Source of the DNA: Deltaproteobacteria bacterium
GTDB taxonomy: Bacteria; JADJOY01
Reading direction: 5' to 3'
Assembly (NCBI GenBank): GCA_016713535.1
Contig: JADJOY010000017.1
Coordinates: forward strand, 34,436 to 98,435
Length of the DNA stretch: 64,000 bases
Positions 1 through 64,000 of this stretch are shown here, piece after piece. Each line of letters begins with the position of its first letter. The stretch's first letter is position 1. The notes under the pieces are model-generated. The model saw only the letters and a list, made by a program, of their open reading frames with translations, was not told the origin of the DNA and ran no database searches. The translations under genes and the position numbers were made by a program.

Positions 1-159
1 GCAAGCACGCCACGCGGTAGCCGTCCACCACCGCGGGCTCGACCACCAGATCGGCGGCGAAGCGCGCGAACGGGCCGTGGACGGCGTCCTCGCGCGGCAC
101 CACCCGCGCGACCAGCCGTGCGCCGGTGGCGGGGTCGGTGAGCGCCTCCAGGCACTCGA

Positions 160-1224
160 TCACGCGCGCGCGCGCGCTCGTAGTCGGGCGCCGGGGGCGA
201 CCGTCCCCTCGGCGTCGCGCCCGCGCACCTCGGAGCCGCACTCCGGGGGCGTAGTCGACCTCGTCGGCGACCGCGAGCGTGCGCGACCAGTCGATCGCCG
301 CGTAGCGGCCGGCCGACTCGAGGCGCGCCGCGGGGGCTCCGCCCGCGAACCGGAACGCGCGCTCCTGGAGGCGCGCCGGCAGCACGCGCAGGGCGAGCTC
401 GCGGAGCGCGCTCGCGGAGGCGGGACGCGCCGAGGTCGCGTCGCTCCGCCACGCGAGGAGCCCCGCCTCGGCGAGCGCGGCGTTGAGGTGGAGCGCGGTC
501 GTGGAGCTGCCCTGGAAGCCGTGGTCCGACACCACCGCGACCACCGCGTCAGGACCCGCCCGCTCGACGATCCGCCCGAGCCACGCGTCGAGGGAACGGT
601 GGATTCGCAGGATGGCGTCGCCGAGGGCGGAGCACGCGCGGCGTCGAAGCGCGGCGAGCGCGGATCGTGGAAGCGCCAGAAGTGGTGCGAGACCGTGTCG
701 GACTCGCCGAGCACCGCGACCAGCAGCGCGGGCTCGACCTCGCGCGCCAGGTCGAGCACCAGCGACGCCTTCTCGTGGAGGCCGACGAGCAGCCGGGTGA
801 GTGCCTGCTCGTGCCAACCCGGACCGATCGAGAGCTCTTGCACGTCGGCGAACCGGAAGCGCGCGTAGCGCTCGCGGCGCGCGCGCCACTCGCCGCGCGG
901 ATGGACGAAGGAGCGATCGATGCCGGTCGTGACCGGTCCGTCGAAGCCGGACACGAACACGCCCCGGATCGGGTCGGGCGGGTAGGTGCCGGGCACCGCG
1001 ACCACCACCGAGGCGAGCCCCTCGCGATCGAAGCGTCGCCACAGCGTCTCGCCACGGCGATCGCTCGCGGAGAGGAAGCGGATGGCGTGGCGGCCCGGGA
1101 CCGGCTGGGTGAAGTCGGTGATGCCGTGGCGCCCCGGGTTCACCCCGGTGAAGATCGAGGTCCAGGCCGGGAAGGTGGCCGGTGGCGTGGTCGACGCGAG
1201 CGGCCCCCACGCCCCGCGCGCCAT
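160..1224 (-). CDS. AlkP-superfamily type I phosphodiesterase/nucleotide pyrophosphatase (PF01663-like), no signal peptide; 5' end uncertain
   Basis: 354-aa ORF. TFPAWTSIFTGVNPGRHGI matches the PF01663 core motif. The conserved N-terminal motif RLVVVGWDGADPEL lies in-frame upstream of the ATG at 1224, but there is no ATG/GTG/TTG before the upstream gene stop. Only a CTG at 1380 is available, overlapping that stop as CTGA. Confidence 0.75.
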   Translation of the reverse strand: MARGAWGPLASTTPPATFPAWTSIFTGVNPGRHGITDFTQPVPGRHAIRFLSASDRRGETLWRRFDREGLASVVVAVPGTYPPDPIRGVFVSGFDGPVTTGIDRSFVHPRGEWRARRERYARFRFADVQELSIGPGWHEQALTRLLVGLHEKASLVLDLAREVEPALLVAVLGESDTVSHHFWRFHDPRSPRFDAARAPPSATPSCESTVPSTRGSGGSSSGRVLTRWSRWCRTTASRAAPRPRSTSTPRSPRRGSSRGGATRPRRVPPPRARSASSPCACCRRASRSARSGSRAEPPRRASSRPAATRRSTGRARSRSPTRSTTPPECGSEVRGRDAEGTVAPGARLRARARA

Positions 1225-1376
1225 GAGCCGCGCGAGGTTGGGGAGCTCGCCTTCGCGCGCCCAGCGGAACGCGAGCTCCGGGTCCGCGCCGTCCCAGCCG
1301 ACGACGACGAGGCGCGGCTTGCGCCCGTCGCCCTGCTCCGCGCGCCGAGCGCGCGGGCTCGAGCCGAGCGGGTCGC

Positions 1377-4300
1377 TCAGTGGTCTCCCTGCGCGTAGCC
1401 GAGCGACTCGAGGCGCTCCTTCTCGGCCGCGCTCATCTCCTGCTCGTGGCTCGCCTGCGCCGCGCCCTTCTGCGCGTCCTCGAGCTTGGTCGAGAGGAGC
1501 TGGCCGAGGCGCACCGCCGCTGCGGGCGGCTCGCCCGAGCGCAGCAGATCCTTCTGCTCGCCCGGGTCGGCGGCCAGGTCGTAGAACTCGCGCTCGGCGA
1601 GGCCGCGGGGGTTGTCGGGGTTGGCGGTGATCAGCTTCGAGGCGCCGGTGCGCAGCGACTGCAGGATATTCCCCTCGTGGTCGTTGTCGGCGACCGCCAC
1701 GCGGTCACCGTCCTCGGTGCCGAGGTCGATGCCCTGAAACGTGGCCGGCACGGCGATCCGAGCCCACGTGAGCAGCGTCGGCGCGACGTCGATCGTGCGC
1801 ACCACGTGGGTGTCGCGGGGACCGGGTGCGAACGAGGCCCCCGCGGGCGGCTTCACGATCAGCGGCACGTGCAGGGCTTCCTGGTAGAGCGTCTGACCGT
1901 GCCACCAGCCGCCGTGCTCCTGGAACTCCTCGCCGTGGTCGGAGGTGAGGACGATGCCGGTGCTCGAGCTCAGGCCCTTCCGGGTCATGTGGTCGAGGAG
2001 GCGCCCGATCTCGCCATCCATGTAGCGGACCTCGCCCAGGTAGGTCTCGTGGTAGAGCTTGGCCTTCGAGGGATCCGGGTTGTCCTCGCTGACGCGCGCG
2101 TAGGCCACGCCGTTCCACGGGTGGACGAAGAACGGGTCGTGCGGGTCCATGTAGTGGACGACCAGGAAGAAGGGCCCCTTCTCCGCGTTGGCGTCGAGCC
2201 ACCTCGCCGCCTCGTCGGTGACGACGTCGGCGGGCTGGTAGTAGTTGCGGACGTTCTTGCGGTTCGAGAGGTACTTCTCGTTCACCATCCGCAGGATCTG
2301 GTAGATGTTGAGCTCGCTCGAGAGCTCACGCGCGCCGAACAGGAAGTCGGGGGAGAGGTACGTGAAGCTCTCGAAGCCGCGGTCGAAGCCGTACTTGGCG
2401 GCGACGTTGAAGTTGTTCACGAACGCGCCGGTGCGGTAGCCGCTCGCCGCGAGCAGCTCGGCGACGGTCGGGAAGCCCTCGCGCGGCAGCAGGCTGTTCT
2501 TCTCGCGCGCGGTGTGGGTGGTCGGAATCAGGCTCGTGAAGAGCGACGCGAACGACGGGCGCGTCCACGACGCCTGGCTGTTCGACTGCTCGAACACGAT
2601 CCCCGCGTTGGCGATCGAGTCGATGTGCGGCGTGGGGTTGTCGGCCGCGCCGTAGGCGCCGAGGGCGTCGGCGCGCAGGGTGTCGACCACGATCAGCACC
2701 ACGTTCGGCGCTCCCTCGGGAGCAGCGCCGCCCTCGATCTCGCGGGTGATGGCGGGGAAGCCGGGGCGCGGGATCGCGAGCAGCGCGATCCCCGAGACGC
2801 CCACCAGCATCGCCGCGCTCGCCGCCGCGAGCTTCCCGGGGCGCCCCTCGGGATCGCGGCCGAAGAGCCGTCCCAGCAAGGCGCCGATCGCCATGCCGAC
2901 CACCGCGGCGAATGCGACCACGCCGAGCTGGACCACGATGCCCTTCGCCGACATCACCTTGAGCGACTCGTGGAACAGGTCGCGGAACACCCGGAAGCGG
3001 GTGAGCACGGTGCCGAGGGCGAAGATCACCGTGCCGGCGTGAAAGCCCGCGGTGGCGCGCCACTCGCTCACCTGCGCCAGCCACGGCGCGATCGCCGCGA
3101 GGCCGACGCCCGTGCCCGCGCCCATCAGCGCGCCCAGCACGCCATAGGCGAAGATCGCGTAGGGGAAGAGCGCCGGGTCGTGAGTCTCGCCGGACGCGCC
3201 CTGCAGCACGTAGGCGGCCTCGGCGATGCCGACCAGCGCGCCACCGACGATGCCGCCCGCGACCCCGGTGAGGATCAGGCCGAGCGGCGGCGGCGGCGGG
3301 CTCGCCGGCTCGCCGGGAGCGGCGCTGGAGCGGGCCGAGCTGTCGCCGTCCTCGCTCGTGGCACCCCACATCCCGGCCGAGCCCTCCGCGACGTCGGTGA
3401 GCTCGCGTCCGTCGACGCGCACGTACGCCGGCCGGTAGCCGCTGCGCCGCGACCACCACCAGAACACGCCGAACAGGGTCAGCGCCTCGGCGGCCCAGAA
3501 GCCGAGGGCGGCCGAGATGATCGACTGGCTCACGCCGATGTGCTTGGCGAGCAAGAGCGCCTGGACGATCTCGCGGACGCCTTCGCCGGCGATCGTGAAG
3601 GGGCTGATGACCGTGGCGAAGATCTGGATCGACGAGCCGAAGGTGATCGCCCAGAACTGGGCACCCTTGGCCCCCACCGCGAGCGCGGTCAGGTAGTACA
3701 TCGCGGCGGTGGTGAAGTGGACCAGAAAGCTGAGCACCAGCACCGCGACCAGCGTCCCCTTCTTGTCGCGGTACGCCGCCGCCGCGCGGTTCACCCGCGA
3801 GATGAAGCCCTCGATCTTGCCGCGCCCGGGCAGCGGCACGCGGTCGAGGAAGAACTGGATCACCTGGGGATAGAAGAGGATCGCGAGGAACACCGCGATC
3901 GCGCCCACCGCCACCGGCACCGTGACGCCGACCACCATGCCGGCATGGTCGCCGAGGATGTGGTAGCCGAACGGCAGCGCCACCAGGAACGTGAGGAAGA
4001 TGCCGATGACGCCGAACACCTTCTCGATCGCGGTGGCGGCGGTCGCCTCGATGCCGCGCCGCGAGTAGAAGGCCGCGTCCCACAGCTTGTAGCCGTCGAG
4101 GCCGATGGTGGACGGCAGAAAGGTGCCGAGGAAGCGCCCCACCAGGAACGTGCCGAAGGTGTGCCGCCAGAACGGGAACTCGATGCCCTGGCCGAGCAGC
4201 AGGAGCTGCCAGCGGTACATGCTGGCGAGGACGCCCACCATCTTGAGCGCCGCGGCGAGCAGGCAGAACACCACGAACGTGCCGATGGAGATCTGCGGCA

Positions 4301-4688
4301 GGTAGGCGCGGATCGCCTCGAAGGTGGTGATCTTCGCGATCGGCGCGAGTCGCCCGCTGCGCCCGTCGGCGAGCTTGACGGTCGCCCCCTCGGGGAGGCG
4401 CACCGCGGTGGAGTCGATCAGGACCGTGCGCGCGTCGCTCACGGTGCCCGTGCCGTGGCCCAGGTAGGTCAAGGGCTCGCCGCTCGGGACCTCGACCTTG
4501 CCGGCGCCGTGGACGTTGACGGTGACGCGATCCCGCACCGGGATCTGGTGCATGAAGAGCAGGTAGAAGGCCCCGACGGTGACGACCGCCTTGAACGACA
4601 CCGTGATCGTCGAGCGCACACCCGACGGCAGCCACTGCCACGCCGCGCGGATCGCACCCCAGAGAGTTCGTTGAGCTGGCTGCACCAT
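1377..4688 (-). CDS. Polytopic membrane protein: N-terminal flippase-like / LPG-synthase-TM-like multi-TM domain fused to C-terminal sulfatase (PF00884-like) domain
   Basis: 1103-aa ORF. Many hydrophobic helices at residues ~110-640. C-terminal VVDTLRADALGAYG ... LTSDHGEEF sulfatase motifs. High GC3 coding signature. Confidence 0.8.
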   Translation of the reverse strand: MVQPAQRTLWGAIRAAWQWLPSGVRSTITVSFKAVVTVGAFYLLFMHQIPVRDRVTVNVHGAGKVEVPSGEPLTYLGHGTGTVSDARTVLIDSTAVRLPEGATVKLADGRSGRLAPIAKITTFEAIRAYLPQISIGTFVVFCLLAAALKMVGVLASMYRWQLLLLGQGIEFPFWRHTFGTFLVGRFLGTFLPSTIGLDGYKLWDAAFYSRRGIEATAATAIEKVFGVIGIFLTFLVALPFGYHILGDHAGMVVGVTVPVAVGAIAVFLAILFYPQVIQFFLDRVPLPGRGKIEGFISRVNRAAAAYRDKKGTLVAVLVLSFLVHFTTAAMYYLTALAVGAKGAQFWAITFGSSIQIFATVISPFTIAGEGVREIVQALLLAKHIGVSQSIISAALGFWAAEALTLFGVFWWWSRRSGYRPAYVRVDGRELTDVAEGSAGMWGATSEDGDSSARSSAAPGEPASPPPPPLGLILTGVAGGIVGGALVGIAEAAYVLQGASGETHDPALFPYAIFAYGVLGALMGAGTGVGLAAIAPWLAQVSEWRATAGFHAGTVIFALGTVLTRFRVFRDLFHESLKVMSAKGIVVQLGVVAFAAVVGMAIGALLGRLFGRDPEGRPGKLAAASAAMLVGVSGIALLAIPRPGFPAITREIEGGAAPEGAPNVVLIVVDTLRADALGAYGAADNPTPHIDSIANAGIVFEQSNSQASWTRPSFASLFTSLIPTTHTAREKNSLLPREGFPTVAELLAASGYRTGAFVNNFNVAAKYGFDRGFESFTYLSPDFLFGARELSSELNIYQILRMVNEKYLSNRKNVRNYYQPADVVTDEAARWLDANAEKGPFFLVVHYMDPHDPFFVHPWNGVAYARVSEDNPDPSKAKLYHETYLGEVRYMDGEIGRLLDHMTRKGLSSSTGIVLTSDHGEEFQEHGGWWHGQTLYQEALHVPLIVKPPAGASFAPGPRDTHVVRTIDVAPTLLTWARIAVPATFQGIDLGTEDGDRVAVADNDHEGNILQSLRTGASKLITANPDNPRGLAEREFYDLAADPGEQKDLLRSGEPPAAAVRLGQLLSTKLEDAQKGAAQASHEQEMSAAEKERLESLGYAQGDH

Positions 4689-4825
4689 CGGTCGGGGGTC
4701 TCCGGGAACCAGGTGGTGGGTCGAGACGCGGTCGCGTCGTGGGCGCCCGTCCGCCGGGCGGGGTCAGGTCGGGTTCGGACGAGCGCGCGGCGGCGGTGAT
4801 TCGACCGCGGCCGCGCGTACGACGA

Positions 4826-6853
4826 TCACAGGATCGGCTTGCCGTCCATGTTCGCGGGCACCGCCACGCCGAGGCGCTTCAGCGCGGTCGGGCCGATGTC
4901 GACGATGCCGGGGCTCTTCGACTGGATCGGCACGCTGGCGAACACCACGCCCTGGGTGTCCTTGGGGTCGGAGGAGGAGTGGTCGCCGCTCCACTTCTTC
5001 TCGTTGGTGACCACGACCTCCTGGGTCATCCCGCCGAGGATCGACTTCCAGTCGGTGCGATAGCCCTCGACGAAGGCGACCTGCAGGTCGGGCGCCTTGG
5101 CGGCGGCGTCGCCGGTGAACGACTTGTCGCCCCGGAACACACCCGCGACCGCCTTGGTGTTGGTCTTGGGATCGACCAGCGCGCCGAGCTTGGCGGAGAT
5201 CTCGGTGACGAGCTTGTCGTACTCCTCGCCCTTGGCGACGATGCCGTTCTTCTCGCGTCCGGCGAGGTTCACGTAGATCTGCCCGGTGCCGAACGCGTAC
5301 GCCTTGGTTTTCGTCCACTCGGCGTCGAGCAGGAAGTCTCCGTTCGGCATGTCGGCGGGCTTCACGGCGTCGCCGCAGCCCTTGCCCTTCAGGGTGAGGA
5401 AGCAGTTCTGCACCAGCCACGTGTTGAGGTTCACGCCACGGCGGAACGAGTGGAAGCCGTGGTCCGAGATCACGATCAGCGTGTCCTCGGGCTTGAGCAC
5501 GGCTTGCACCTTGCCGACGAACGCGTCCATGCGCCGGTAGGCCTCGCGGATCGCGTTGCCGTAGCGCTTGGCTAGCGCGGCGTCGTACTCCGGGTGGCCG
5601 GTGTCGAGCAGGCGATAGAAGAGGTGCGAGATGCGGTCGGTCGCGGTGAAGGCCGAGATCACCAGATCGAACGGCTGCGCGAGGGCGTCGATGGTCTTCT
5701 GCTCGCGCTCCTCGACGATCGAGTAGACGTCCTGGAGGAAGGTCTCCTCGTCGACGCCGTAGTTGTCGGCGTTGAGCGCGGAGGTGTCCTCGACCCAGCC
5801 GACGGTCTTGAACACGCCCTTCTTGGCGAGCTCGGCGCCGTAGCCGTTGGGAGAGGTGACGGGGATCGGCGGGTTGCGCGGGTCCATGCTCACCGGCGCC
5901 AGGTAGATCCGGACCTCCGGCGCCACCGAGAGGACTCGCGCGCGGGTCACGCCGTGCTCGACCAGCGCGTCGCCGAACGCGAACGACACGTCGTACCAGC
6001 CTGTCCACGCGCCCGCCGCGGCCTCCTGGGCTTGGCCGCCGATCGTGAGACGGACCTTGCCGCCGCCCAGCTTCTCGACCTTCACCGGTACCTTGAGGCG
6101 CGGGCGAGGCTTGGTGGTGGCGCGCGCGTCGACCGGTCCCTCGAGGGTGGACTCGGCGACGTCGTTCTTGAACTCGAGGCGGAACGGCACGCCACCCGAG
6201 ATCGGCTTCGCCGAGTCCGCGGGCTTCACGTCGCTGCCGTAATACGCGTAGCTCGAGTTGGTCATGCGGAGGTCAGGGACGCCGAGCCCCGAGAGCATCC
6301 GGCTCTGCTCGTTGAGCGGGTCGGGCGGGAAGGTGTAGGGCACCGACAGCACCGCCACCGCGAGGCCGGCGTCGGACGCGACCTTCCAGAACGGTGGACC
6401 CTGGCGCGGGTTGGTGGCGCGCGGCGGGGTCGCGAGCTTGCCGTCGGGGGTGAACGTGGGATCGACGTAGTCGTTGGTGCCGACTCCGGGCAGGTAGCTC
6501 GACGGGTCGCGCTTGATGAAGTCGAAGATGCCGTGCTTTCCGGGATTGGTGCCGGTCGCGAAGCTCGCCCACGCCACCGGCGACTGCGGGGGCAGGGTCG
6601 ACTCGAGCGGCGCGAACGCTCCCGACTGCGCGAGGCGCTTCAGGTTCGCGAAGTCTCCGTCCTTGGCCCACTTCTGGTAGAGCTCGGGGTCGACGCCGTC
6701 GAAGCCGAGGATCACCACCCGTCCACCGGGACGCTTGCCGGCGTGGGCCGGCGTGGAACTCACGACGACGGCGACGAGACCCGCCACCGCCACCAGCGCG
6801 GCCGCGGCGGCCACGCGCGATCGCGACGGAAGCGAGGGCGAGCGCAACCTCAT
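4826..6853 (-). CDS. Secreted AlkP-superfamily type I phosphodiesterase/nucleotide pyrophosphatase (PF01663-like) with ~250-aa C-terminal extension
   Basis: The ORF track extends to 7018, but the start is at ATG 6853. It has an AGGAGG RBS and a signal peptide MRLRSPSLPSRSRVAAAAALVAVAGLVAVVVSSTPAHA. Motifs VVILGFDGVDPEL and SFATGTNPGKHGIFDF. Confidence 0.8.
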   Translation of the reverse strand: MRLRSPSLPSRSRVAAAAALVAVAGLVAVVVSSTPAHAGKRPGGRVVILGFDGVDPELYQKWAKDGDFANLKRLAQSGAFAPLESTLPPQSPVAWASFATGTNPGKHGIFDFIKRDPSSYLPGVGTNDYVDPTFTPDGKLATPPRATNPRQGPPFWKVASDAGLAVAVLSVPYTFPPDPLNEQSRMLSGLGVPDLRMTNSSYAYYGSDVKPADSAKPISGGVPFRLEFKNDVAESTLEGPVDARATTKPRPRLKVPVKVEKLGGGKVRLTIGGQAQEAAAGAWTGWYDVSFAFGDALVEHGVTRARVLSVAPEVRIYLAPVSMDPRNPPIPVTSPNGYGAELAKKGVFKTVGWVEDTSALNADNYGVDEETFLQDVYSIVEEREQKTIDALAQPFDLVISAFTATDRISHLFYRLLDTGHPEYDAALAKRYGNAIREAYRRMDAFVGKVQAVLKPEDTLIVISDHGFHSFRRGVNLNTWLVQNCFLTLKGKGCGDAVKPADMPNGDFLLDAEWTKTKAYAFGTGQIYVNLAGREKNGIVAKGEEYDKLVTEISAKLGALVDPKTNTKAVAGVFRGDKSFTGDAAAKAPDLQVAFVEGYRTDWKSILGGMTQEVVVTNEKKWSGDHSSSDPKDTQGVVFASVPIQSKSPGIVDIGPTALKRLGVAVPANMDGKPIL

Positions 6854-7124
6854 GGATCGCCCCTCCTGGGCTCCGGATCCTGAGCGACGAGGCCAGCGCG
6901 GTCGCGGGGCTTCGTCAGATCTCTGGAAAATGGTTGGAAAGATTGCAAAACGTGTGCAAGCGAAGGCGCGCGAGCGTACCACGCGACCTCTCGATGTCAA
7001 CGCGCCGCGGCACGCCACGAGCCGCGCTAGAATGGCGTTTTGGCTTTACATCGTGAGGTCCCCGGGCAATCCTTTTTCTGCAGGACCACTCCCGGTCGTC
7101 CCCTGAAACGAGGTCACCCCGACC

Positions 7125-7826
7125 ATGGCTACAGCGGCACGCAACGTGGATTCGGCGCGCAACGCCAAGGGCGCGCAGCCGATCCGCATCTTCCTCGCCG
7201 ACTCGCAGGACCTGCTCCGGGAGGGGGTCAAGCGGATCCTCGCGCAGCGCGGAGGCTTCGAGGTCGTCGGTGAGGCCGGCGACGGCCAGACCGCGCTCGC
7301 GCAGGTGCTCAAGACCAAGCCCGACGTGGTGCTGATCGACGTCATGATGCCGGTTCTCAACGGCGTCGACGCCGCGCGCGAGATCCTGCGTGAGCTGCCC
7401 AAGACCAAGGTGTTGGCACTCACGATCTACGCGAGCGACGAATACATCCACCAGATCCTCGACGCCGGCGCCATCGGCTACATCCTCAAGGACGCCAAGA
7501 GCGAGGACCTGGTGCGCGCGCTCGAGCTGGTGAGCGACGGGATCCCGTTCTTCTCGCCGGCGATCAGCAAGACCGTGGTGGCCGGCTACCTGAAGCGCCG
7601 CGGCGAGTCGAAGAAGCCCGCACCCTACGATCAGCTCACACCGCGCGAGCGGCAGGTGCTTCAGCTCATCGCGGAGGGGCGGCGTAACCGCGAGATCTCG
7701 AGCCTGCTCCACCTCTCGATCAAGACGGTCGAGGTGCATCGTGCGCACATCATGGAGAAGCTCAAGGCGCGCAGCATCGCGGACCTGGTGCTGATCGCCA
7801 TCGGCAAGGGCATCGTGAAGCTGTAG
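7125..7826 (+). CDS. NarL/FixJ (LuxR-type HTH) family response regulator
   Basis: Receiver motifs (DD...VVLIDVMMP...K) plus C-terminal LuxR HTH (LTPRERQVLQLIAEG...SIKTVEVHR). GAGGT RBS upstream. Confidence 0.9.
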   Translation: MATAARNVDSARNAKGAQPIRIFLADSQDLLREGVKRILAQRGGFEVVGEAGDGQTALAQVLKTKPDVVLIDVMMPVLNGVDAAREILRELPKTKVLALTIYASDEYIHQILDAGAIGYILKDAKSEDLVRALELVSDGIPFFSPAISKTVVAGYLKRRGESKKPAPYDQLTPRERQVLQLIAEGRRNREISSLLHLSIKTVEVHRAHIMEKLKARSIADLVLIAIGKGIVKL

Positions 7827-7857
7827 TTTTTGCGGGGGTATTTTCAATCCCCCCGCG
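7827..7857 (+). terminator. GC hairpin GCGGGGG-N10-CCCCCCGC immediately after the response regulator stop; possible terminator
   Basis: 7-bp G/C stem; the T-run precedes rather than follows the stem, so it is not a classic intrinsic terminator. Confidence 0.3.
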
Positions 7858-8078
7858 CTCGTTTCCTCGGGGTCTTCGTCAAGACCCCGCCCCGGCCGGA
7901 GTGAATCCGGCCGGGGGCCCACCCCGAAGGCCACCGCGAATGCGGGGCGCGCCGCTGGCGCGGGCCGATCGAGTCTCCGGTCGTCGCCAACTTCGTGAAG
8001 CCGCGCGGGTCCCACCCCCGAGGCACTCGCTTCGCTCGTGCAGTCCCGCCGAGGCTGGGAATTTTCCACCGGGGTCGT

Positions 8079-8175
8079 TCACGGGAAGCCGCGTGGGCGC
8101 GGCGACGGGGATGGAACCCCGTCGCTACGAAGGGCTCTCTCGTAGCGCGGGGCGGGGATCCGTCCCCCCCGAGGC
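8079..8175. repeat. REP-like two-hairpin intergenic repeat, copy 1
   Basis: GGAAGCCGCGTG...GGCGACGGGG-ATGGAA-CCCCGTCGC-TACG...GCGGGGCGGGGATCCGTCCCCCCC; lies between convergent genes. Confidence 0.6.
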
Positions 8176-8308
8176 GCCTGCGTCGCGAGGCTCCCGATTC
8201 CTGTGTTTCCGCACCCGGTATGGAGGGCCCGCCTCCGGCGGGCCGCGATGCTTCGCGGCCGTGACGGCTTCAGGTCCGCGGCGCGCGACCGGCAGGGATC
8301 TTCACAAC

Positions 8309-8376
8309 GCGCCATTGAAAAGCATCACAAACCGCCATTCAAAATCATCACTTCACGCCAGTGAAAATGGTTGCAA
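8309..8376. repeat. AT-rich triple direct repeat (CGCCAtTgAAAAgCATCAC at about 22-nt period) in the convergent region 3' of dapB
   Basis: cgccattgaaaagcatcacaaac / cgccattcaaaatcatcacttca / cgccagtgaaaatggttgcaaca; local GC content is far below the surrounding ~70%. Confidence 0.5.
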
Positions 8377-8445
8377 CACGCTTTCAGATCATCGCGACAA
8401 TGCAATGAAACCGGGCCGATATGGCCCTTCCTGGCCCCGCGAAGC

Positions 8446-9252
8446 TCAGCGCTTGAGGCCCAACACGTCGGCCATGTCGTAGAGGCCGGCGCCCTGAGCC
8501 CACAGCCACCGCGCGGCCCGCACCGCGCCGCCCGCGAAGACTGCGCGGTCGCTGGCACGGTGGACGATCTCGATCGCCTCGCCGATTCCGCCGAAGAGCA
8601 CGTGGTGCTCGCCCACGTTGTCGCCGGCGCGCACCGCGTGCACGCCGATCTCGCGGCGGGTGCGCTCGCCCACCATCCCGTTGCGCCCGTGCACGGCGTC
8701 GCCCTGCGCGTCGCGCCCGAGAGCGGCCGCGACCACCTCGAGGAGCTTCGCCGCGGTGCCGCTCGGCGAGTCCTTCTTGAGGCGGTGGTGGGTCTCGATG
8801 ATCTCGACGTCGTAGTCGTCGCCGAGGACGCGGGCCGCCTCGGCGGCCAGCGCGAACATCAGGTTCACGCCCACGCTCATGTTGGGCGAGAGCACGATCG
8901 GGATCTGGCGAGCGGCGTCCGCCACCGCGGCGCGCTGCTCGGCGGAGAGGCCGGTGGTGCCGATCACCATCGGTGCGCCCCGGCGAGCGCACACCTCGAG
9001 GTGGCCCATCGTGGCCGACGGCGCGGTGAAGTCGACGACCACCGCGCGAGTCGAGAGCAGCGCGTCGAGCTCGTCGCCGATGTGCACGCCGCCGTTCGAC
9101 GAGCCCGCGCCGAGCGCCGCGTCGGTGCCGAGCGCCGGGTGACCGGGCCGCTCGGTGGCGCCCGCCAGGGTGGTGGCCGGGTCGGCGGCCACCGCGCGGA
9201 CCAGCGTGCGGCCCATGCGACCGGCCGCACCGGTGACGATCACCGGGATCAT
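8446..9252 (-). CDS. dapB: 4-hydroxy-tetrahydrodipicolinate reductase
   Basis: MIPVIVTGAAGRMGR N-terminus and DapB core; true ATG at 9252, while the ORF track starts further upstream, overlapping dapA. Confidence 0.9.
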   Translation of the reverse strand: MIPVIVTGAAGRMGRTLVRAVAADPATTLAGATERPGHPALGTDAALGAGSSNGGVHIGDELDALLSTRAVVVDFTAPSATMGHLEVCARRGAPMVIGTTGLSAEQRAAVADAARQIPIVLSPNMSVGVNLMFALAAEAARVLGDDYDVEIIETHHRLKKDSPSGTAAKLLEVVAAALGRDAQGDAVHGRNGMVGERTRREIGVHAVRAGDNVGEHHVLFGGIGEAIEIVHRASDRAVFAGGAVRAARWLWAQGAGLYDMADVLGLKR

Positions 9253-9263
9253 GGCCGCTCCGT

Positions 9264-10139
9264 TCACGGTAAACCGGCCGCGCGCAGCGCTTCCACGAGC
9301 TTGTCGCGGTTCGCGGCGAGCATCGGCGCGAGCGGCAGCCGCACCTCGTCGCTCGGGATCCGGCCCATGAGGGCGAGGGCCGTCTTCACCGGAGTGGGGT
9401 TGGTCTCGATGAAGAGCGCGCGCAGCAGCGGACCGATCCTGTAGTGCACCTCGCGCGCCCGCGCGAGGTCGCCGGCGAGCGCCGCGTCCGAGATCGCCGT
9501 CATCTCGCCCGGCAGCACGTTCGACGAGGCGCTGATCACGCCGCACCCGCCCACCGCGATGATCGGCAGCGTCAGGTTGTCGTCGCCGGACAGCACGTCG
9601 AACCCGGGCCCGCAGCGCTCGATGATCTCCGAGACCTGGCCGAGGTTCCCCGACGCCTCCTTCACGCCCACGATCCCCTTCACCTGGGCCAGGCGCGCCA
9701 TGGTCGCGGGCTCGATGTTGACGGCCGTGCGGCCCTGGATGTTGTAGACGACGATCGGCAGGTCGACGGCCTTCGCCACCGCCTCGAAGTGCCGGAAGAT
9801 CCCTTCCTGGGTGGGCTTGTTGTAGTAGGGCGTGATCATCAGCGCGCCGTCGGCGCCCGCCTCCTTGGCGTGGCGGGTGAGGCGGATCGCCTCGGCGGTG
9901 CTGTTCGAGCCGGTGCCCGCGAGCACCGGCACGCGGCGGCGCACCGTCTCGATGGTGAGCGAGATGACCCGCGCGTGCTCCTCGTGGCTGAGCGTCGCGG
10001 ACTCGCCGGTGGTGCCGCAGGGTACGAAGCCCTGCACACCGTCCGCGATGAGCCGCTCGATCAGGTCGCCGAGCGCCTTCTCGTCGACGCTGCCGTTTCG
10101 GAAAGGAGTGACGGTCGCGACGAAATTGCCCTTGAACAT
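9264..10139 (-). CDS. dapA: 4-hydroxy-tetrahydrodipicolinate synthase
   Basis: MFKGNFVATVTPF...GTTGES...YNKP motifs; start ATG 10139. Confidence 0.9.
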   Translation of the reverse strand: MFKGNFVATVTPFRNGSVDEKALGDLIERLIADGVQGFVPCGTTGESATLSHEEHARVISLTIETVRRRVPVLAGTGSNSTAEAIRLTRHAKEAGADGALMITPYYNKPTQEGIFRHFEAVAKAVDLPIVVYNIQGRTAVNIEPATMARLAQVKGIVGVKEASGNLGQVSEIIERCGPGFDVLSGDDNLTLPIIAVGGCGVISASSNVLPGEMTAISDAALAGDLARAREVHYRIGPLLRALFIETNPTPVKTALALMGRIPSDEVRLPLAPMLAANRDKLVEALRAAGLP

Positions 10140-10242
10140 CGTCTTCCCCCTGCTTCGATCCGCGCGGCGTCGCGCGGCGGGATCGTCCCCGCTCGCGCCG
10201 CCGTCCGGTGCGACGCCGCCTCGCACGGGCGAGGCGCCCTGC

Positions 10243-11067
10243 TCAGACCACGAGCTCGCCGCTGAACACCTCGGCTCCCGGTCCGGTCATGAACACCGAG
10301 CTAGTACCGCCATCCCACTCGAGCACCAGATCGCCACCCGGCAGGCTCACCGTCACCGGCGACGCCGCCATGCCGAGGCGGATCGCCACCGCTGCCACCG
10401 CGCACGCGCCGGAGCCGCACGCGAGCGTCTCGCCGGCGCCGCGCTCCCACACCCGCATCCGCACGTGGTGGCGGTCGAGGAGCTCGACGAACTCCACGTT
10501 GGTGCGCCTGGGGAAGAACGGGTGGTTCTCGATCACCGGTCCGAGCGTGTGGACCGGCGCCGTCGCCACCGACTCGACGAACTGCACCGCGTGCGGGTTG
10601 CCCATCGAGACACAGCTGATGGAGACCGTGACGCCGCCGGCGGTGAACGGCCGGTCGACGACCTCGCCGTCGGCGTCGACCGGCACCCGGCGGGCGTCCC
10701 AGATCGGCGGCCCCATGTCGACGCGCACCGCGTCGCCCACGAAGGCCGGCGTGACCACGCCGGAGAGCGTCTCGACGCGCAGCGACGGACCCGCGGCGCG
10801 CCCGCGGCTTCTGAGGTAGAGCGCCAGGCAACGGATACCGTTGCCGCACATCTCCACCTCGGATCCGTCCTGGTTGTAGATGATCATCCTGGCGTCGGCC
10901 GTCGTGGAAGGCGCCGCCACCAGGATCTGGTCGCAGCCAAGGCCGAAGCGGCGGTCGCCGATCTTGCGCGCCAGCTCCGGGGTGACGGCGACCGGATGCT
11001 CGAAGCCGTCGAGAACGACGAAGTCGTTGCCGAGGCCGTGCATCTTGACGAACGGGAGGGTGGTCAC
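10243..11067 (-). CDS. dapF: diaminopimelate epimerase
   Basis: FVKMHGLGNDFVV ... catalytic Cys motifs (CGNG, GSGAC). Confidence 0.9.
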   Translation of the reverse strand: MTTLPFVKMHGLGNDFVVLDGFEHPVAVTPELARKIGDRRFGLGCDQILVAAPSTTADARMIIYNQDGSEVEMCGNGIRCLALYLRSRGRAAGPSLRVETLSGVVTPAFVGDAVRVDMGPPIWDARRVPVDADGEVVDRPFTAGGVTVSISCVSMGNPHAVQFVESVATAPVHTLGPVIENHPFFPRRTNVEFVELLDRHHVRMRVWERGAGETLACGSGACAVAAVAIRLGMAASPVTVSLPGGDLVLEWDGGTSSVFMTGPGAEVFSGELVV

Positions 11068-11089
11068 GACCGCTGCTCCGGCGAAAGGC

Positions 11090-12334
11090 TCACACGACCT
11101 CGCCGCGCACGAGATCGTCGAGGGTCTCGCGCGGACGCACGACGCGCCAGGTGGTGCCGTCCACCATGACCTCGGGCGGACGCGGCCGGGTGTTGTAGTT
11201 CGACGCCATCACGAAACCGTACGCTCCCGCGCTCATCACCGCCAGCAGCTCGCCGCGGCCCACGTCCGGAACCGGGCGGTCCTTGGCGAGGAAGTCGCCG
11301 CTCTCGCAGATCGGACCGACCACGTCCGCGGGGCGCGCGTCCACGTCGTCGCGCTGCTTGACCGCGTGGATCTCCTGGTAGGCGCCGTAGAGCGACGGCC
11401 GGATCAGGTCGTTCATCCCTGCGTCGACGATCACGAAGCGCTTGGCCTCGGTCTCCTTGCGGAAGAGCACCCGGGTGAGCATCACGCCCGCGTTGCCGAC
11501 CAGCGATCGGCCCGGCTCGAAGAGCAGCTCGACGCCGAGGTGACCGACCACGCTCAGGACCTCGCGCGCGTAGTCCGCGGGGGTGGGCGGAACCTCGTTC
11601 TTGTAGGTGATGCCGAGCCCGCCGCCGAGGTCGAGGTGGCGGATCGTGTGGCCGTCGGCGCGGAGCTGCTCGAGGAGCTCGCCGACCTTCTGGAACGCGT
11701 CGCGAAACGGCGTGGTGCTGGTGAGCTGCGAGCCGATGTGGGCGTCGAGCCCGCGAACCTCGATGCCGGGCAGAGCGCCGGCGCGCTGGTAGACCTCGCG
11801 GGCGCGCGCGATCGCGATGCCGAACTTGCTGGTCTTGAGCCCGGTCGAGATGTAGGGGTGGGTCTGCGGGTCGACGTCCGGATTGACGCGCACCGAGATC
11901 GGCGCGCGGACTCCCTTCCCGGCGGCGATCTCGCTCAGACGCTCGAGCTCTTCCTCGCTCTCGACGTTGAACATCAAGATGCCCGCGTCGAGGGCCTGGT
12001 TGATCTCGGCGTCGGTCTTGCCGACGCCCGAGAACACCACGTCGCCGGCCTTGCCGCCGGCGCGCAGGACGCGCTCGAGCTCACCGCCCGAGACCACGTC
12101 GAAGGCGCTGCCGAGCGAGCGAAAGAGGCCGAGCACGGCGAGGCTCGAGTTGGCCTTGACCGAGTAGCAGATGCGGTGAGGTACGCCCTGGAAAGCGTCG
12201 TACCAGCCGCGGAAGAAGCTGGTGAGCGCGCCCTGGCTGTAGACGTAGACGGGAGTCCCGACCTCGGACGCGATGGTCTCGAGTGGCACGCCCTCGGCGT
12301 GGAGCTCGCCGTTGGTGAACGGGAAGAAGTCCAT
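11090..12334 (-). CDS. lysA: diaminopimelate decarboxylase
   Basis: PLP fold III decarboxylase motifs (YSVKAN, GGGLGI, CESGD); start ATG 12334 (MDFFPFTNG). Confidence 0.9.
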   Translation of the reverse strand: MDFFPFTNGELHAEGVPLETIASEVGTPVYVYSQGALTSFFRGWYDAFQGVPHRICYSVKANSSLAVLGLFRSLGSAFDVVSGGELERVLRAGGKAGDVVFSGVGKTDAEINQALDAGILMFNVESEEELERLSEIAAGKGVRAPISVRVNPDVDPQTHPYISTGLKTSKFGIAIARAREVYQRAGALPGIEVRGLDAHIGSQLTSTTPFRDAFQKVGELLEQLRADGHTIRHLDLGGGLGITYKNEVPPTPADYAREVLSVVGHLGVELLFEPGRSLVGNAGVMLTRVLFRKETEAKRFVIVDAGMNDLIRPSLYGAYQEIHAVKQRDDVDARPADVVGPICESGDFLAKDRPVPDVGRGELLAVMSAGAYGFVMASNYNTRPRPPEVMVDGTTWRVVRPRETLDDLVRGEVV

Positions 12335-12454
12335 GGATGCTGATCTTCTCGTGGAAAACGCGGGAAACGCCCGGTGCAAAGACGCGAAGTGTGATGACGC
12401 GCCGGGGCTAAGTCAACCGAGACGCGCGTCGCCGCGACGCGTGGCACTGCGGGC

Positions 12455-12502
12455 GGGGACAGGCCCCGCCCCTACGTTGCCTTGGGCGTTGGAACCGTAG
12501 GG
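12455..12502. other. 12-bp-stem hairpin CCCGCCCCTACG-N20-CGTAGGGGCGGG between the sulfotransferase 3' end and the lysA 5' region
   Basis: Seen directly; no U-tract follows on either strand. Confidence 0.4.
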
Positions 12503-12508
12503 GCGGGC

Positions 12509-13351
12509 TCAGCCCTCGTACACCCAGCGGCGCGCGACGGCGAGTAGCGCGCGCTGGAACGCGCTCCACTCCATCGGCTTGCCGAGGCGAGCCGGATCGG
12601 GGCGCAGGCTCGCGGCCACCGACGACTTGGTCTCCTCGTTGCCGTTGATGTCGTGGGAGGCGCGGCTCTCCCCCTCGAAGGGGTCGTGGAACGGCACGCC
12701 GAGCCGCTCGCCGAGCTCGCGCACCGTCGACTCCGGTCGCGACACGAGGTCCTCGTAGCGGACCCTGCGGTAGTGGGGGCGCGGCCGAAGAGACGCTCGC
12801 GCGAGCAGGTTGGTGCGCAGGTACTTGCCCACGATCGCGTCGAGGAAGCCGTGCTTCTTGCGGCGCATCCGCGACGCCACGTGTCCCTCGGGCGAGCGCA
12901 CCAGGTGGATCACGTAGACGTCCTGTGGATAGGCCCGCACCAGCGGCAGGAGGCGCCACACCGACTTCGAGTTGTCGAGGACGACTTCGGCGCCGGTCAC
13001 GCTCTCGATCGCCTCGAAGAGCTCGCGGTTGGCCGCGCCGAACGGGTTCTTGCCGCGGCTCGAGAGCCGCCCACTGAGCGCGCGCACCCACTCCAGACCG
13101 CGTTCCGACGAGACCCGCGAGATCGGCACCATGTCGAGCTCGGTGGTGCGCGCGATGCGCCAGAACACCGGACCCCACACCGGGCACTCGAGCGCGTGCA
13201 GCCCACAGCTACAGCGGCGACCGGTGGGATGCCAGTAGCGATCGAGGTACTGCAGCTCGCCGGCCGAGAAGATCCGCGGGTTCTGGTTGAGGATGCGCGT
13301 GAGCAGCGTCGAGCCGGTGTGCGTGCACGCGACGACGTAGGCGAGTTTCAT
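12509..13351 (-). CDS. sulfotransferase family protein (Stf0-like, P-loop THTGSTLL)
   Basis: 280-aa ORF with N-terminal PAPS-binding-like motif ACTHTGSTLLTRIL and RxxS motif. Confidence 0.7.
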   Translation of the reverse strand: MKLAYVVACTHTGSTLLTRILNQNPRIFSAGELQYLDRYWHPTGRRCSCGLHALECPVWGPVFWRIARTTELDMVPISRVSSERGLEWVRALSGRLSSRGKNPFGAANRELFEAIESVTGAEVVLDNSKSVWRLLPLVRAYPQDVYVIHLVRSPEGHVASRMRRKKHGFLDAIVGKYLRTNLLARASLRPRPHYRRVRYEDLVSRPESTVRELGERLGVPFHDPFEGESRASHDINGNEETKSSVAASLRPDPARLGKPMEWSAFQRALLAVARRWVYEG

Positions 13352-13483
13352 GGTGGTGTCGAGGCATCCATCGCCGTCAGCGCGCCGCGCGCGGCAGGCC
13401 AGCCGTTACACGCGAATGTACCCGACGTTCAACGTGACGCGGAGAATGTGCGGAAACGCTCGTCGGATGACCTTCGAGGTTGC

Positions 13484-13497
13484 GGCGCCGAAGTTGC
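13484..13497 (+). promoter_or_regulatory. sigma-54 (RpoN) type promoter GGCGC-N5-TTGC about 55 nt upstream of the DUF4398-OmpA-CsbD operon
   Basis: ttgcGGCGCcgaagTTGCact; invariant GG-N10-GC spacing; correct orientation. Confidence 0.5.
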
Positions 13498-13551
13498 ACT
13501 GCCCACCGTTGCGCGTTCGAACCTCCCAGCGCGCATTCCGGAGAACAGCTC

Positions 13552-13902
13552 ATGTTGCAGACACGCCTCATGGCGGTCGTCCTGCTCACCTCGGTGTTCG
13601 GCTGCGCAGCCGCGCGGCCATCGGGCGAGCAGATGAATCAGGCCATCTCGGCCATCCACGACGCGGAGCAGGCCGACGCCGTATCGATGGCACCCGTACC
13701 GATGCGGACGGCGCGCGAGGCCTACGCGAAAGCGGAAGAAGCCGTACGCCAGCAGGAGGAGCTCGAGGCCTCGCGGCTCGCCGACCAGGCGACGGTCGAC
13801 GCCAAGCTCGCCAGTGCCACCGCCCGTGCGACGCGCGCCGAGCGGAGCCTGGATGAAATGCGCCGCAGCCAGGACGCGCTGCGCCAGGAAGGGAGTCGCT
13901 GA
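13552..13902 (+). CDS. DUF4398-like lipoprotein (typical partner of OmpA-family proteins)
   Basis: GGAGA RBS; lipoprotein signal MLQTRLMAVVLLTSVFGC; coiled-coil A/E-rich body; stop 4 nt before the next gene. Confidence 0.65.
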   Translation: MLQTRLMAVVLLTSVFGCAAARPSGEQMNQAISAIHDAEQADAVSMAPVPMRTAREAYAKAEEAVRQQEELEASRLADQATVDAKLASATARATRAERSLDEMRRSQDALRQEGSR

Positions 13903-13905
13903 ACC

Positions 13906-14976
13906 ATGAAGACCACTCGATGCACCTTTCCGAATTCGCGCACTCCGCGCGCCGCGCGAGTCGTCCGCGGTCTCGTTCTCACGGTGGGCGCGGCGGTCGC
14001 GCTCGCGGGCTGCGGCCCGAAGCACAACCCGGCCCTCGACTCGCTGCGCGCCGACGTGGTGCACGCCAAGGCCGATCCGAACCTGGTGCGGCGCGCCCCG
14101 GCGGCCCTCGACGACACCGTGAAGGCGCTCGACCGCGCCGAGACCGCCGAGCGCCGCGGCGCCGACCCTGTCGACAAGCAACACACGATCTACCTCGCGC
14201 GTCGTCGGCTCGAGATCGCGCAGGCGCAGTCCGCGGAAAAGGCCGCGGAAGAGGAGATCGCGAAGCGCGGCACGCAGCGCGACACGGACGTCGCGAATGC
14301 GCGTGCGCGCGGCGCCGACCAGCGCGCGGCGAGCGCCGAGGGCGAGCTGCGGGCGACCCAGCGCTCGCTCGACCAGCAATCGGGCGAGGTGCGCGCCGGT
14401 GCGGCGGCCAACGCCGCGCTCACCGATCGCGCCCACGACGCCGAGGACAGCGCCGCGACCGCGCGCCTGAACCTGAAGGAATCGCAGCAGACCGTCGCGC
14501 AGCAGAGCGCCGACGCACGGGTGGCGGATCGCCAGCGCGCCGCCCTCGAGCTCGACCTCGCCCGGCTGCGCCACGAGCTGAACGCGCGGGAGACCGAGCG
14601 CGGGCTGCTCTTCACGTTCGGCAACGACGTGCTCTTCGACGTCGGCCGCTCCGACATCAAGCTCGGCGCACGCGAGCGGCTCGCTCGTCTGTGCGAGTTC
14701 CTCAACGCCTACCCGGACCGGTTCGTCCAGGTCGACGGCCACACCGACAGCACCGGCGTCATGGCGTCCAACCTGACGCTCTCCCGGGCCCGCGCCGACG
14801 CGGTTCGCGGCCTCATGGTCCACGAAGGGATCGCGCCCGACCACGTCGTCTCGCAGGGCTTCGGCTCGAGCTCGCCGGTGGCGTCGAACGACTCCAGCGC
14901 GGGGCGCCAGCAGAACCGCCGGGTCGAGATCGTGCTGCTCAACGCGAGTCGCAGCTCGGCGGACGCGAGCCGGTAA
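13906..14976 (+). CDS. OmpA-family lipoprotein (long coiled-coil N-terminal region plus C-terminal OmpA peptidoglycan-binding domain)
   Basis: Lipobox LAGC; C-terminal TDSTG...NRRVEIVLL OmpA_C motifs. Confidence 0.85.
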   Translation: MKTTRCTFPNSRTPRAARVVRGLVLTVGAAVALAGCGPKHNPALDSLRADVVHAKADPNLVRRAPAALDDTVKALDRAETAERRGADPVDKQHTIYLARRRLEIAQAQSAEKAAEEEIAKRGTQRDTDVANARARGADQRAASAEGELRATQRSLDQQSGEVRAGAAANAALTDRAHDAEDSAATARLNLKESQQTVAQQSADARVADRQRAALELDLARLRHELNARETERGLLFTFGNDVLFDVGRSDIKLGARERLARLCEFLNAYPDRFVQVDGHTDSTGVMASNLTLSRARADAVRGLMVHEGIAPDHVVSQGFGSSSPVASNDSSAGRQQNRRVEIVLLNASRSSADASR

Positions 14977-15041
14977 AGCCTCACCAGCGAGCGCAGACCC
15001 GGACACCGACCAACTTCGACGAAAACAAGAGGAGAGAGACC

Positions 15042-15236
15042 ATGAACCAGGACCAGATCAAGGGCACGTGGGACCAGCTCAAGGGCAAGGCCAAGCGCAT
15101 CTGGGGCGAGCTCACCGACGACGACTTCATCAAGGCCGAAGGGTCGGCGGACAAGCTCTACGGCGTCATCGAGAAGCGCTTCGGCGACAAGAAGGAAGCG
15201 ATCAAGGACCGGATCGACAAGCTCACCGTGAGCTGA
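15042..15236 (+). CDS. CsbD-family general stress protein
   Basis: MNQDQIKGTWDQLKGKAKRIWGELTDDDF... is the canonical CsbD sequence; GAGGAG RBS. Confidence 0.8.
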   Translation: MNQDQIKGTWDQLKGKAKRIWGELTDDDFIKAEGSADKLYGVIEKRFGDKKEAIKDRIDKLTVS

Positions 15237-15329
15237 CGCAGCGCGCGCCCGGGGCGTCGCCAGTGGCGGTTCTCCGGGGCTGCGCGGCCCCGTCGTCTCA
15301 CCCCATTCCAACCAGCAAGGACCAGCTCA

Positions 15330-16415
15330 ATGAAGAACGCATGGAAACGCAGCATCGTCGCAGCGGGCCTCGCCGGCCTCCTGCTGGCGGACGTCGTATC
15401 GGCGAAGACCGCGCCGTCCGACTCCTGGATCACCACCAAGGTGAAGATGCAGCTCCTCACCGCGGAAGACGTGAGCGGCACCGACGTCAACGTGGACACT
15501 CGCGACGGGCTCGTGACCCTCCAGGGACCGGTCAGCACCGCAGCGGAGAAGGCGAGGACGGTCAAGCTGGCCCGCGGCATCGAAGGGGTCCGCGACGTCC
15601 GCGACCTCCTCGAGATCGTGCCGCAGAGCAAGGCCTCCGTGATCGAGGCCAAGGACGACGTGATCCGCGACAGGCTCTCCAAGGACCTGAACGACGCCGC
15701 GCGGCTCCAGGACAGCGCCATCGCCATCCAGTCCGTCACCAACGGCACCGTGGTTCTCGGCGGCAAGGCCAAGACGCTCGGCGATCACGCGGAAGCGCTC
15801 AGGCTCGCGCGTCGGACGCCCGGCGTCCGCAAGGTCGTGAGCCAGATCGTGAGCCCCGACACGCTCGGCGACGAGGACCTGTGGTTCCCGGAGGTGAAGG
15901 CGGAGAAGGTCGCCGAGGCCGAGGCGAAGGATGCCCAGGTCGCGGCGAAGGGAGCGAGCGGCCAGGTGTCCGATAGCTGGATCACCACCAAGGCCAAGCT
16001 CGCCCTGTGGACCTCGCCTGACATCACCTCGGACGAGATCAACGTCGACACGCGGGACGGCGTCGTGACGCTGTTCGGCACCGTCACGCCGGACGCGGTC
16101 CGCGAGGTCGCGGTCCAGAAGGTCCGCGCCGTCGACGGCGTCAAGGACGTGAAGAACCAGCTCCAGGTGGTCTCGGTCACGACGGAGAAGGCCGTCGAGC
16201 ACGCGGACGACGCCATCAAGAGCGCCGTGACCTCCCGCCTCGCCGAGCGCGGGGATCTGAACGCGGCGAAGATCGAGGTGTCGGTGGCGAAGGGCGTCGT
16301 CCAGCTCAAGGGCACCGTCGCCAGCCAGGAGCAACGACTGACGGCGTTGTCGCAGGCGCGGATGGTGGCCGGCGTGCGCGCGGTGATCGACGAGCTGCAC
16401 ATCCAGATGAAGTGA
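15330..16415 (+). CDS. OsmY-like periplasmic protein with four BON domains
   Basis: Signal peptide; repeated SDSWITTKVK...VDTRDG.VTL.G.V units. Confidence 0.85.
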   Translation: MKNAWKRSIVAAGLAGLLLADVVSAKTAPSDSWITTKVKMQLLTAEDVSGTDVNVDTRDGLVTLQGPVSTAAEKARTVKLARGIEGVRDVRDLLEIVPQSKASVIEAKDDVIRDRLSKDLNDAARLQDSAIAIQSVTNGTVVLGGKAKTLGDHAEALRLARRTPGVRKVVSQIVSPDTLGDEDLWFPEVKAEKVAEAEAKDAQVAAKGASGQVSDSWITTKAKLALWTSPDITSDEINVDTRDGVVTLFGTVTPDAVREVAVQKVRAVDGVKDVKNQLQVVSVTTEKAVEHADDAIKSAVTSRLAERGDLNAAKIEVSVAKGVVQLKGTVASQEQRLTALSQARMVAGVRAVIDELHIQMK

Positions 16416-16496
16416 GCGATCGGGACTGCCCGCGATTCGCGAGCGGCCCGTCTTGCGTTCCGACCCCAGTGCCCGTGAGGAATTCGAGCTAGACCG

Positions 16497-16585
16497 CGCA
16501 TGGAAGCCGCGTGAAGCCGGCGACGGGGGATGGAACCCCCGTCGCTACGGGGGCCGCCCCCGGGGCCTCCCCCGCGAGGCCTCGC
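16497..16585. repeat. REP-like repeat, copy 2
   Basis: GGAAGCCGCGTG...GGCGACGGGGG-ATGGAA-CCCCCGTCGC-TACG followed by a different GGGGG-CCG-CCCCC hairpin; lies between convergent genes. Confidence 0.6.
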
Positions 16586-17917
<1,332 letters not shown>

Positions 17918-18153
17918 TGCATCCTCGACCCTCGAGGATCGGGGCGGTCTCGGACGGCCGCCGGCCTATGGGACCGACTCGATGTGCACCCCGCGACGAT
18001 CGAGCCGATGGAGGGTAGCACCGATGGAATTCCCGGGCGGATGCGGTGGGGACGATCGGCCGCGCGGAGCGATACCCGATCGTCGCGGCGACGTGGCTCG
18101 AACGAAGGGAAGGGCGCGCCGCTAACGGCTTCTGCTTCGGCTCGGCGAGGCGG

Positions 18154-18492
18154 TCACTTCGCCGCAGGGAGTGCGTGGTGGATCGCGAGCGTGTCGGGAT
18201 CGCTCGCGTGGATCGGCTCGTCAGGCGCTTGCCCCTCGAGCCTCGGAGCCGGCCCACTCGGGAGGGGCCTGATCGTCCACTCGCCGGCCTCGCGTTCGGC
18301 TGCGGTGGTTCGCCGTGGCGCGAGCCACCAGGTCAGCCCGGCCCCGATGAGGATCCCCACACCGACCAGGCCGACGCCATACAGGACGTCGGTGGAGACG
18401 GGACGACGAGTCTCGAGGCCGAGCCCGGTGAGCATCGCCTGACGGCTCGGGAGCTGCGCCCACAGGCTCGATGCGTTTCCGTGGACGTCCAT
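18154..18492 (-). CDS. hypothetical single-pass membrane protein
   Basis: 112-aa ORF with one TM segment (VLYGVGLVGVGILIGAGLTWWLA); sits in the stress gene cluster. Confidence 0.45.
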   Translation of the reverse strand: MDVHGNASSLWAQLPSRQAMLTGLGLETRRPVSTDVLYGVGLVGVGILIGAGLTWWLAPRRTTAAEREAGEWTIRPLPSGPAPRLEGQAPDEPIHASDPDTLAIHHALPAAK

Positions 18493-18562
18493 GGTCGAGA
18501 TCCTCGCTGGTGTGGATTGGCGTGGGTTTCAGTCGCGGTCCGAGGCCTGTGCGGCATGCGCG

Positions 18563-18993
18563 TCAACGCGGTGCGGGTGCGCTGGCGCCGCGGTCGTTGG
18601 TGAGCAGCCGGCCGAGGGCCTCGCCGGCGACCTGCCGCAGGCCGATGCCGATCGCGAGGCTCACCAAGCGCTTGGGTAGACCGCCACCGAGCACGTAGCC
18701 GATCCCCGCGGCGGTCAAGATCGTCGTGTAGCGGTGCCGCTCCAGGCGAGCGCGTGCGAGCGCCGCGACCAGCTCGATCGCCTCGCTGGTGTGCTGGAGC
18801 AGCAGCTTGGCGTCCTCTCGGACCCGCTCGGATCGCTCGTGGATTCCGTCGGGGACCGCGGCCTCGCGGGGGTCGTTCCGGGAAACCGGCTGCGCCGGAG
18901 CGCTCGCCCCTGGTGGTGTGGCGCTCGCGTCCTCCCGCTCGCCCGCGGAGACGGCGGCTCGCGACTGCACGGTGCCTTCTTCCTGTCTCGCCA
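18563..18993 (-). CDS. hypothetical protein with C-terminal hydrophobic segment
   Basis: Start ATG 18993 with GAGGA RBS (MARQEEGTV...); the ORF track extends upstream. Confidence 0.45.
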
Positions 18994-19096
18994 TGACGCG
19001 TGGTCCTCGCGCAAAGGGCTGGCTGAGCGGCCACGAGGCGAACCGCATTCGTGGCGCGGGGGTGCAGGTCGGCGGTGCCGATGCGGGGGCCGTCAT

Positions 19097-19315
19097 TCAC
19101 AGCCTCGAGACGAGTCGGCCCACGAGGAAACCCGCGAGGGTCGCGCCCGCCAGGGTGAGCAGCGGATGCGCCCGGGCCAGCTCCGCGAGCGCGCGGTCGG
19201 TCGTCACGAGCCCGTCGCGCACGGAATCCGCCCGCTCGGTCAGTGCGGAGATTTCTCGTTCGAGGCGGTGCGAGTGATCGCCGAGGGCCTGTGCCGTCGC
19301 TTGCAAGCTCATCAT
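19097..19315 (-). CDS. DUF883 (ElaB/YqjD-like) membrane-anchored stress protein
   Basis: 72-aa coiled-coil plus C-terminal anchor LAGATLAGFLVGRL; ATGA overlap with the upstream gene. Confidence 0.6.
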   Translation of the reverse strand: MMSLQATAQALGDHSHRLEREISALTERADSVRDGLVTTDRALAELARAHPLLTLAGATLAGFLVGRLVSRL

Positions 19316-19551
19316 CCGATCCTGATCCGTTCCGGCGCTCCCGTGCGGAGCCCCATGTACAGGCCGATGGCGAACGCGCCCGCCAGCCAGGGAAGCGGAT
19401 GCTCGCCGAGGTGTGTCTCGAAGCTCACCTGCTTGCGGAGCGCTCGGCCCAGGTCACCCATGGCCCGCTCCAGGGCCGCGCCGTCCCGGGCCGTTCGAGC
19501 GGCCAGCGCGCGGCGGGTCACGGCACCTGTGGGGCTCACCTCGGGCGCCAT
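19312..19551 (-). CDS. YqjK-like small membrane protein
   Basis: MAPEVSP...HPLPWLAGAFAIGLYMGL; start ATG overlaps the upstream stop as TGATG. Confidence 0.45.
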   Translation of the reverse strand: MAPEVSPTGAVTRRALAARTARDGAALERAMGDLGRALRKQVSFETHLGEHPLPWLAGAFAIGLYMGLRTGAPERIRIG

Positions 19552-19892
19552 CAACGCCCCGCGCCCGTGGGCGCCGTCGAGGCTCGCGCCGCGGCGACGA
19601 GCGCCAGCCCCGCGGCGAGGTGGAGCGCGCCCACCAGCGCGAGCGCCAGCGGCCACGACCACATCGGGCCCAGCCAGGCCAGCAGCGCGCCGACGACGCA
19701 GCACCAGCCGAGCGCGGTCACCACACCGCCCGCGACGGCGAACGACCCGCCGCGAGTGAGATCTCCCCACGTCTCCGCGGCCTGGAGCGCCAGCAGGTCG
19801 ATCCGGTCGACGACCAGTCGCTGGCCGGCGCCGTAGGCTTGCTCGATCGCGTCACTGACGGACGGTGTGCTCGTTCGCCGAATCGGGTCCAT
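19551..19892 (-). CDS. YqjE-like / putative holin-X (superfamily III) membrane protein
   Basis: MDPIRR...LALQAAETWGDLTRGGSFAVAGGVVTALGWCCVVGALLAWL; two-TM pattern. Confidence 0.55.
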   Translation of the reverse strand: MDPIRRTSTPSVSDAIEQAYGAGQRLVVDRIDLLALQAAETWGDLTRGGSFAVAGGVVTALGWCCVVGALLAWLGPMWSWPLALALVGALHLAAGLALVAAARASTAPTGAGR

Positions 19893-20004
19893 GGTCGCCG
19901 AACGATGCAATCCCCGCACCGCCGGGGCCGCGCGGTCCGGCCGTGCGTGATCCACGCCGTAGCCGGCGCATCCGGCGGGAAGGTCGTTCAGGCTCGGCGG
20001 ACCT

Positions 20005-20023
20005 CGTGCACCTGAGGTGCACG
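20005..20023. promoter_or_regulatory. perfect 8-3-8 palindrome CGTGCACC-TGA-GGTGCACG, candidate operator upstream of the yqjE-like operon
   Basis: Perfect inverted repeat about 115 nt upstream of the start at 19892. Confidence 0.35.
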
Positions 20024-20633
20024 GAAGGTGTAGGCGTTACCAGCGATCCAGCCTGCTTCGGGGTGGCCTTCCTCGTTCCCGCGGGGCCCACTCGCCGGAT
20101 CGCGACCTCGCGCCGGCTGGGAGCGGCTTCGGCGTGGGGCACTGCGCTTGCACTGCACAGCCATCGATCGACGACGATCCAATGGAACGCGCCCGTTCAC
20201 TTCGAGCGGACGCAGGGCCATGCCCGAGGAGAACGAACATGATCACGATCCGACGAGCCGCGCTTCCCGCGACGGCGGCCGTAGGGCTTGCGTCCGTGTG
20301 CGACGGCAACGACGCGACCCACCCGTTCCGCAACTCGTCGGCTTCTACGGCCCGCCGATCAACGACCCCGTGTTCACCACCACGCCGGGCACGCTCGACT
20401 CCAACGACAACGGCGAGCTCTTCGACGACGAGCCGTCGGTCGCGCTCACCGCGCAATCGACCGGCACATCCTCCGACACCGGTGACGAGCTCGATCTCCA
20501 GCTCTTCCTCGAGCCCGGCGTCTTCAACGTGGACTCCAGCGGCACCGGTGATCTGAGCGACGTCCGGACCACCGGCCGAGAGCAGGTCGTGGCGCGAGGT
20601 CCGTTTGCGAATCCCCCGCTTCGAAAGGCGATC

Positions 20634-21332
20634 ATGTCATCACCAGCACCACCTCCCGGCTCTCCCCCGACGCGGGGCGATCCGGCTCCCCGATCACCCC
20701 CCAGGAGGGTCCCGCTCCGGTTGCCCGCGCTGCCCTACGCGGCGGACGCGCTGGAGCCGGTGCTGAGCGGAGAAGCGGTCGATACGCACTACGAGAAGTA
20801 CCAGCGGCGCGATCTGGAGCGGCTCGAGCACTCCCTCGAGGGCTCTCTCCTCGGTGATCAGCCCCTCGACGGCATCGTGCGGCTCGCGACCGGGGAGGTC
20901 TTCGACCACGCCGCGCAGGTGTGGAACCACACCTTTTACTGGAACAGCATGACCCCGCGCGGCGGTGGGCGGCCGCGCCGCGGCCGCATCGCCAAGGCCA
21001 TCGACACCTCGTTCGGTTCCTACGACGAGTTCGCCGAGCGCTTTCAGCAGACCGCGGCCGGCCTCTTCGGCTGCGGCTACGTCTGGCTCTACCGCCCGGA
21101 CGAGACCGACCGCGTCGAGCTCGCGGCGCTGCCCAATGCCGGGAATCCACTCAGCCACGGCGGGGCGCCGATCCTCGTCGCGGACCTGTGGGAGCACGCT
21201 TACTACCTCGATCACCGGGAACAGTCCGCGCGCTACGTCCGCCTCTTCCTCGAGAGGCTCGTCCACTGGGACTTCGCCGAGCAGAATCTGTCCGAGGTCC
21301 GTGGACTGGCCGCGCGCGTCGGTCCGCGCTGA
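20634..21332 (+). CDS. sodB: Fe/Mn superoxide dismutase (Fe-type)
   Basis: LPALPYAADALEP ... AAQVWNHTFYWNSM ... DLWEHAYYLDHR; the metal ligands H, H, D, H are conserved. The ATG at 20634 gives a 30-aa Pro-rich N-terminal extension. An alternative TTG at 20721, 12 nt downstream of AGGAGG, would give a canonical-length protein. Confidence 0.85.
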   Translation: MSSPAPPPGSPPTRGDPAPRSPPRRVPLRLPALPYAADALEPVLSGEAVDTHYEKYQRRDLERLEHSLEGSLLGDQPLDGIVRLATGEVFDHAAQVWNHTFYWNSMTPRGGGRPRRGRIAKAIDTSFGSYDEFAERFQQTAAGLFGCGYVWLYRPDETDRVELAALPNAGNPLSHGGAPILVADLWEHAYYLDHREQSARYVRLFLERLVHWDFAEQNLSEVRGLAARVGPR

Positions 21333-21545
21333 TCCATGCGGTCGACCTCGATCACCGTGGGACCACCCGGCGCCGGAGGCGGACGGCCCTCGGCGCTGGT
21401 TCGAAACGCCTATCTCCAGCGCCGCGCGCGCTGATCGAGGACAGCCATGAGGTTCCGTCGGACTCGTCGGATGATCTCTACCAACTCGTGCCCGACGACA
21501 GGGCTCTGGACACGCAGCGGCCCGTGGAGTGAGGGCGCCGGGCGG

Positions 21546-22157
21546 ATGGTGCGCCGCCTGCTCGCGATCGGGTTGCTCGTCGGTCTGACCGGGGTGCTCG
21601 GTGCGACCCGCTCCGAGGCTGCGGCCGACGAGCCCTCGGCGTCGGAGGTCGTGAGGCGAATGACCGACGACGTCGTCGGGTTGCTCAACGACGGCACGAA
21701 GTCGGCCGCGGAGCGGCGCCGCGGGATCGAGCGGATCGCCGAGGCGAACATCGACTTCGACACGCTCTCGAAGCTGGTGCTGACGCAGTGGTGGTCGCGG
21801 CTCTCGCCGGCCGATCAGCGCGAGTTCGTGGCGCAGTTCCAGCAACATCTCGCTGTGACGTACGGCCGCAACTTCGAGCACTTCCACGACGAGACCGTGG
21901 AGGTGCTGGGAGATCGCGCCGTGTCCGACGGCGACTGGAAGGTGCTGACGCGGATCGTCCGCCCGAGCGCCCAGAGCGTGACGGTGAACTACCGGCTGCG
22001 GAAGATCGGCGAGCAGTGGCGCATCATCGACGTGCTGATCGAGGGCGTGAGCCTGGTGTCGAACTTCCGCTCCCAGTTTCACGCGATCCTGGCCGACGGT
22101 GGCGCACCGCAGCTCCTCCAGGTGCTGCGAGACAAGAACGCGGTTGGGACGAGCTGA
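21546..22157 (+). CDS. MlaC/Ttg2D-family periplasmic phospholipid-binding protein
   Basis: Signal peptide MVRRLLAIGLLVGLTGVLGA; toluene-tolerance Ttg2D-like body. Confidence 0.75.
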   Translation: MVRRLLAIGLLVGLTGVLGATRSEAAADEPSASEVVRRMTDDVVGLLNDGTKSAAERRRGIERIAEANIDFDTLSKLVLTQWWSRLSPADQREFVAQFQQHLAVTYGRNFEHFHDETVEVLGDRAVSDGDWKVLTRIVRPSAQSVTVNYRLRKIGEQWRIIDVLIEGVSLVSNFRSQFHAILADGGAPQLLQVLRDKNAVGTS

Positions 22158-22185
22158 GCCAGAGATCGCATCCGAGGACGTCGTG

Positions 22186-22232
22186 GAGCCTGCGACGGGG
22201 GCTTCGTCGTCGTGCGGGGGGCTCCGTTCCCC
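22186..22232. repeat. degenerate REP-like copy (module A decayed, module B intact)
   Basis: tgCGACGGGGGcttCGTCGtcgTGCGGGGGGCTCCGTTCCCCCGCg. Confidence 0.4.
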
Positions 22233-22439
22233 CGCGAGCGCCTCGACCGGGTGTTGGCCGACCTGCGTTACGGAGCCGTGCGCTCCGGTGCGCGAGCCAG
22301 GAATGGAGTGGGGTCGCGGCCGTACGACGATCCGCTGGCGGCCACGTTCGATCGAGGAGGCTCGCCGGGGATCCCGTGATTCCCTTGGCTTACAGCGGGT
22401 GCTGTCCGCCGAAGCCGCAACCGGGGCGGCTCGGGCGTC

Positions 22440-22453
22440 GGCACCCGGTTTGC
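22440..22453 (+). promoter_or_regulatory. sigma-54 type promoter GGCACccggtTTGC about 60 nt upstream of the second csbD-like gene
   Basis: Exact GGCAC-N5-TTGC spacing. Confidence 0.55.
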
Positions 22454-22514
22454 GGTGCTTCCCAATGGATCGGAGATGCCAATCGCTCCATCGAGCAGAA
22501 GGGGAGGCCGAGTC

Positions 22515-22679
22515 ATGGCCGGCAAGGTCGATCAGGCCAAAGGGCGTGTGAAAGAAGCCGTCGGCGTGCTCACGAACGACAAGAAACTCGAGACCGAGGG
22601 GAAGGTCGATCAGGTCGTCGGGAAGGTGAAGAAAGCCGTGGAGAAGGTCGTCCACGCCATCCAGGAGACGGTCTCCTGA
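22515..22679 (+). CDS. CsbD-family stress protein (second copy)
   Basis: MAGKVDQAKGRVKEAVGVLTNDKKLETEGKVDQVVGKVKKAVEKV; GGGGAGG RBS. Confidence 0.75.
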   Translation: MAGKVDQAKGRVKEAVGVLTNDKKLETEGKVDQVVGKVKKAVEKVVHAIQETVS

Positions 22680-22767
22680 CGCCGCTTGCCCGCGCCGCGA
22701 AGCCTCGGCCCGTGGCGCGGTTGGCCAACGACGAAGCGAACCCGAGCCCGAGGGCCGGGGGCATGCC

Positions 22768-24048
22768 ATGACGGCGGGGCCGAGCATCCGAGCGTACGAG
22801 TCGAGTGCGACGGCGCTCACCGCGGCGAAGCCGATGGGTGAGGGCCGAGTCCCGCTGATCGACGAGTCCATTCTCCGCGAGGTCGTCGAAGCGCTCGCGC
22901 CCCTCGTTCGAGCACCGTGTTCCCAGGCCGAGCGCGCCGCTGCGGATTGGATCGCCAGCCGCTTGCGCAAGGCCGGATGTCACCACGTCGAGCTGGAGGA
23001 CGAGGCCTCGTGGGGGTCGTTCCCGCCCAACCTGATCGCGGCCGGTCTGCTCGGCATCGCTGGCGGGATCGCGGGCCTCGCAGGGCGCGAGCTGCTCGCG
23101 ATCGGTGCGTTGCTGGTCTCGATCGTGGCGGTGGCGGACGAGGTGCAGAACGGCCCCCGTGTGCTCCGCCGGCTGTTGCGGCGCAAGCGGCGCACGGTCA
23201 ACGTCGTCGCACGTGTCGGCGATCCGGATGCGCCGCGCACCATCGTGCTGATGGCTCACCACGACGCCGCGAAGACGGGCCACCTCTTCGATCAGACGCT
23301 GCTCAAGAAGATCTACGCGCGCTGGCCCGCGTTCGTGCACGCGCGCAGGAGTGCACCGCCGGAGTGGTGGATCGGAGTCATCGCGCCCGCGGTCGCGATC
23401 CTCGGCGTGGTCACGGGTCAGGGCTGGTTGATCTCACTCGGTATCGCCGGGATCGTGGCTGGCGTCGCGTTGCTCGCCGACATCGAACGAAGCGAGACGG
23501 TGCCGGGCGCCAACGACAATCTCTCCGGCGTGGCCGCGCTGGTCGCGATCGCGGAGGAGCTCAGCTCCCGTCCCGTACCCGGGCTCGACGTCTGGATCGT
23601 GTCGACCGGCGCCGAGGAGACGCTCCAGGACGGCATCCGTGGGTTCATGGCGCGACATGGAGAGGAGCTCCAGCGCCGTCGCGCGGTCACGCTCAACTTC
23701 GAGACCGTCGGCTCGCCTCATCTCGGCTTGCTCGAGGGAGAAGGTCCTCTGTGGATGGAGGACTATCGTGGGCCGTGGCTCCGCGACACGATCGCGTCGA
23801 TCGCGAAGGGTCGCGGCATCGAGCTCGAGCGCGGGCTTCGGGCGCGCTCCTCGACCGACAGCGTGATCACCAGCCGTGCGGGCCTGCCGTCGGCCTGCCT
23901 CGTTTCGCTGACCGACTGGCGCGCCCTGGCCAACTATCACCTGCGGACCGACGTTCCGGAGAATCTCGACTACCGGACGATCGCGAACGCGTCGCGGTTG
24001 GGCGTGGCGGTGGCGCAGTCGTTCGGCCGCGGAAGCCTGGCCGGCTGA
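22768..24048 (+). CDS. M28-family zinc peptidase-like membrane protein
   Basis: PGANDNLSGVAALVAIAEEL M28 signature; several TM segments inserted. Confidence 0.75.
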   Translation: MTAGPSIRAYESSATALTAAKPMGEGRVPLIDESILREVVEALAPLVRAPCSQAERAAADWIASRLRKAGCHHVELEDEASWGSFPPNLIAAGLLGIAGGIAGLAGRELLAIGALLVSIVAVADEVQNGPRVLRRLLRRKRRTVNVVARVGDPDAPRTIVLMAHHDAAKTGHLFDQTLLKKIYARWPAFVHARRSAPPEWWIGVIAPAVAILGVVTGQGWLISLGIAGIVAGVALLADIERSETVPGANDNLSGVAALVAIAEELSSRPVPGLDVWIVSTGAEETLQDGIRGFMARHGEELQRRRAVTLNFETVGSPHLGLLEGEGPLWMEDYRGPWLRDTIASIAKGRGIELERGLRARSSTDSVITSRAGLPSACLVSLTDWRALANYHLRTDVPENLDYRTIANASRLGVAVAQSFGRGSLAG

Positions 24049-24107
24049 AGCGCGCGCCTCCTCGATCGCACCTCGGCGCGGCTGTGAATCTTCCCATCCG
24101 GGTCGCT

Positions 24108-24200
24108 CACGGAAGCCGCGTGGCCCCGGCGACGGGGGATGGAACCCCCGCCGCTACGATGGTTCTCGCAGCGCGGGGGGATCCGTCCCCCGCGCCGGTC
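24108..24200. repeat. REP-like repeat, copy 3
   Basis: GGAAGCCGCGTG...GGCGACGGGGG-ATGGAA-CCCCCGCCGC-TACG...CGCGGGGGG-ATCCGT-CCCCCGCG; lies between convergent genes. Confidence 0.6.
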
Positions 24201-24213
24201 ACCCGGATACGGG

Positions 24214-24741
24214 TCAGCGATCCGGTCGCGGCGCCGGCGCGTTCCCGATCAGCGGGAGCTGACCGAGCATGCCGACCTTGAACGCGGACGTGATCAGGTC
24301 GTCGAGCTGGTAGAAGCGCGCACCCACGCGCCCGGAGACGGCGGCGGCGATGCGCTCGAAGTGGCTCGTCCGCAGTGCTTCACCGTCGCGCTCGAGCGCG
24401 ATGGCCTCGCGCGTGAGTGCCAGCGACTCACGGTCATCGAGCGCCACGTTCCGGCCCACGAAGTCCTGGAGCACGCGCATCATGCGCTTGTCGAGCGCGT
24501 TGCGCTCCTTCTCGAAGCCCGCGTAGAGGTCCCAGAAGGCCTCCTTCTCGCTCTCGGTCAGGCTCATCCCGCGTTCGAAGACCTTGCGCCGCTCGGCGGT
24601 GATCGCGAACCGGATGACCTCGGTGTCGACGGTGGGCTGGACGACCACCGGCGCCGTCGCTGGCTCCGCGGCGATGGAGCCCGCCGCTGTGGCGGCACAC
24701 AGCAGTGCGCCGAGTAGCAGGGACCGCTTTCGTCGGATCAT
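24214..24741 (-). CDS. hypothetical periplasmic protein
   Basis: Start ATG 24741 (MIRRKRSLLLGALLCAATAAGSIAA signal peptide); ATGA overlap with the upstream gene. Confidence 0.55.
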   Translation of the reverse strand: MIRRKRSLLLGALLCAATAAGSIAAEPATAPVVVQPTVDTEVIRFAITAERRKVFERGMSLTESEKEAFWDLYAGFEKERNALDKRMMRVLQDFVGRNVALDDRESLALTREAIALERDGEALRTSHFERIAAAVSGRVGARFYQLDDLITSAFKVGMLGQLPLIGNAPAPRPDR

Positions 24742-25565
24742 GGCGGACCTCCGGGCGGCGCGCGGTAGACGGCTGGGTCGACCTCGGGCGCCAGGTTCAC
24801 GTCGGTGAAGGTGAGGTCGTAGTCGTGCACCTGCGCGGGGCGCGAGGTCCGCACGTGCAGACGCTTGGGGAGCCTGAGGGCGCCGACCGTCTGCCATTCG
24901 AGGAACGTCGCGCTGCCAGCGAGACCGACGTCACCCTGGCCCACGTCGAACGCCACGTGCAGCAGCTCGCCGGACCGAGGATCGAAGTAGCCGAGCGCGC
25001 GCCGGTGCATTCCGATCGCCGACCCCTCCGGCTCGGCGAGCACGGTCTCGAGATCGCGGCCGGCGAACGGCTTGATACCGGCATACGCCAGGTGGATGCC
25101 CGGGGCGAGCATCAGGAACGGCGCGGCGAAGAGCTGGGCCTCGACCGGGACCCGCATCGAGTCCGGTCCGGGGGAGCGCACGCTGCGTTTGCCATCCTCG
25201 ACGAAGAACACGTCGTCACCGTTGCGCACCCACGCGGATCGGTGTGCGTCGGCGAAGTCCATGCGGCCCCGCCCGCGTCCGAAGTCGAAGGTGAACCGGA
25301 TCTCGCGTTTGGTCTGCGAGGGCTCGACCTCGGCCAAGTCGGCGGGCGGAGCTTGCGCGTACCGCGCCGTGAACGTGACGTCGCCGAGATGGTCCCACGC
25401 CGCCTGATCCCCGTGGGCGCGCACGGCGCGCATCACCAGAGCCCGACCTCGTGTCTCGGCCTCGTCGGAGGGGATGTCCTCGCGCCGCGGGAGCAGGAGG
25501 CCACAACCGCAGGCGAAGGTCCCGAGCAACGCGATGGCGGTGACGACCCTCGTGGTCCGCTTCAT
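24738..25565 (-). CDS. hypothetical lipoprotein
   Basis: Start ATG 25565; MKRTTRVVTAIALLGTFACGCG lipobox; the ORF track runs far upstream as a GC-rich artefact. Confidence 0.6.
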   Translation of the reverse strand: MKRTTRVVTAIALLGTFACGCGLLLPRREDIPSDEAETRGRALVMRAVRAHGDQAAWDHLGDVTFTARYAQAPPADLAEVEPSQTKREIRFTFDFGRGRGRMDFADAHRSAWVRNGDDVFFVEDGKRSVRSPGPDSMRVPVEAQLFAAPFLMLAPGIHLAYAGIKPFAGRDLETVLAEPEGSAIGMHRRALGYFDPRSGELLHVAFDVGQGDVGLAGSATFLEWQTVGALRLPKRLHVRTSRPAQVHDYDLTFTDVNLAPEVDPAVYRAPPGGPP

Positions 25566-25633
25566 GGTCTCGCCCGGTCGGCGCCGGCTCGCGAGGGGCC
25601 GGCGAGCGCCAGCCCCCACGCCGGCGACCGCGT

Positions 25634-26977
25634 TCAGAACGCCTTCGACCACATCACCAGCACCTGGCTTCCGCCTCGGTCGCCCCGCACGAGCCGGGTG
25701 TCGTAGTCGTATTCGACCTCGAGGGTCGAGTCCCAGAAGAACCCGCTGACCAGCGCCATCGACGGCACCTCGCCGGTCAGGGAGCGGAAGTGCGCGTTGC
25801 CGCTCGACTCCTCGATCGAGACGATGCGGCCCTGGAAGAGCGTGATGCTGGCGCGCAGGTACATGAAGAACGTGAGCTCGTAACGGTACGAGGCCGTGGC
25901 CAGCACGTATTCGTCGGCGATGAACTGATCGAAGAGCGCACCCGGATAGGTGATCCGGAGGAGGTCGTCCGCTTCCCTCGGCAGCGGACCGCCGCCGATG
26001 CGGAACCCCGAATAGCGGTCGAGCGTCCCTTGCGGCGCCCAGCCGAAGCGGAGCTGGCCGGTGATCCCGTGTCGGTCCGAGAGCCACGGCAGCCGGGTCG
26101 CACCGACCACGTACCCCTTGAGCTTCATGAAGTCGCGATCGCCGAGCTCGGTCAGCGGATCGCGGTGGCCTTCGATGGCGGCCGGCTCCTGGTTCCAGCG
26201 ATCCCGGCGCAGGAACTCGGCGTCGAGACCGAACGCGTAGCCGGACTGAGGAATCTCGAGGAGGTTGCGTTGCAGCGCGTCGAGGCGCACCCGCAGCGAC
26301 GGCCCGTGCACCCAGGTGTCGTACGGGACCGCGATGTCGGGAGAGGTGTCGTCGGTGCGGTTGAAGTGCGCGTATTCGCCTCGGTAGAAGAGCTGGATCC
26401 GAAGCTGGTTGTCGACGTTGAAGGGCGACACGTCGAGCGCCCAGCCCGGGCCAATCCAGAGCGTCTCGTAGCCCCATTTGAGCTCGGTGTCGTCGAGCTC
26501 CTCACCGCTCACCGTCTCGGCTTCACCGAAGAGGCGGCGGTCGTCGTTGCCGAGACGCGCGATGGCCTCGAAGCCTCGGAAGCGCTGGGCGAACTCGAGG
26601 TCGTTGACGAGCCCGCTGATCTGCGCGCGTACCCGGCGCTGATCCTCCCAGTCGCCCAGGTAGTAGAACGAGCCGAGGGGCGAGAACTGGGTGTCCCCGA
26701 TCTTGGGGGCGTAGAGCGTGGCGCCGAGCGCGACCGCCATCGTATCGCCGCGGTCACGCGCCTCGATGTTCACCTCTTTGCCGAAGATCTCGGTCTGATA
26801 GGGCTCGCCGGCCTGTCCCGATTCGTACTCGGCGGGGGCCGGTTTCGGCTCACCTGCGCTCGTCGGTACGCCAGAGGTGTCGGACGAGCTCTGCGCCTCG
26901 ACGGCGCTCAGGGGTGCGATCCACAGCACGATCGCGAGGAGGGTCGAGAACGTGGGTCGAGTGAAGCTCGATGTCAT
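25634..26977 (-). CDS. outer-membrane beta-barrel protein (C-terminal aromatic residue)
   Basis: Start ATG 26977 with AGGAGA RBS; signal peptide MTSSFTRPTFSTLLAIVLWIAPLSAVEAQ; alternating amphipathic strands; ends ...VLVMWSKAF. Confidence 0.6.
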   Translation of the reverse strand: MTSSFTRPTFSTLLAIVLWIAPLSAVEAQSSSDTSGVPTSAGEPKPAPAEYESGQAGEPYQTEIFGKEVNIEARDRGDTMAVALGATLYAPKIGDTQFSPLGSFYYLGDWEDQRRVRAQISGLVNDLEFAQRFRGFEAIARLGNDDRRLFGEAETVSGEELDDTELKWGYETLWIGPGWALDVSPFNVDNQLRIQLFYRGEYAHFNRTDDTSPDIAVPYDTWVHGPSLRVRLDALQRNLLEIPQSGYAFGLDAEFLRRDRWNQEPAAIEGHRDPLTELGDRDFMKLKGYVVGATRLPWLSDRHGITGQLRFGWAPQGTLDRYSGFRIGGGPLPREADDLLRITYPGALFDQFIADEYVLATASYRYELTFFMYLRASITLFQGRIVSIEESSGNAHFRSLTGEVPSMALVSGFFWDSTLEVEYDYDTRLVRGDRGGSQVLVMWSKAF

Positions 26978-27148
26978 GGGCTCTCCTGCGGTCGGTGTGT
27001 CGCCGGAACGTCGGACGAGCGCCGTCCGCGGCCGCTCGATGCTCGAGCCCTCGAGCCCGAATCCAGCTTCTCGAGAAGCGAAGGCCCGCACCGGCTCTCG
27101 TCGAGCTCGGCAGCGGTGGAGCTCCGCGCCTCGCGTTCGACTCCTTAG

Positions 27149-27162
27149 AGCAAGAACGATGC
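27149..27162 (-). promoter_or_regulatory. sigma-54 type promoter (minus strand GGCATcgttcTTGC) about 170 nt upstream of the OM beta-barrel/lipoprotein operon
   Basis: Reverse complement of tagaGCAAgaacgATGCCtcgg. Confidence 0.4.
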
Positions 27163-27370
27163 CTCGGTAGATCGGCTGACGCGGTCCGCGGCGCGGGCGG
27201 ATCGCGCCGCGCGCGCCGCGGGCGATTGCAGGTCCGCTACAGGATCCTTGTAAGAGCTGCCGGGTGCCGCGGCGCCGACGGCGCAGGCCGCTTCCGGTCG
27301 TGGGGGTTCGGAGGGCCCAAGCGCGCGGAGAGCGCGTCGGGTCGCCGAGCTGCGCCCGGTGTGAACCCGC

Positions 27371-27384
27371 GGCACACACGTTGC
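27371..27384 (+). promoter_or_regulatory. sigma-54 type promoter GGCACacacgTTGC about 55 nt upstream of the DUF3309 / B12-rSAM operon
   Basis: cGGCACacacgTTGCt; exact consensus spacing. Confidence 0.55.
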
Positions 27385-27439
27385 TCTAGCCGGAGACCGA
27401 ACGTGCGGCCGGGTCCCCCGAGCCGTTGCGGGGGTCGTG

Positions 27440-27604
27440 ATGAGCGTGAGCCTGGTCGTGATCGTGTTGCTGGCGTTGCTTCTCGTCGGTGCCTTTCCCA
27501 CGTGGCCCCACAGCCGAGGCTGGGGCTACGGACCGTCGGGTGGTCTGGGGCTGGTACTGCTGATCGTCGTGATCCTCATGCTCACCGGGACCCTTCACCT
27601 CTGA
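27440..27604 (+). CDS. DUF3309 small membrane protein (55 aa; below the ORF-track size cutoff)
   Basis: MSVSLVVIVLLALLLVGAFPTWPHSRGWGYGPSGGLGLVLLIVVILMLTGTLHL matches the DUF3309 pattern (PTWPYSRGWGY); high GC3. Confidence 0.7.
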   Translation: MSVSLVVIVLLALLLVGAFPTWPHSRGWGYGPSGGLGLVLLIVVILMLTGTLHL

Positions 27605-27669
27605 GCCCGCGCGGCCGTCGCCGAGCGGATGGGTGACGGTCGACGGACGGCTCACCCGGAAGAATCCTG

Positions 27670-29306
27670 ATGAAGATCGAGTTGATCGCTCCCAAGAACC
27701 CGGAGTCGTTCTGGACGTTCGACCGCGTCCTGCCCACGATCTCCAAGAGCGCCACGTTCCCGAACCTGGCGCTCCCGACCTCGCGGCGCTCACTCCGCCC
27801 TGGCACGACGTCGTGCTCCGGGACGAGAACGTCGAGGCGATCGACTTCGACACCGACGCCGACTGGATCGGGCTCACCGGCTACATCGTCCACAAGGCGC
27901 GGATGTTCGAGATCATCGACGCGTTCAAGGCGCGCGGACGGCGCATCGCGGTGGGGGGGCCGTTCGCGACGCTGTGCCCCGAGCAGCTCCGCGACAAGGT
28001 GGACGTACTCTTCGTGGGCGAGAGCGAGCGCACCTGGCCACGCTTCCTGTCGGACCTCGCGGCGGGTGAGCCGAGGGCCGAGTACCACGCCGACGCTCTC
28101 CCCGAGCTCGACGACGCGCCGATCCCGCGCTTCGACCTGCTGAAGCTGAATCGCTATCGCAGCATGGCGGTGCAGTTCGCTCGCGGCTGTCCGTACACCT
28201 GCGAGTTCTGCGACATCATCGTCATGTACGGGCGCAGGCCGAGGACCAAGCCGGTGGCGCGCCTCGTCGCGGAGGTCGACGCGCTCCATGCGCTGGGCGC
28301 CCACGACGTGTTCGTGGTGGACGACAACTTCATCGGCAACAAGAAGGCCGCCAAGGCTCTGCTCCGCGAGCTCGTGGGGTGGCAGGTGGCGCACGGGTAC
28401 CCGGTGGAGTTCATGACCGAGGTCTCGCTCAACCTCGCCCAGGACGACGAGCTGCTGCGGCTGATGCACGACGCCAACTTCACGTCCGTGTTCATCGGCA
28501 TCGAGTCACCGCGGGTCGCGAGCCTCGAGGAGACCGGCAAGACCCAGAACATCCGCGCCGATCTGCTCGGATCGGTCCGCAAGATCCAGGACGCCGGCAT
28601 CGAGGTGATGGCGGGGATGATCGTGGGCTTCGACAACGACGACGTCTCCATCTTCGAGGAACAGTTCCGGTTCATCCAGGACGCTCGCATTCCGGTGTCG
28701 ATGACGGGCTTGCTGAATGCGCTACCGCAGACGCCGCTACGCGAGCGCCTGCTGACCGCGGGCCGGCTCGACGACGAGTACACCGGTGACCAGTTCGTGT
28801 TCTCGAACGTGATCCCGGCCGCGATGTCGCGGCTCGAGCTCTATGAGGGCTACAGGGACCTGCTCGAACGGCTCTACGATCACTCGAACTACCGCAGGCG
28901 TGCGATGGCCTTCCTCCGCGACCAGGGGCCGGAAAAACGCGTGCGTGTGTCCGCGGGCGCACACGAAGTGCGGATCTTCTTACGCGTGCTGTGGACGTGC
29001 GTGCTCCTCGCGCCGCCGCGGCGCGCGGCGATGACGCTGCGCATGCTCGGCGAGACGTTGCTGCGCAGGCCCAGCTCGATGCGCAAGGCGGTGGTGCTGG
29101 CGCTCATGCACAAACACCTTCACGAGTACGCAGTCTTCGTCCGAGCCGAGCTCGATCGGATCATCGTCGGCCTGCGCGCCCCGGCACCGCCACCGGTCGC
29201 CGTCGCGGAGCTCGTCGGTCATCGTCTGCTCCCTCAGGACCGGTTGGCGGGGCGCCGGTCGCCAGATCCGGCGAGCGGGCACGTGGTCGACGTTCCGGCC
29301 GGGTAA
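27670..29306 (+). CDS. B12-binding radical SAM protein with DUF4070-type C-terminus; apparent -1 frameshift near 27780
   Basis: N-terminus MKIELIAPKNPESFWTF is in frame 27670; the rest is in frame 27633 (B12-binding region, FARGCPYTCEFC CxxxCxxC, DUF4070-like tail). The frame changes inside a C run (ccgacctcg). Confidence 0.8.
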
Positions 29307-29439
29307 CCCGGTTGGCGGGGCGCGGCCAGGACTCCGTCACGGCGCGCGGAGCGTGGACGGACCCGTGGCGCCGGCGGTGAGATCCGCCTCGATTCCAGGG
29401 AGATCCGTGGCGTTGGCAGACCTCCATGGCCGCTTGCTC

Positions 29440-29453
29440 GGCACGTCGTTTGC
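29440..29453 (+). promoter_or_regulatory. sigma-54 type promoter GGCACgtcgtTTGC about 80 nt upstream of the alpha/beta hydrolase gene
   Basis: tcGGCACgtcgtTTGCgct. Confidence 0.55.
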
Positions 29454-29534
29454 GCTCGCGAACGGGTGGCTCTGGCCGCGCGGCCCGGTCTCGCGAGTGA
29501 GAGCGGCCCGGTAGCGCCGAGGGGGGGCTCATCC

Positions 29535-30653
29535 ATGCAACGCAGAAGCTCGCAGGCTCTCGACGGGATCGCGAGCTTTCTCGGAAGGCTCGTCATCCGG
29601 AGCGGAGCCGCTGCCGAGAATACGCTCGCGCAGCTCGATGCCTACCGCGGTCGCACCGTCGAGGAGCTGTTCCCGGCACCGCCGGGGCTGCCCGACGTCA
29701 CGGTCGCGCGCGCCTGGAAGGTCGGGCCTTTCGAGAGCCTTCACCTATCGTTCCCGTCGGAATACCAGCCCATCGCGCCCGACTTCCGGCAGCGCCACGG
29801 CGACGAGTACCGCCGCAATCAACAGGTCTCGGTGCGGTGGATCCGTCACACGCGCGGCGGCCCACGGCCCACGCTCATCTTCCTGCATAGCTGGATGCAA
29901 CCCGATACCGCGCTCGAGGAGCTCACGATGTTGCCGGTGCTCGCCGGTCAGCTCGGGCTCCACGTGGCCCGGCTCGACCTCCCGTACCACGGACGGCGCA
30001 AGCCTCTGGGTTCCCGGTTCGGGGGCGAGTACTTCTGGACCGCCGACCTGGTGCGTACCGTCGAAGCCATCGGACAGAGCGTGTGGGACACGCGGCGCCT
30101 GGTCTCGTGGCTCTCCGCTCAGGAGGGCGCGCCCGTCGGGATCATGGGGTTGAGCCTCGGCGGGATGATGGCGCTCTACACCGCGTGCGCCGACCCACGC
30201 CTCGCGTTCGCGATCGGCGTAGCGGCCCACCTCGATCTCGCCGGCGTCCTCGGCGACGCCTCCATCCTGAAGCGCATGCGCGGCGAGCTCGAGAGCCACG
30301 GCTGGAGCCCCGCCGACGTGAGTGCCTACATGGCGCTGGTGGGCATCGCGGACCTGAAGCCCGTGATCCCGCCCCAACGGATCTTGCTGGTCGCGGGCAA
30401 GTACGACCGGCTCCTCAGCGCCGATCGCACGGAAGCGCTGTGGAAGCGCTGGGGCGAGCCGCCCATCCACTGGTTTCCGGCGGGGCATCTGGGGATCTTC
30501 ACCCAGCTTCCGGGCACCATCGCCGTGGTTCGCCGATTCCTCGAGGGGCTCGGTCTCGGGCGGTCGCGACGCAACGGTGAGGCGGGCTCCACGTCTGTAG
30601 CGCCTACAGATCCGTTGTCACCCCCATTCAACGACGTTCCGCCGAGCGCCTGA
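29535..30653 (+). CDS. alpha/beta hydrolase fold protein
   Basis: GLSLGG nucleophile elbow (GxSxG), HSW oxyanion region; start ATG 29535 (MQRRSSQ). Confidence 0.75.
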   Translation: MQRRSSQALDGIASFLGRLVIRSGAAAENTLAQLDAYRGRTVEELFPAPPGLPDVTVARAWKVGPFESLHLSFPSEYQPIAPDFRQRHGDEYRRNQQVSVRWIRHTRGGPRPTLIFLHSWMQPDTALEELTMLPVLAGQLGLHVARLDLPYHGRRKPLGSRFGGEYFWTADLVRTVEAIGQSVWDTRRLVSWLSAQEGAPVGIMGLSLGGMMALYTACADPRLAFAIGVAAHLDLAGVLGDASILKRMRGELESHGWSPADVSAYMALVGIADLKPVIPPQRILLVAGKYDRLLSADRTEALWKRWGEPPIHWFPAGHLGIFTQLPGTIAVVRRFLEGLGLGRSRRNGEAGSTSVAPTDPLSPPFNDVPPSA

Positions 30654-30761
30654 TCGGCCGGCGCCCGCCGCGCCCGCCCCGACCTGGATAAGGGTTGCGC
30701 TTCGGTGGGGTGGGGGAATCGGCATCCACTCGCGCCGACCGCGCGAGGCGGTCGCGAGCCC

Positions 30762-30775
30762 GGCGCCCACCTTGC
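30762..30775 (+). promoter_or_regulatory. sigma-54 type promoter GGCGCccaccTTGC about 105 nt upstream of lmo0937-EncFtn-encapsulin
   Basis: cccGGCGCccaccTTGCtc. Confidence 0.45.
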
Positions 30776-30882
30776 TCTATCCGTCGTGTGGCGGTGCTTG
30801 CGGCCGCTCAATGGCGAGGGGAGGAGCGACGGACCGTCGCGAGAGGGATGGTGGCGCCCCTCACCCTCGGTGGAGGGTCGTC

Positions 30883-31032
30883 ATGTTGTGGACAATCGCA
30901 CTGGTGTTGATCGTGCTGTGGCTCCTCGGGTTGGTCAGTAGCTACACGATGGGCGGTTTCATCCACGTTCTACTGGTCGTCGCCGTGATCGTGGTGCTCG
31001 TGAGCCTGATCCAGGGTCGCAGAGTCCTGTGA
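30883..31032 (+). CDS. lmo0937-family small membrane protein
   Basis: MLWTIALVLIVLWLLGLVSSYTMGGFIHVLLVVAVIVVLVSLIQGRRVL; GGAGGG RBS. Confidence 0.7.
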   Translation: MLWTIALVLIVLWLLGLVSSYTMGGFIHVLLVVAVIVVLVSLIQGRRVL

Positions 31033-31133
31033 CGCGCGACCTACTTCGATCGCTCGACTCCCGCGGAGGGACGAACACGTCCGCCCCGGAGCTCGATTCC
31101 GAGGGTGCCACCTCGGCGCCCGGGAGCCCACGC

Positions 31134-31577
31134 ATGAACGGTTACCACGAGCCCTATGAATCCCTCGCACCGCCGGACCGCGATCTCCATCGCGCGCTGC
31201 TGAGCTTGAAGGAAGAGATCGAGGCCGTGGATTGGTACCACCAGCGGGTCGTGACCTGCACCGATCAGGACCTCGGGCAAGTGCTCGCGCACAACCGCGA
31301 CGAGGAGATCGAGCACGCGTGCATGACGCTCGAGTGGGTGCGCCGCACGAGTCCGGCGTGGGACCTCGCGCTCAGGAAGTTCGTGTTCACCGAGGGCTCG
31401 ATCACGCAGAAGGAACGTCCCTCCCCATCGGCGCCCCTCGCCGCGTCGCGCGGACACGCCGAGCCGCCGCGAGGTGACCTCGCCATCGGGCGTTTGCACG
31501 ACCCGGTCGAACCGAAAGGGCGGCACGATTCGCGGGCCGCCGGCGCTCCCGAGCGTGCGCTTTGCCCCACCCCATGA
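31134..31577 (+). CDS. encapsulated ferritin-like protein (EncFtn) with C-terminal cargo-loading peptide
   Basis: HEPYESL...LLSLKEEIEAVDWYHQRV...AHNRDEEIEHACMTLEWVRR closely matches the EncFtn fold; the tail contains GDLAIGRL, similar to encapsulin targeting peptides. Confidence 0.85.
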   Translation: MNGYHEPYESLAPPDRDLHRALLSLKEEIEAVDWYHQRVVTCTDQDLGQVLAHNRDEEIEHACMTLEWVRRTSPAWDLALRKFVFTEGSITQKERPSPSAPLAASRGHAEPPRGDLAIGRLHDPVEPKGRHDSRAAGAPERALCPTP

Positions 31578-31588
31578 CGAGGACACCC

Positions 31589-32413
31589 ATGGACACCTTC
31601 AGGACGTCGTTGGCGCCGATCTCGGCGACTGCGTGGACCGAGCTCGAGCGGCAGGCCCGGGCCTCCCTCACCGCGCCGCTCTCGGCGCGCCGGATCGTCG
31701 ACGGCCGCGGACCGCGCGGGTGGGACGCCTCCGCGATCAACCTCGGCCGGCTGCGCCTTCACGACGGCGAGCAGGACGGAGTGTCGTTCGGGATCCGCCA
31801 GGTCCTGCCGCTGATCGAGCTGCGCGTCCCGTTTCGCCTCGGCCTGTGGGAGCTCGACAACGCCGCGCGCGGTGCGCTGGACCTGGACCTGAGGCCCCTC
31901 ACCGCCGCGGCGCGAGCGATCGCACACGCCGAGGACGAGATCGTGTTCCGCGGCCTCGCCGCGGCGGGTGTGCGAGGGGTGCTCGACTCGACGGCGCGCA
32001 CGCCCGTCGAGTTCGGCGCCGATCCACAGCGGTTCCCGGCGGCCGTGGCCAGCGCGCTGGTCCGGCTCAAGAACGACGGGGTCGGCGGGCCGTACGCGCT
32101 GGTCGTGGGCGCCGAGCTCTTCACGGCCCTCAGCGGAACGAGCGGCGATCAGTATCCGCTGATGCCGCGCCTCGCGCGGCTGATCGATGGCCCGGTGCTC
32201 CTGGCGCCGGTGCTTCGCGACGGTGCGGTGCTGGTGACGAGGCGGGGCGGCGATTTCGAGCTGACGCTCGGTCAGGACGTCACGCTCGGCTACGAGTTCC
32301 ACGACTCGAAGGACGTGAAGCTCTTCTTCACCGAGTCGGTGACGTTTCGAGTGCTGGACGAGGACGCAGCGGTGCTGTTCCGTCCCGAGGCGAGCGCGAC
32401 CGCGGTCACCTGA
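31589..32413 (+). CDS. family 1 encapsulin shell protein (linocin M18-like, HK97 fold)
   Basis: Start at M10 of the ORF 31562..32413 with GAGGA RBS. Matches T. maritima encapsulin across its length (RRIVDGRGPRGWDASAINLG..., LPLIELRVPF.LGLWELDN, GGDFELTLGQDVTLGYE). Confidence 0.9.
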   Translation: MDTFRTSLAPISATAWTELERQARASLTAPLSARRIVDGRGPRGWDASAINLGRLRLHDGEQDGVSFGIRQVLPLIELRVPFRLGLWELDNAARGALDLDLRPLTAAARAIAHAEDEIVFRGLAAAGVRGVLDSTARTPVEFGADPQRFPAAVASALVRLKNDGVGGPYALVVGAELFTALSGTSGDQYPLMPRLARLIDGPVLLAPVLRDGAVLVTRRGGDFELTLGQDVTLGYEFHDSKDVKLFFTESVTFRVLDEDAAVLFRPEASATAVT

Positions 32414-32546
32414 CCGGCCCGGCGCCGAGGAGCTCGACGCATCGCCGCCGCGTCCGGGCGCGGGCGGCATTCCCGAAGGCCCGGAAACCAAGGAACCGAG
32501 TGGCCCGGCAACCTCGCCGGGACACGTCGGATGGCGGGGGACCACC

Positions 32547-32861
32547 ATGATCACGAACCGATTTCACGTTGGCCGGCTGGGTGTGGGATGGACGGTGCGC
32601 CGCGAGTCCGACCCCGGAACGCTGATGCGGTTCCCCACCCAGAGCGAGGCCGAGGTCGCGGCCCAGGCGCGCTGTCGCGGCGCCCTCGACGTGGTGGTGG
32701 TCGACGCGGCTTCCAGCCAGCGCCGAGGCCGCGCCAAACCCGGCTCGTCCCTGGCCGCGCTCGAGGCGATGCTCCGCCGTGCCTCCTCCAGGCTCGACGA
32801 GTCGGCCCAGCGCCTCGCCGCGCTCGGTGCGTGGCCGCCCACCACCCCGGATCGGTCATGA
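32547..32861 (+). CDS. DUF2188-family small protein
   Basis: MITNRFHVGRLGVGWTVRRESDPGTLMRFPTQSEAEVAAQARCRGA; stop overlaps the next start (ATGA). Confidence 0.7.
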   Translation: MITNRFHVGRLGVGWTVRRESDPGTLMRFPTQSEAEVAAQARCRGALDVVVVDAASSQRRGRAKPGSSLAALEAMLRRASSRLDESAQRLAALGAWPPTTPDRS

Positions 32862-33975
32862 CGCCGGAGCAGGGGCCGAGCCCGAGGCTCGTCGACTTCC
32901 TCGCCGCTCACCGCGAGGAGATCCTCCGCCGCACCGGCATCCGCGTCGGAGCCCGCCTCGGGCCAGGCGTGACGTCCGAGCAGCTCGAGGAGGGTGTTCC
33001 GCTGTTCCTGGACCACCTCGAGGTGGTGTTGGGGGTGGGTGAGGTGTCGCCGGGCGATGATCCGGCTCGGAGGAACGCGGGCGCGGCGGCCCACGGCGCA
33101 GCGCTCCAGCGAGCGGGGTTCACGATCGCTCACGCGGTCCACGGCTATGGCGACGTCTGCCAGGTCGTGACCGAGCTCGCCGAGGACCTCGGCCATCCGA
33201 TCACGGTATCGGAGTTCCACGCCTTCAACTGGTGCGTCGACGTGGCGGCGGCCGAGGCCGTGACGGAGTACCAGCGCCGCCGTGAGGCCGCCTTCGCGAG
33301 CGACGAGAACGAGCGGCTGGGGATGCTGGCGCACGAGCTCCGAACTCGATCAACGCCGCGCGGCTCTCGTACGAGCTCCTGCGCCTGGGCCGGGTCGGCG
33401 TGCGCGGCAGTACGAGCAACTCGCTGGGACGCAACCTGCGGCGCCTCGGCGTGCTCATCGACCGTGCGCTCGCCGAGGTCCGGCTCCAGTCGGGAAGCAG
33501 CAGTCTCTCGCCGATCCAGGTGGCAGCGCTCGTGGAGGACGTCGAGGTCGACGCCAGGGCTCACGCCGCCGATCAAGGTCTGGGGCTCGTCGTGGCGTTC
33601 GTGGATCCTGCCCCCGGGGGCTGCGTCTCCATCCTCACGTCGGCCGACGCGGAGCGCGTGCGGATCCACGTCGCGGACGACTGTGGCGGGCTCGGCGAGG
33701 GCGTGGCCGAACATATCTTCCAGCCGTTCGAGCAGTGGGGCGCGGATCGTACGGGGCTGGGCCTCGGCCTCACGATCGCTCGCCGCGCCGCCGAGGCGCA
33801 GGGGGGATCGGTGTCGGTCGAGGACCGTCCGGGGGCCGGCTGCACCTTCACCCTCGAGCTGCCCCGCGCATTCACTGCGGTCCGTGGCCAGGGCACGGAA
33901 TCGGCGCCCGAGATGGCCTCCAATGCCGCGGCGCCGCGCGCTCGTCCACCGCGGACCGACCAGAACTCGCCATGA
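32858..33975 (+). CDS. cytoplasmic sensor histidine kinase; apparent -1 frameshift near 33340
   Basis: H-box MLAHELR in frame 32531; then N-box/G-box/HATPase (NSLGRNLRRL..., DDCGGLGEGV...GLGLGLTIARR) in frame 33400. The junction is ctccgaactcg, probably missing one base. Confidence 0.75.
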
Positions 33976-34208
33976 AGCCACCTTCCGGTAAACCCCGGCC
34001 GAACGTTCGCGGTGTGCTCCGATCCAGCCACCCGCGCTCGAGCTGGGCCGGGTCGCTGCTGGACGGAGAGTCGGTGCCGCCTCCGTTCAGCTGCGACCCG
34101 GATCCCGCGCCGCCCGCGCCACCCGAGGCGATCCGCCCCGCGAGCGAGGACCACGCGCAGGCCCTCGCGCGCTGGGAGTCGGAGGGTGGCGGGCTTGCGG
34201 GCAGGTAA
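33972..34208 (+). CDS. small hypothetical protein with C-terminal ARWESEGGG motif, translationally coupled to the histidine kinase
   Basis: ATGA overlap with the kinase stop; 78 aa; high GC3; Pro-rich middle region. Confidence 0.45.
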   Translation: MKPPSGKPRPNVRGVLRSSHPRSSWAGSLLDGESVPPPFSCDPDPAPPAPPEAIRPASEDHAQALARWESEGGGLAGR

Positions 34209-34292
34209 CGATCGGGCGTGAGCGCCGCGTCCGCTATTGAAGGACACGGGCTCGCCCGACACGTGGGTCTGGATCGGACGGCGAGCGAGGAG

Positions 34293-34482
34293 GAGCACGA
34301 CATGTACGAGCAACGCCACGAGCGGCCGTTGCCCGCCGAAGACCGATCCGGGGAAGCTCTTCGCGGGGCTCTATGCGCTCTACGACGGGATCGTGTTCCT
34401 GGTGGTGGCGGGCCTGTTGCTCGCCCCGGTCACGCACCGGGTGCTCCACCACTTCCACTGGACCGAAGAGCGTGGCTCGTGA
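34293..34482 (+). CDS. putative small membrane protein (about 59 aa) split by a +1 frame change at a GGGG run
   Basis: GAGGAGG RBS 7 nt before ATG 34293 (MYEQRHERPLPAEDRSG). A strongly GC3-biased hydrophobic continuation lies in the next frame (KLFAGLYALYDGIVFLVVAGLLLAPVTHRVLHHFHWTEERGS). Confidence 0.3.
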
Positions 34483-34511
34483 GCGCCGCGCCAGCGCACG
34501 TGGTGCGCGAC

Positions 34512-34988
34512 TCAGCGCGGTGGTCTCGCCGAGTCGTCGCGCGGCTCGGCGCCAGGCGCCGCGGTCCAGTGGATCGTCACTTCCTTCTTGCCGAACTCGA
34601 GCGCAGCGGACTCGTCCTTGCCGAAGTAGACGTCGATCCGGCGATGCCAGCGCGCGTCCATCTTGTCGGCGACTCCTCCACCACCCGGCAGTCCTTCGAT
34701 CCGCACCTTCGTGCCCTCGTCGAGGCCCATCTCGGCGAGGTCCTTGGACACCGCGATGACCTGCATCCCGGGGCGAAGCTTCGCCCCGCTGGCGGTGGTC
34801 CCGGGCGTCGAGTCGGTCTGCGCCGCGAGCGAGTTGAACGCGGTGGCCGTCACGCGCACCGATCGTTCCGTGGACGTCCGAGGCGGCGCGATGGGCTCGG
34901 CCGGTCCCGGCACCGGGGTGCGCTCCGTGCATCCGGCGAGCAGCACCGAGCACAGCAGGCCCCCCCAGAATGCTCGTGTCGCTTCCAT
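34512..34988 (-). CDS. 3D-domain (MltA/RlpA-like) lipoprotein
   Basis: Start ATG 34988 with GGAGG RBS; lipobox LLAGC; 3D domain motifs (GAKLRPGMQVIAVS...DKMDARWHRRIDVYFG). Confidence 0.7.
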   Translation of the reverse strand: MEATRAFWGGLLCSVLLAGCTERTPVPGPAEPIAPPRTSTERSVRVTATAFNSLAAQTDSTPGTTASGAKLRPGMQVIAVSKDLAEMGLDEGTKVRIEGLPGGGGVADKMDARWHRRIDVYFGKDESAALEFGKKEVTIHWTAAPGAEPRDDSARPPR

Positions 34989-36079
34989 CCACGCCTCCGT
35001 ACGGTGCGAGCCTGCCGACCCTTCACGCGCCGTCGAACCTTGCCTCGCTCGCGTACGACCTGCGGATCGAAGATCCGAGGCAGACGCTCGGCGAATCGTG
35101 TGCGAGCCAGGAACGGGGACGTGTCGGTCGATCACGAGATCCTGCCGCTGCGGTTGGACGTGCCGCCCTGCCGGTATCGTGCATCCCACGACCGGTTCAA
35201 CGAGCCATCCAGGTCGGTGGGAATGCCGTTGGTGCCGACGAGCCGTGGGACGTGGACGCTCGCTCCGGCGGGTCTCGAGGGCGTCGCGGCCGCGCCCTTG
35301 GTGCGCCGTCGCTTGGCGGCCCAGTTCGCAAGCGCCTGGAACCAGCCCGGGCTCGTGTCGGACCTCGCGCTCGGCGCTGTGCCCGAGGCGTTCTCGGCGG
35401 CTGGGAGCCCCCGGTCGTCGCGGCAACGCACGCTCACCACCGCCCGGCCACGAGCGCCAGGCGCACGGGGCTGATCGCTGCACCTCGTGGCGGAGGGATG
35501 GATGCAGCATTCCCTACGGCGGAACGGGCGCGGGGTGTTTCGAGGACGGACATGTGCTCTCCCATGGTGACACGCGGGTCGAAGGGCGCGGGAACCCGCA
35601 AGTAACGTTCATCGGCGGGCGGGCGGGTGCCAGCGCGCGACTCGCCTGCCCGGTCAGCCGGGCAAGACCTGGCTCGCCCCGCTCGACCGAGAAGCACGCA
35701 GAATGCCGGTGGTGAGCTCAGGGCCTGGCGGGTACGCCACCGCCGGCGCGGTCAGCCTATCATCACGCCAGGGACGACGAACGCACGACCCGCCAGCCTT
35801 CCTTTGCTCGACCGGCCGGCCGGAGGACCCGGCGGTGTGCGCCCGCTCAGCTCGACTCGGTGCTGGCGAGGCGGCTGCCGGTGACCCGCAGTCGCAGCCA
35901 GTCGATGGCCGCGGAGCGATGGCCCGCGCGTTGCTAGCGCATGGCCGCGCACGGCTGCGCGATCGGGTTTCAGCCGTAATCCTGCGCAAAATCTCGCGCG
36001 ACAGGCGAAACCGATGACCGACCCACTTTCAAACGGCGAGCAAAAACTACAAAGCGGCGGGGCTGGCGGAGGAGCGAGC

Positions 36080-37323
36080 ATGGAGCGTGGAACGACGGGC
36101 AACCGAGCGCGGACCCTCGCGGGCCTCGCGTCGCTCGTGGTGCTGGGGCTCGCGGCCGAGTGCCACCTGGTCGCGCCGACCGACCACGACATCACCGTGG
36201 GGCCCGGCTTCAGTGACGTCAGCCCGCACCAGGTGGTGCGCACGAGCGCGGGGCTGCTCTACACGGTCACGGCGACGTGCAAGTTCTATCCCTCGTGCGG
36301 GTCGAGCAACACGATCCTGGTCCGCAAGGCCGATCAGGTGGGAACGCCCACGGCGCTCACCGTGGTCGGGGACTCGGCGGACGTCGGCATCCTGATCGGC
36401 GCCGTGGCCATCGCCATCGATGGCCAGGATCGGATCCACGCGCTCTGGACGCAGCGCGACGGCTTCGTCCGCTACGGGATCTTCGACACGGCCACCGACT
36501 CGTGGGGTGCGATCGAAGCCATCGAGGCGACCAACTGGACGGACTTCGCCCAGCGAGATCAAGGGGTGGGACTCGCCCTGGATCCGGCGGGCGTGCCGTA
36601 CGCCACCTGGAGTCATCGACCGACGGCCGGCGCTGCACTCCGCACCCACTTCTCGCGGCGCCTCGCCGGTGGCTGGGAGACGCCGATCGAGGTGGCGGAC
36701 GTGGTCGACTGCGACCCGGCCACCGTCGACTGCGGAGCGTGGCACCCGACGGTAGCCTTCAAGCCGAACGGCGACTTCCTGGTGGCGTGGGGCACCAGCT
36801 CGTTCCCCTACGAGCGCGACGGCTGGGTGCACGTCTGCACGCGAACCCACACCGGCACCTGGCTACCCTCGGTCCGGATCGAGGAGCACTCGCTGGGCGG
36901 GCTCGACGACGGCCCGTCGATGATCGTCACCCCGATGGTGTCGCCCACGTCTCGTTCGTCGACGTCAACTTCGCGCCCCGCTACTGGTACGACGAAGGGC
37001 AGGGCTGGAAGGGCGACCGTCAGCCACCCGTCGTCGTCACGCACAACCCGTCGCTCGGACCCGATGGCGCGAACGGTGTCCTCCTCTATGCCCACGGTCC
37101 CCCGCCGATCGGTGACCCCGCCGGCGAAGGACACGACATCTTCTCGGTGCACCGGCCCCGAGGGGGTGCGTTCGATCCGGCCTGGACGCTCTACGTGGAG
37201 GGCGCGTACGACTCGTCGATCTCGACACGCTGGGCGCAGTTCTTTCAGGCCGAGCCGTGGAACCTCGACCTCGTCTACTGGACCCGCCAGTACCCCAACG
37301 AGCTTCACCTCGGCGTGAACTGA
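36080..37323 (+). CDS. secreted hypothetical protein; apparent -1 frameshift near 36935
   Basis: Signal peptide MERGTTGNRARTLAGLASLVVLGLAA with GGAGGAG RBS. The N-terminal 285 aa are in frame 36014; the C-terminal part (HVSFVDVNFAPRYWYDEGQGW...) is in frame 36277. The junction is inside a CCCC run. Confidence 0.6.
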
Positions 37324-37350
37324 GGCGGGCCGACCCCCGCCGCGGCGCGT

Positions 37351-41058
<3,708 letters not shown>

Positions 41059-41149
41059 CGTGCCGCTTCCGTGAAAAGGCGAATGGATCGCCCGGGAGGG
41101 GCGATCGGGTGGATCGAGCAAGAATAGCGGAATCCGCGCCCCGAATGCT

Positions 41150-41500
41150 CGGCCCACGGCGCGCAGCGCGACGCCACGAGCGAAGCGAGCGCCTCGGGGG
41201 TGGCCGCGAACAGTAATCGACGGACCGTCGATGCAACTCCTGCGCGTATCGCCGGCGCGGCAGGAGCCGCGCCCTCCGACGGGGAGGGGGGCTGGAGCCC
41301 GCTCGAAGCGCAGAGCCACTCGGCCGGCTCGCGCCACGCACCGACCCGTCACACGGCGCGTCGCAGCGCGACGCCACGAGCGAAGCGAGTGCCTCGGGGG
41401 TGGCCGCGAACAGTAATCGACGGACCGTCGATGCAACTCCCGCGCGTATCGCCGGCGCGGCAGGAGCCGCGCCCTCCGACGGGGAGGGGGGGGCTGGAAC
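41150..41500. repeat. tandem direct duplication (2 x ~140 nt, about 98% identical, 200-nt period) of a hairpin-rich element between the FN3 lipoprotein gene and metH
   Basis: Unit 1 at 41161-41296 and unit 2 at 41361-41498 differ at two substitutions plus a G-run length. Each unit carries three inverted repeats (ATCGACGG-A-CCGTCGAT; CTCCTGCGCG...CGCGGCAGGAG; CCCTCC-GACG-GGGAGG). Confidence 0.7.
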
Positions 41501-41534
41501 CCGCGTGCGCTACGCGCACGCTCCCCGCGGAAAC

Positions 41535-42600
41535 TCAGCGCACGGTGACCGTGGCGCTCGGCGGGCTCTCGTTGGCGCGCGCCGAGCGGTCGACCGCGGT
41601 GATGCGATAGCGCACGTCGCCGAGCGGCGGCTTGGAGTCGAGGAAGCGGGTGCCATCGATCAGGTTGGGCGTGACGCGGTCGCCGGCGCCGTTGGGCCGG
41701 AGGCGGTAGAGGTTGTACCCCGCGACGTCGGCGTCGGGCGAAGGATCCCAGCGCAGCTCGATGCCGGCCGGAGTGCGCGCCCCGACCAGGCCGGTGGGCG
41801 TGGCCGGGGGGGTGGTGTCCTCGGAGACGATGCTCACGGTGGACGAGTCGTCGCTCTCGAGCAGAACGTCGGCGTGCTGTACCACGCTCCGCACCACGTA
41901 GTTCTGGGTGCGGTCGATGGGCGCGTCGGAGTCCGTCCACGTGGTCTCGAGGACCGGTGTGGCGGTGAGCAGCTCGGGCTCGCTCTCACCGGCCCAGCGG
42001 TAGACGCGATAGGCGACGGTGCGAGACTCGGCGCTGGCGTCCGATCGGGTCGTGGGCGCGGTCCAGCTCAGCGTGGCGGCGCGCTCGCTGGCGCGTGCTG
42101 TCAGGCTCCCCGGCGGCGCCGGCGGCACGGACCACGCGATCGAGACCGCGTTCGACGGGATGGTGCCGTAGCCGGTGCTGCCGTAGGTGACGACCCGGTA
42201 CACGTTGACCGTGTCCGCGACCGCGCTGGTATCGCGGAGCACCGCCTCTTTGAGCGGCACGCCGGCCGGATCGGTTGGCACGGGCAGCACGAAGGCGAGC
42301 TCGGGCTTGCTCGCGGTCACGGTCGCGGCGCCGCCTACCGGCAACAGCGAGTGCAGCACCTGGAAGCCGACCACGTCGGCAGGCTTCGAGCCGTCCTGGT
42401 TCTTCTGCGGGATGCTCCAGCGCAGCTCGCCGGCGCCGCGGGTGGCGGTGGCGGTGAGGTCCTTCACCAGGTCGGGCAGCTCGGACTCGGGAGGCCTGGG
42501 CATTCCCCTCCTTGCCGCAGCCGGACCCGGAGGAAGCGAGCACGCCGGCGAGGGCGCCGATCGCGAGGAACGCGCGGAGCGAGGGGCGCGGTCGTCTCAT
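41535..42600 (-). CDS. lipoprotein with three fibronectin type III-like domains; apparent +1 frame change near 42510
   Basis: Lipoprotein signal [28 protein letters not shown] starts at ATG 42600 and overlaps the argH stop as ATGA. The FN3 body is in the next frame from 42503. The junction is at a GGGG run. Confidence 0.65.
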
Positions 42601-44105
42601 CGCGCGAGGTCCTTCCGGGCTCGCGCGAGTGCGCGCACGATCGCTTCGCGCGCGGTGCCGCCGATCACGCGCCGCTGGTCGGTCGAGCCTCCCGGCTCGA
42701 GCCCCTTCACGTGGTCGAGGCGAAGCCGTGGGTGGATCGCCTTGAGCTCCTTCGCGTCGAGCGTGCGCGGGTCGCGGGCGAGGGCGAGCGTGGTGCGCAC
42801 CAGCGCGCCCACCGCCGCGTGCGCCTCGCGGAACGGCAATCCTTCGCGCGCCAGCGCGTCGGCGACGTCGGTCATCATGAGCGCGGGATCCTCGGCGGCG
42901 CGCTCCATGGTCTCGGTGCGGATCACGAGCCGAGGCACCAGCGAGGTCAGCACGCGCACCGAGCCGCGCACCACGTCGACGGCCTCGAAGAGCGGTTGTT
43001 TGTCTTCCTGCAGGTCGCGGTTGTAGGCGAGCGGCAATCCCTTGAGCACGGTCAGGATCGCCACCAGCGCGCCGTTCACGCGCCCGGTGCGGCCGCGGAT
43101 CAGCTCGGCCACGTCCGGGTTCTTCTTCTGCGGCATGATGCTCGAGCCGGTCGAGTGGCTGTCGGGAAGCTCGGCGAACGCGAACTCGGCCGAGGACCAC
43201 AGCACCAGCTCCTCCGCGAAGCGGCTCAGGTGCGCCTGCAAGAGCGCCGCGGCGGCGAGGAACTCGACCACGAAGTCGCGATCGCTGGTGGCGTCGAGGC
43301 TGTTGGCCGTGGGTCCGTCGAAGCCGAGGAGCTTGGCGCTGAGCTCGCGATCGAGCGGAAAGGTGGTGCCGGCGAGCGCCGCCGAGCCGAGCGGCGAGCG
43401 GTTGAGGCGCCCGCGCGCGTCGAGGAATCGCCCGCGATCCCGGCTCAGCATCTCGTGATACGCGAGAAGGTGGTGCGCGAGCCGCACCGGCTGCGCCCGC
43501 TGCAGGTGGGTGTAGCCGGGCAGCACGGTGTCGACGTGGCGGGCGGCGAGCTCGACGAACGCGGCGTCGAGGGCGCGCAGCTCGCCGACGAGCGCATCGA
43601 GCTCGTCGCGCAGCCAGAGCCTCAGGTCGGTGGCGATCTGGTCGTTGCGGCTGCGGGCAGTGTGGAGCTTGCCGCCGAGCGGGCCGAGGCGCGCGGTGAG
43701 CAGCCGCTCGACCGCCATGTGGATGTCTTCGTCGCCGGGGGCGATCTTCGCCTTCCCGGAGGCGAGGTCCGCTTCAACGGCGCGCAGCCCGTCGGAGAGC
43801 GCCTTGGCCTCGCGCGGCTTGAGCATCCCCGCCTTGGCGAGCACCTGAACGTGCGCCAGCGAGCCGCGCACGTCGTGGTGGAGGAGCCGCTGGTCGAACG
43901 ACACCGAGGACGTGAACGCGAGCACCTCCGCGTCGACATCCTCGGCGAAGCGCTGCCCGCGGGCCTCGCGGCCACCCGTCTTCGGGGCTTTGCTCGAGGT
44001 GGCGCGTGCGGGCTTCTTCCTGGCGTTGGCGCGGGGCTGGCTCACGGTTGGCTCGGGGTCGGACGGTGGCGCGCCAAGACTACGGCACACCCCCGACCCC
44101 GCCAA
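42597..44105 (-). CDS. argH: argininosuccinate lyase
   Basis: Fumarate-lyase family motifs (GSSIMPQKKNPD). About 45-aa K/R-rich N-terminal extension before the conserved RFAEDVDAEV start region; no nearer in-frame start codon. Confidence 0.85.
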   Translation of the reverse strand: MAGSGVCRSLGAPPSDPEPTVSQPRANARKKPARATSSKAPKTGGREARGQRFAEDVDAEVLAFTSSVSFDQRLLHHDVRGSLAHVQVLAKAGMLKPREAKALSDGLRAVEADLASGKAKIAPGDEDIHMAVERLLTARLGPLGGKLHTARSRNDQIATDLRLWLRDELDALVGELRALDAAFVELAARHVDTVLPGYTHLQRAQPVRLAHHLLAYHEMLSRDRGRFLDARGRLNRSPLGSAALAGTTFPLDRELSAKLLGFDGPTANSLDATSDRDFVVEFLAAAALLQAHLSRFAEELVLWSSAEFAFAELPDSHSTGSSIMPQKKNPDVAELIRGRTGRVNGALVAILTVLKGLPLAYNRDLQEDKQPLFEAVDVVRGSVRVLTSLVPRLVIRTETMERAAEDPALMMTDVADALAREGLPFREAHAAVGALVRTTLALARDPRTLDAKELKAIHPRLRLDHVKGLEPGGSTDQRRVIGGTAREAIVRALARARKDLAR

Positions 44106-44125
44106 CCCCGCGCGACCGCCGACCC

Positions 44126-45010
44126 TCAGCCGCCGGCAAGGATGCAGTCGGCACCGTTCGACGAGGCGCCGATGGTGTTGATGACGGCGAATCCGCCTCC
44201 GGTCGGTGCGGCCGTGAGCGTCGGGTCCGCCAGGCTGACGCTGACTTCGCCGGCCGTGGTGCCCGTGAGCGACGAGGTGATCGTCATGTCACCCACCGTG
44301 CCGGTCCCGGGCAGCGGACCGAACACCGTCGCGATCGTGGGGCCGGAAGCCGCGGCGACACCGCCGAAGCCCACGCCGACCTGCCCGCCCGCGAGGTTCG
44401 CATCGGCCTCCTTGTAGGGCGCCGTGATGGCGAGCTGGTAGCCACCACCGGAGAGTGGGTTCACGACGCAGCTCGTCGGTGCGCCGAGCGCTGGGCCGCA
44501 CGCGCCGGGGCCGTTCGGGCACTTGTAGTCGTCGTAGTTCGAGCCGCCGGGCAGTCGCCTCGCGACGAAGTATCGCGCGCCGTCCTCCAGCACGAGCGTG
44601 CCTTCGATGCCGTCCGGGGGCTCGAGGTCGCCGGCGGAGGAGTAGGCCTGGCCGACCAGCGTTCCCGTTTTCCCGGGATCGTCGACGCTCGCGACGGTGG
44701 TCGAGAACGTCCAGTCGAGCTGCCACGCGGCATCGGCGATCGCGAAGTGCCCGCTCGGGAACGTTCCGCCGGCCGGATAGAGCCACAGGCGCGAGTCGGC
44801 CAGCTTGTTGAGGTGCGGCACCACGCAGTAGAGGTGCCCCGCATCCCAGATCAGGCACGCATTCTGGACGTACAGCTCGACGTCCTCCGTCGCACCTTTG
44901 CCCAGGTACCAGCCCTGGCGGTCGGTGCCGCAGCCGGCTCCCAGCGCGGCTGCGATGCCGAGAGTCAGCACGATGGCGAAGCGGAATCGAACGATCGTCG
45001 CGGTCTTCAT
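44126..45010 (-). CDS. hypothetical lipoprotein
   Basis: Start ATG 45010 with AAGGGGGG RBS; MKTATIVRFRFAIVLTLGIAAALGAGC lipobox; sits 20 nt upstream of argH on the same strand. Confidence 0.55.
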   Translation of the reverse strand: MKTATIVRFRFAIVLTLGIAAALGAGCGTDRQGWYLGKGATEDVELYVQNACLIWDAGHLYCVVPHLNKLADSRLWLYPAGGTFPSGHFAIADAAWQLDWTFSTTVASVDDPGKTGTLVGQAYSSAGDLEPPDGIEGTLVLEDGARYFVARRLPGGSNYDDYKCPNGPGACGPALGAPTSCVVNPLSGGGYQLAITAPYKEADANLAGGQVGVGFGGVAAASGPTIATVFGPLPGTGTVGDMTITSSLTGTTAGEVSVSLADPTLTAAPTGGGFAVINTIGASSNGADCILAGG

Positions 45011-45234
45011 CTCGTCGCCCCCCTTGCCGACGTGGCGCGTCCGCACCCCGCGTGCGGGACCCCATCGTGAACGATTGGAGTGCATGCGAGGTGCCGGGAA
45101 GAAACCCGCGCAATGCGCAGTCATCCCGCGATCACCGATGGCGGTTCGGGACGTGCCGGTGACGTCCCCGCCCGGTCCGTGACCCGTGGCGGTCACGTTC
45201 GGGGCTCGCGCGGCGGTCGTTCACTCCCGGGCGC

Positions 45235-46638
45235 TCAACGGCCCGTCGCACGGTTCGGTTCGAAGAGCTCGGGAAACGACCGGCGCAGGAACACGCTCTC
45301 GAGCACGCCATCCGGATCGACGCGGCGCTTGACCGCGGCGTAGGCGTCGAGCCCGTCGCGGTAGGTCCGCGCCAGGTTCTCCGCGCTCGCGAAGACGTTC
45401 TTCACGAGGTGGGTGCGCCCGCCGAGGGATTCGACGTCGTCGGCGAGCGCGCCGAGGACCCGCGCGGCGCGCGGCGTGTCGAACGGTCCCTCGAAGCTGA
45501 ACGTGCACGCGTAGCCCGAGCCGGCTCGCGACGACGATAGGTGGAAAGGCTCGTCCCGGGGCAGCCACAAGAGATCGAGGAGCGCGATGTCGAGCCCCTC
45601 CCCGTGGATGCGTGCGCTGGCGTGGCGCAAGAACGGGGCGAGGTCCGCCGCGCGTGGCACCACGAACGTCTGCTGCATCGACCGGAACGGCACGCCGAAG
45701 CGGTCCGCGGCGCGCTTGGCGCGCAGGTGGCCGTCCATGAAGAACGTGTAACCGGCGAGGTCGTCGACGAACGGCGTGCGGTCCGCGCCGCGCATGTACA
45801 CGAGGTACGTGAAGTCCCAGAACGCCGCGGAGATCGCGTGCCAGCGGTTGACGCCCCACTCGATCGGCACCCGCACAGGGCTCGCGGGCTGGTGCGGCAG
45901 CATCGTCCGCAGCGTTCGCCCCTCCACCCACTCCGAGGTGATCTCGAGGGCGCGGATCCGATCGCGCTGCACCGCCACGATCGCGTAGACGGTGCGCTCA
46001 CCGGACGCGGCCGGCCGCAGCGCCTCGGCGAGGACCTCGAACGAGGCATGGCGCCTCACCGTGCTCGCCACGCACGCGCGCGGCGGCAGGCGGGTGGCCT
46101 GGTAGGTCGCCGAGATCACCACCCCCACGCCGCCCCAGCCGCCGATCGCCGCGTGGAAGAGGTCGGCGTCGTGCTCGCGACTGGCGCGCACCATCTCGCC
46201 GCCCGGGGTGAGCACGGTGAGCTCCCGGATCGACTTCCCCTCCTTGCCGTGCACGGGGGAGAAGCGTGACAGCGCGTTCGAGGCGAGGGTGCCGCCGACC
46301 GTCGCCGCCGAGGTCGTCACCGTCGCCGGCACGATCCAGTCGTGCGCGCGGAGGCGCTCGAGCACCGCGCCCCACCGTGCGCCCGGGCCGACGGTGAAGC
46401 GCCCGCTCGCGGCGTCGACGTCGATCGCGTCGAGGGCCTCGGTCGAGAGCGCGAGGTCGTCCCCGAGAGCGTGCGGGCCGAACGAGAGGCCGGCGCCGCG
46501 CGGCACCGCGCGGCGCCCCTCGCGACGCGCGCGCTCCAGCGCGACGGCGACGTCGTCCGGGGTGCGCGCGAGCACCAGCTCGGGGCGTGCGCGATCGAGG
46601 CCGGAGAAGCTCTTCAACTCGGTGGGGGGCGATCGCAT
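45235..46638 (-). CDS. FAD-binding oxidoreductase (FAD-linked oxidase / DprE1-like)
   Basis: FAD_binding_4 motifs (RGAGLSFG, GGWGGVGVV); start ATG 46638 chosen by alignment of the N-terminus with DprE1-type proteins. Confidence 0.75.
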   Translation of the reverse strand: MRSPPTELKSFSGLDRARPELVLARTPDDVAVALERARREGRRAVPRGAGLSFGPHALGDDLALSTEALDAIDVDAASGRFTVGPGARWGAVLERLRAHDWIVPATVTTSAATVGGTLASNALSRFSPVHGKEGKSIRELTVLTPGGEMVRASREHDADLFHAAIGGWGGVGVVISATYQATRLPPRACVASTVRRHASFEVLAEALRPAASGERTVYAIVAVQRDRIRALEITSEWVEGRTLRTMLPHQPASPVRVPIEWGVNRWHAISAAFWDFTYLVYMRGADRTPFVDDLAGYTFFMDGHLRAKRAADRFGVPFRSMQQTFVVPRAADLAPFLRHASARIHGEGLDIALLDLLWLPRDEPFHLSSSRAGSGYACTFSFEGPFDTPRAARVLGALADDVESLGGRTHLVKNVFASAENLARTYRDGLDAYAAVKRRVDPDGVLESVFLRRSFPELFEPNRATGR

Positions 46639-46744
46639 CGGTGAAGGGGATCCAACGGACGTCGAGTGAGGCGTCGGGCCGGGCGCGAGGGCGCCGAGAA
46701 TGGCACACGGATGTACCAGGAAGATCGGATCCGGATGCCGCTGG

Positions 46745-46760
46745 TGTGACACCTGTCACG
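46745..46760. promoter_or_regulatory. CRP/FNR-family-like site TGTGAcacctgTCACg in a divergent promoter region
   Basis: Matches TGTGA-N6-TCACA in 9/10 half-site positions; lies between the divergent FAD-oxidoreductase and MYXO-CTERM protein genes. Confidence 0.3.
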
Positions 46761-46927
46761 CGCCGCACGCCAATTGCCCAGGAATCGCGGCACTTCCGGT
46801 GATCTCGTCGCTCGAACGCGAGTTCGATGGCGCCCACCTCCGGACGGCTGCACCCTCATATGTGCCCGGGCCGCGTGGTGCGGCTCGCGGCAGCGGGCGC
46901 GGGACGCCCGCGACACGAGGGGACCAC

Positions 46928-49147
46928 ATGCGGATGAAGGGCCTTCGAGCACCAGCGTTCGGGATCGCCGCGCTGGTGGCGGGCGCCACGAGCGCGGGCG
47001 CGACCACGATCGTAGGGACGCTCAACAACTTCGACACGATCTGCGATCACCCGGAGCGCTGCTACGGCTTCGAGATCGAGATCGAGGACTGTCACTCGAC
47101 CGACGTCACCTACACCTACGACTGGAACCACTACGGCGCACCCGAGATCTCCGAGGACAACTCGAATCCCGCGCACCCGCGGGTGTTCGTCCGCTACCAC
47201 AGCCTGCGCGACGCCAACGGCAACTGGGGCGCCAACGGGACCTTCACCAACACCGGTATCCCTTCGATCACGCCGCCGGACGGCCACTCGTGCACGAACC
47301 CGGCGGTCAACGAGGGCTGCGAGCACTTCGGCGTCGGTTACTACGGCGTCGCGACCAACGTCCGCTACAACTGGCTGATCGTCGATGCCAACAACAACCT
47401 GGTGCCGACCGGCTCGCCGGTGAGCGTCAGCTCGCCGTCGTGGAACTACAACCCGGCCGCGGGAGGCCAGCCGGCGAACGTGGTGCCGGTGATCCCCGCG
47501 CCCGAGGAGCCGATCCCGCCCGCGAAGCGCTTCGGCGAGCCGAGCTTCGTGAAGGTCATCAAGACCACCACCCACAACCCAGCAGACGTCGCGCTCGGCG
47601 ATCTGATCTCGGACGACCGGGACGGCGATGGCGACGCCGACTGGCAGAACGGCGAGCCGGCCGAGGTCGAGTCCGAGTTCTACCTGCTGCAGACCAACGA
47701 CGGCGCGAACGCGAACAAGGAGGAGTTGGCGGGCGGCGCCGACGACATGGGCGACGGCTCGGAGACGGTCACTCGCCGCTACGAGTTCTACGAGTACGGG
47801 GCCGCGGTCGACACCATCGACGGCGAGACCGGCGAGGCGATGTGCGACGAGGTCCAGACCACCACCGACCCCAACGACCCGCTCTATCTCCACGGCGTGG
47901 GCACCGCCGTCGCGGTCACCGACGCCAACGGCGACACCTACTACGTCAACTGCGAAGCGCAGATCGTGGTTGGCAACTACATCGGCGCGCAGATGGCGGG
48001 CTTCGACGTCGAGGCGCCGCTCGGGCTCATCGATCACGTCCAGGCGGGCGAGAGCGGTGTCGACTACCTGCCGCGCACGGTCGTGGTCGGTGGCAACCGT
48101 CCGTACGCGATCGTGATCCAGAACGGCTCGCTGCCGCCGGGCCTCACCCTGGGCGACTACACCGATCCGGATGGCGGCGAGGTCTCGCCGGGCGTGCTCT
48201 TCGGCACGCCCTCCGCGGGGGGTGACTTCTCGTTCACCGTCCAGGCCACCGACGCCAGCAACACCGTCGTCTCGCAGGCTTACACGCTGCACGTGGTCGG
48301 CCCGCCGGGACAGCAGGTCGACCTCACCGTCGGGAAGGCGGGCACCGGCGCGGGCATCGTGTCGGGTAGCGGCCTCGACTGTGGCGCCACTTGCACGACG
48401 CAGATCGACGTTGGCACCCAGGTCTCGCTGGTGGCCACGCCGGATACCGCAACGGGCAGTCTGTTCGGCGGGTGGAGCGGGCCGTGCACCGGTACCGGGA
48501 TCTGCACCTTCACGATCACCGAGGCCACGACGGTCACGGCGACCTTCACTCAGGGCGCGGTGCTCACGGTGGTGAAGGACGGCACGGGCTCGGGAAGCGT
48601 CGCAGGCGGTCCGATCGACTGCGGCGCGACCTGCGCCGGTGTGGTCGAGCCGGGCACGGTGGTGACCCTGGTCGCGACCGCGGACGCGGGCTCGACCTTT
48701 GCGGGCTGGAGCGGCGGCGGTTGCGCCGGGACGGGATCGTGCCAGGTCACCATGGACGCGGCCCAGACGGTGACCGCGACCTTCGCCGCGAGCCCGTACG
48801 CCCTCACCGTGACCAAGTCGGGCAGCGGCACGGGCACCGTGGCGAGCAACCCGGCCGGCATCAACTGCGGAGGCTCGTGCGTGGCGAGCTTCCCGGCGGC
48901 CACCCTCGTGACGCTCACCGCGACTCCCGCAGCCGGCTCGACGTTCGGCGGCTGGAGCGGAGCCTGCACGGGCACCGGGAGCTGCAGCGTGACGATGGAC
49001 GCAGCGAAGAACGTCACGGCGACCTTCAAGGGCGCATGCGGCACGATCGGCTCGGCCGACGCGGCCGCGGGGCTCTTCGGCGCGCTGCTCGCGGCACCGG
49101 CGCTATTCCGGCGTCGCCGCGCTCGCGCCGGCGCACCGGCCGTCTGA
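46928..49147 (+). CDS. secreted protein with Asp/Gly-rich N-terminal domain, four ~85-aa InlB B-repeat-like Cys-containing repeats, and a MYXO-CTERM-like sorting tail
   Basis: Signal peptide MRMKGLRAPAFGIAALVAGATSAGA. Repeats G.G.G.V.S.P.GI.CG..C...G..VTL.A.P..GS.F.GWSG.C.GTG.C. C-terminus GACGTIGSADAAAGLFGALLAAPALFRRRRA. Confidence 0.75.
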   Translation: MRMKGLRAPAFGIAALVAGATSAGATTIVGTLNNFDTICDHPERCYGFEIEIEDCHSTDVTYTYDWNHYGAPEISEDNSNPAHPRVFVRYHSLRDANGNWGANGTFTNTGIPSITPPDGHSCTNPAVNEGCEHFGVGYYGVATNVRYNWLIVDANNNLVPTGSPVSVSSPSWNYNPAAGGQPANVVPVIPAPEEPIPPAKRFGEPSFVKVIKTTTHNPADVALGDLISDDRDGDGDADWQNGEPAEVESEFYLLQTNDGANANKEELAGGADDMGDGSETVTRRYEFYEYGAAVDTIDGETGEAMCDEVQTTTDPNDPLYLHGVGTAVAVTDANGDTYYVNCEAQIVVGNYIGAQMAGFDVEAPLGLIDHVQAGESGVDYLPRTVVVGGNRPYAIVIQNGSLPPGLTLGDYTDPDGGEVSPGVLFGTPSAGGDFSFTVQATDASNTVVSQAYTLHVVGPPGQQVDLTVGKAGTGAGIVSGSGLDCGATCTTQIDVGTQVSLVATPDTATGSLFGGWSGPCTGTGICTFTITEATTVTATFTQGAVLTVVKDGTGSGSVAGGPIDCGATCAGVVEPGTVVTLVATADAGSTFAGWSGGGCAGTGSCQVTMDAAQTVTATFAASPYALTVTKSGSGTGTVASNPAGINCGGSCVASFPAATLVTLTATPAAGSTFGGWSGACTGTGSCSVTMDAAKNVTATFKGACGTIGSADAAAGLFGALLAAPALFRRRRARAGAPAV

Positions 49148-49303
49148 TCCCTTCTCGTTCGTCCCCTCGGGGCCGGTGCCTGCCGCGTCGCGGTGGGTGC
49201 CGGCCCCTCCTCGTTCGAGGGGACGTGAGCGAGTGGTGCCCCGCGCGGCGTGGTCCCGCTGGGTCGATCCGTCGCTTATGGTGTGGCCCCGAGGAGGCCG
49301 ATC

Positions 49304-50284
49304 ATGAACGTGGACGAGCAGAAAGCGATCCTGACGCTGGCTCTGATGGCGGCGTTCGCCGATGGCGGTAACGACGAGAGCGAGCGCGACGCCCTCAAGG
49401 GCATCGCGGCGTCGCTCGCGGGCGAGGGGGCGACCTCGCTGCCCGCGGCCTACCAGGACGTGCTGATGAAGCGGGTCACCCGCGCCGACGTCGCGCGCGC
49501 GCTGACCTCGCCCGAGACGCGCCAGCTCGCCTTCGAGATGGCGGTGTGCGTGTGCGATGCGGACGGCGTCCAGTCGCCGGCCGAGCGAGCGTTCCTCGAC
49601 GGGCTACGCGCTGACCTCGGTCTCGATGCCGGTCAGGCCCAGGCGTTCGTCGAGCGCGCGGAGAGCCTCGCGGCGGCGGCGAGCGCGCCTGCAGCCGTCG
49701 CGTCGGGCGCGGTCGCGGCGGCGAGCCCCTCCATTCCGCGTGCGCCGCTCTCCGCACCTGGCGCGCCGAGCGAAGCGGAGATCGACCAGCGCATCCTCTC
49801 CGCCGCGATCCGTAACGGCGCCCTCGAGCTCCTGCCCGAGTCGCTCGCCACGATGGCGGTGATCCCGCTCCAGATGAAGCTGGTCCACGAGATCGGTCGC
49901 GCGTACGGCTACGACCTCGAGCGCGGTCAGCTCAAGGACCTGCTCGCGACGCTCGGAGTGGGGCTCACGTCGCAATACGTCGAGCAGGTGGGGCGCAAGC
50001 TCCTCGGTGGGATCCTGGGCGCCGTCGGCGGCGGGCTGTTGCGCGGGCTCGGCAAGCAGGCCGTCAGCTCGGGAATGGGCTTCGCCAGCACCTACGCGCT
50101 CGGTCACGTCGCGAAGCGCTACTATGCGGGCGGTCGCACGCTCTCGCCCGAGATGCTCAAGGAGACCTTCCAGACGATGCTCGGCGAGGCGAAGAACCTC
50201 CAGTCGCGCTACGCGGGCGACATGCAGGAGCAGGCGCGGAGCCTCGACACCCGCCAGCTCGTCGACCTGGTGCGGCGGGGCTGA
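49304..50284 (+). CDS. TerB-like (tellurite-resistance TerB N-terminal domain) protein with C-terminal conserved domain
   Basis: GAGGAGG RBS; ILTLALMAAFADGGNDESERDAL... TerB-like helices; A/P-rich linker. Confidence 0.65.
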   Translation: MNVDEQKAILTLALMAAFADGGNDESERDALKGIAASLAGEGATSLPAAYQDVLMKRVTRADVARALTSPETRQLAFEMAVCVCDADGVQSPAERAFLDGLRADLGLDAGQAQAFVERAESLAAAASAPAAVASGAVAAASPSIPRAPLSAPGAPSEAEIDQRILSAAIRNGALELLPESLATMAVIPLQMKLVHEIGRAYGYDLERGQLKDLLATLGVGLTSQYVEQVGRKLLGGILGAVGGGLLRGLGKQAVSSGMGFASTYALGHVAKRYYAGGRTLSPEMLKETFQTMLGEAKNLQSRYAGDMQEQARSLDTRQLVDLVRRG

Positions 50285-50362
50285 CCCGGGGCGAGCGTGC
50301 GCATCCCCGAGCCGCCCGCGCGAGCGGCCGGTGTCGAACCGATTCCGCGGGACGCCGGCGGC

Positions 50363-51514
50363 TCAGCCGGGCGCGGGCGCCGAGCGGCCCAGGGCGTCGG
50401 TCTTGGCCAGGCAGAGATCGTGGTTCGATTCGCTCGGTGGCTTGCACGTGGAGACCACCGCGAAGCCGCCGTCCCGGGTCTGGACGAGATCGGCGCCAGC
50501 GTAGCCGAGCGAGCCGCGGTCGAGCGTGGTCTCGACGATGCGGTTTCCGGCGGCATCGGCCACGAGCAGGTGCAGGGCGGAGTCCTTCGTGCCACCGAAC
50601 GCGAAACCTCCCTCCAGCGTGCTCGCCATCTCCCCGACGTTGAAGTCCGGGTCGCCGTAGCTGCGTCTCCACTCCTCGTCCCCGTGCGCGTCCGTGCGCA
50701 GTAGCACCGCGCCGAGATTGCCGGGCGCCGCGGCCGCCCCGATCGCGAAGCCTCCGTCGTCCGTCGCCACCACCGACGCTGCGGCGTACGTGGACGGGAA
50801 CCGCCGCTCCCACTGCAGGGCACCCGACCCGTCGACCTTCACGAGCCATGCTTGCGTGGAGCCGCCTCCGTCGGCCTGGCTTCCCACGAACACATAGCCG
50901 CCGTCCTGAGTCGCCACCACGTCGGCTAACCCGGGCTGATCTGGCCCACCGTAGTACTGGCGCCACTCCTCGCCGTACGACGCGTCCAGCTTGATCAGCA
51001 GCGCCCAGTGATCGAAGCCTTCGGGGGTCCCGGCGAGCAAGTTTCCAGCGAGGATCACGCCGTGGTCCGGCGTCGCTGCGAGGGCAACGACCTGCTCGAG
51101 GGCGGGCCCGGGATAGGTAAGGGATTCGACCTCGGCTCCGTCCTGTCCCACAGCGACGAGCCACGCGTCGCCTGCGTTCCCGGCCTCGACGCCGGCGACG
51201 AGCGCCCCTCCGTCGGACCGCAAGAGTGCGCTCTCGAACCCGTCGCTGCCGCCCGCGCCGAAGCTGCGTGACCAGCGCTCGAAACCCGCCCCGTCGGTTC
51301 GAAGCAGCAGCCCGTCGCCAGCGCCGACCCGACCACCGAACATCAGATCACCGTCGGGTGCCTCACGCACGAAGCGCGCGAGGTCGTTGCCGGCGCCGCC
51401 GTAGCGTTCGTGGAAGGTGGGTTGACATCCCCCCGCCGCGAGGACGAGTCCGACGAGCGCCACCACGCTCTTCGTCCGCGGATACGATCGACCGCTCGCT
51501 CGGGTCACTCGCAT
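50363..51514 (-). CDS. lipoprotein with repeated beta-propeller-like units
   Basis: Start ATG 51514 with GAGGAG RBS; lipobox LAAGGC; repeated GG.A.G...DG motifs about 40-50 aa apart. Confidence 0.6.
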   Translation of the reverse strand: MRVTRASGRSYPRTKSVVALVGLVLAAGGCQPTFHERYGGAGNDLARFVREAPDGDLMFGGRVGAGDGLLLRTDGAGFERWSRSFGAGGSDGFESALLRSDGGALVAGVEAGNAGDAWLVAVGQDGAEVESLTYPGPALEQVVALAATPDHGVILAGNLLAGTPEGFDHWALLIKLDASYGEEWRQYYGGPDQPGLADVVATQDGGYVFVGSQADGGGSTQAWLVKVDGSGALQWERRFPSTYAAASVVATDDGGFAIGAAAAPGNLGAVLLRTDAHGDEEWRRSYGDPDFNVGEMASTLEGGFAFGGTKDSALHLLVADAAGNRIVETTLDRGSLGYAGADLVQTRDGGFAVVSTCKPPSESNHDLCLAKTDALGRSAPAPG

Positions 51515-51632
51515 CACGGCCTTCTCCTCACGGGCCACTATCCGCCGCGCAGACCCCGATCCGCCACCCGGGGGTCTCCGCCGCGCCATCGGCGCCCACC
51601 GCGGGACGGGTGGGCCCGGAGCCGCTCGGGAA

Positions 51633-52850
<1,218 letters not shown>

Positions 52851-53035
52851 GGATTCACTCCTTGCATGGGACGGCGAGGTCGATCGCGCGGCTGCGTCGG
52901 GGCGAGCCTCGGGGTCCCGAGAAATCGGGCGGGGATGAACCCCGCCCCTACGTGCAACGACGGCGGCCCGGGGTAGGGGCGGGGCCCGTCCCCGCCCGCA
53001 GCGTTCGGTCCGGCGACGTCGCGGATTCGATCATC

Positions 53036-53977
53036 TCAACGGCTCGCCAGCTTCTTCTTCCACTCGGGTTCCGCCATCAGGAACTCGAGCAGCGCCTTCT
53101 GTGCGTGCAGGCGGTTCTCGGCCTGGTCGAAGATCACCGAGTGCGGTCCCTCCATCACGTCCTCGGTGATCTCCTCGCCGCGGTGCGCCGGCAGGCAGTG
53201 GAGCACGAGCGCCTCCGGATCCGCCAGCGCCACGAGCCTGGCGTCGAGCTGGTAGGGCGCGAGCGCCTCGAGCCGGTCGTCGCGCTCGGCCTCCTGCCCC
53301 ATGCTCACCCACACGTCGGTGCTGATGGCGTGAGCGCCGTTCACCGCCTCGAGCGGATCGCGGGTCACCACCACCCGGCTGCGCTGCTCGCGGTCGAGCT
53401 TGCTCAGCACCTCGTCGGAGGGCGCGTACGCCGGCGGCGTGGCGATGCGGAAGCGGAAGCCCAGCCTGGCACTCGCCAGGATCCACGAGTGGGCGACGTT
53501 GTTGCCGTCACCGACGTACGCGGCTTCGAGCCCGTCGAGGGTGCCGCGCTTCTCCAGGATGGTGAGCAGGTCGGCGAGGATCTGGCACGGGTGGAGGAGG
53601 TCGGAGAGCGCGTTGATGACCGGGATCGTCGACCACTCCGCGTACTCCTCGAGGATCGACTGCGATCCCGTGCGCAGCACGATCGCGTCGACGTAGCGCG
53701 ACAGCACCCGCGCCGTGTCCTTGACCGGCTCACCGCGGCCGATCTGGGTGACGCCGGGTGTGAGGAAGATGGTGTGCGCGCCGAGGTCGTATGCGCCAAC
53801 CTCGAAGGACACGCGGGTGCGCGTCGAGGACTTCTCGAAGAGCAGGCCGATCGCTTTCCCCTCGAGGATGCGGCTCCGGTAGATGCCGGGCCCCTTCTTC
53901 ATCTCGCGGGCGCGGTCGAGGACCGCGAGGATCTCCTCGCGGGTCAGGTCGAGCAGGCTGAGCAGGTGTCTCGGCAT
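53036..53977 (-). CDS. argF: ornithine carbamoyltransferase
   Basis: STRTR carbamoyl-phosphate motif, HPCQ, HCLP motifs; start ATG 53977. The ORF track fuses it to argD in another frame only because of the ATG choice. Confidence 0.9.
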   Translation of the reverse strand: MPRHLLSLLDLTREEILAVLDRAREMKKGPGIYRSRILEGKAIGLLFEKSSTRTRVSFEVGAYDLGAHTIFLTPGVTQIGRGEPVKDTARVLSRYVDAIVLRTGSQSILEEYAEWSTIPVINALSDLLHPCQILADLLTILEKRGTLDGLEAAYVGDGNNVAHSWILASARLGFRFRIATPPAYAPSDEVLSKLDREQRSRVVVTRDPLEAVNGAHAISTDVWVSMGQEAERDDRLEALAPYQLDARLVALADPEALVLHCLPAHRGEEITEDVMEGPHSVIFDQAENRLHAQKALLEFLMAEPEWKKKLASR

Positions 53978-53982
53978 GGCGG

Positions 53983-55217
<1,235 letters not shown>

Positions 55218-55221
<4 letters not shown>

Positions 55222-56075
55222 GGCGTGATGAGGGTCCCGATCCCGCGGTCGGTGAAGATCTCGAGCAGCACGGCGTGGGGTACGCGGCCGTCGATCACGT
55301 GGGCCTGGTGGACGCCGTCGGCGAGCGCCGCGAGGAGCTTGGGGATCATGCCGCCCTTCGCGGTGCCCTGGCTGATGAGCGCGCGTGCCTCGGACGCGGT
55401 GAGGTTCGTGATGCGCTTGCCCTCCGCGTCCTTGACGCCCTCGACGTCGGTGATGAGCACGAGCTTCTCGGCCTTGAGCGCCACCGCCAGCGCGCTGGCG
55501 AAAGTGTCCGCATTCAGGTTCAGCGTCTCGCCGTTCTCGCCGGCCGCCACCGGAGCGATCACCGGGATGAAGCCGGCCGCGTCGAGGTGATCGATCACGC
55601 TCGGGTCGACCGCCACCACCTCGCCGACCTGGCCCATGTCGCGCGGACCCGTCGAAGTCTGCTTGGGCGGCGCTCGACGCGCTCGCACCAGCCCGCCGTC
55701 CTTGCCCGATAGGCCGACCCCGCGGCCCCCCACGGACTGGATCTTCTGGACGATGGTCCGGTTCACGTGACCGACCAGGACCATCTCCACGACCTCGACC
55801 GCCTCGGCGCTGGTGACACGGATCCCGTCCACGAACTCGGACGGGATGGCGAGCTTCTCGAGCCAGTCGTTGATCTGGGGCCCACCGCCGTGCACCACCA
55901 CCGGCCGGATGCCGACGAGCTGCAGCAGCACCAGATCTTGGACGAATGCGTCCTTGAGCTCGGCATGGACCATCGCCGCGCCGCCGTACTTGATCACGAC
56001 GGTCTTGCCCGCGAAGCGCTGGATGTAAGGCAGCGCCTCGATGAGGACCTGCGCGCGTTCGATCAGTCGTTCCAT
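55218..56075 (-). CDS. argB: acetylglutamate kinase
   Basis: VIKYGGAAM ... GGGPQI ... amino-acid kinase family; 4-nt overlap with argD. Confidence 0.9.
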
Positions 56076-56204
56076 CTCGCTGGTCTCACGGGAGGGCGGT
56101 GCGGCCTCGTCGAGCGGGGGCTCGTCCCCGCAGGGGGCCCGGCGGGGGACTAGCCCCGCGCTACGGCGCGGCCGAACGGGCCGTCGTGTTCCTCGATTCG
56201 TGGC

Positions 56205-57539
56205 TCACAGGATGTACCGGCTCAGGTCCGTGTCCTCGACGACGTCCTTCAGCCGGTCGCGGACCATCGCGGCGTCGACCTTCACGGTCTCGCCCTTGCG
56301 TTCCGGCGCGTCGAACGACACCTCCTCGAGAAGCCGCTCGATCACGGTGTGAAGGCGCCGCGCGCCGATGTTCTCGGTTTCCTCGTTGACCCGGGCCGCG
56401 GTCTCGGCGATCGCGCGGATGCCGTCTTCGGTGAAGTCGACCGTCAGCCCCTCGGTGCCGAGCAGCGCCGCGGCGTGGCGGATCGGCGAGCCCCCGGACT
56501 CGCTCAGGATCTGAACGAACTCGTCGACGCCGAGGTCGTCGAGCTCTACCCGGATCGGCAAGCGGCCCTGGAGCTCCGGGATCAGGTCGGACGGCTTCGA
56601 GATGTGGAAGGCGCCCGCGGCGATGAAGAGCACGTGATCGGTGCGCACCAGCCCGTAGCGGGTGTTGACGGTCGAGCCCCCGAGGAGCGGCAGCAGGTCG
56701 CGTTGCACGCCCTCGCGCGACACGTCCGGCCCGGCCTGGCCCTCGCCGCTGCCGGCGACCTTGTCGAGCTCGTCGAGGAACACGATCCCGGACTCCTCGA
56801 CCCGCTGCACCGCGGTGCGCTTCACTGCCTCGGCGTCGACGAGGCGCCCCGACTCCTCCTCGAGGAGCTGTTCGCGCGCCTCGGCCACGGTGGCGAGCCG
56901 GCGCTCGGTTCGCTTCGGGAACAGGTTCCCGAGCATGTTCTGCATCTGCAGGTCCATCTCCTCCATGCCCTGGGGAGTCATGACCTCGACCTTGGGAAAC
57001 GTCCGCACCGGCGTCTCGATCTCGATGGTGCGTTCGTCGAGGGCGCCGTCCTTGAGGAGCCGGCGCAGCCGGTCGCGAGAGGTCTCGCGCTCGCCCGGCT
57101 CGGCTGGACGCGACGGGCCGGGCAGCAAGAGGTCGAGGATCCGCTCCTCCACGCGCTCGGCGGCCTTGCCGCGCACCTTCTCCTCCTCTTCGGCGCGAAC
57201 CTGGTTCACGGCCTGGTGGACGAGGTCGCGGATCATCGACTCGACGTCGCGGCCCACGTAGCCCACCTCGGTGAACTTGGTGGCCTCGACCTTGATGAAC
57301 GGCGCCTTCACGAGCCGGGCGATGCGTCGCGCGATCTCGGTCTTGCCGACTCCCGTGGGCCCGATCATGAGGATGTTCTTGGGCAGGATCTCGCGGCCGA
57401 GCTCGACCGGAAGCTGCGCGCGGCGCCAGCGGTCCCGAAGCGCGACCGCGACCGCGCGCTTCGCCGCCGCCTGCCCGACGATGTACTTGTCGAGCTCGGC
57501 GACCACGCGCCTCGGAGTCAGCTCCTGTTCCAGGTCCAT
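56205..57539 (-). CDS. hslU: ATP-dependent protease ATPase subunit HslU
   Basis: Walker [14 protein letters not shown], sensor motifs, C-terminal ...DLSRYIL. Confidence 0.9.
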
Positions 57540-57582
57540 CGGGTCACCAGTCGCGTGCAGGCGGGCTCGAGCCGGCCCGCTC

Positions 57583-58137
57583 TCAGATCTCTTCGACGAC
57601 GATTTCGTCGTTCGTGTAGAGGCAGATCTCGGCGGCGATGCGGATCGACTCGAACGCGATCTTGGCCGGCTCGAGCTCGGTGTGGGCGAGCATCGCGCGC
57701 GCGGCCGCGAGGGCGTAGGGCGCCCCGGAGCCCACCGCGATCACGCCGTCTTCGGGTTCGATCACGTCACCGTTCCCCGAGATCAGCAGGCAGTGGTCGG
57801 GATCGGCGACGATGATCATCGCCTCGAGGCGGCGCAGGATCCGGTCGGTCCGCCAGTCCTTGGCGAGCTCGGCGGCGGCCCGGAGCAGGCTTCCGTTCGA
57901 CGTCTCGAGCTTCTCCTCGAACTTGTCGAGGAGCGCGCCGGCGTCCGCCGCGGCCCCCGCGAAGCCCGCGACCACGCGGTCGCCGTAGAGGCGCCGCACC
58001 TTGCGCGCGCTGTGCTTGAGGATCGTGTCGCCGAAGGTGACCTGGCCGTCGCCGGCCATGGCGGCCTTCTCGCCGCGGCGGACCGCCACGATCGTGGTGC
58101 TGCGCCAGCGGGGCTCGTCGCGTCGGCTTCGCATCAC
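57583..58137 (-). CDS. hslV: ATP-dependent protease subunit HslV
   Basis: [23 protein letters not shown]... The catalytic Thr is preceded by 11-12 residues (GTG 58137, ATG 58134) with no start codon adjacent to the Thr. Confidence 0.85.
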
Positions 58138-58388
58138 TGTCCCTGGAAAACGCGAGCAGGCCCGGCCGATGCACCGGACGCGATCCCGTCTCGACTCGTG
58201 GGAAAGCCGCTAGGAGTAGCACACACCCCCCCACCCCCCAAGGAACCGCTCGACCCGTCGTTGGCTGGAAGGGGACCGACGCCGGAACTCGCGGGGGCGG
58301 CCGGAGCCCCGCGTCTCGGAACGCGCGGTGCCGAACGTCGACCGAGCCATCGCCCCGGTGAGGCGTGCGAACCGAACGACCGCGCCCG

Positions 58389-59351
58389 TCACCCCTTGCG
58401 GCGCGCGCGCGGATGCGCGGCGTCGTAGTCGCGCGCGAGCGTACCGAGCCCGACGTGGGTGTAGCGCTGGGTGGTCGAGATACTGGCGTGGCCGAGCAGC
58501 TCCTGGATCGAGCGCAAGTCGGCGCCACCCTCGAGGAGGTGTGTCGCGAAGGTGTGGCGGAGGAGGTGCGGGTGGACGTTCTTCTCGAGGCCGGCGTCGT
58601 CCCGCGCCGTATCGAGCGCGCGCGCCATGCTGCGCGTGGTGAGGCGGCCACCGCGGGCATTCAGGAACAGCGCGAGTCGATCCTCGCGCCGGTTCGGGGC
58701 GTCGCCATCCGCGCGCTTCGCGAGCTCGGCGAGGAGCGCGGCTCGCGCTTCGAGGTACGGCCGCAACGCCTCGGCTGCGGCCCCACTGAGCGGCACGATC
58801 CGCTCCTTGCGGCCCTTGCCCCGCACGCGGATCAGCGAGAGGTCGGGCTCGATGTCGCCGAGGTCGATCCCCGCTGCCTCCGCCACCCGCACCCCCGAGC
58901 CATAGAGCAGCTCGAGCAGCAGGTGGGCGCGGCGCGCTGCGAAGCCGCCCTGGTCGGTGGCCGCGATCAACGCCTCGGCCTCCTCGAACAGGAGGTGGCG
59001 CGGCGTCGCCTTGGGCAGGCGCGGTGATTCCAGCACCTCGCTCGGGTCGCCCTCGATCCCACCTTCGCGCCTCACGAAGCGAAAGAAGGTGCGGAACGCG
59101 GAGAGCTTGCGCGCCGTGGTGGTGCGCTTGCGGCCCACGAGCCGCTTGGCCAGATGGGCGCGCAGGTCGGCGCGGGTGATCGAGGCCACCGCGATGGGGG
59201 CGGTCGCTCCACCGCGGCGCTCGGCGAGGTCTTCGGCGAGCGCTTCGAGCTCGGCGCGATAGCCACGCAGCGTGTGCGGCGAAGCGTTGCGCTCGACGCG
59301 GAGATACTCGGCGAAGCGCTCGATCCAATCACGCAGGTCCGAGGTCGTCAC
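58389..59351 (-). CDS. xerC: tyrosine site-specific recombinase XerC/XerD family
   Basis: R...HxxR...Y catalytic motifs (HPHLLRHTFATHLLEGGADLRSIQELLGHASISTTQRYTHV). Confidence 0.85.
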   Translation of the reverse strand: MTTSDLRDWIERFAEYLRVERNASPHTLRGYRAELEALAEDLAERRGGATAPIAVASITRADLRAHLAKRLVGRKRTTTARKLSAFRTFFRFVRREGGIEGDPSEVLESPRLPKATPRHLLFEEAEALIAATDQGGFAARRAHLLLELLYGSGVRVAEAAGIDLGDIEPDLSLIRVRGKGRKERIVPLSGAAAEALRPYLEARAALLAELAKRADGDAPNRREDRLALFLNARGGRLTTRSMARALDTARDDAGLEKNVHPHLLRHTFATHLLEGGADLRSIQELLGHASISTTQRYTHVGLGTLARDYDAAHPRARRKG

Positions 59352-59765
59352 GGCGCGACTCTACCCCGTTCGCCGCTCTCTCCGTGAGGCCGGGCGTGCG
59401 CGCCCAGCCTCGTAACGGCCGAGGCGCGGTGCGTCACGGGGTCGCAACGAGCGTTGCCCCACCAACGGCTTCTGGCATGGTGATTTCGCCTCTCGATGAC
59501 GGTGTCTGCGGGCTCTCCGGCGCCTGAGCGGCTCGCGGCACACGGCGTGCAAACCATCGAGTTTTCAGCGGTGTGGCGCGGTCTTGGGTGGACCGCACGC
59601 CGGGATCGCACCGTCCGGTGACGTCGATGGGCGAGGTTGGTGACGGTAAGTTTTGACGCACCGTGTTGAGCGTGGTTCAATGAGGGTTCCGTCCAAAGGC
59701 GGGACTCCGTTCTTTCAGGTGCCGACCATTCCGGCGGCAACTCGATGACGGAAAGGGGCAAGGGA

Positions 59766-61687
59766 ATGAGCACGATCCAGCACAGCACCGAGGCCGAATC
59801 CAGGCAGCTCGCCGAAGACTCGCGCGAGCAGGACTGGTCCGGGCGAGCCTTCATCCGCGAGATGTTCCTCGGGAACTTCGAGCTGGATGTCATCCACCCG
59901 TTCCCGCTCGAGAAGCCGTGGACGCCCGAGTTCCTGAAGTTCTACGAGGGGATGAAGGACATCCTCACCAACGTCGTCGACTCGGTCGAGATCGACGCCA
60001 CCGGTGAGTATCCCCCCCACGTCGTCGACGCGCTGCGCAAGATCGGCGCGTTCGGCATGAAGGTGCCCAGAGGTACGGCGGTCTCGGCCTGCACCAGGTC
60101 GAGTACAACCGCATCATGGAGATGGTGGGCTCGATGGACGGCAACATCTGCGCGTTGCTCTCCGCACACCAGTCGATCGGCGTTCCCCAGCCGCTCAAGC
60201 TGTTCGGCAGCCCCGAGCTCAAGAAGAAGTACCTTCCGCGCTGCGCCGCGGGCGCGATCTCGGCGTTCGCCCTGACCGAGCCGCACGCCGGCTCGGACCC
60301 GGCTAGCCTCTCGACCACTGCCGAGCCCAGCGAAGACGGCAAGCACTTCATTCTGAACGGCGAGAAGCTGTGGTGCACGAACGGTACGCTCGCCGAGCTG
60401 CTCGTGGTCATGGCGCGCAATCCCAAGACCAAGAAGATCAGCGCGTTCATCGTCGAAACCGCCTGGGAAGGCGTCACGATTCAGCACCGCTGCCGATTCA
60501 TGGGTCTCAAGGCTCTCGCCAACGCGGTCATCACCTTCAACAACGTGAAGGTGCCGCGCGACAACATCATCGGTGACGAGGGCAAGGGCCTGAAGATCGC
60601 CCTCGTGACGCTCAACACGGGTCGGCTCACGCTGCCGGCGGCGAGCGCGGGCGGCGCCAAGCGTTCGCTCGAGATCCTCCGTCACTGGTGCAACGAGCGC
60701 AACCAGTGGGGCGTTCCGGTCGGTAAGCACGAGGCGATCGGCCACCAGCTCGCCGACATGGCGGCGACCACCTGGGCCATGGACTCGGTGAGCGACCTGT
60801 GCAGCCAGATGGCGGACCGCGGCGGCTACGACATCCGCCTCGAGGCCGCGGCGGCCAAGGAATGGAACACCGTGCGCGGCTGGGAGCTGATCGACCGCAC
60901 CCTGCAGATCCGCGGCGGGCGTGGCTACGAGACCGAGAAGTCGCTCAAGGAGCGCGGTGAGTTTCCGGCGCCCGTCGAGCGCGTGATGCGCGACTGCCGC
61001 ATCAACCTGATCTTCGAGGGATCCTCCGAGATCATGCACCTTTTCATGGCCCGCGAGGCGGTGGACAAGCACCTCCAGGTCGCCGGCGCCATGATCAACC
61101 CCAAGTCGACGATCGCCGACAAGATGAAGGCGATGCCCGGCATCCTCGGCTACTACTCGAAGTGGTATCCGCCGCTCTGGCTCAAGGGCTTGACCGCGCC
61201 GTTCGCGTTCGCGGACTGGGGCCGCCTCGCGCCGCAGCTTCGCTTCATCGAGCGCAGCTGCCGCCGGCTCGCTCGCAACACCTTCCACGGCATGGCGATC
61301 TACCAGGCGAAGATGGAGCGCAAGCAGGCGTTCTTGTTCCGCGCCGTGGACATCGTGATGGAGCTCTTCGCGATGGCGGCCACGGTGTCGCGCACCCGCG
61401 CGTTGCTCGATGCCAAGGACGCCGATGCCCAGAAGGCGGTCGAGCTCACCGAGCTCTTCTGTGCCAACTCGCGGATGAAGATCGAGCGCCTCTTCGAGGA
61501 CCTCTGGACCAACAACGACGCGATCAAGAACAAGGTCGCGGGTCAGGTCCTCAAGTACGAGCACAAGTGGATGGAAGAGGGCATCATCGACATCGGCGTG
61601 ACGAACGATGCGATCCGTCCCAAGGCGATCATGGACCTTCGCAAGAAGGAAGCGGCCGAGGAGCCGCGTCTCGCCGCCGCATCCTGA
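59766..61687 (+). CDS. long acyl-CoA dehydrogenase family protein (about 640 aa); apparent -1 frameshift near 60075
   Basis: AAAGGGG RBS then ATG 59766. N-terminal 103 aa in frame 59745, remainder in frame 60116 (ACAD N/M/C domains). Junction cccagagg, probably missing one base. Confidence 0.75.
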
Positions 61688-61736
61688 CGTGACGGACTCG
61701 CTGGCTGCTCGCCGCGGCCAGTGAATGCAGATCAAG

Positions 61737-61768
61737 ACGGCCACCCTGACGGGTGGCCGTTTTCATTG
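61737..61768 (+). terminator. intrinsic terminator after the acyl-CoA dehydrogenase gene
   Basis: ACGGCCACCC-tgac-GGGTGGCCGT 10-bp stem followed by TTTTCATT. Confidence 0.7.
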
Positions 61769-61802
61769 GCGCCGAGGTGGGCCGCCGCGCCCGGGATCGA
61801 CG

Positions 61803-63368
61803 ATGCAGGGCCTCACCTCACTCGCCGCGCACCCTCGCGAGCTGCGCCTGGCGCGGTGGCTCTTCCTCCGTGGGGTCGCGGTGGTGTTCGTGATCGCGTT
61901 CGCGTCGCTGGCCATGCAGCTCGACGGGCTGATCGGACGTGACGGGATCCTGCCCGCCGCGGACTTCGCGGCCCGGGTGGCCGCGCGGCTCTCGGGCGCG
62001 CGCTTCACCCGGCTGCCGACGCTGGTGTGGTGGACCGGCGCGAGCGATCCAGCGCTGCGGGGGCTCTGCTACGGCGGTCTCGCGGCCTCGCTCGCGGCGG
62101 CGGCGGGCGTGGTGCCGATGGCGTCGCTGTGCGTGGCGTGGTGCTGCTACCTGTCGCTCTTCAACGTCGGTCAGGACTTCCTCGGCTTCCAGTGGGATCT
62201 GCTCCTCCTCGAGACCGGCCTTCTCGCGGTCGGGTGGGCGCCGCTCGCGCTCCGCCATCGGCGCTCCGATACCGACGAGCCGTCGCGGCCGATCGCCTGG
62301 CTGGTGAGGCTGCTCGCGTTCAAGCTCATGCTGCTGTCGGGGATCGCGAAGCTCGCGAGCGGCGATCCGGCGTGGCGTGACCTCACGGCGCTCACGTACC
62401 ACTTCGAGACCCAGCCGCTGCCGACATGGATCGGGTGGTTCGTCCATCACCTGCCGCGCTGGCTCCTGGTGGCGGCCTGCGGCGCGACGCTGGTGGTCGA
62501 GCTGGCCTTGCCGTGGGCGATCTTCGCCGGGCGCTGGGGGCGGCGGATCGCATGCGCCGGCTTCGTGGCGCTGATGGTCGGCATCGGGCTCACCGGGAAC
62601 TACACGTTCTTCAACCTCCTCACCGTCGTGATCAGCCTGGTGCTGCTCGACGACGACGATCTACGTGCGCTGGTTCCGGCGAAGTGGCGTGCGCGGTCGG
62701 ACGAGGTCCGAACCGCGGGCTCGTCCCTCGACGGAGCCGATCGACCCCCTCGCGCTCGGACCTCTCCGATTCGCTGGCCGACGAAGCTCCTCTCCGTGGC
62801 GCCGTGGACGCGGCGCGCCTTCGCCCTCGTGCTCGCGACCGCCAACCTGGGGATGTTCGTCGGCGGGCCGCCGGGGCTGGTGTGGCGTATGCTCGTGCCC
62901 CTTTCGTCGGTGAACCACTACGGGCTCTTCGCGGTCATGACCCGCGAGCGGCCCGAGATCACCATCGAGGGCTCCGACGACGGCGTCGAGTGGCGCGCGT
63001 ACGTGTTGCCCTGGAAGCCGGGGCCGGTCGATCGTCGGCCCGGCTTCGTCGAGCCGCACCAGCCGCGCCTCGACTGGCAACTGTGGTTCGCGGCGCTGAG
63101 CCCGGCCTCGAACGCGCGCTGGGTCGAGCGCCTGCTCGAGCGGCTGCACGAGGGCTCGCCTCCGGTGCTCGCGCTCTTCGCGGTCGACCCATTCCCGGAT
63201 GCACCGCCTCGGTACGTGCGCGCCACGATCGCGCGCTACCACGAGAGCGACTGGCGCACCCTGCGCGCCACCGGCGCGTGGTGGGCGCGCGAGAGTCCGC
63301 CGCTGCCCTATCTCGTCCATCCCCGGCTGCCCGCTCGGGCGGTTGAATCGCCCGGACCCGTCCGATAG
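61803..63368 (+). CDS. lipase maturation factor (LMF1/2) family polytopic membrane protein
   Basis: HYGLFAVMT..RPEITIEGS.DG..W..Y...KPG...RP.FVEPHQPRLDWQLWFAAL matches the LMF family signature; multiple TM segments. Confidence 0.75.
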   Translation: MQGLTSLAAHPRELRLARWLFLRGVAVVFVIAFASLAMQLDGLIGRDGILPAADFAARVAARLSGARFTRLPTLVWWTGASDPALRGLCYGGLAASLAAAAGVVPMASLCVAWCCYLSLFNVGQDFLGFQWDLLLLETGLLAVGWAPLALRHRRSDTDEPSRPIAWLVRLLAFKLMLLSGIAKLASGDPAWRDLTALTYHFETQPLPTWIGWFVHHLPRWLLVAACGATLVVELALPWAIFAGRWGRRIACAGFVALMVGIGLTGNYTFFNLLTVVISLVLLDDDDLRALVPAKWRARSDEVRTAGSSLDGADRPPRARTSPIRWPTKLLSVAPWTRRAFALVLATANLGMFVGGPPGLVWRMLVPLSSVNHYGLFAVMTRERPEITIEGSDDGVEWRAYVLPWKPGPVDRRPGFVEPHQPRLDWQLWFAALSPASNARWVERLLERLHEGSPPVLALFAVDPFPDAPPRYVRATIARYHESDWRTLRATGAWWARESPPLPYLVHPRLPARAVESPGPVR

Positions 63369-63399
63369 ATCGGCGCCGAGATCCCTTCGGAGGTGAGCG

Positions 63400-64000
63400 A
63401 TGCCCATCCTCACGGTACGTCCCACGCGAATCGTCCTGACCGTCGCCGCGGTGCTCGCGGTGGTGGCGACCGCCGCGCCGGCCCGCGCCGACCGACTCCA
63501 CGATCCCAAGGCCAGGCCCCATCCGGTCGAGCCACGGCCGCCGCTCGGTGAGCAAGAGCAGAGCACGATCCAGCTCTTCCGCCGCGCCTCGCCGAGCGTG
63601 GTCTTCATCAAGACCACCGCGGTCCAGGTCGATCCGTTCCGGATGCGCGCCTACGAGGTGCCACAGGGAGCGGGGACCGGCTTCGTGTGGACCAAGGACG
63701 GCTACATCGTCACGAACTTCCACGTCGTCCAGGAGGCGCGCGGCGCGACCGTGACGCTCGCCGACCAGTCCACCCACGAGGCCGAGCTCGTCGGCGTAGC
63801 CCCCGACAAGGACCTCGCGGTGCTTCACATCGAGCCGCCCGAAGGCGGCCTCAGGCCGCTGCCGATCGGCAGCTCGGGCGACCTCGAGGTCGGCCAGAGC
63901 GTGCTCGCGATCGGCAACCCCTTCGGCCTCGACCAGACCCTCACCACCGGCATCATCAGCGCCCTCGGCCGCGAGATCCAGTCGGTGAGCGGCCGCGCCA
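63400..64000 (+). CDS. HtrA/DegP-family trypsin-like serine protease (5' partial; runs off the window end)
   Basis: GGAGG RBS; signal peptide; GTGFVW...TNFHVV (His), D..DLAVL (Asp), GNPFGL motifs. Confidence 0.8.
   Translation, partial: MPILTVRPTRIVLTVAAVLAVVATAAPARADRLHDPKARPHPVEPRPPLGEQEQSTIQLFRRASPSVVFIKTTAVQVDPFRMRAYEVPQGAGTGFVWTKDGYIVTNFHVVQEARGATVTLADQSTHEAELVGVAPDKDLAVLHIEPPEGGLRPLPIGSSGDLEVGQSVLAIGNPFGLDQTLTTGIISALGREIQSVSGRA

Follow-up and report, generated by a model that had tools for sequence, protein, structure and literature searches.

A conserved operon around a fusion of a flippase-like and a sulfatase-fold domain with a predicted threonine nucleophile

Introduction

LtaS, EptA/MCR-1 and OpgB have five transmembrane helices directly before a catalytic domain of the PF00884 fold. 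This domain is extracytoplasmic and uses a Thr nucleophile on a metal held by Asp/Glu and an Asp-His pair, and the enzymes hand the phospho-head group of a membrane lipid on to an envelope acceptor. To our knowledge, all characterised polytopic PF00884 enzymes (LtaS, EptA/MCR-1, OpgB and BcsG) are head-group transferases with a Thr or Ser nucleophile. PbgA/YejM also has a layout of five helices and a sulfatase-fold domain; it acts by binding lipids or LPS, not by turning them over.

PplT has been described as a general lipid-translocator domain which is fused to many enzymes, and the text of that survey does not mention an architecture joining PplT to an alkaline-phosphatase-superfamily domain (10.1101/2022.03.11.483950). 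The gpgSDF operon pairs a GT4 enzyme with a PF03706 predicted flippase and makes a modified lipid (PMC12713373).

Here we analyse a three-gene operon, A-B-C, encoded in a stretch of DNA of 64,000 nucleotides (the window). The operon is real, widely conserved and without earlier study, and represents a variant, as yet uncharacterised, of enzyme kinds already known. Its central product, protein B, probably acts on envelope lipids or glycans by moving their phosphate-containing head groups.

Genes of the operon

The operon and its immediate surroundings comprise the following features:
4826-6853, minus strand: gene A, exported PF01663 enzyme (NPP/alkaline-phosphatase superfamily), 675 aa; Pfam E 1.3e-34
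1377-4688, minus strand: gene B, 1103-aa polytopic membrane protein, a PplT/MprF-flippase-like and sulfatase-fold fusion
1-1380, minus strand: gene C, cytoplasmic PF01663 enzyme, clipped by the left edge of the window; PF01663 122.5 bits, cut-off 23
629-630, minus strand: 1-nt deletion in gene C; GCT CC- GCC in the window, GCG CCG GCG in the relative L006
7125-7826, plus strand: response regulator (receiver and LuxR/GerE HTH), divergent from the operon; same position kept in L001

Genes A and B lie 137 nt apart, and the operon strand has no terminator-like site in this gap. Their third-position GC of 0.91-0.96 and their dN/dS of 0.16-0.30 against three relatives indicate that both are real genes. 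The divergent response regulator may control the operon.

Gene A had been proposed from sequence inspection to encode a secreted PF01663-type enzyme, and this is confirmed: the protein matches PF01663 with 120.8 bits (cut-off 23) and its N-terminus resembles a Sec signal peptide (MRLRSPSLPSRSRVAAAAALVAVAGLVAVVVSSTPAHA, then GK; predicted residues 1-39). The L087, L012 and L015 orthologues have signals of the Tat or lipobox type. The active-site motifs GFDG (D52), PPQ-S91-PVAW, D406-x3-H410, S-D464-H465-G and G-D-H625 provide, as judged by motif, the two-metal set and nucleophile (D52, S91, D406, H410, D464, H465 and H625). The A-type family is very large (>3000 homologues) and mostly exported; JGI labels these homologues only as “predicted AlkP superfamily phosphohydrolase/phosphomutase”, and a literature search found no characterised member.

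For gene C, the PF01663 assignment of the sequence-only reading and its remark on the lack of a canonical start both stand, while the coordinates it gave, 160-1224, are wrong. Neither the window nor its closest relative, L006, offers an ATG, GTG or TTG start: the sole candidate is a CTG at 1378-1380 which overlaps the stop codon of B, placing the start near 1323-1380, with the first conserved residue at 1323. Owing to the deletion at ~629, beyond which the true frame runs past window position 1, the stop at 160 is not in the frame of the gene. The corrected protein contains the motifs VGWDG, PPA-T-FPAW, SDTVSHH and VSDHG and has a dN/dS of 0.20-0.33. In its family, the nucleophile T46 aligns to PhnA T64, and D7, D205, H209, D263, H264 and H467 are invariant.

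A and C resemble the NPP/PhnA branch of PF01663 (PF01663 matches at E ~1e-35) and have complete two-metal sites, sharing with that branch the ligand set D...T/S...D-x3-H...D-H...H. They differ from it in being proteins of 550-675 aa with large uncharacterised inserts; alignment to any solved structure covers only the first ~100 residues (E ~1e-12), and a PDB search with the single sequences of A and C gave no match. It is hard to see where soluble A and C would fit in an LtaS-type scheme, and this counts against the transferase model of B proposed below.

Architecture of protein B

The fusion of a flippase-like transmembrane region to a sulfatase fold, first noticed from the sequence of 1377-4688, is real: both PF03706 and PF00884 match B. 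The protein is organized as follows:
4326-4547, minus strand: beta domain of ten strands, B residues 48-121, between the first helix and the flippase-like domain (AF2, alignment)
3498-4319, minus strand: PF03706 (LPG_synthase_TM / PplT) flippase-like domain of ~8 helices, B residues 124-397 (Pfam E 4e-14)
2769-3287, minus strand: five transmembrane helices, B residues 468-640, directly before the catalytic domain (AF2, hydropathy)
1449-2708, minus strand: sulfatase-fold (PF00884) catalytic domain, B residues 661-1080, predicted periplasmic
2562-2564, minus strand: codon ACG of Thr709, at the formylglycine (Cys/Ser) position of sulfatases (alignment to 7oz8 and 5g2v)

The flippase-like domain scores 53.1 bits against PF03706 (gathering score 33.4), and two motifs in it are invariant, GRFLGTFLPSTxGLDGY and SPFTIAGEGxRE. 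With an AF2 model of residues 1-465, Foldseek gave MprF structures as the six best PDB matches (9j8s, 9goe, 7duw, 7f47, 9j8q and 6lvf; probability 1.0), and the next match has a probability of ≤0.14. Sequence similarity to the solved MprF structures is too low to be detected by HMMER. B has the PF03706 domain in common with MprF and with PplT proteins such as E. coli YbhN and P. aeruginosa GpgF, and the confident fold matches of its N-terminal model are to MprF only. A Pfam scan found no aminoacyl-PG synthase domain in B, so B is a PplT-domain protein and not an MprF; unlike in MprF, the partner of its flippase domain is an alkaline-phosphatase-superfamily domain, predicted to be extracytoplasmic. 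The operon also parallels gpgSDF, since both show a PF03706 domain in genetic linkage with enzymes that modify lipids or glycolipids.

The beta domain is confined to the “long” subtype of the family, to which the window belongs, and loop-charge analysis is ambiguous as to its side of the membrane. Following the flippase-like domain, a disordered K/R-rich linker (residues 412-467, averaging 6.4 K+R) leads into the five helices, which AF2 places at 468-497, 507-537, 541-572, 581-609 and 619-638, in agreement with hydropathy. This succession of linker and five helices places the catalytic domain outside, by prediction. The loop at 564-582 does not fit this topology, being K/R-rich though the model puts it outside as well. 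Soluble Thr-type paralogues of the catalytic domain in L087 have lipoprotein signal peptides, in favour of an outside position. As modelled, the layout of an MprF-like eight-helix domain, five helices and a predicted periplasmic domain matches that of an LtaS/EptA-type enzyme joined to a flippase.

B therefore resembles LtaS, EptA/MCR-1 and OpgB in having five helices directly before a PF00884-fold domain which is, by prediction, extracytoplasmic, and it has equivalents of their Thr nucleophile and metal-binding residues. It departs from LtaS and EptA by its additional MprF-like domain at the N-terminus and, for the long subtype, by the beta domain, and its catalytic domain is far closer in sequence to the S1 sulfatases and phosphonate monoester hydrolases (PMH). 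Its score against the EptA model is 15.6 bits, where the cut-off is 561.

The active site of protein B

The catalytic domain matches PF00884 over residues 661-977 (E 4e-46), and B also matches PF16347 (SGSH_C). The S1 sulfatases and PMH (e.g. choline sulfatase, BT4656 and RlPMH) provide its best sequence matches (profile E ~1e-43) as well as its best Foldseek PDB matches (target TM-score ~0.65), and share with B the first metal Asp, the Asp-His pair and two His; they are soluble, whereas B is membrane-embedded. That the nearest relatives by both sequence and fold are S1 sulfatases and PMH counts against a transferase. It also argues, together with the PF16347 match, for the literal content of the sequence-only reading, in which B would be a genuine, membrane-anchored, formylglycine-dependent sulfatase.

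The motif expected of such a sulfatase contradicts this. In the window, T709 of the segment S-W-T709-R-P-S-F aligns to the Ser/Cys position of 7oz8 (S-T-P-A-R) and 5g2v (S-G-P-S-R). We aligned 24 homologues, with identity to the window protein down to 41%: Thr709 is invariant, the pattern T-x-P-x-hydrophobic is invariant or conserved, and C/S-x-P-x-R is absent from all 24, with Phe or another hydrophobic residue at the position of its Arg. The two substrate-binding Lys residues, which bind the sulfate ester in sulfatases, are gone too: the “GKWH” Lys of 5g2v aligns to Asn758, and the invariant Gly931 stands where 7oz8 and 5g2v have the Lys that follows their D-H-G segment. Moreover, we know of no maturase that converts Thr to formylglycine. 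Judged by this alignment, B is not a formylglycine sulfatase, and we give that reading a close to negligible chance.

The metal ligands are kept: D669 and D917-H918 are invariant, as are S707-W708-T709-x-P711, H725, H850 and H930-G931, and Thr709 is the predicted nucleophile. This pattern bears on a further alternative, namely that B is a non-catalytic, PbgA/YejM-like sensor or regulator of envelope lipid homeostasis. Such a role would agree with a weak match to the LapC/YejM/PbgA NCBIfam model (19.7 bits, E 2e-4; cut-off 825) and with the setting of the “short” subtype, whose neighbours are housekeeping genes and a conserved lipoprotein partner. However, since the Thr, all metal ligands and several His are invariant across the 24 homologues, catalysis is favoured, and we regard a sensor as highly improbable.

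Distribution and gene neighbourhoods

Relatives occur in at least 324 species-level genomes, so that the arrangement, at first called unusual, is not rare. The lineages include Myxococcota-type MAGs, Binatia, Zixibacteria, Fermentibacteria, Hydrogenedentota and CSSED10-310, and there is no cultured organism among the best 80 loci listed. PF01663 genes lie beside the fusion in 20 loci of several phyla, flanking the long subtype in distant lineages too, and several of the partner proteins are cytoplasmic. With this co-conservation, and with Pfam profile matches for each of PF01663, PF03706 and PF00884, neither outcome named as refuting the sequence-only reading occurred; its three domain assignments hold, and the envelope role it suggested, remodelling of lipid or polysaccharide head groups, fits their anatomy.

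The long subtype is often near glycosyltransferases: GT4, GT2 or GT1 genes adjoin the operon in the window's clade, L087 and L088, with GT4 in the first two of these. In L087, five superfamily lipoproteins and exported PF01663 proteins cluster with the fusion. Next to the short subtype, neither glycosyltransferase nor PF01663 genes are conserved, which counts against a transferase.

A transferase model and its hydrolytic alternative

We tentatively favour, at somewhat less than an even chance, a model in which A-B-C is an envelope-modification operon built around B, combining a flippase-like domain with an LtaS/EptA/OpgB-like transferase module, and with trimming by A and C. The N-terminal MprF/PplT-like domain would move a membrane lipid or lipid-linked intermediate between leaflets, supplying donor lipid to the outer leaflet, returning diacylglycerol, or both. 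The C-terminal module of five helices and predicted periplasmic domain would work like LtaS, EptA or OpgB: metal-activated Thr709 would attack the phosphodiester of a lipid donor, yielding a covalent phospho-head-group-enzyme intermediate from which the head group is passed to an envelope acceptor. The acceptor may be a glycolipid or glycan, the product of the glycosyltransferases that relatives have near the operon. As NPP/PhnA-like phosphodiesterases, exported A and cytoplasmic C could trim or recycle phosphoester intermediates, each on its own side of the membrane.

Thr-nucleophile enzymes of the alkaline-phosphatase superfamily can be plain hydrolases, which counts against transfer, and B might instead be a membrane phospholipase C/D-like hydrolase serving lipid remodelling or phosphorus scavenging. 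It would cleave head groups in the outer leaflet while its flippase-like domain feeds substrate or returns diacylglycerol; exported A would strip phosphate from the phosphoesters so released, and a glycolipid free of phosphorus would be rebuilt by the adjacent GT4, as in the PlcP-Agt pathway of marine bacteria. PF01663 includes the lipid phosphodiesterases autotaxin, NPP6 and NPP7, and the adjoining GT4 genes, the gene cluster of L087 and the size and predominant export of the A-type family all point the same way. On the other hand, no neighbourhood examined contains pho, pst or phosphate-regulon genes, the regulator divergent from the operon is of the LuxR and not the PhoB type, and the cytoplasmic PF01663 partners fit poorly. 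We consider hydrolysis unlikely, though with an appreciable chance of being correct.

If the transferase model is true, lipid translocation and extracytoplasmic head-group transfer, two steps otherwise covered by LtaA plus LtaS or by MprF alone, would be joined in one polypeptide, which would point to a new envelope lipid or glycan modification. The family occurs in hundreds of uncultured lineages and forms, within the “sulfatase” family, a branch with a Thr nucleophile. Members of this branch are automatically annotated as arylsulfatase A-like, which inflates sulfatase counts in metagenomic surveys.

Possible links to sulfur chemistry

The sequence-only reading had also connected the operon to a Stf0-like sulfotransferase:
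12509-13351, minus strand: sulfotransferase gene; PF13469 E 7e-14, PF00685 E 4.5e-4

A sulfotransferase is indeed encoded there, but its type is not upheld, as Stf0 is not among the reported Pfam matches, which are PF13469 and PF00685. The tie to the operon is not supported either. The gene belongs to a separate lysine-biosynthesis (lysA-dap) unit with its own terminator-like site: between it and the operon lie lysA-dapF-dapA-dapB, a terminator-like hairpin and the opposite-strand response regulator. The window, L006 and L007 all have a PF13469 sulfotransferase 6 kb from the operon; the synteny is limited to close relatives.

The idea of sulfur chemistry stays alive because one distant clade, including CSSED10-310, interleaves the fusion operon with genes for PAPS synthesis. 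Their order is PF01663 - ATP sulfurylase - PHP - PF01663 - APS kinase - PF01663 - fusion - PF01663, as read from the six loci with enough upstream sequence (L002, L003/L011, L013, L014, L016 (partial) and L017). The four PF01663 proteins are cytoplasmic, the best match of the PHP protein is a 3',5'-nucleoside bisphosphate phosphatase (E 2.5e-58; pAp-phosphatase-like), and no canonical sulfotransferase was called within 10 kb in L002 or L003. These genes point to sulfur rather than phosphorus and so speak against the transferase model.

With PAPS as donor, the operon might serve to build or process a sulfated lipid or glycan: the sulfated lipid intermediate would be flipped by the N-terminal domain of B, and the Thr-type domain or a PF01663 enzyme would transfer or remove sulfate. 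Such a route is consistent with the neighbourhoods of this clade and with the nearby PF13469 gene of the window, L006 and L007. Against it, B has neither the formylglycine motif nor the sulfate-ester-binding Lys, the PAPS association is limited to one clade, the sulfotransferase of the window sits in its own unit, and no ATP sulfurylase or APS kinase gene is present in the window; overall, we find sulfur chemistry quite unlikely. A bolder form, which we consider very unlikely, is that the fusion and its PF01663 partners make up a sulfation pathway on alkaline-phosphatase-superfamily enzymes that replaces canonical sulfotransferases. Here a lipid or glycan would receive sulfate from PAPS by way of one of the Thr/Ser-nucleophile enzymes, on which a covalent sulfo-enzyme intermediate would form, and B would then flip the product and process it further. 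We know of no PAPS-dependent sulfotransferase in this superfamily, which counts against sulfur chemistry in general; the PAPS-gene link of this clade is nevertheless a concrete, testable lead to a possible new sulfation route.

Threonine at the formylglycine position of the fusion protein

The region has a G+C content of about 70%, and the operon reads on the minus strand in this order:

4826-6853, minus strand: gene A, 675 residues, PF01663 (E 1.3e-34)
1377-4688, minus strand: gene B, 1103 residues, PF03706 and PF00884
downstream of B and across the left edge of the window, minus strand: gene C, PF01663

Third-position GC is above 0.9 in the open reading frames of both A and B, and the 137-nt gap between them holds no terminator-like site on the minus strand. 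Within B, the fusion protein, PF03706 covers residues 124-397 (53 bits against a cut-off of 33) and PF00884 covers residues 661-977 (E 4e-46), with PF16347 as a weaker further match. An Rfam search of the window returned no match.

For a profile built from B plus 23 homologues, the best solved relatives are S1 sulfatases and phosphonate monoester hydrolases, and fold comparison with the AlphaFold model of B (mean pLDDT 76) names the same relatives. Alignment to the solved structures 7oz8 and 5g2v, which have S-T-P-A-R and S-G-P-S-R at the formylglycine site, puts the invariant Thr709, part of an S-W-T-K/R-P motif, where the formylglycine would stand. The Arg of C-x-P-x-R is replaced by a hydrophobic residue, the Lys of the 'GKWH' segment by Asn758, and the second substrate-binding Lys by an invariant Gly931. 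The metal ligands are kept, D669 as the first Asp and D917-H918 as the Asp-His pair; both are invariant, and so are several His residues. A non-catalytic, PbgA-like role for B appears very unlikely.

Known maturases make formylglycine from Cys or Ser, not Thr, and a Thr nucleophile in this superfamily typifies enzymes that transfer phosphoryl groups, among them NPP, LtaS and EptA. The annotation “arylsulfatase A-like enzyme” carried by the B family is therefore misleading. The sequence-only reading had allowed for sulfatase activity, pending a check of the formylglycine motif; the residues found there and at the three substituted positions argue against it. Judged by these residues, B does not qualify chemically as a sulfatase, and we regard a true sulfatase as extremely improbable. 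The manganese arylsulfatase EfAS was considered as a Thr-type precedent and ruled out, as it uses Cys61.

Membrane region and predicted topology of B

The model of B starts with a helix (22-45), followed by a ten-strand beta domain (48-121), about eight helices (135-413), a disordered K/R-rich linker, five helices (468-638) and the catalytic domain. When residues 1-465 were modelled separately (pLDDT 78), the six best PDB matches by fold were all MprF, with probability 1.0, and no other PDB fold match rose above 0.14. The flippase-like assignment proposed for the N-terminus is supported by these MprF-only matches, despite the outcome of the sequence comparison: a HMMER search with a profile of the N-terminal 465 residues picked up nothing among PDB sequences, solved MprF included, at thresholds as loose as E 10.

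Loop charges averaged over 24 homologues predict that loops 273-309 and 412-467 are cytoplasmic, and the five helices after 412-467 would place the catalytic domain outside. The K/R-rich loop 564-582 is at odds with this simple topology model, and the charges are ambiguous as to the membrane side of the beta domain. At locus L087, which carries a homologue of the fusion, five tandem sulfatase-like genes (1-6008) encode proteins with lipoprotein signals, and in all of them a Thr-type motif (S-Y-T-R...) replaces C-x-P-x-R. They are therefore soluble paralogues of the B catalytic domain, and their signal peptides agree with export of that domain in B. This array adjoins six PF01663 genes, four of them counted as further ones.

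The PF01663 partners

The N-terminus of A looks like a Sec signal peptide, and orthologues carry Tat or lipoprotein signals. Its active-site motifs are equivalent to those of the NPP/PhnA type, with Ser91 at the nucleophile position. The A-type family has more than 3000 homologues, annotated merely as “alkaline phosphatase family protein”, and a single-sequence PDB search with A found nothing.

Gene C had been read as 160-1224. Its N-terminal half does lie in that frame; the C-terminal half lies in another and continues past window position 1. The alignment to L006, the closest relative among the loci listed (B 91% identical), shows one base missing at about 629 (window 'CC-' against 'CCG'), so that the stop at 160 falls outside the reading frame. 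Once spliced, the protein gives a PF01663 match of E 4e-35. As had been noticed from the sequence, there is no ATG, GTG or TTG before the first conserved strand, and the sole candidate start, CTG at 1378-1380, shares bases with the stop of B.

These features raise the question of whether C is a pseudogene. A canonical start is missing in two genomes (the window and L006), and independent frameshifts occur in two (the window and the relative L007). Against this, the reading frame is uninterrupted in L006 and in L008, and dN/dS for C is 0.20-0.33, near that of A and B (0.16-0.30). Gene C has therefore been under purifying selection; its lesions are either recent or assembly errors, and pseudogenisation is unproven. 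In L007 (84% identical), the frameshift is at about 13850-13946, elsewhere than in the window; both L007 and L008 have an ATG start.

In the C family the NPP/PhnA-type site is complete: T46 falls opposite T64, the PhnA nucleophile, and D7, D205, H209, D263, H264 and H467 are invariant. A single-sequence PDB search with an intact orthologue found nothing. Neither the C-type nor the PDE3-type partners have a signal peptide, and with A exported, alkaline-phosphatase-superfamily enzymes would thus be present on both sides of the membrane.

Distribution and two subtypes of the fusion

Among 473 protein matches at E <= 1e-5, the 120 best were found to have the fusion architecture, and relatives of the fusion occur in at least 324 species-representative genomes. 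The best 80 loci all come from MAGs or uncultured Candidatus organisms; the labels they bear are Myxococcota/Deltaproteobacteria, CSSED10-310, Zixibacteria, Fermentibacteria, Gemmatimonadota, Binatia, Thermodesulfobacteriota, Hydrogenedentota and Nitrospiraceae. Some MAGs with the fusion bear the names Klebsiella pneumoniae, Enterobacteriaceae or Spirochaetales (L039, L053 and several 'Spirochaetales' loci), although the fusion protein in them is about 44% identical to Myxococcota-type copies; these names probably reflect mis-binning or mislabelling.

The long subtype, to which the window belongs, has the beta domain. PF01663 genes flank it in 20 loci spread over several of the groups named above, which answers the concern that the genes might not be co-conserved elsewhere; the partner on the downstream side is orthologous to gene C, with 31% identity from end to end. 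The short subtype (about 1025 residues) occurs without a PF01663 partner, mostly in Myxococcota-labelled MAGs. Its recurrent neighbours are feoAB, gpsA and a gene directly upstream of the fusion, present in 31 loci (for example, L061 7999-8871), that encodes a conserved lipoprotein of about 290 residues. This lipoprotein matches no Pfam family except for a weak SHOCT-like C-terminus, and may be a periplasmic partner of the short subtype; the search for functional partners of this subtype found just it and housekeeping neighbours.

A candidate role in lipid head-group transfer

The layout of B, with five transmembrane helices straight before the catalytic domain, matches that of LtaS, EptA/MCR-1 and OpgB, which pass a phospho-head group from a membrane lipid, via a covalent Thr intermediate, to an envelope acceptor. 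Glycosyltransferases are often found near the long subtype: a GT4 gene lies directly 3' of gene C in the window's clade, L087 has GT2 and GT4, and a Fermentibacteria locus has a Wzc-like kinase, GT2, an epimerase and GT1. PF03706 domains translocate lipids and often occur in fusion with, or in genetic linkage to, enzymes that modify lipids (10.1101/2022.03.11.483950); in the gpgSDF operon, for example, the predicted flippase is a PF03706 protein, encoded together with a deacetylase and a GT4 enzyme (PMC12713373).

The most economical reading, which we advance tentatively, is that B would couple lipid translocation to periplasmic head-group transfer, that phosphoester intermediates would be processed by A and C, and that glycosyltransferases encoded nearby would provide the acceptor or a lipid-linked substrate. 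A hydrolytic B, acting in lipid remodelling or phosphorus scavenging, seems unlikely. The literature searched gave no description of the fusion or the operon: the components of A-B-C and their likely chemistry are familiar, while the combination, the Thr-type sulfatase branch and the conserved PF01663 partnership are uncharacterised.

Possible links to sulfur metabolism

In a clade that includes CSSED10-310, the fusion lies in an operon ordered PF01663 - ATP sulfurylase - PHP - PF01663 - APS kinase - PF01663 - fusion - PF01663 (L002 746-12901; L003 2469-14975; also L013, L014, L016 and L017). The four PF01663 proteins are cytoplasmic, and the best family match of the PHP protein is 3',5'-nucleoside bisphosphate phosphatase. 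No classical sulfotransferase was called within 10 kb in L002 and L003. These PAPS-linked operons suggest sulfur chemistry for the system, which we consider decidedly unlikely. The significance of the family would rise sharply if the PAPS link meant sulfation by alkaline-phosphatase-superfamily enzymes.

The window itself encodes a sulfotransferase, separated from the operon as follows:

12509-13351: sulfotransferase, PF13469 and PF00685
7125-7826, opposite strand: response regulator, between the lysA-dap unit and gene A

The label Stf0-like does not hold, as no Stf0 family is among the reported matches. The gene comes first in a same-strand series with lysA, dapF, dapA and dapB, closed by a terminator-like hairpin (8413-8427). 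Of the relatives, just the close ones L006 and L007 have a sulfotransferase homologue near the fusion, and neither ATP sulfurylase nor APS kinase is encoded in the window. A functional link to A-B-C is therefore unsupported, though conceivable. In the relative L001, metH (1-1191) adjoins the sulfotransferase; in the window it lies at 37357-41985 on the minus strand, about 24 kb off, and the region upstream of the sulfotransferase-lysA block has been rearranged.

Other features of the window

Further envelope genes lie nearby, at 13906-16415 and 21435-22157 on the plus strand, and encode an OmpA-family protein with DUF4398, a four-BON-domain protein and MlaC. ARAGORN called a 93-nt tRNA-Arg(TCG) at 52494-52586 (plus strand) inside an opposite-strand, high-GC3 open reading frame (51633-53030), and the call is probably a false positive. 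An encapsulin gene is preceded on its 5' side by two others:

27573-29306, plus strand: B12-binding radical SAM protein
29307-30653, plus strand: ABHD18-like hydrolase
31478-32413, plus strand: encapsulin shell protein, PF04454 (E 4e-81)

Follow-up and report, generated by a model that had tools for sequence, protein, structure and literature searches.

The window, as the whole 64-kb stretch of DNA analysed here is called, carries a two-hairpin repeat at four intergenic loci, all in one orientation and spaced 1.9-8.4 kb apart. The initial annotation had recognised three full copies and a decayed one, and all four were found where it placed them; the convergent placement that it gave to the full copies is borne out by Pfam identification of the neighbouring genes.

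8046-8186, same orientation as copies 2-4: copy 1, flanked by the gene of a LuxR-type response regulator (+, ending at 7826) and by dapB (-, stop at 8446)
16464-16549, same orientation as the other copies: copy 2, flanked by the gene of a BON protein (+, ending at 16415) and that of a sigma-54 response regulator (-, stop at 16586)
24074-24204, same orientation as the other copies: copy 3, flanked by the gene of an M28 peptidase (+, ending at 24048) and a hypothetical one (-, stop at 24214)
22192-22243, + strand: copy 4, a decayed doublet between the unidirectional genes for MlaC (+) and M28 (+)

Published REPs favour the gaps between convergent or unidirectional ORFs, near their 3′ ends (PMC3733652), and the placement of the copies matches that behaviour. 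Chance recurrence of the two-hairpin repeat is excluded. With up to 3 mismatches allowed, the 31-nt core of hairpin 1 matches 2 times where 0.00 would be expected; copy 1 departs from it by a paired deletion of 1 nt per arm. The three full copies share the 12-mer box GGAAGCCGCGTG without a change, and within the 64 kb both GCGACGGGGG and the pattern GGGG.TCCGT.?CCCC are confined to the repeat elements. The six palindrome units align as one family, and a profile made from them recovers its own six units, a match by construction, and no others with E below 2.3. The window tally is six units at four loci, together with two loci of a second family, B. That the copies recur stands as first described, but their extent does not: copies 1 and 3 are alike over about 125 nt (8047-8171 and 24074-24194), starting some 40 nt further 5′ than had been given, and copy 2, which has no hairpin 2, shares only 16495-16549 with copy 3. 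The parts of the full copies, including a conserved 5′ segment designated module A, are as follows.

8046..8095, + strand: copy 1 module A, with box GGAAGCCGCGTG at 8084-8095; aligns with copies 2 and 3
8102..8128, - strand: copy 1 REP-L, on the minus strand GTAG-CGACGGGG-TTCCAT-CCCCGTCG
8142..8171, + strand: copy 1 REP-R, GTAG (8142-8145) and then CGCGGGGCGGGG-ATCCGT-CCCCCCCG
16464..16513, + strand: copy 2 module A, more diverged, with box GGAAGCCGCGTG at 16502-16513
16520..16548, - strand: copy 2 REP-L, a singlet whose 10-bp stem is perfect
24074..24122, + strand: copy 3 module A, with box GGAAGCCGCGTG at 24111-24122
24129..24157, - strand: copy 3 REP-L, stem 24129-24138/24145-24154, loop 24139-24144, CTAC 24154-24157
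24168..24194, + strand: copy 3 REP-R, GCAG (degenerate GTAG) and then CGCGGGGGG-ATCCGT-CCCCCGCG

Both hairpins are palindromes carrying the tetranucleotide GTAG (CTACG ... CGTAGCG), so that the + strand reads CTACG after hairpin 1 and CGTAGCG before hairpin 2. In each unit GTAGCG leads into an arm rich in G, a loop of 6 nt, an arm rich in C and a closing CG, with G/C stems of 9-10 bp in REP-L and stems of 7-8 bp in REP-R. In copy 1 (+ strand stem 8102-8110/8117-8125, loop ATGGAA 8111-8116, CTAC 8125-8128) REP-R is an inverted, diverged copy of REP-L, and this is true of hairpin 2 generally, the hairpins not being independent. Since both are GTAG-tagged and the second is the first inverted, copies 1 and 3 can be classed as REP doublets whose GTAG ends point inward: an inverted REP-L, loop TTCCAT, faces a direct REP-R, loop ATCCGT, across a linker of 13 nt in copy 1 and 10 nt in copy 3, an arrangement that is a ‘tail-to-tail heterodimer’ in the terms of Di Nocera et al. 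The REP-L of copy 2 consists of GCGACGGGGG (16520-16529), loop ATGGAA (16530-16535), CCCCCGTCGC (16536-16545) and CTAC (16545-16548), 3′ of which unrelated G/C hairpins reach the sigma-54 regulator stop codon at 16586. The initial description of hairpin 1 as perfect holds, at the full 10 bp, for copy 2 alone; the stem of copy 1 has 9 bp, and that of copy 3 has one A.C mismatch on the + strand that is G.U on the - strand. Hairpin 2 does have the ATCCGT loop ascribed to it in copies 1 and 3, but the stem in copy 1 is imperfect (GCGGGGCGGGG/CCCCCCCG). Copy 4 keeps the GCGACGGGGG 5′ arm at 22192-22201 and has lost by deletion the REP-L loop, 3′ arm and CTAC; its REP-R, CGGGGGG-CTCCGT-TCCCCCG at 22215-22234, is intact, as had been noted. 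GTAG is present in REP-L of copies 1-3 and REP-R of copy 1, and degenerate in REP-R of copies 3 (GCAG) and 4 (GTCG), which counts against the reading as REPs.

The doublets of copies 1 and 3 can fold in two ways, either as two hairpins or as one of about 90 nt. In copy 1 REP-L and REP-R together form one long hairpin, 8091-8184; in copy 3 the inverted repeat runs from 24120 to 24203, and the minimum-free-energy fold is a long hairpin at -84.4 kcal/mol for the + strand (z -4.4) and at -90.3 kcal/mol for the - strand (z -6.2).

Inverted GTAG-tagged palindromes are the defining layout of REPs and BIMEs (PMC8266576, PMC3733652), and the elements are very probably GTAG-tagged REPs in BIME/REPIN-like doublets. 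The REP/BIME-type affinity suggested at the outset is upheld and can be made more specific: both hairpins are tagged and inverted, and the same doublet flanks a RAYT gene on a metagenome contig from another organism, L084. A scan of the metagenome with the hairpin-1 core plus CTAC gave 118 matches, amid many other perfect palindromes headed by GTAGCG. The L084 protein matches NF047646, ‘REP-associated tyrosine transposase’, at 97 bits (cutoff 80), and PF01797 at E=3e-11, and has the motifs HUH and YxxNPVRAGLV. Upstream of its gene is a type-1 iREP / type-2 REP doublet, the same types as in the window, and downstream are three type-1 units. Compensatory change in the stems, a check that the initial annotation had put forward, is seen at the single free stem position, which covaries among 47 distinct related sequences (UA 28, GC 6, AU 3, CG 1, UG 2, with 7 unpaired; 0/500 shuffles reach the observed covariation) and points to selection on the hairpin; this is one pair, the remaining stem positions being fixed by the search pattern. 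The window has A:T there where the metagenome has T:A. A further contig, L096 (70% GC), has the exact copy-2 core beside a module of another family, C. Tandem arrays occur at metagenome loci, and their ‘spacers’ are identical to one another. Counting against the REP reading, a Pfam scan of about 50 ORFs in the window itself reveals no RAYT gene, and tblastn with the L084 RAYT finds nothing at E<=10. So does the outcome of a box-anchored pattern: run against 185,579 species genomes, it had 10 matches only, all chance. Because the same palindrome types and doublet flank the RAYT gene on L084, the specific binding first suggested for the element is plausible, the best candidate being a RAYT/TnpAREP that would read GTAG and the hairpin.

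Relatives with 82-90% nucleotide identity to the window have empty sites. The site of copy 2 is empty in two of them, L011 and L012 (about 89% nucleotide identity, aligned flanks; BON amino acid identity 93% and 91%, respectively), and 133 nt of the window correspond there to 53 in L011. For copy 3 the segment concerned can be delimited.

24034..24204, + strand: inserted segment of 171 nt, absent at the orthologous site of the relative L104 and holding all of copy 3

L104 (82% nucleotide identity) follows the gene order of the window without a gap where the segment would be: it aligns up to 24033 and again from 24205 on, and the convergent genes of L104 overlap at this place. In the window the M28 gene takes its final four codons and its stop from the segment. 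With the sites of copies 2 and 3 vacant in close relatives, the elements arose by insertion, and they are probably mobile.

Such sites bear on an improbable alternative, that the copies are paralogous RNA modules of gene 3′ ends, immobile and without a dedicated transposase, which selection retains there because they stabilise mRNA or terminate transcription in both directions. Every copy is indeed 3′ of genes and three are between convergent genes, the G/C hairpins are highly stable, and copy 3 has G.U pairs on the - strand in place of its two + strand A.C mismatches. Termination without U-tracts is frequent in high-GC bacteria, which counts in the same direction. Yet the genes of relatives do without the element at the empty orthologous sites, copy 1 is more than 220 nt from both flanking stop codons, and the same units flank the RAYT gene on L084. 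Furthermore, the loops and unpaired GTAG/CTAC are as conserved as the stems, which argues for common descent and not for convergence. On neither strand does a T-run come after a hairpin of the elements, and the proposal of a bidirectional terminator module is therefore unsupported in its canonical sense; a scan of 7500-24500 for hairpins with T-runs gave 5 sites against 5.3 expected, 0 of them in any element.

What is repeated extends beyond a REP doublet, since module A is conserved too, and this counts against a plain REP reading. Module A, about 45 nt and located 5′ with the box GGAAGCCGCGTG, travels with the REPs and is found by nhmmer at the three copies only; it has no similarity to REPs and no counterpart among the metagenome REPs. 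The other mosaic and family B features of the window are these.

8003..8058, - strand: family C module (core CACGAGCGAAGCGAGTGCCTCGGGGGTGG), a further mosaic piece abutting copy 1; E=6e-13
41153..41514, + strand: related mosaic cluster, with family C modules 41153-41215 and 41353-41414 in a 200-nt tandem duplication
12450..12510: family B doublet, right unit decayed, GGGCGGGG-ACAGG-CCCCGCCC-CTACG ... CGTAGGGGCGGGC
52926..52997: doublet of family B, its GTAG ends facing inward, in the gap from argG (start 52850) to argF (stop 53036)

Each duplicated unit of the cluster ends in a degenerate REP-L-like remnant, the second of which, ending at 41514, reads CGACGGGGAGGGGGGGGCTGGAACCCGCGTGCGCTACG and is a weak profile match (E=3.8). 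Module A and family C are co-travelling mosaic pieces, and family B, on its sequence, is a second GTAG-tagged palindrome family in the window. Both family B doublets lie between unidirectional genes; that at 12450-12510 abuts the stop codon of a gene at 12509, and that at 52926-52997 reads GGGCGGGG-ATGAA-CCCCGCCC-CTAC, a 21-nt spacer and GTAG-GGGCGGGG-CCCGT-CCCCGCCC.

That a repeated unit reaches about 45 nt 5′ of the palindromes, and that the 171 nt missing in L104 exceed a REP doublet, could also be accommodated by a MITE of about 125-170 nt, comprising module A and the palindromes and mobilised by a DDE transposase, with the REP-like hairpins as incidental internal structure; a possible GGAA / GGAT repeat at the two junctions would fit. 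We regard this as highly improbable: the junction repeat is a mere 3-4 nt and ambiguous, the outer ends lack terminal inverted repeats while the inverted repeat that does exist is internal (REP-L versus REP-R), and no transposase gene of any family is present among the approximately 50 Pfam-scanned ORFs of the window. REP clusters, moreover, can take neighbouring DNA and unrelated stem-loops along with them, as is known (PMC3733652). The conservation of module A and hairpins as a unit in one orientation might instead mark a family of small sRNA genes in several copies, module A forming the body of the RNA and the hairpins its terminator, but its probability is close to negligible: 7500-24500 has no sigma-70-like promoter, the copies are not conserved upstream of module A, and copy 3 and the final part of the M28 reading frame overlap. 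Nor was the tRNA or other known-RNA origin that had been raised earlier found for the copies, as Rfam 15 has 0 matches at gathering threshold in the whole window, those around copy 1 being at chance level (E 0.36-0.86), and ARAGORN (tRNA/tmRNA) reports nothing at the elements. A CRISPR array was rejected, with copies 1.9-8.4 kb apart, a sub-threshold CRISPR-DR29 match (E=0.86) and, in the metagenome arrays, the identical ‘spacers’.

If the elements are REPs, a cognate RAYT/TnpAREP would be encoded by the source genome outside the window. This HUH/Y1 enzyme would bind the folded single-stranded hairpin with its GTAG and would cleave and rejoin nearby, so that REPs and adjacent DNA might be copied to new intergenic sites. 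The inserted G/C hairpins would become part of mRNA 3′ ends by co-transcription and may there stop 3′-exonucleases or pause transcription, a putative and secondary effect.

Among known systems, IS200/IS605 elements and their miniature derivatives likewise have subterminal hairpins next to a short guide or cleavage motif, and a single-stranded DNA hairpin recognised by a Y1 HUH transposase, as would apply in the window; here, in contrast, the two hairpins stand side by side and do not mark the ends of a longer element, and no transposase or TnpB gene lies between. The REP/BIMEs of E. coli with their TnpAREP REPtron (PMC3333891, PMC3479197, PMC8266576) share the REP and inverted REP with a short linker, GTAG directly 5′ of the palindrome and, in BIMEs, mosaicism with other short motifs. 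There the HUH/Y1 gene is flanked by its own REPs, as on L084 with the same palindrome types; in contrast, the 64-kb window has no REPtron, and the L084 enzyme is a predicted one. Unlike the bulged E. coli REPs, the stems of the window are short and perfect or near-perfect, resembling the group 3 ‘perfect palindrome’ REPs. The REPINs of P. fluorescens (Bertels and Rainey 2011, PMC3116915) are also inverted REP pairs forming a long hairpin, the proposed replicating unit, with singlets as decayed doublets and presence/absence polymorphism between relatives. They correspond to GTAG-outside dimers according to PMC3733652, whereas the window doublets have GTAG inside.

Also close are the GTAG-tagged REPs and dimers in the classification that Di Nocera, De Gregorio and Rocco published in 2013 (PMC3733652), such as Pseudomonas GTAG-1, enterobacterial GTAG-3 and Stenotrophomonas SMAG, for which degenerate tags such as GYAG are known. 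Going by its supplements, none of its 24 families could be matched to the GTAGCG, G-run and TTCCAT/ATCCGT loop of the window, and the window differs in the additional conserved 5′ module of about 45 nt in its doublets and in its host, an uncultured 70% GC ‘Deltaproteobacteria bacterium’ MAG. The repeat class is already well known, and its host here is an uncultured high-GC deltaproteobacterial genome. In that paper, as in the window, a 20-40-nt palindrome has an unpaired GTAG at one end, opposed units fold singly or as one large stem-loop, heterodimers have unlike loops, the elements are near the 3′ ends of convergent or unidirectional ORFs with occasional stop-codon overlap, and a genome may have several families, as families A and B here.

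The same element recurs in one orientation at three places in the window, with a degraded copy at a fourth, as the initial annotation had proposed. The gene neighbours listed there (response regulator and dapB, BON protein and sigma-54 response regulator, M28 peptidase and another gene) are confirmed by Pfam.

Copies of the element in the window, with neighbouring genes from Pfam
Copy 1, ~8046-8186, same orientation as copies 2 and 3, between the convergent genes for a LuxR-type response regulator and dapB
Copy 2, ~16464-16549, same orientation as copies 1 and 3, between the convergent genes for a BON protein and a sigma-54 response regulator
Copy 3, ~24074-24204, same orientation as copies 1 and 2, between the convergent genes for an M28 peptidase and a hypothetical protein
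Copy 4 (degraded), 22192-22243, between the same-direction genes for MlaC and M28

The G+C content of the window is 70.2%. A chance origin for the element is excluded, since the 31-nt core of hairpin 1 has 2 matches at no more than 3 mismatches versus 0.00 expected, the 12-mer GGAAGCCGCGTG is exact in copies 1, 2 and 3, and both GCGACGGGGG and GGGG.TCCGT.?CCCC are confined to these elements within the 64 kb. Relative to the 31-nt core, hairpin 1 of copy 1 has one base deleted in each arm, a paired deletion. Copies 1 and 3 can be aligned across ~125 nt (8047-8171 with 24074-24194), and the similarity of copy 2 to copy 3 is limited to 16495-16549. Copy 4 matches copy 1 over the spacer, the second hairpin and the right flank, and it keeps the GCGACGGGGG arm, and so is a two-unit copy, or doublet, with an internal deletion.

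The two hairpins are related rather than independent. CTACG is 3′ of hairpin 1 (REP-L, the inverted unit) and CGTAGCG 5′ of hairpin 2 (REP-R, the direct unit); the former reads GTAGCG-ACGGGG(G)-TTCCAT-(C)CCCCGT-CG on the minus strand and the latter GTAGCG-CGGGGGG-ATCCGT-CCCCCG-CG on the plus strand, with CTCCGT as the REP-R loop of copy 4. Six palindrome units align as a single family, and a profile of them recovers those six, as it must by construction, and nothing better than E=2.3 in the rest of the window. The minimum-energy fold of copies 1 and 3 is one long imperfect hairpin in which hairpin 1 is paired with hairpin 2 (for copy 3, -84.4 kcal/mol with z -4.4 on the plus strand and -90.3 with z -6.2 on the minus strand). 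The six-unit alignment, the GTAG layout and this joint fold together identify copies 1 and 3 as inverted doublets of one palindromic unit; their GTAG ends point inward across a spacer of 10-13 nt, which makes them tail-to-tail heterodimers in the nomenclature of PMC3733652. The earlier count of three full two-hairpin copies thus holds for copies 1 and 3 and not for copy 2, which is a singlet with unrelated G/C hairpins 3′ of it. At 7823-7856 the TAG stop of the response regulator gene lies within a GTAG and is followed by TTTTT and the hairpin GCGGGGG-N10-CCCCCCGC; it probably resembles a REP by coincidence and is more likely the 3′ hairpin of that gene itself.

Contigs of close relatives show two of the sites, those of copies 3 and 2, when empty. 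One of them, L104 (82% nucleotide identity to the window; M28 90% at the amino acid level), matches the window colinearly as far as 24033, resumes at 24205 and is unbroken across the junction; the 171 nt with copy 3 are missing, and the two convergent genes overlap there. In the window the last four codons of M28 and its stop codon come from the inserted segment; distant M28 homologues terminate near the junction, and so the insertion touches only a non-conserved tail. The copy 2 site is without the element in two further relatives, L011 and L012 (BON 93% and 91% amino acid identity), its length being 133 nt in the window versus 53 nt in L011. Separately, window 21339-22264, with the MlaC gene and the decayed copy 4, is missing in L104 (133-212), where M28 comes almost directly after the SOD gene, a gene-sized indel beside a REP remnant.

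The initial annotation had also offered a bidirectional terminator module, and in the canonical sense that reading finds no support, as there is no hairpin-plus-T-run at the elements. An origin from a tRNA fragment is rejected, as the sole ARAGORN match is elsewhere, inside argG, and Rfam has no family at the elements. That match, a 93-nt tRNA-Arg(TCG) at 52494-52586, is almost certainly a false positive because it is within the argininosuccinate synthase coding sequence (51633-52850, minus strand, GC3 0.96). The window also has an encapsulin nanocompartment operon at 31029-32413, in which an encapsulated-ferritin-like gene (PF22277) precedes the encapsulin shell gene (PF04454).

The repeated unit reaches ~45 nt 5′ of the palindromes, and this segment, module A, with its GGAAGCCGCGTG box, is confined to copies 1-3 (nhmmer found no further copy). 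That it might be a decayed third REP was rejected, as module A, aligned locally with REP-L and with REP-R in either orientation, scored no higher than shuffled sequences did. A scan of the genome-contig collection for the box plus loop gave 10 matches in unrelated taxa, none with the hairpin, that is, chance matches only, and so the box is evidently lineage-specific. Two further sets of repeats were found. Family B is a second palindrome family with a layout like that of the first, GTAG-GGGCGGGG-N5-CCCCGCCC, in inward-facing doublets at two loci; family C is a conserved ~60-nt module with the core CACGAGCGAAGCGAGTGCCTCGGGGGTGG and four instances, all at E<=6e-13.

Members of families B and C
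12450-12510, family B doublet between the same-direction sulfotransferase gene and lysA, overlapping a stop codon
52926-52997, family B doublet between the same-direction argF and argG
8003-8058, minus strand, family C, abutting copy 1 in reverse orientation
41153-41215 and 41353-41414, family C, inside a 200-nt tandem duplication (41153-41514)
L096 153-214, family C, adjoining a REP-L copy on a metagenome contig of 70% GC

The 200-nt tandem duplication, at 41153-41561 (130 nt at 98% identity), lies upstream of metH, in a spacer of ~485 nt, and Rfam gives no match to it even at E<=1. In each unit the family C module is accompanied by two perfect 8-bp hairpins (ATCGACGG/CCGTCGAT and GGCGCGGC/GCCGCGCC) and, at the end of the unit, by a degenerate REP-L-like remnant. 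Mosaics of this kind have a precedent in REP clusters that bring adjacent DNA with them and in REPs attached to unrelated stem-loops (PMC3733652).

Scanned with the hairpin-1 core and CTAC, JGI metagenomes yielded 118 matches across ~88 contigs, the majority from samples Ga0180433-38 with a G+C content of 55-60%, and so most are from organisms different from that of the window. On those contigs the hairpin-1 unit is found among many other perfect palindromes, all starting GTAGCG. Two of these correspond to units of the window: type 1, GTAGCGTCGGGGTTCCATCCCCGACG, shares head, loop and tail with REP-L, and type 2, GTAGCGTCGGGTCTCCGTGCCCGACG, with REP-R. One contig, L084, encodes a 152-amino acid protein with an HUH motif (DHLHIL) and a YILNNPVRAGLV motif that scores 97 bits (cutoff 80) against NCBIfam NF047646, ‘REP-associated tyrosine transposase’ (RAYT), and E=3e-11 against PF01797, and whose relatives are annotated RayT. 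On the 5′ side of its gene are a type-1 inverted REP, CTAC, a 17-nt spacer, GTAG and a type-2 REP, which is the doublet of the window, and 3′ of it are three type-1 units. The 70% G+C contig L096 has the exact copy 2 core. In the window itself a RAYT gene is absent by Pfam scans of ~50 ORFs, a six-frame HUH/Y-motif regular expression and tblastn.

Type-1 REPs on the ~57% GC contigs also form head-to-tail tandem arrays (L034 6909-7190, L084 2001-2125, L089 10418-10477 and L067/L097), with a period of 43-44 nt (7 copies), 51 nt (3 copies) or 37 nt (2-3 copies); the segments between repeats are identical, and a CRISPR reading was rejected in favor of tandem REP clusters. Many of these contigs (L039, L043, L047, L051, L066, L075, L079, L083 and L093) have a recurrent ~90-nt sequence, GAGCGGGTGGCGCGGAGGGAGGGCCTCCCGCCGCCCAGACTGCCAAGGAGGACGGTGGGAGTCCGGAGCG..., adjoining REPs, for example at ~2310-2410 of L047, and the four searched (L039, L047, L066 and L083) gave no Rfam match to it at the gathering threshold.

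Covariation was assessed in 47 distinct sequences retrieved with a pattern that fixed most of the stem and left one pair free on both sides. The free pair was UA in 28, GC in 6, AU in 3, CG in 1, UG in 2 and unpaired in 7, covariation that 0 of 500 shuffles reached; it is A:T in the window copies versus T:A in the metagenome majority. At the two 5′ positions that the pattern left unconstrained, the base pairs with its fixed partner in 46-47 of the 47 sequences. The pairing data lend consistent, if limited, support to selection on the hairpin. Wobble counts (G.U versus A.C), 7 for the CTAC strand and 3 for the GTAG strand, are indecisive for which strand is functional.

With the GTAG-tagged inverted units, the empty sites in relatives and the doublet shared with the L084 RAYT gene, the REP/BIME-type assignment of the initial annotation is supported, and the elements are most likely non-autonomous members of that class. 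The enzyme acting on them would be a RAYT whose gene lies in another part of the genome; it would recognize GTAG along with the hairpin folded in single-stranded DNA, and would cleave and rejoin DNA close by, as E. coli TnpAREP does in vitro (PMC3333891, PMC3479197, PMC8266576). Copies would persist where insertion is harmless, just past gene 3′ ends. For the source genome, we infer both the genome-wide copy number and the cognate RAYT. Any role as an mRNA 3′ stabilizer or transcription barrier is putative and would be secondary.

A broader proposal concerns the replicating unit, which would be more than a simple REP or REPIN; instead a ~125-170-nt mosaic, made up of module A with its GGAAGCCGCGTG box, a type-1 inverted REP, a type-2 REP and sometimes the family C module, would be copied in one piece and could alter the 3′ ends of genes, the stop codon supplied to M28 being an example. 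The type-1/type-2 pair is almost base-for-base common to a 70% GC genome and ~57% GC organisms, which would mean that a REPtron, a RAYT gene flanked by its own REPs, has spread horizontally or been conserved very deeply. A shared REPtron would be at odds with the usual view that REP-RAYT pairs are lineage-specific and inherited strictly vertically, and the proposal as a whole is judged unlikely.

On the REP/BIME reading, recognition of these elements prevents their annotation as novel RNAs or terminators, accounts for assembly breaks at such sites in the lineage and for intergenic length differences among close relatives, and predicts that the source genome has a RAYT gene outside the window. 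REPs, common and extensively described in Gammaproteobacteria, have been little catalogued in uncultured high-GC Deltaproteobacteria and Myxococcota. The elements belong to the already known REP/BIME kind and bring no new principle, the small points of interest being the 5′ module that travels with them and a REP pair nearly identical in organisms that differ widely in base composition.

Follow-up and report, generated by a model that had tools for sequence, protein, structure and literature searches.

Do a DUF3309 gene, the B12-binding radical SAM (rSAM) gene that follows it and an alpha/beta hydrolase gene further downstream constitute a dedicated pathway, or do they merely share a stress-controlled neighbourhood? 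We addressed this question in a window of 64 kb (the whole stretch of DNA analysed) from a metagenome-assembled genome (MAG) of an uncultured high-GC 'Deltaproteobacteria' (Myxococcota-like) with a G+C content of about 70%. The three genes turned out to be neighbours inside a larger stress-gene island and not a dedicated pathway. The joint explanation that accounts best for the sequence data, and which we hold with somewhat better than even confidence, is that the locus forms part of a sigma-54-dependent stress island, where the hydrolase is a member of the regulon, the rSAM enzyme is HpnP-like and the frame break in its gene is an assembly error.

The three genes reside in a stress-gene island

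The island spans about 13.4–32.4 kb, possibly to 37.3 kb (about 19–23 kb), and has 8–9 sigma-54-type sites of the form GGC[A/G]C-N5-TTGC, each of them 5′ of a start codon (Table 1). The units behind these sites encode a DUF4398 lipoprotein accompanied by OmpA, CsbD and BON proteins; a secreted superoxide dismutase (SOD); CsbD together with an M28 peptidase; a protein of outer-membrane-like appearance; DUF3309 and the rSAM enzyme; the hydrolase of the ABHD18 type; DUF5670 along with EncFtn and encapsulin; and a secreted protein. This is a typical set of stress and envelope genes. The stress-related setting suggested by the preliminary description was thus borne out by the CsbD, DUF5670, SOD, EncFtn/encapsulin, BON and OmpA genes close by. 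The outer-membrane-like protein matched no Pfam family; its gene also adjoins DUF3309–rSAM in two other loci, L081 and L082, whose rSAM enzymes are 89% and 83% identical, respectively, to that of the window. In L082, a GGCGC-N5-TTGC site is also present 5′ of the DUF4398–OmpA–CsbD genes.

Table 1. Positions of genes, promoter-like sites and other features in the window
Feature	Position	Strand	Remarks
Sigma-54-like site GGCGCcgaagTTGC	13484-13497	+	pattern search; 5′ of DUF4398 lipoprotein gene
DUF4398 lipoprotein	13552-13902	+	
OmpA-family protein	13906-14976	+	
Second CsbD	15042-15236	+	
BON-domain protein	ends 16415	+	
NtrC-type response regulator/sigma-54 activator	16589-17965	-	REC + Sigma54_activat (4.9e-70) + HTH_8, Pfam
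Sigma-54-like site gGGCACtgcgcTTGCa	20137-20152	+	pattern search; 5′ of SOD gene
Fe/Mn superoxide dismutase, N-terminal extension	20137-21332 (site + gene)	+	
Sigma-54-like site cGGCACccggtTTGCg	22439-22454	+	pattern search; 5′ of CsbD gene
CsbD	22515-22679	+	Pfam 5.5e-16
Outer-membrane-barrel-like protein, 447 aa	25634-26977	-	signal peptide; C-terminal ...SKAF
Sigma-54-like site GGCATcgttcTTGC(TCTAA)	27150-27163	-	faces divergent outer-membrane-like gene; conserved in three-way alignment
Palindrome TACAggatcctTGTA (then AGA), putative activator-binding site	27238-27252		between divergent promoters
Putative promoter P5 cGGCACacacgTTGCt	27370-27385	+	52 nt upstream of GTG 27437, 55 nt of ATG 27440
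DUF3309 small membrane protein, 54 aa	27440-27604	+	ORF opens at GTG 27437
HpnP-like B12-binding rSAM enzyme with DUF4070	27670-29306	+	545 aa after frame repair
Frame-break site	27776-27782	+	CCG ACC TCG; orthologues imply CCG ACN CTC/ATC
Putative promoter P6 cGGCACgtcgtTTGCg	29439-29454	+	81 nt upstream of hydrolase start
ABHD18-type alpha/beta serine hydrolase, 372 aa	29535-30653	+	ATG start; = NCBI MBK7974918.1
Sigma-54-like site P7 GGCGCccaccTTGC	30762-30775	+	107 nt upstream of DUF5670
DUF5670	30883-31032	+	Pfam 3e-16
EncFtn	31134-31577	+	Pfam 1e-37
Encapsulin	31562-32413	+	Pfam 3e-81
Sigma-54-like site TGGCCCgcgcgTTGCT	35920-35935	+	relaxed-stringency match; 5′ of secreted protein gene
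Secreted protein, 436 aa	36014-37323	+	own 1-nt deletion at about 36933

The DUF3309 gene that had been noticed upstream of the rSAM gene is indeed present, and its product matches Pfam PF11752 above the gathering score (E=2e-21; 76.2 bits against a cutoff of 22.3; profile positions 2–49 of 50). Translation probably begins at ATG 27440, in line with the orthologue of L081, and the orthologues of both L081 and L082 lie directly 5′ of the rSAM gene. The spacing of 25 nt given earlier holds up to GTG 27633, where the rSAM ORF opens, whereas the start supported by homology, ATG 27670, lies 65 nt after the DUF3309 stop. We observed no terminator-like site in this short gap, so that a common transcript of both genes, initiated from the site at 27370, is probable.

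The hydrolase gene starts 228 nt after the rSAM stop, in agreement with the previous figure of about 230 nt, and is preceded by a sigma-54 motif of its own. The protein scores 27.4 bits against Pfam ABHD18 (PF09752; cutoff 21), and all of 14 homologues retain G205-x-S207-x-G209, D291 and H318. Two other assignments were rejected from the NCBIfam scores: the RcgR family of quorum lactone hydrolases (NF047337; 55.1 bits, cutoff 182) and PHA-depolymerase (32 bits, cutoff 150). The hydrolase gene would be transcribed independently of the rSAM gene, from a promoter of its own, the hydrolase being a regulon member and not an enzymatic partner of the rSAM enzyme.

Gene order is conserved only within a narrow clade

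The three genes had been described as a module, but they do not form a conserved functional one. Beyond the window, we found their adjacency to be confined to the two closest relatives, L081 and L082. In the next relative, the assembly GCA_964650975.1, the rSAM gene (69% identical product) is followed by DUF2760 and HSP70 genes, and the hydrolase gene (78% identical product) is located on another contig together with CsbD and DUF5670. Among about 170 other rSAM loci, none has the hydrolase gene nearby and no partner gene of the rSAM gene is conserved, the neighbours being variable; DUF3309 was found near the rSAM gene at only one of them outside the close relatives. Measured by the refuting condition named beforehand, that the three genes are not conserved together, the idea of a module fails outside a narrow clade.

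These observations bear directly on the proposal itself, a dedicated three-gene operon for lipid or metabolite remodelling, in which the rSAM enzyme would methylate or rearrange a membrane lipid, the hydrolase would deacylate or release it and DUF3309 would serve as a membrane partner. Gene order and spacing are kept in three genomes (window, L081 and L082), and HpnP, a lipid methylase, is among the DUF4070 enzymes. Moreover, a Bradyrhizobium plasmid carries a 35% homologue beside genes for a lipid A acyltransferase and for an SGNH hydrolase, and on a Skermanella plasmid two alpha/beta-type hydrolases precede a 49% homologue. However, neither of these Skermanella hydrolases is an orthologue of that in the window (E=0.05 and 1.2), homologues of the window hydrolase occur elsewhere without an rSAM neighbour, the window hydrolase has its own promoter, and the different contigs and neighbours in GCA_964650975.1, as well as the loci lacking a hydrolase orthologue, also argue against such an operon, which we consider unlikely. 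Given their adjacency in three genomes, the DUF3309, rSAM and hydrolase genes may nevertheless be functionally linked in this clade.

The rSAM enzyme belongs to an HpnP-like clade distinct from HpnP

The ORF 27633-29306 (557 aa) matched the Pfam families DUF4070 (9e-19), Radical_SAM (7.5e-15) and B12-binding (2e-07). The Radical_SAM score (56 bits) is well above its cutoff of 29.5, and that of B12-binding (31.3–31.6 bits) falls just below the cutoff of 32.1. Comparison with 15 and with 40 homologues showed no variation in the CX3CX2C motif, C174-P-Y-T-C178-E-F-C181. The B12/rSAM/DUF4070 architecture, in which cobalamin binding is putative, is the same as that of the hopanoid methylase HpnP (PMC10697835).

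In spite of this architecture, the enzyme does not group with HpnP. It shares 57% identity with OQY67521 over 507 residues, 33% with the Rokubacteria HpnP and 30.5% with the verified HpnP, B3QHD1. In a neighbour-joining tree that included the sequences of Hoshino et al., it was placed outside the HpnP clade and grouped with OQY67521. A place among the verified hopanoid C-2 methylases was rejected on these grounds. We found neither a squalene-hopene cyclase gene nor hpn genes within the 64-kb window. Among NCBIfam models no equivalog was found for the enzyme, the best match reaching 74 bits where the cutoff is 600. By its sequence, the enzyme belongs to a very widespread, highly conserved and uncharacterised 'HpnP-like' clade distinct from HpnP.

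The frame break in the rSAM gene is most likely an assembly error

The 1-nt indel reported near 27780 is present in the rSAM gene, one base being missing at 27779/27780. By tblastn, the protein is encoded in two frames, residues 1–37 by 27670-27780 and residues 31–521 by 27759-29231. We used both intact orthologues, P0002 and P0003, as the reference for comparing the frames. Addition of one base after 27779 (giving ACC CTC) yields ...FPNLALPTLAALTPP..., which matches ...FPNLALPTIAALTP... in the two orthologues.

Does this break inactivate the gene? The worry about its integrity was justified in so far as the break is seen in the sequence, but the evidence points to an assembly artefact and not to a pseudogene. 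The orthologues are intact, the dN/dS of the rSAM gene is 0.17 compared with 0.14 between the intact orthologues, and a nearby gene has a homology-verified 1-nt deletion; for these reasons, an indel error of the assembly is the most likely cause of the frame break. The nearby case is the secreted protein gene, with a deletion at about 36933, where homologues align gapless across the repaired junction. A third deletion affects a histidine kinase gene at about 33342, where repair restores the HisKA match. Within 17 kb, at least one gene besides that of the rSAM enzyme, and probably two or three, carry a similar 1-nt deletion.

A genuine pseudogene, recently inactivated in this population, would explain why the break stands in the deposited sequence, where the NCBI annotation gives an N-terminally truncated product of just 497 aa starting MLRDEN (P0001 = MBK7974917.1). 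Judged from the structural model, this product would be missing two helices and strand beta1 from its B12-type Rossmann domain, and the truncation would remove the invariant residues S13, W15, L35 and A39. Yet 1.6 kb of the gene contain no second lesion, its dN/dS is like that of intact orthologues, and the 36 codons 5′ of the break remain 92–95% identical to the orthologues. Several nearby 1-nt deletions also fit consensus errors better than simultaneous recent pseudogenisations. We judge inactivation to be improbable and production of the complete 545-aa enzyme by the organism to be probable.

Sigma-54-type promoters and a putative activator-binding site

Both units, DUF3309–rSAM and the hydrolase, are preceded by GGCAC-N5-TTGC (-24/-12) sites, as had been described, and these are kept in relatives. 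P5 and P6 each agree with the consensus at 10 of 12 positions. The counterpart of P5 is GGCACaggcgTTGCTCTA in L081, and the core of P6 is identical there (position 7791). In L082, the P5 counterpart is weak (CGGCCCcattcGTGCA), the sites 5′ of DUF3309 and of the hydrolase having 8–9 of the 12 consensus positions. A further locus, L172, has sites within 5.3 kb ahead of the genes for the hydrolase (GGCACcggtcTTGC, equivalent to P6, 68 nt upstream), DUF5670 (GGCATccgcaTTGC, equivalent to P7, 59 nt upstream), CsbD (equivalent to the site at 22439, 63 nt upstream) and GGDEF, and one more.

In the 64-kb window, we observed seven exact matches to GGCRC-N5-TTGC against 2.5 expected, a number reached by 1 of 100 shuffled windows, which is by itself a modest excess. 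Six of the seven are intergenic, on the plus strand and 52–107 nt upstream of stress-type start codons. Relaxed stringency added two more sites, 27150-27163(-) and 35920. Overall, seven plus-strand sites are 52–107 nt away from their start codons, and the minus-strand site about 170 nt; at the place of the latter, exact GGCGC-N5-TTGC matches occur in L081 (5486) and L082 (4040).

The palindrome between the divergent promoters is upstream of both, at a distance of about 125 nt from P5 and of about 80 nt from the minus-strand site. Its pattern, TACA-N7-TGTA, occurs once in the window (TACA-N6-TGTA is also found at 13407), and its position is kept in L081 and L082 with a varying spacer; from its sequence, it is likely to be an activator-binding site. 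The NtrC-type activator encoded inside the island would be a candidate for the type of regulator acting on the -24/-12 promoters. The 64-kb window does not contain rpoN. From these sequence features we infer that the island genes are sigma-54-dependent. The rSAM orthologues of other lineages have no sigma-54 site, so this wiring appears to be clade-specific.

Could the GGCAC-N5-TTGC matches be due to chance or belong to another regulator, the genes using ordinary promoters? GC-rich motifs are common in a genome of such composition, the overall excess is limited, and a scan for sigma-70-like promoters is uninformative in such genomes (none found, 0.2 expected). The correct orientation and intergenic location of six of the seven exact matches, the retention of the motif at the same genes in L081 and L172 where the flanks have diverged, and the sigma-54 activator gene in the island make this very unlikely.

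Equally unlikely is a RiPP-like pair in which the 54-aa DUF3309 peptide would be the substrate of the adjacent rSAM enzyme: a small peptide gene lies immediately 5′ of the rSAM gene in a probable operon, the enzyme has weak NCBIfam similarity to RiPP rSAMs (e.g. ApyD, 48 bits) and at another locus (L133) a DUF3309 gene is found 1.5 kb away from a 43% homologue, but DUF3309 is near the rSAM gene in just 3–4 of about 170 loci, the enzyme is 57–69% conserved across phyla without this neighbour, DUF3309 with its two predicted hydrophobic helices resembles a membrane micro-protein and not a leader–core peptide, and a RiPP-typical transporter or protease is not present. A precursor–maturase pair was rejected for lack of consistent co-occurrence (three related genomes and one of about 170 other loci).

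Comparison with known systems

Among solved structures, Foldseek matched the model of the rSAM enzyme to AprD4 (6fd2), CysS (9n1c), MgmA (9ccb) and TsrM (6wte), with E-values of 5e-14 to 2e-10 and TM scores of 0.5–0.66. These class-B rSAM enzymes have the same fold, an N-terminal Rossmann-type domain and a radical SAM barrel, and the beta-alpha-beta N-domain of the model matches those of TsrM, CysS and MgmA but also that of AprD4. They differ from the window enzyme in sequence (14–19% identity), none has the DUF4070 helical tail, and they act on different substrates, namely an aminoglycoside (AprD4), a polyketide intermediate (CysS), the MCR glutamine (MgmA) and tryptophan (TsrM). AprD4 is a dehydratase that is not known to act as a methylase or to depend on cobalamin. 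Because this closest solved fold is not that of a methylase, the fold leaves the chemistry unfixed and 'methylase' is a guess.

In Hoshino et al. 2023 (PMC10697835), OQY67521.1 (Polyangiaceae UTPRO1) served as an outgroup or HpnP-like homologue. In our tree it clusters with the window protein and the 62–89% relatives of the latter, and it shares the N-terminal MKIxLxxPxNPESFWTxDRxLP and DQFVFSN motifs. HpnP of R. palustris TIE-1 (B3QHD1) is of similar length, alignable from end to end, and has the same combination of B12-binding, radical SAM and DUF4070 domains, which is the architecture criterion for HpnP in Hoshino et al. (PMC10697835). In R. palustris, hpnP is under general-stress control through EcfG, according to Kulkarni 2013 as cited in PMC4337730. 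Unlike hpnP, which is under an ECF sigma factor, the gene of the window enzyme lies behind a sigma-54-type promoter. By analogy with the stress-controlled HpnP, we infer, with low confidence, that the enzyme modifies a hydrophobic or membrane substrate under stress; it would methylate or otherwise modify an unactivated carbon of this substrate in stress adaptation. The hydrolase, in turn, resembles ABHD18 (PF09752), exceeding the gathering score and retaining the Ser-Asp-His triad.

CsbD-type or tiny membrane proteins, SOD, OsmY/BON and OmpA-like proteins are typical members of general stress regulons. The gene content of the island overlaps with the alphaproteobacterial EcfG/PhyR and Bacillus SigB regulons in CsbD-type/tiny membrane or stress proteins, SOD, OsmY/BON and OmpA-like proteins. 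In contrast to these regulons, the window promoters are of the -24/-12 sigma-54 type that needs an AAA+ activator, and not of the ECF/SigB type. The PspF/psp and myxobacterial NtrC-like systems are alike in combining an enhancer-binding protein with -24/-12 promoters and envelope or stress genes, and sigma-54 has been called a 'controller of the bacterial exterior' (PMC3162934). Compared with PspF/psp, the window has a different gene set, which lacks psp genes and includes an encapsulin system and an rSAM enzyme, and its several small promoters are spread across about 20 kb.

Coding content of the region and the frame break in the radical SAM gene

The preliminary description had listed three genes, and these were borne out by ORFs and Pfam matches on the + strand at 27.3–30.7 kb: a DUF3309 gene, a B12-binding radical SAM gene (rSAM) and a hydrolase. 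In the hydrolase, the GxSxG serine, the Asp and the His were invariant among the 14 homologues compared. An NCBIfam profile search yielded no equivalog for DUF3309, rSAM or the gene divergent from them. The rest of the window (G+C ~70%) consists of ordinary chromosomal genes (dapA/dapF/lysA-type, argG/argH/argB, hslUV, an xerC-type recombinase, metH, acyl-CoA dehydrogenase), and no hopanoid genes were found within its 64 kb. No RNA family reached threshold in an Rfam scan of the window, and therefore no cobalamin riboswitch lies near rSAM or metH. The gene for MetH, the cobalamin-dependent methionine synthase, runs from 37351 to about 41000 on the − strand. ARAGORN called a 93-nt tRNA-Arg(tcg) at 52494–52586 (+), antisense inside the argininosuccinate synthase gene, which is probably a false positive.

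Genes and sigma-54-type sites in window coordinates
Feature	Position	Strand	Remarks
DUF3309 gene	GTG 27437 or ATG 27440 to 27604	+	54/55 aa; Pfam E=2e-21, 76 bits vs cutoff 22
rSAM ORF	27633–29306	+	557 aa; Pfam DUF4070, Radical_SAM, B12-binding domain
Separate ORF, other frame than rSAM ORF	from ATG 27670	+	reads MKIELIAPKNPESFWTFDRVLPTISKSATFPNLALPT
Hydrolase gene	ATG 29535–30653	+	Pfam ABHD18, gathering score exceeded
Site	13484	+	precedes DUF4398 lipoprotein, OmpA, second CsbD, BON protein
Site	20138	+	precedes Fe/Mn SOD
Site	22440	+	precedes CsbD and M28 peptidase
Site	27371	+	precedes DUF3309 and rSAM
Site	29440	+	precedes hydrolase
Site	30762	+	precedes DUF5670, EncFtn, encapsulin
Site	27150–27163	−	one mismatch; faces divergent 447-aa outer-membrane-like gene; exact match in L081 and L082
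Site	35920		TGGCCCgcgcgTTGCT; upstream of gene at 36014

A search of 5.8 billion proteins gave two intact rSAM orthologues, P0002 (89% identity, 532 aa) and P0003 (83%, 528 aa), with N-termini that both read MKIE(L/P)IAP(K/R)NPESFWTFDRVLPT...FPNLALPTIAALTP. When these were compared with the window by tblastn, they fell into two frames, residues 1–37 on 27670–27780 and residues 31–521 on 27759–29231, and a 545-aa rSAM was regained by adding one base after 27779 (ACC|CTC). The deposited NCBI protein (MBK7974917.1) is a 497-aa truncation whose first residues are MLRDEN. Judging by the AlphaFold model of an intact orthologue (mean pLDDT 76), the truncation would cost the N-terminal Rossmann-type domain its strand beta1 (residues 2–7) along with two helices. 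The missing segment holds residues that are invariant even among homologues of 38–44% identity.

We consider this break very probably an artefact and not a pseudogene. The gene is otherwise clean, having one missing base and no further lesion; the 36 codons 5′ of the break are 92–95% identical to those of the orthologues, and dN/dS was 0.17 against each of the two intact orthologues and 0.14 between those two. Programmed frameshifting was ruled out, as CUC CCG ACC UCG has no slippery heptamer and the orthologues are single-frame.

Similar breaks were observed nearby. The gene at 36014–37323, coding for a 436-aa secreted protein, changes frame at about 36933, where one base is missing. Homologues of the repaired protein, at 88% and 74% identity, cover 95% of it without a gap across the junction; the deposited annotation (IPK07_17125) runs in the wrong frame past the break and covers just 65% of the repaired query. 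One of the homologues is a paralogue from the same MAG, IPK07_13385. The histidine kinase gene adjoining the encapsulin operon (32858–33975) loses its frame within the H-box (HELR|NSINAA, about 33342); HisKA was matched across the junction only after a one-base repair, and the frame after the break holds HATPase_c. At 20239–20330, a signal-peptide-like start (MITIRRAALPATAAVGLASVC...) is out of frame with the N-terminal extension of the SOD ORF, possibly reflecting a fourth 1-nt deletion at about 20320 or else a separate tiny ORF.

With several 1-nt deletions within 17 kb of a well-conserved chromosome, consensus errors fit better than simultaneous fresh pseudogenes. The source assembly thus carries single-base deletions, which have left a truncated rSAM and a mistranslated neighbouring gene in the deposited annotation. 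The assembly of the closest relative, L081, may have breaks of its own: at 1289–2575 its M28 peptidase is split between two gene calls (281 and 113 aa), both of which map to one frame of the single window ORF 22858–24027.

Sigma-54-type sites and palindromes

Seven copies of the motif GGCRC-N5-TTGC were found in the window, where 2.5 would be expected, and 1 of 100 shuffles reached that number. Six of the seven are + strand sites within the 13.4–30.8 kb stretch, all of them 52–107 nt upstream of a start codon, and we give this placement more weight than the number. At 16589–17965 lies the gene for an NtrC-type response regulator that has a sigma-54 interaction domain (E=5e-70). Between DUF3309 and rSAM no terminator-like site was found.

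Among the relatives, L081 has kept the sites 5′ of DUF3309 and of the hydrolase while the flanks have diverged, and L082, the next closest, has only weak equivalents of these two. In L172, from a more distant relative with a 78% identical hydrolase, five sites fall within 5.3 kb, each directly 5′ of a gene: those for the hydrolase, CsbD, DUF5670, a GGDEF protein and a fifth. A shared promoter in front of rSAM orthologues was also sought in 15 other lineages, none of which showed a sigma-54 site there.

The palindrome TACA-N7-TGTA(AGA) at 27238–27252, present as a single copy in the window, sits in the interval that separates the divergent promoters; L081 and L082 keep it with a varying spacer. 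It is a putative activator-binding site, and its distance from both promoters fits this role. TACA/TGTA-type palindromes occur at 13407, 27238 and 30596, and others at 20006 and 22392. The palindromes at 13407, 20006–20022, 22392 and 30594–30610 read TACAcgcgaaTGTA, GTGCACctgagGTGCAC, ACAGCgggtGCTGT and TCTGTAGcgcCTACAGA, respectively, and stand 50–170 nt upstream of promoters of the island, the stretch of stress genes around the three. A motif upstream of all island promoters was also sought, and GC-rich 8-mers alone were in common. As the palindrome spacings differ, we claim no common operator.

The reading of the three genes as sigma-54-preceded and stress-linked is supported at the sequence level and extends to the whole island, with its sites, stress-type genes and NtrC-type activator. 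Island content differs between relatives, since L081 retains only an EncFtn fragment, before metH. In the window, 30883–32413 appears to be a single operon with a sigma-54-like site in front; it encodes a DUF5670 micro-protein, EncFtn as ferritin-like cargo and the shell of a family-1 encapsulin. The conserved gene divergent from DUF3309-rSAM (25634–26977, −) codes for a 447-aa protein with a signal peptide, the C-terminus ...MWSKAF and an Omp85/barrel-like look, and has no Pfam or NCBIfam match.

Gene neighbourhood of rSAM homologues

The three genes had also been proposed to form a module, and as a functional unit this is not supported beyond a narrow clade. All three, together with the divergent gene, are conserved in L081 and L082. 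In the next relative, GCA_964650975.1, they are separated: rSAM (69% identity) is followed by DUF2760 and HSP70, and the hydrolase (78%), with CsbD and DUF5670 behind it, sits on another contig. We surveyed 80 genome and 80 metagenome loci with rSAM homologues of 38–68% identity; a hydrolase orthologue was near rSAM in none of these, and DUF3309 was near it only once more (L133). DUF3309 and the hydrolase were also sought in 80 genome loci with tblastn, a small HMM and a regular expression, and only the two close relatives had them; hydrolase homologues elsewhere had no rSAM neighbour. We conclude that DUF3309-rSAM is a clade-specific operon, and that the hydrolase is a regulon neighbour of rSAM, not its enzymatic partner.

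The neighbours of rSAM orthologues of 53–69% identity vary, and include two HSP20 genes (Binatia-type), hemerythrin, a Usp-domain protein, G6PD, RNase E/G and inositol monophosphatase, among others. Hemerythrin directly adjoins rSAM homologues in 5 loci (L086, L095, L098, L031, L149) in differing orientations, and HSP20 lies within 6 kb of them in 4 lineages, including a Skermanella plasmid. These adjacencies, counted uncorrected for relatedness, hint that the rSAM clade may be linked to stress or oxygen. HSP20 pairs adjoin the homologue or lie within 6 kb of it in L083–85, L090, L151 and L057.

On the Skermanella rosea plasmid pSR-1 (L090), the order Hsp20, Hsp20, ..., dienelactone hydrolase, PHB-depolymerase-family esterase, 49% rSAM homologue, all on one strand, resembles the window arrangement; its hydrolases were tested as orthologues of the window hydrolase and are not orthologous. 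Homologues on alphaproteobacterial plasmids (R. tropici, Komagataeibacter, Bradyrhizobium, Methylocystis) had no consistent context. On the plasmid of Bradyrhizobium sp. CB82 (L177), a 35% homologue is convergent with a lipid A lauroyl acyltransferase gene, and genes for an SGNH hydrolase and an isoprenylcysteine methyltransferase-like protein are close by. This homologue represents a different HpnP-like clade, and its context has a lipid flavour.

Identity and possible role of the rSAM enzyme

At least 5,692 of the 8,000 candidate proteins scored matched rSAM at E<=0.001; the best 120 matches were all at least 62% identical and came from Methylomirabilota, Binatia, Acidobacteriota and Myxococcota. 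The best NCBIfam scores were far below cutoff (PhpK family, 74 vs 600; BchE, 64 vs 481; HpnR, 44 vs 650). A PDB sequence search gave weak class-B rSAM matches only, and Foldseek grouped the rSAM model with the class-B structures AprD4, CysS, MgmA and TsrM.

What we say of function for the island and rSAM, we infer. According to Kulkarni 2013, as cited in PMC4337730, hpnP is under general-stress control; from this and the helical DUF4070 tail, our low-confidence guess is that rSAM might carry out a stress-induced modification of a hydrophobic substrate. A wider reading, which we regard as unlikely but worth stating, is that the general stress response of an uncultured Myxococcota-like lineage would go through sigma-54. 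One or more enhancer-binding proteins would fire a set of small −24/−12 promoters, behind which lie the genes for CsbD, DUF3309, DUF5670, SOD, encapsulin-ferritin, envelope proteins and the ABHD18 hydrolase. Within this regulon, the HpnP-like B12 rSAM would methylate a membrane lipid other than a hopanoid, or some other hydrophobic component of the cell, and so harden the envelope under stress, and the recurrent hemerythrin, HSP20, HSP70 and Usp neighbours of orthologues in other phyla would identify stress adaptation as the role of the entire clade. A sigma-54 promoter cluster before classic general-stress genes would be an unusual wiring of this response. The rSAM clade is very large and highly conserved and has no assigned function, and the stress-regulated setting offers a concrete condition in which to seek its product; both this orphan clade and the regulatory wiring merit experimental work.

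In Hoshino et al. (PMC10697835), the three domains present in rSAM serve to define both HpnP, the hopanoid C-2 methylase, and several 'HpnP-like' clades that are uncharacterised; OQY67521 (Polyangiaceae UTPRO1) is used there as an outgroup or HpnP-like sequence. The 'HpnP-like' groups complicate the reading of 2-methylhopane biomarkers (PMC10697835), and the rSAM clade is one of those that cloud it. Accessions of the window rSAM family are absent from the Hoshino et al. supplements. With sequences from their supplementary alignment, the window rSAM was 57% identical to OQY67521 and grouped with it, outside the HpnP clade, in an NJ tree of 13 of their about 100 HpnP/HpnP-like sequences. By these comparisons, it is a new member of a described, uncharacterised HpnP-like clade. 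The verified HpnP of R. palustris shares only 30.5% identity with it and a Rokubacteria HpnP 33%; from these values together with the tree position, the window rSAM is not HpnP.

Follow-up and report, generated by a model that had tools for sequence, protein, structure and literature searches.

Gene content of the locus

We analyzed a 64,000-nt stretch of an uncultured deltaproteobacterial genome (hereafter, the window). To judge from its sequence, it encodes an ordinary iron-storing nanocompartment operon, in which a ferritin-like cargo gene is paired with a shell gene as in systems already known. The operon would run in the order DUF5670, EncFtn, shell, and the genes and elements assigned to it are as follows:

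30596..30619, + strand: enhancer-like (UAS) element TGTAGCGCCTACAGATCCGTTGTC with three TGTA/TACA half-sites, ~150 nt upstream of the -24 element
30761..30776, + strand: candidate sigma-54 (-24/-12) promoter cGGCGCccaccTTGCT, a motif match (GGCGCCCACCTTGCT at 30762-30776)
30883..31032, + strand: lmo0937-family (DUF5670) small membrane protein, 49 aa, first gene after the candidate promoter (PF18919, NF033488)
31134..31577, + strand: EncFtn, 147 aa, with ferroxidase domain, linker, GDLAIGRL and 26-aa tail (PF22277, TIGR04535)
31473-31496, + strand: putative targeting motif GDLAIGRL, within EncFtn
31497-31574, + strand: EncFtn tail, 26 aa after the motif, within EncFtn
31589..32413, + strand: family 1 encapsulin shell protein, 274 aa (PF04454, NF041155)

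An earlier note on this DNA had read the three genes as an lmo0937-family protein, an encapsulated ferritin and a full-length encapsulin shell, and curated profiles bear out all three identities. The DUF5670 protein clears the cut-offs of both its Pfam family (PF18919, 3.2e-16, 59.6 bits, cut-off 23.5) and the NCBIfam equivalog (NF033488, 62.6 bits, cut-off 30), and at 49 aa it fits a family of proteins of about 45-50 aa with two hydrophobic segments.

The cargo protein and its targeting motif

The EncFtn protein exceeds the thresholds of PF22277 (7e-38, 128.7 bits, cut-off 27) and TIGR04535 (130.7 bits, cut-off 125), and it can be aligned end to end with solved proteins of Rhodospirillum and Haliangium. 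The alignment is ungapped both with R. rubrum EncFtn (Rru_A0973, 5DA5) and with H. ochraceum 7OE2, where it includes the localisation sequence of the latter; over the EncFtn domain the H. ochraceum match reaches E 3e-31. At an offset of +4, E28, E58, H61 and Y35 fall on Glu32, Glu62, His65 and Tyr39 of 5DA5, which we take to be the ferroxidase-centre positions, so that the Glu/Glu/His set is conserved in the window protein. The roles of these residues in R. rubrum EncFtn were reportedly described by He et al. in 2016. The window protein differs from its R. rubrum counterpart in its linker and tail sequences and in its regulatory context.

The earlier note had also likened GDLAIGRL to known cargo-loading peptides. 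The resemblance holds: the motif can be matched to GSLGIGSL, by which Haliangium EncFtn is localised (in longer form, GDLAIGRLHD with GSLGIGSLRQ), and to the consensus (S/D/G)LGIGSL derived from 77 loci. Its position is another matter, as it does not lie at the extreme C terminus: 26 residues follow it, as against 0-11 in the 77 other loci and 23 in the closest relative. No other protein in the window was found to carry a targeting motif at its C terminus.

The encapsulin shell

The shell gene begins at an ATG (31589) 11 nt after the EncFtn stop (31577). Its product covers the whole PF04454 profile (1-253/253; 2.9e-81, 272.9 bits, cut-off 24.3) and scores 280.4 bits against the NF041155 equivalog (cut-off 100). 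The best solved matches in phmmer are 9RY4 (2.6e-67, residues 5-268) and H. ochraceum 7ODW, which span residues 1-268; the matches also include 3DKT and 7BOJ, and every one is an encapsulin. The HK97 fold is common to encapsulins and phage capsids, and one could suppose that 31589-32413 is the capsid gene of a prophage. We consider this wildly improbable: the score of the protein against the family 1 encapsulin equivalog (280 bits) is well above the cut-off of 100, its best PDB matches are all encapsulins, and a cargo gene with a targeting motif sits 11 nt upstream. When the genes around it were scanned with Pfam, no phage structural gene (terminase, portal, protease) turned up; a single match bears a phage name, the Phage_holin_3_6 (Holin-X) domain of 19551-19955, which is encoded on the other strand 11.6 kb upstream. 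The profile scores rule the capsid reading out.

The shell is 78% identical to that of the closest relative and at most about 50% identical to shells outside the window's own lineage. Exact-sequence look-ups of this protein, and of the small protein p104 described below, returned no record. Across 90 loci, 81 had an EncFtn match, so the pairing of EncFtn with an encapsulin is the norm. The H. ochraceum system (7ODW shell; 7OE2/7OEU shell with EncFtn localisation sequence; 5N5F EncFtn) is likewise a two-gene operon in which cargo precedes shell, and its shell aligns with that of the window over residues 1-265 (E 3e-64). Unlike in H. ochraceum, the window EncFtn runs 26 residues past the motif, and a DUF5670 gene lies between the candidate promoter and EncFtn.

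The family 1 shell, probably of T=1 architecture, would package a decameric EncFtn ferroxidase via GDLAIGRL. EncFtn would oxidise Fe(II) and store iron oxide within the shell, and Fenton chemistry would thereby be limited.

A candidate sigma-54 promoter upstream of the operon

The site at 30762 (GGCGCCCACCTTGCT) has the -24 GG and -12 GC elements at the correct spacing (TGGCAC-N5-TTGC) and matches 9 of 11 consensus positions, with C for T at -26 and G for A at -22; it predicts a transcription start near 30787. Of the stricter pattern GGCRC-N5-TTGCW the window has 4 copies, where 0.54 would be expected, and none of 100 shuffles reached that count. When matches were relaxed to a score of at least 9/11 (n = 12 in the window), 9 of the 12 fell no more than 250 nt upstream of same-strand starts, against an expected 4.6% (binomial P about 2e-10). 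The genes behind these matches are CsbD, DUF3309, Fe/Mn superoxide dismutase (SOD), DUF4398/OmpA followed by 4xBON, and DUF5670(-EncFtn). The stress-gene character that the earlier note saw in the neighbourhood survives testing.

The motif recurs in related DNA. In the closest relative, GGGCACccgccTTGCA lies 119 nt upstream of EncFtn and is a better match than the window site, while the upstream DNA of the two does not align outside the motif. In the relative MAG, the motif is found upstream of EncFtn, of a DUF3309-kinase pair, of a kinase paralogue and of a DUF3309-p78 pair. Sigma-54 sites as a general property of EncFtn operons were considered and rejected: across 79 EncFtn loci of other taxa we counted 9 sites in the sense orientation and 6 in the antisense, and this parity implies that any sigma-54 wiring is lineage-specific.

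Could the 30762 motif be a chance match, with the operon read from a sigma-70 or ECF promoter that escaped recognition and governed by an iron or peroxide repressor? The site is imperfect at 9/11, GC-rich genomes readily give GGC/TGC strings, and EncFtn operons do not, as a rule, carry sigma-54-like sites. Iron or peroxide repressor control is the general assumption for iron-storage genes, and reviews of EncFtn systems mention a link to oxidative stress but name no regulator (PMC11202242). Against this stand the strong enrichment and promoter positions of the motif in the window, the better copy that the closest relative has in the corresponding position, and the enhancer-like element held in common with the DUF3309 promoter (below). 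Moreover, a scan of 30400-34700 yielded no sigma-70-like promoter, and inspection of the 230-nt upstream region revealed no AT-rich Fur-box-like sequence (by inspection only). On balance we judge a chance match unlikely. Most likely, the operon would be transcribed from the sigma-54 promoter at 30762, a candidate that comes out stronger than in the earlier note, given also the activator gene described below.

A terminator scan of the same interval (30400-34700) found none on the + strand; its two overlapping hairpin-like matches mark one minus-strand site (32493-32509). Rfam at gathering thresholds returned nothing across the whole window, and an rpoN gene is absent from the 64 kb.

An enhancer-like element and a candidate activator

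Activation at a distance would require an upstream binding site and an activator, and the window offers a candidate for each. Apart from the element at 30596, the relevant features are:

27227..27385, + strand: sister promoter, with an enhancer-like element (27227-27252) and a sigma-54-like site cGGCACacacgTTGCT (27370-27385)
27440-27604, + strand: DUF3309 gene behind the sister promoter
16586..17917, - strand: NtrC-type sigma-54 activator with REC, AAA+ sigma-54 interaction and HTH_8 domains (PF00158 4.9e-70, PF00072, PF02954)

The enhancer-like element was spotted by eye, and the pattern that describes it (TGYA-N5-7-TACAS-N5-6-TGTM) was defined after the sites had been seen and then tested. 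In the window it occurs only at 27227 and 30596, against 0.005 expected for this post hoc pattern, and each copy precedes a sigma-54-like site by 135-165 nt. The candidate enhancer of 30596 is common to four other sigma-54-like promoters, namely the one at 27227 and three in the relative MAG (L007 2288, L007 3636 and L008 3212). A naive count of shared 9-mers among upstream regions revealed nothing.

The protein encoded at 16586-17917 is, from its domain composition, a candidate regulator of the stress promoters. Its best NCBIfam scores are to AtoC/ZraR/NtrC models, all below the equivalog cut-offs. It is only 38% identical to the activator that stands beside a kinase homologue at locus L091, so we do not treat the two as orthologues. 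An enhancer-binding protein bound ~150 nt upstream would activate the 30762 promoter. Sigma-54 stress systems with a dedicated activator, such as PspF/psp, ZraSR and RtcR, combine a -24/-12 promoter, an enhancer 80-200 nt upstream and an AAA+ activator. The arrangement here resembles them in its candidate promoter, enhancer-like element and candidate activator, and differs from them in its target genes and in an activator that falls below every equivalog cut-off.

The genes downstream of the shell

Three further genes follow the shell on the same strand:

32547..32861, + strand: p104, 104-aa species-restricted protein, possibly DUF2188-like (Pfam sub-threshold)
32858..33975, + strand: RsbRD_N-type cytoplasmic histidine kinase gene, disrupted (by alignment with L001 and L093)
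33972..34208, + strand: p78, 78-aa protein with N-terminal KPRPxVRGVLRSSHPRS and C-terminal LARWESEGG, both motifs conserved

The earlier note had taken these as a DUF2188 protein, a soluble histidine kinase and a small ARWESEGG protein whose translation is coupled directly behind the shell gene. In its fuller form the proposal makes them a working regulatory part of the operon, with a kinase that responds to stress or iron and thereby governs when the nanocompartment is made. The ATGA start/stop overlaps on which that proposal leaned are present (32858-32861 and 33972-33975). The 133-nt spacer between shell and p104 has no detectable terminator or promoter of its own, and its predicted folding is no more stable than that of shuffled sequence (z = 0.02); with no terminator there, the trio could be co-transcribed with the operon.

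Much of the remainder of the proposal did not hold. The DUF2188 assignment is sub-threshold: p104 scores 17 bits against the PF09954 gathering threshold of 22 (E 0.0066, residues 12-43 only). There is no NCBIfam match; p104 was found only in two contigs of the window's own species (L001 and L002), its own cluster is the only match among 5.8e9 proteins, and its single-sequence AF2 model (pLDDT 68) gave nothing below E 0.1 in a Foldseek search of the PDB. For p78, one homologue family was found among 1.84e9 representatives (P0251, 83 aa, E 1e-6), with both ends conserved; the WExEGG motif occurs once in about 0.96 Mb of DNA.

Nor is the kinase a single open reading frame here. Relative to two near-identical contigs, L001 and L093, one G is missing at 33342/33343, past the His box and three codons beyond the His codon (33332-33334), and at 33613/33614 the loss of 78 nt, in frame, takes out the ATP-binding N box (LSNLVQNAVKFS in L001), so that no uninterrupted frame carries the H, N and G boxes. 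The L001 allele, on a contig 97.7% identical to the window, is intact (375+ aa; HATPase_c 3.9e-21, HisKA 4e-4). The organism itself could possess an intact gene and the lesions be artefacts of metagenome assembly: the window comes from an NCBI MAG (MBK7974921/2, locus tag IPK07) whose consensus may carry indel errors, and L093 has the same SNP alleles as the window but retains the G as well as the 78 nt. Base-calling errors, however, do not typically take the form of a clean in-frame loss of 78 nt, and disrupted alleles recur, because L093 has its own separate 1-nt deletion with a different frameshift. We regard an artefact as a real possibility, but not the one we favour; the kinase belongs to a large RsbRD_N sensor kinase family and is inactivated in the window sequence.

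Some observations do speak for a regulatory extension. Besides the shared strand, the overlaps and the uninterrupted spacer, the kinase is intact in L001, and homologues of its family (PF14361 with PF02518) lie behind sigma-54-type promoters and, at L091 and L092, beside NtrC-type activators, which makes a feedback loop conceivable. Weighing more heavily, the window kinase is frameshifted and lacks its N box, and the near-identical L093 is frameshifted elsewhere. No p104, p78 or kinase orthologue accompanies an encapsulin in any of 80 genome loci (L011-L090), the closest relative included; 8 of the 80 have only weak kinase-domain matches (at most 37% identity). In addition, p104 is confined to its own species, and elsewhere p78 keeps other company: its homologue in the relative MAG is the next gene after DUF3309, with a sigma-54-like site ahead of the two, at a different locus from the encapsulin. 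A coupled regulatory extension thus seems rather improbable, and the trio would instead be a separate species-specific module, with read-through from the operon possible.

Discussion

General stress regulons are run by sigma-B in Bacillus and Listeria (with CsbD and lmo0937), by RpoS in enterobacteria (with OsmY/BON and YjbJ/CsbD) and by EcfG in Alphaproteobacteria, and the RsbRD_N domain is known from sigma-B stressosome proteins. From such general knowledge, the window is similar in that CsbD, lmo0937-family, DUF3309, BON, SOD and iron-sequestration genes are clustered and apparently co-regulated, and its sensor kinase family carries RsbRD_N as stressosome proteins do. It is unlike all three regulons in that the candidate promoters are of the -24/-12 type with an upstream enhancer-like element, rather than of the sigma-70 family.

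We think it probable that the locus is a standard nanocompartment placed in a lineage-specific sigma-54 stress regulon, next to a separate species-specific trio whose kinase is inactivated here. Besides the operon, that regulon would apparently comprise CsbD, DUF3309, the OmpA/BON pair and Fe/Mn superoxide dismutase, within one 20-kb stretch. Sigma-54 stress-regulon wiring of an EncFtn-encapsulin operon is plausible and apparently unreported: literature searches on sigma-54, rpoN or two-component regulation of encapsulins turned up no relevant paper, and no link between any encapsulin and sigma-54 appeared in the literature searched.

A broader reading, which we offer tentatively, is that sigma-54 governs the general stress response of an uncultured lineage of Deltaproteobacteria (probably Myxococcota-like), its encapsulin system included. 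Taken as a whole, this tentative reading has -24/-12 promoters and a common TGTA/TACA enhancer drive CsbD, DUF3309, the lmo0937-family gene, BON/OmpA, SOD and EncFtn-encapsulin, with an NtrC-type activator and RsbRD_N-domain sensor kinases as the signalling layer.

The structure of EncFtn-encapsulin systems is well characterised; on the control of their production, a review (PMC11202242) reports only up-regulation under oxidative stress. The locus supplies a testable regulatory hypothesis, with a defined -24/-12 site, an enhancer-like element, a candidate activator and a candidate sensor kinase family. The conserved 23-26-residue extension is a small natural experiment on whether a targeting motif must be C-terminal, a question that bears on engineered cargo loading. 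The locus also places the nanocompartment among classic small stress proteins, which fits EncFtn as an iron sink for times of stress, not a housekeeping store. If the broader reading is true, this lineage would possess a regulon analogous to those of sigma-B, RpoS and EcfG but run by sigma-54, and an encapsulin system would for the first time have been assigned a regulator.

Identity of the cargo and shell genes

All six reading frames that an earlier note, made from the sequence alone, had named around a putative encapsulin operon were found where that note placed them, and together they comprise the following features.

30883-31032 (+), DUF5670 protein, first gene of the operon
31134-31577 (+), encapsulated ferritin-like protein (EncFtn)
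31589-32413 (+), encapsulin shell protein, last gene of the operon
32547-32861 (+), 104-residue protein (p104)
32858-33975 (+), kinase gene
33972-34208 (+), 78-residue protein (p78)

Profile searches assigned the first frame to the DUF5670 / lmo0937 family, as had been claimed, and bore out both the EncFtn call (PF22277, 7e-38; TIGR04535, 130.7 bits against a cut-off of 125) and the shell call, for which the HMM search returned Linocin_M18 / family 1 encapsulin at 2.9e-81 over the full profile. The shell frame also scored 280 bits on the NF041155 equivalog (cut-off 100). The closest solved structures are Haliangium ochraceum EncFtn (7OE2, 3e-31), NE0167 and Rhodospirillum rubrum Rru_A0973 for the cargo, and 9RY4 and H. 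ochraceum 7ODW for the shell. These profile scores and solved-structure matches make the identification of the EncFtn / encapsulin core secure, and they exclude a reading of 31589-32413 as a prophage capsid. EncFtn aligns without gaps to 5DA5 at an offset of +4, so that E32, E62 and H65, which we take to be the 5DA5 ferroxidase centre, with Y39 nearby, correspond to E28, E58, H61 and Y35.

In this family, a targeting peptide anchors EncFtn decamers to the inside of the shell; Fe(II) passes the shell pores, undergoes oxidation at the di-iron centre of EncFtn and is deposited as mineral within the shell. As the nearest solved relatives of the window shell are T=1 shells, our guess is that it may be T=1 as well.

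The window has a G+C content of 70%, and the host is an organism of Gram-negative type, with an MlaC gene at 21435-22157. p104 and the shell protein match MBK7974922.1 and MBK7974921.1 (NCBI; locus tag IPK07_171xx) with few or no differences. Among species-representative genomes the nearest is GCA_964650975.1 (hereafter, the relative MAG), whose encapsulin is 78% identical to that of the window; no other encapsulin exceeds 57% identity. The nanocompartment is a fairly divergent new member of a well-known kind. Elsewhere in the window, ARAGORN called a 93-nt tRNA-Arg(TCG) at 52494-52586 (+), antisense in the argininosuccinate synthase gene (51633-53030, -); Rfam has no tRNA there, so the call is probably a false positive.

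An extended tail behind the targeting motif

The earlier note had likened GDLAIGRL, near the EncFtn C-terminus, to a cargo-loading peptide, and HMMER indeed aligned GDLAIGRLHD to GSLGIGSLRQ, the localisation sequence of H. ochraceum as defined by crystallography. We took EncFtn reading frames from all fetched loci and compared 77 independent ones for this motif; 71 matched (S/D/G)L.IG(S/N/K/D/G)(L/M/I), with 0-11 residues after it, mostly 1-6. The window EncFtn carries 26 such residues, HDPVEPKGRHDSRAAGAPERALCPTP (31497-31574), and its orthologue at the EncFtn-shell locus of the relative MAG carries 23, HDAVEPGEARATAKRRRERSAGA (L011 2434-2505), with "LHD.VEP" in common. Among 79 loci, a post-motif extension of 23-26 residues (LHD.VEP...) is confined to this clade. 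Conservation of the in-frame tail in an orthologue of 69% identity shows it to be real and not read-through past a lost stop. No second reading frame ending with such a targeting motif was found in the window.

Sigma-54-type sites upstream of stress-type genes

The candidate sigma-54 promoter reported at 30762 reads cGGCGCccaccTTGCT (30761-30776); its GG/GC spacing is canonical, and it is an imperfect match to the consensus. Against an expectation of 0.54, the window contains four copies of GGCRC-N5-TTGCW, all on the + strand, and none of 100 shuffles reached four. When the criterion is relaxed to a match at 9 or more of 11 consensus positions, with GGC and TGC as anchors, 12 sites qualify; nine of them lie in non-coding sequence and have a same-strand start codon no more than 250 nt downstream. 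Positions that qualify in this way make up 4.6% of the window by a hand-built gene table (binomial P ~2e-10). The promoter-positioned sites stand 50-220 nt upstream of stress-type genes and others.

Sigma-54-like sites and the genes that follow them
13483-13498 (+), DUF4398/OmpA lipoprotein, then a 4xBON protein
20137-20152 (+), Fe/Mn superoxide dismutase with an N-terminal extension
22439-22454 (+), CsbD
27370-27385 (+), DUF3309
29439-29454 (+), alpha/beta hydrolase
30761-30776 (+), DUF5670-EncFtn-shell
35920-35935 (+), protein of no assigned function
27164 and 45096 (-), each before a minus-strand gene

In the superoxide dismutase gene (20268-21332, +), ~150 residues precede the SOD domain as a hydrophobic stretch at the N-terminus and a linker of low complexity, a predicted architecture that suggests an exported or membrane-anchored enzyme. 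A B12-binding radical SAM / DUF4070 gene (27573-29306, +) begins within or just after the DUF3309 gene (27440-27604) and may share its sigma-54-type promoter.

Similar sites occur in the relative MAG. Its EncFtn gene (L011) is preceded at 119 nt by GGGCACccgccTTGCA and a DUF3309-kinase pair (L008) by CGGCACacgcaTTGCT; further sites stand before a kinase paralogue, before two more genes of L007, where that paralogue lies, and before a DUF3309-p78 homologue (L094). Outside the motif, the upstream DNA of the window and of the relative MAG does not align. Such sites are not general to EncFtn operons, with 9 in the sense and 6 in the antisense orientation across 79 loci. Searches found no rpoN in the 64-kb window, and neither a sigma-70-like promoter nor a + strand terminator in 30400-34700.

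A candidate enhancer and activator

The element TG(T/C)AAGCGGG(C/T)TACAC-N5-6-TGTA(G/A) stands at L007 2288, L007 3636 and L008 3212 in the relative MAG, in each case some 110-170 nt upstream of a sigma-54-like site. The covering pattern TGYA..TACAS..TGTM occurs in the window at 27227-27252 and 30596-30619 alone, against 0.005 expected, a figure that overstates the case since the pattern was defined after the sites had been seen. These copies lie 143 nt upstream of the DUF3309 promoter and 165 nt upstream of the DUF5670-EncFtn promoter, respectively, and a TACAS-N5-6-TGTM core is found at 13407-13421, 76 nt upstream of the 13483 site. Chance does not readily explain why the element and independent -24/-12 sites occur together in two genomes, and the tripartite element is a candidate activator-binding enhancer.

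One candidate for controlling the stress promoters is an NtrC-type activator (REC, sigma-54 AAA+ and HTH_8) encoded at 16586-17917 (-). Its gene stands alone, with no kinase gene adjoining, and is convergent with a BON gene.

The genes behind the shell

The histidine kinase that the earlier note described is not intact in the window, where two deletions break its gene. L001, a 2,675-bp contig of the same species that is 97.7% identical to the window, holds an unbroken copy (1551-2675; at least 375 aa, HisKA + HATPase_c). Compared with that copy, a single G is missing from the window at 33342/33343 (CTCCGGAAC in L001, CTCCGAAC in the window), three codons past the phospho-acceptor His codon (33332-33334), as are 78 nt at 33613/33614 that encode LVVLADGVLFGTALSNLVQNAVKFSHR, the N box; a profile search still matched HATPase_c in 33400-33975. 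A further fetched locus, L093, has the window's SNP alleles and both segments, with another 1-nt deletion near 33239 (L093 ~1941). The lesions are either sequencing error or ongoing decay / heterogeneity. That three near-identical alleles exist in three states (two lesions, one different lesion, intact) argues that part of the heterogeneity, at least, is real. The ATGA overlaps noted earlier are present at 32858-32861 and 33972-33975; at the second, p78 overlaps the native reading frame of the kinase, from which the frameshift departs.

The kinase belongs to a large family with >5,000 matches of ~355-375 aa, and homologues combine RsbRD_N with HATPase_c in Myxococcota and Acidobacteriota MAGs, among others. 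In the relative MAG, members adjoin CsbD, BON, DUF3309 and Ku genes; in two other fetched loci (L091 and L092), they adjoin NtrC-type activators.

The assignment of p104 to DUF2188 fared poorly (17 bits against a cut-off of 22). A search of 5.8e9 proteins found homologues of p104 in its own 90% cluster alone, and a single-sequence model of moderate confidence had no PDB match. p78 matched no profile and represents a real but rare family with one other cluster, P0251 (83 aa). The two share KPRPxVRGVLRSSHPRS and LARWESEGG and diverge in the middle, and in the relative MAG the P0251 gene immediately follows DUF3309, with a sigma-54-like site in front of the pair.

Members of the p78 family, with conserved ends
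Window, 33972-34208
L094 (relative MAG), 3572-3823
L095 (fetched locus), 814-1065

p104, p78 and any orthologue of the kinase are absent from all of the 80 best encapsulin loci in the species-representative collection, so the juxtaposition of these genes with the shell gene is species-specific. Even at the closest relative's locus (L011), no match to any of the three occurs. Eight of the 80 loci show weak similarity to the kinase domain, at no more than 37% identity, and one has DUF5670. Downstream, 34237-34482 (+) is a high-GC3 reading frame with a hydrophobic segment, LFAGLYALYDGIVFLVVAGLLLAPVTHRVLHHFHW; Pfam gave no match to it, and the fetched loci contain no homologue.

Discussion

In the literature searched, we found no description of a sigma-54 wiring of an encapsulin operon, such as the sites here would imply, of the putative surrounding regulon of small stress proteins, or of the post-motif EncFtn tail as predicted here. 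Judged from their sequence and placement, the sigma-54-type sites of the stress genes and of the EncFtn operon look like one regulon. We infer that the operon would form part of this sigma-54 stress-gene regulon and be activated from the upstream enhancer, with gene neighbourhoods suggesting the RsbRD_N kinases as sensory input. Such a regulon would be consistent with the superoxide dismutase gene in the same motif set, and with the view in the literature that oxidative stress induces EncFtn systems (PMC11202242).
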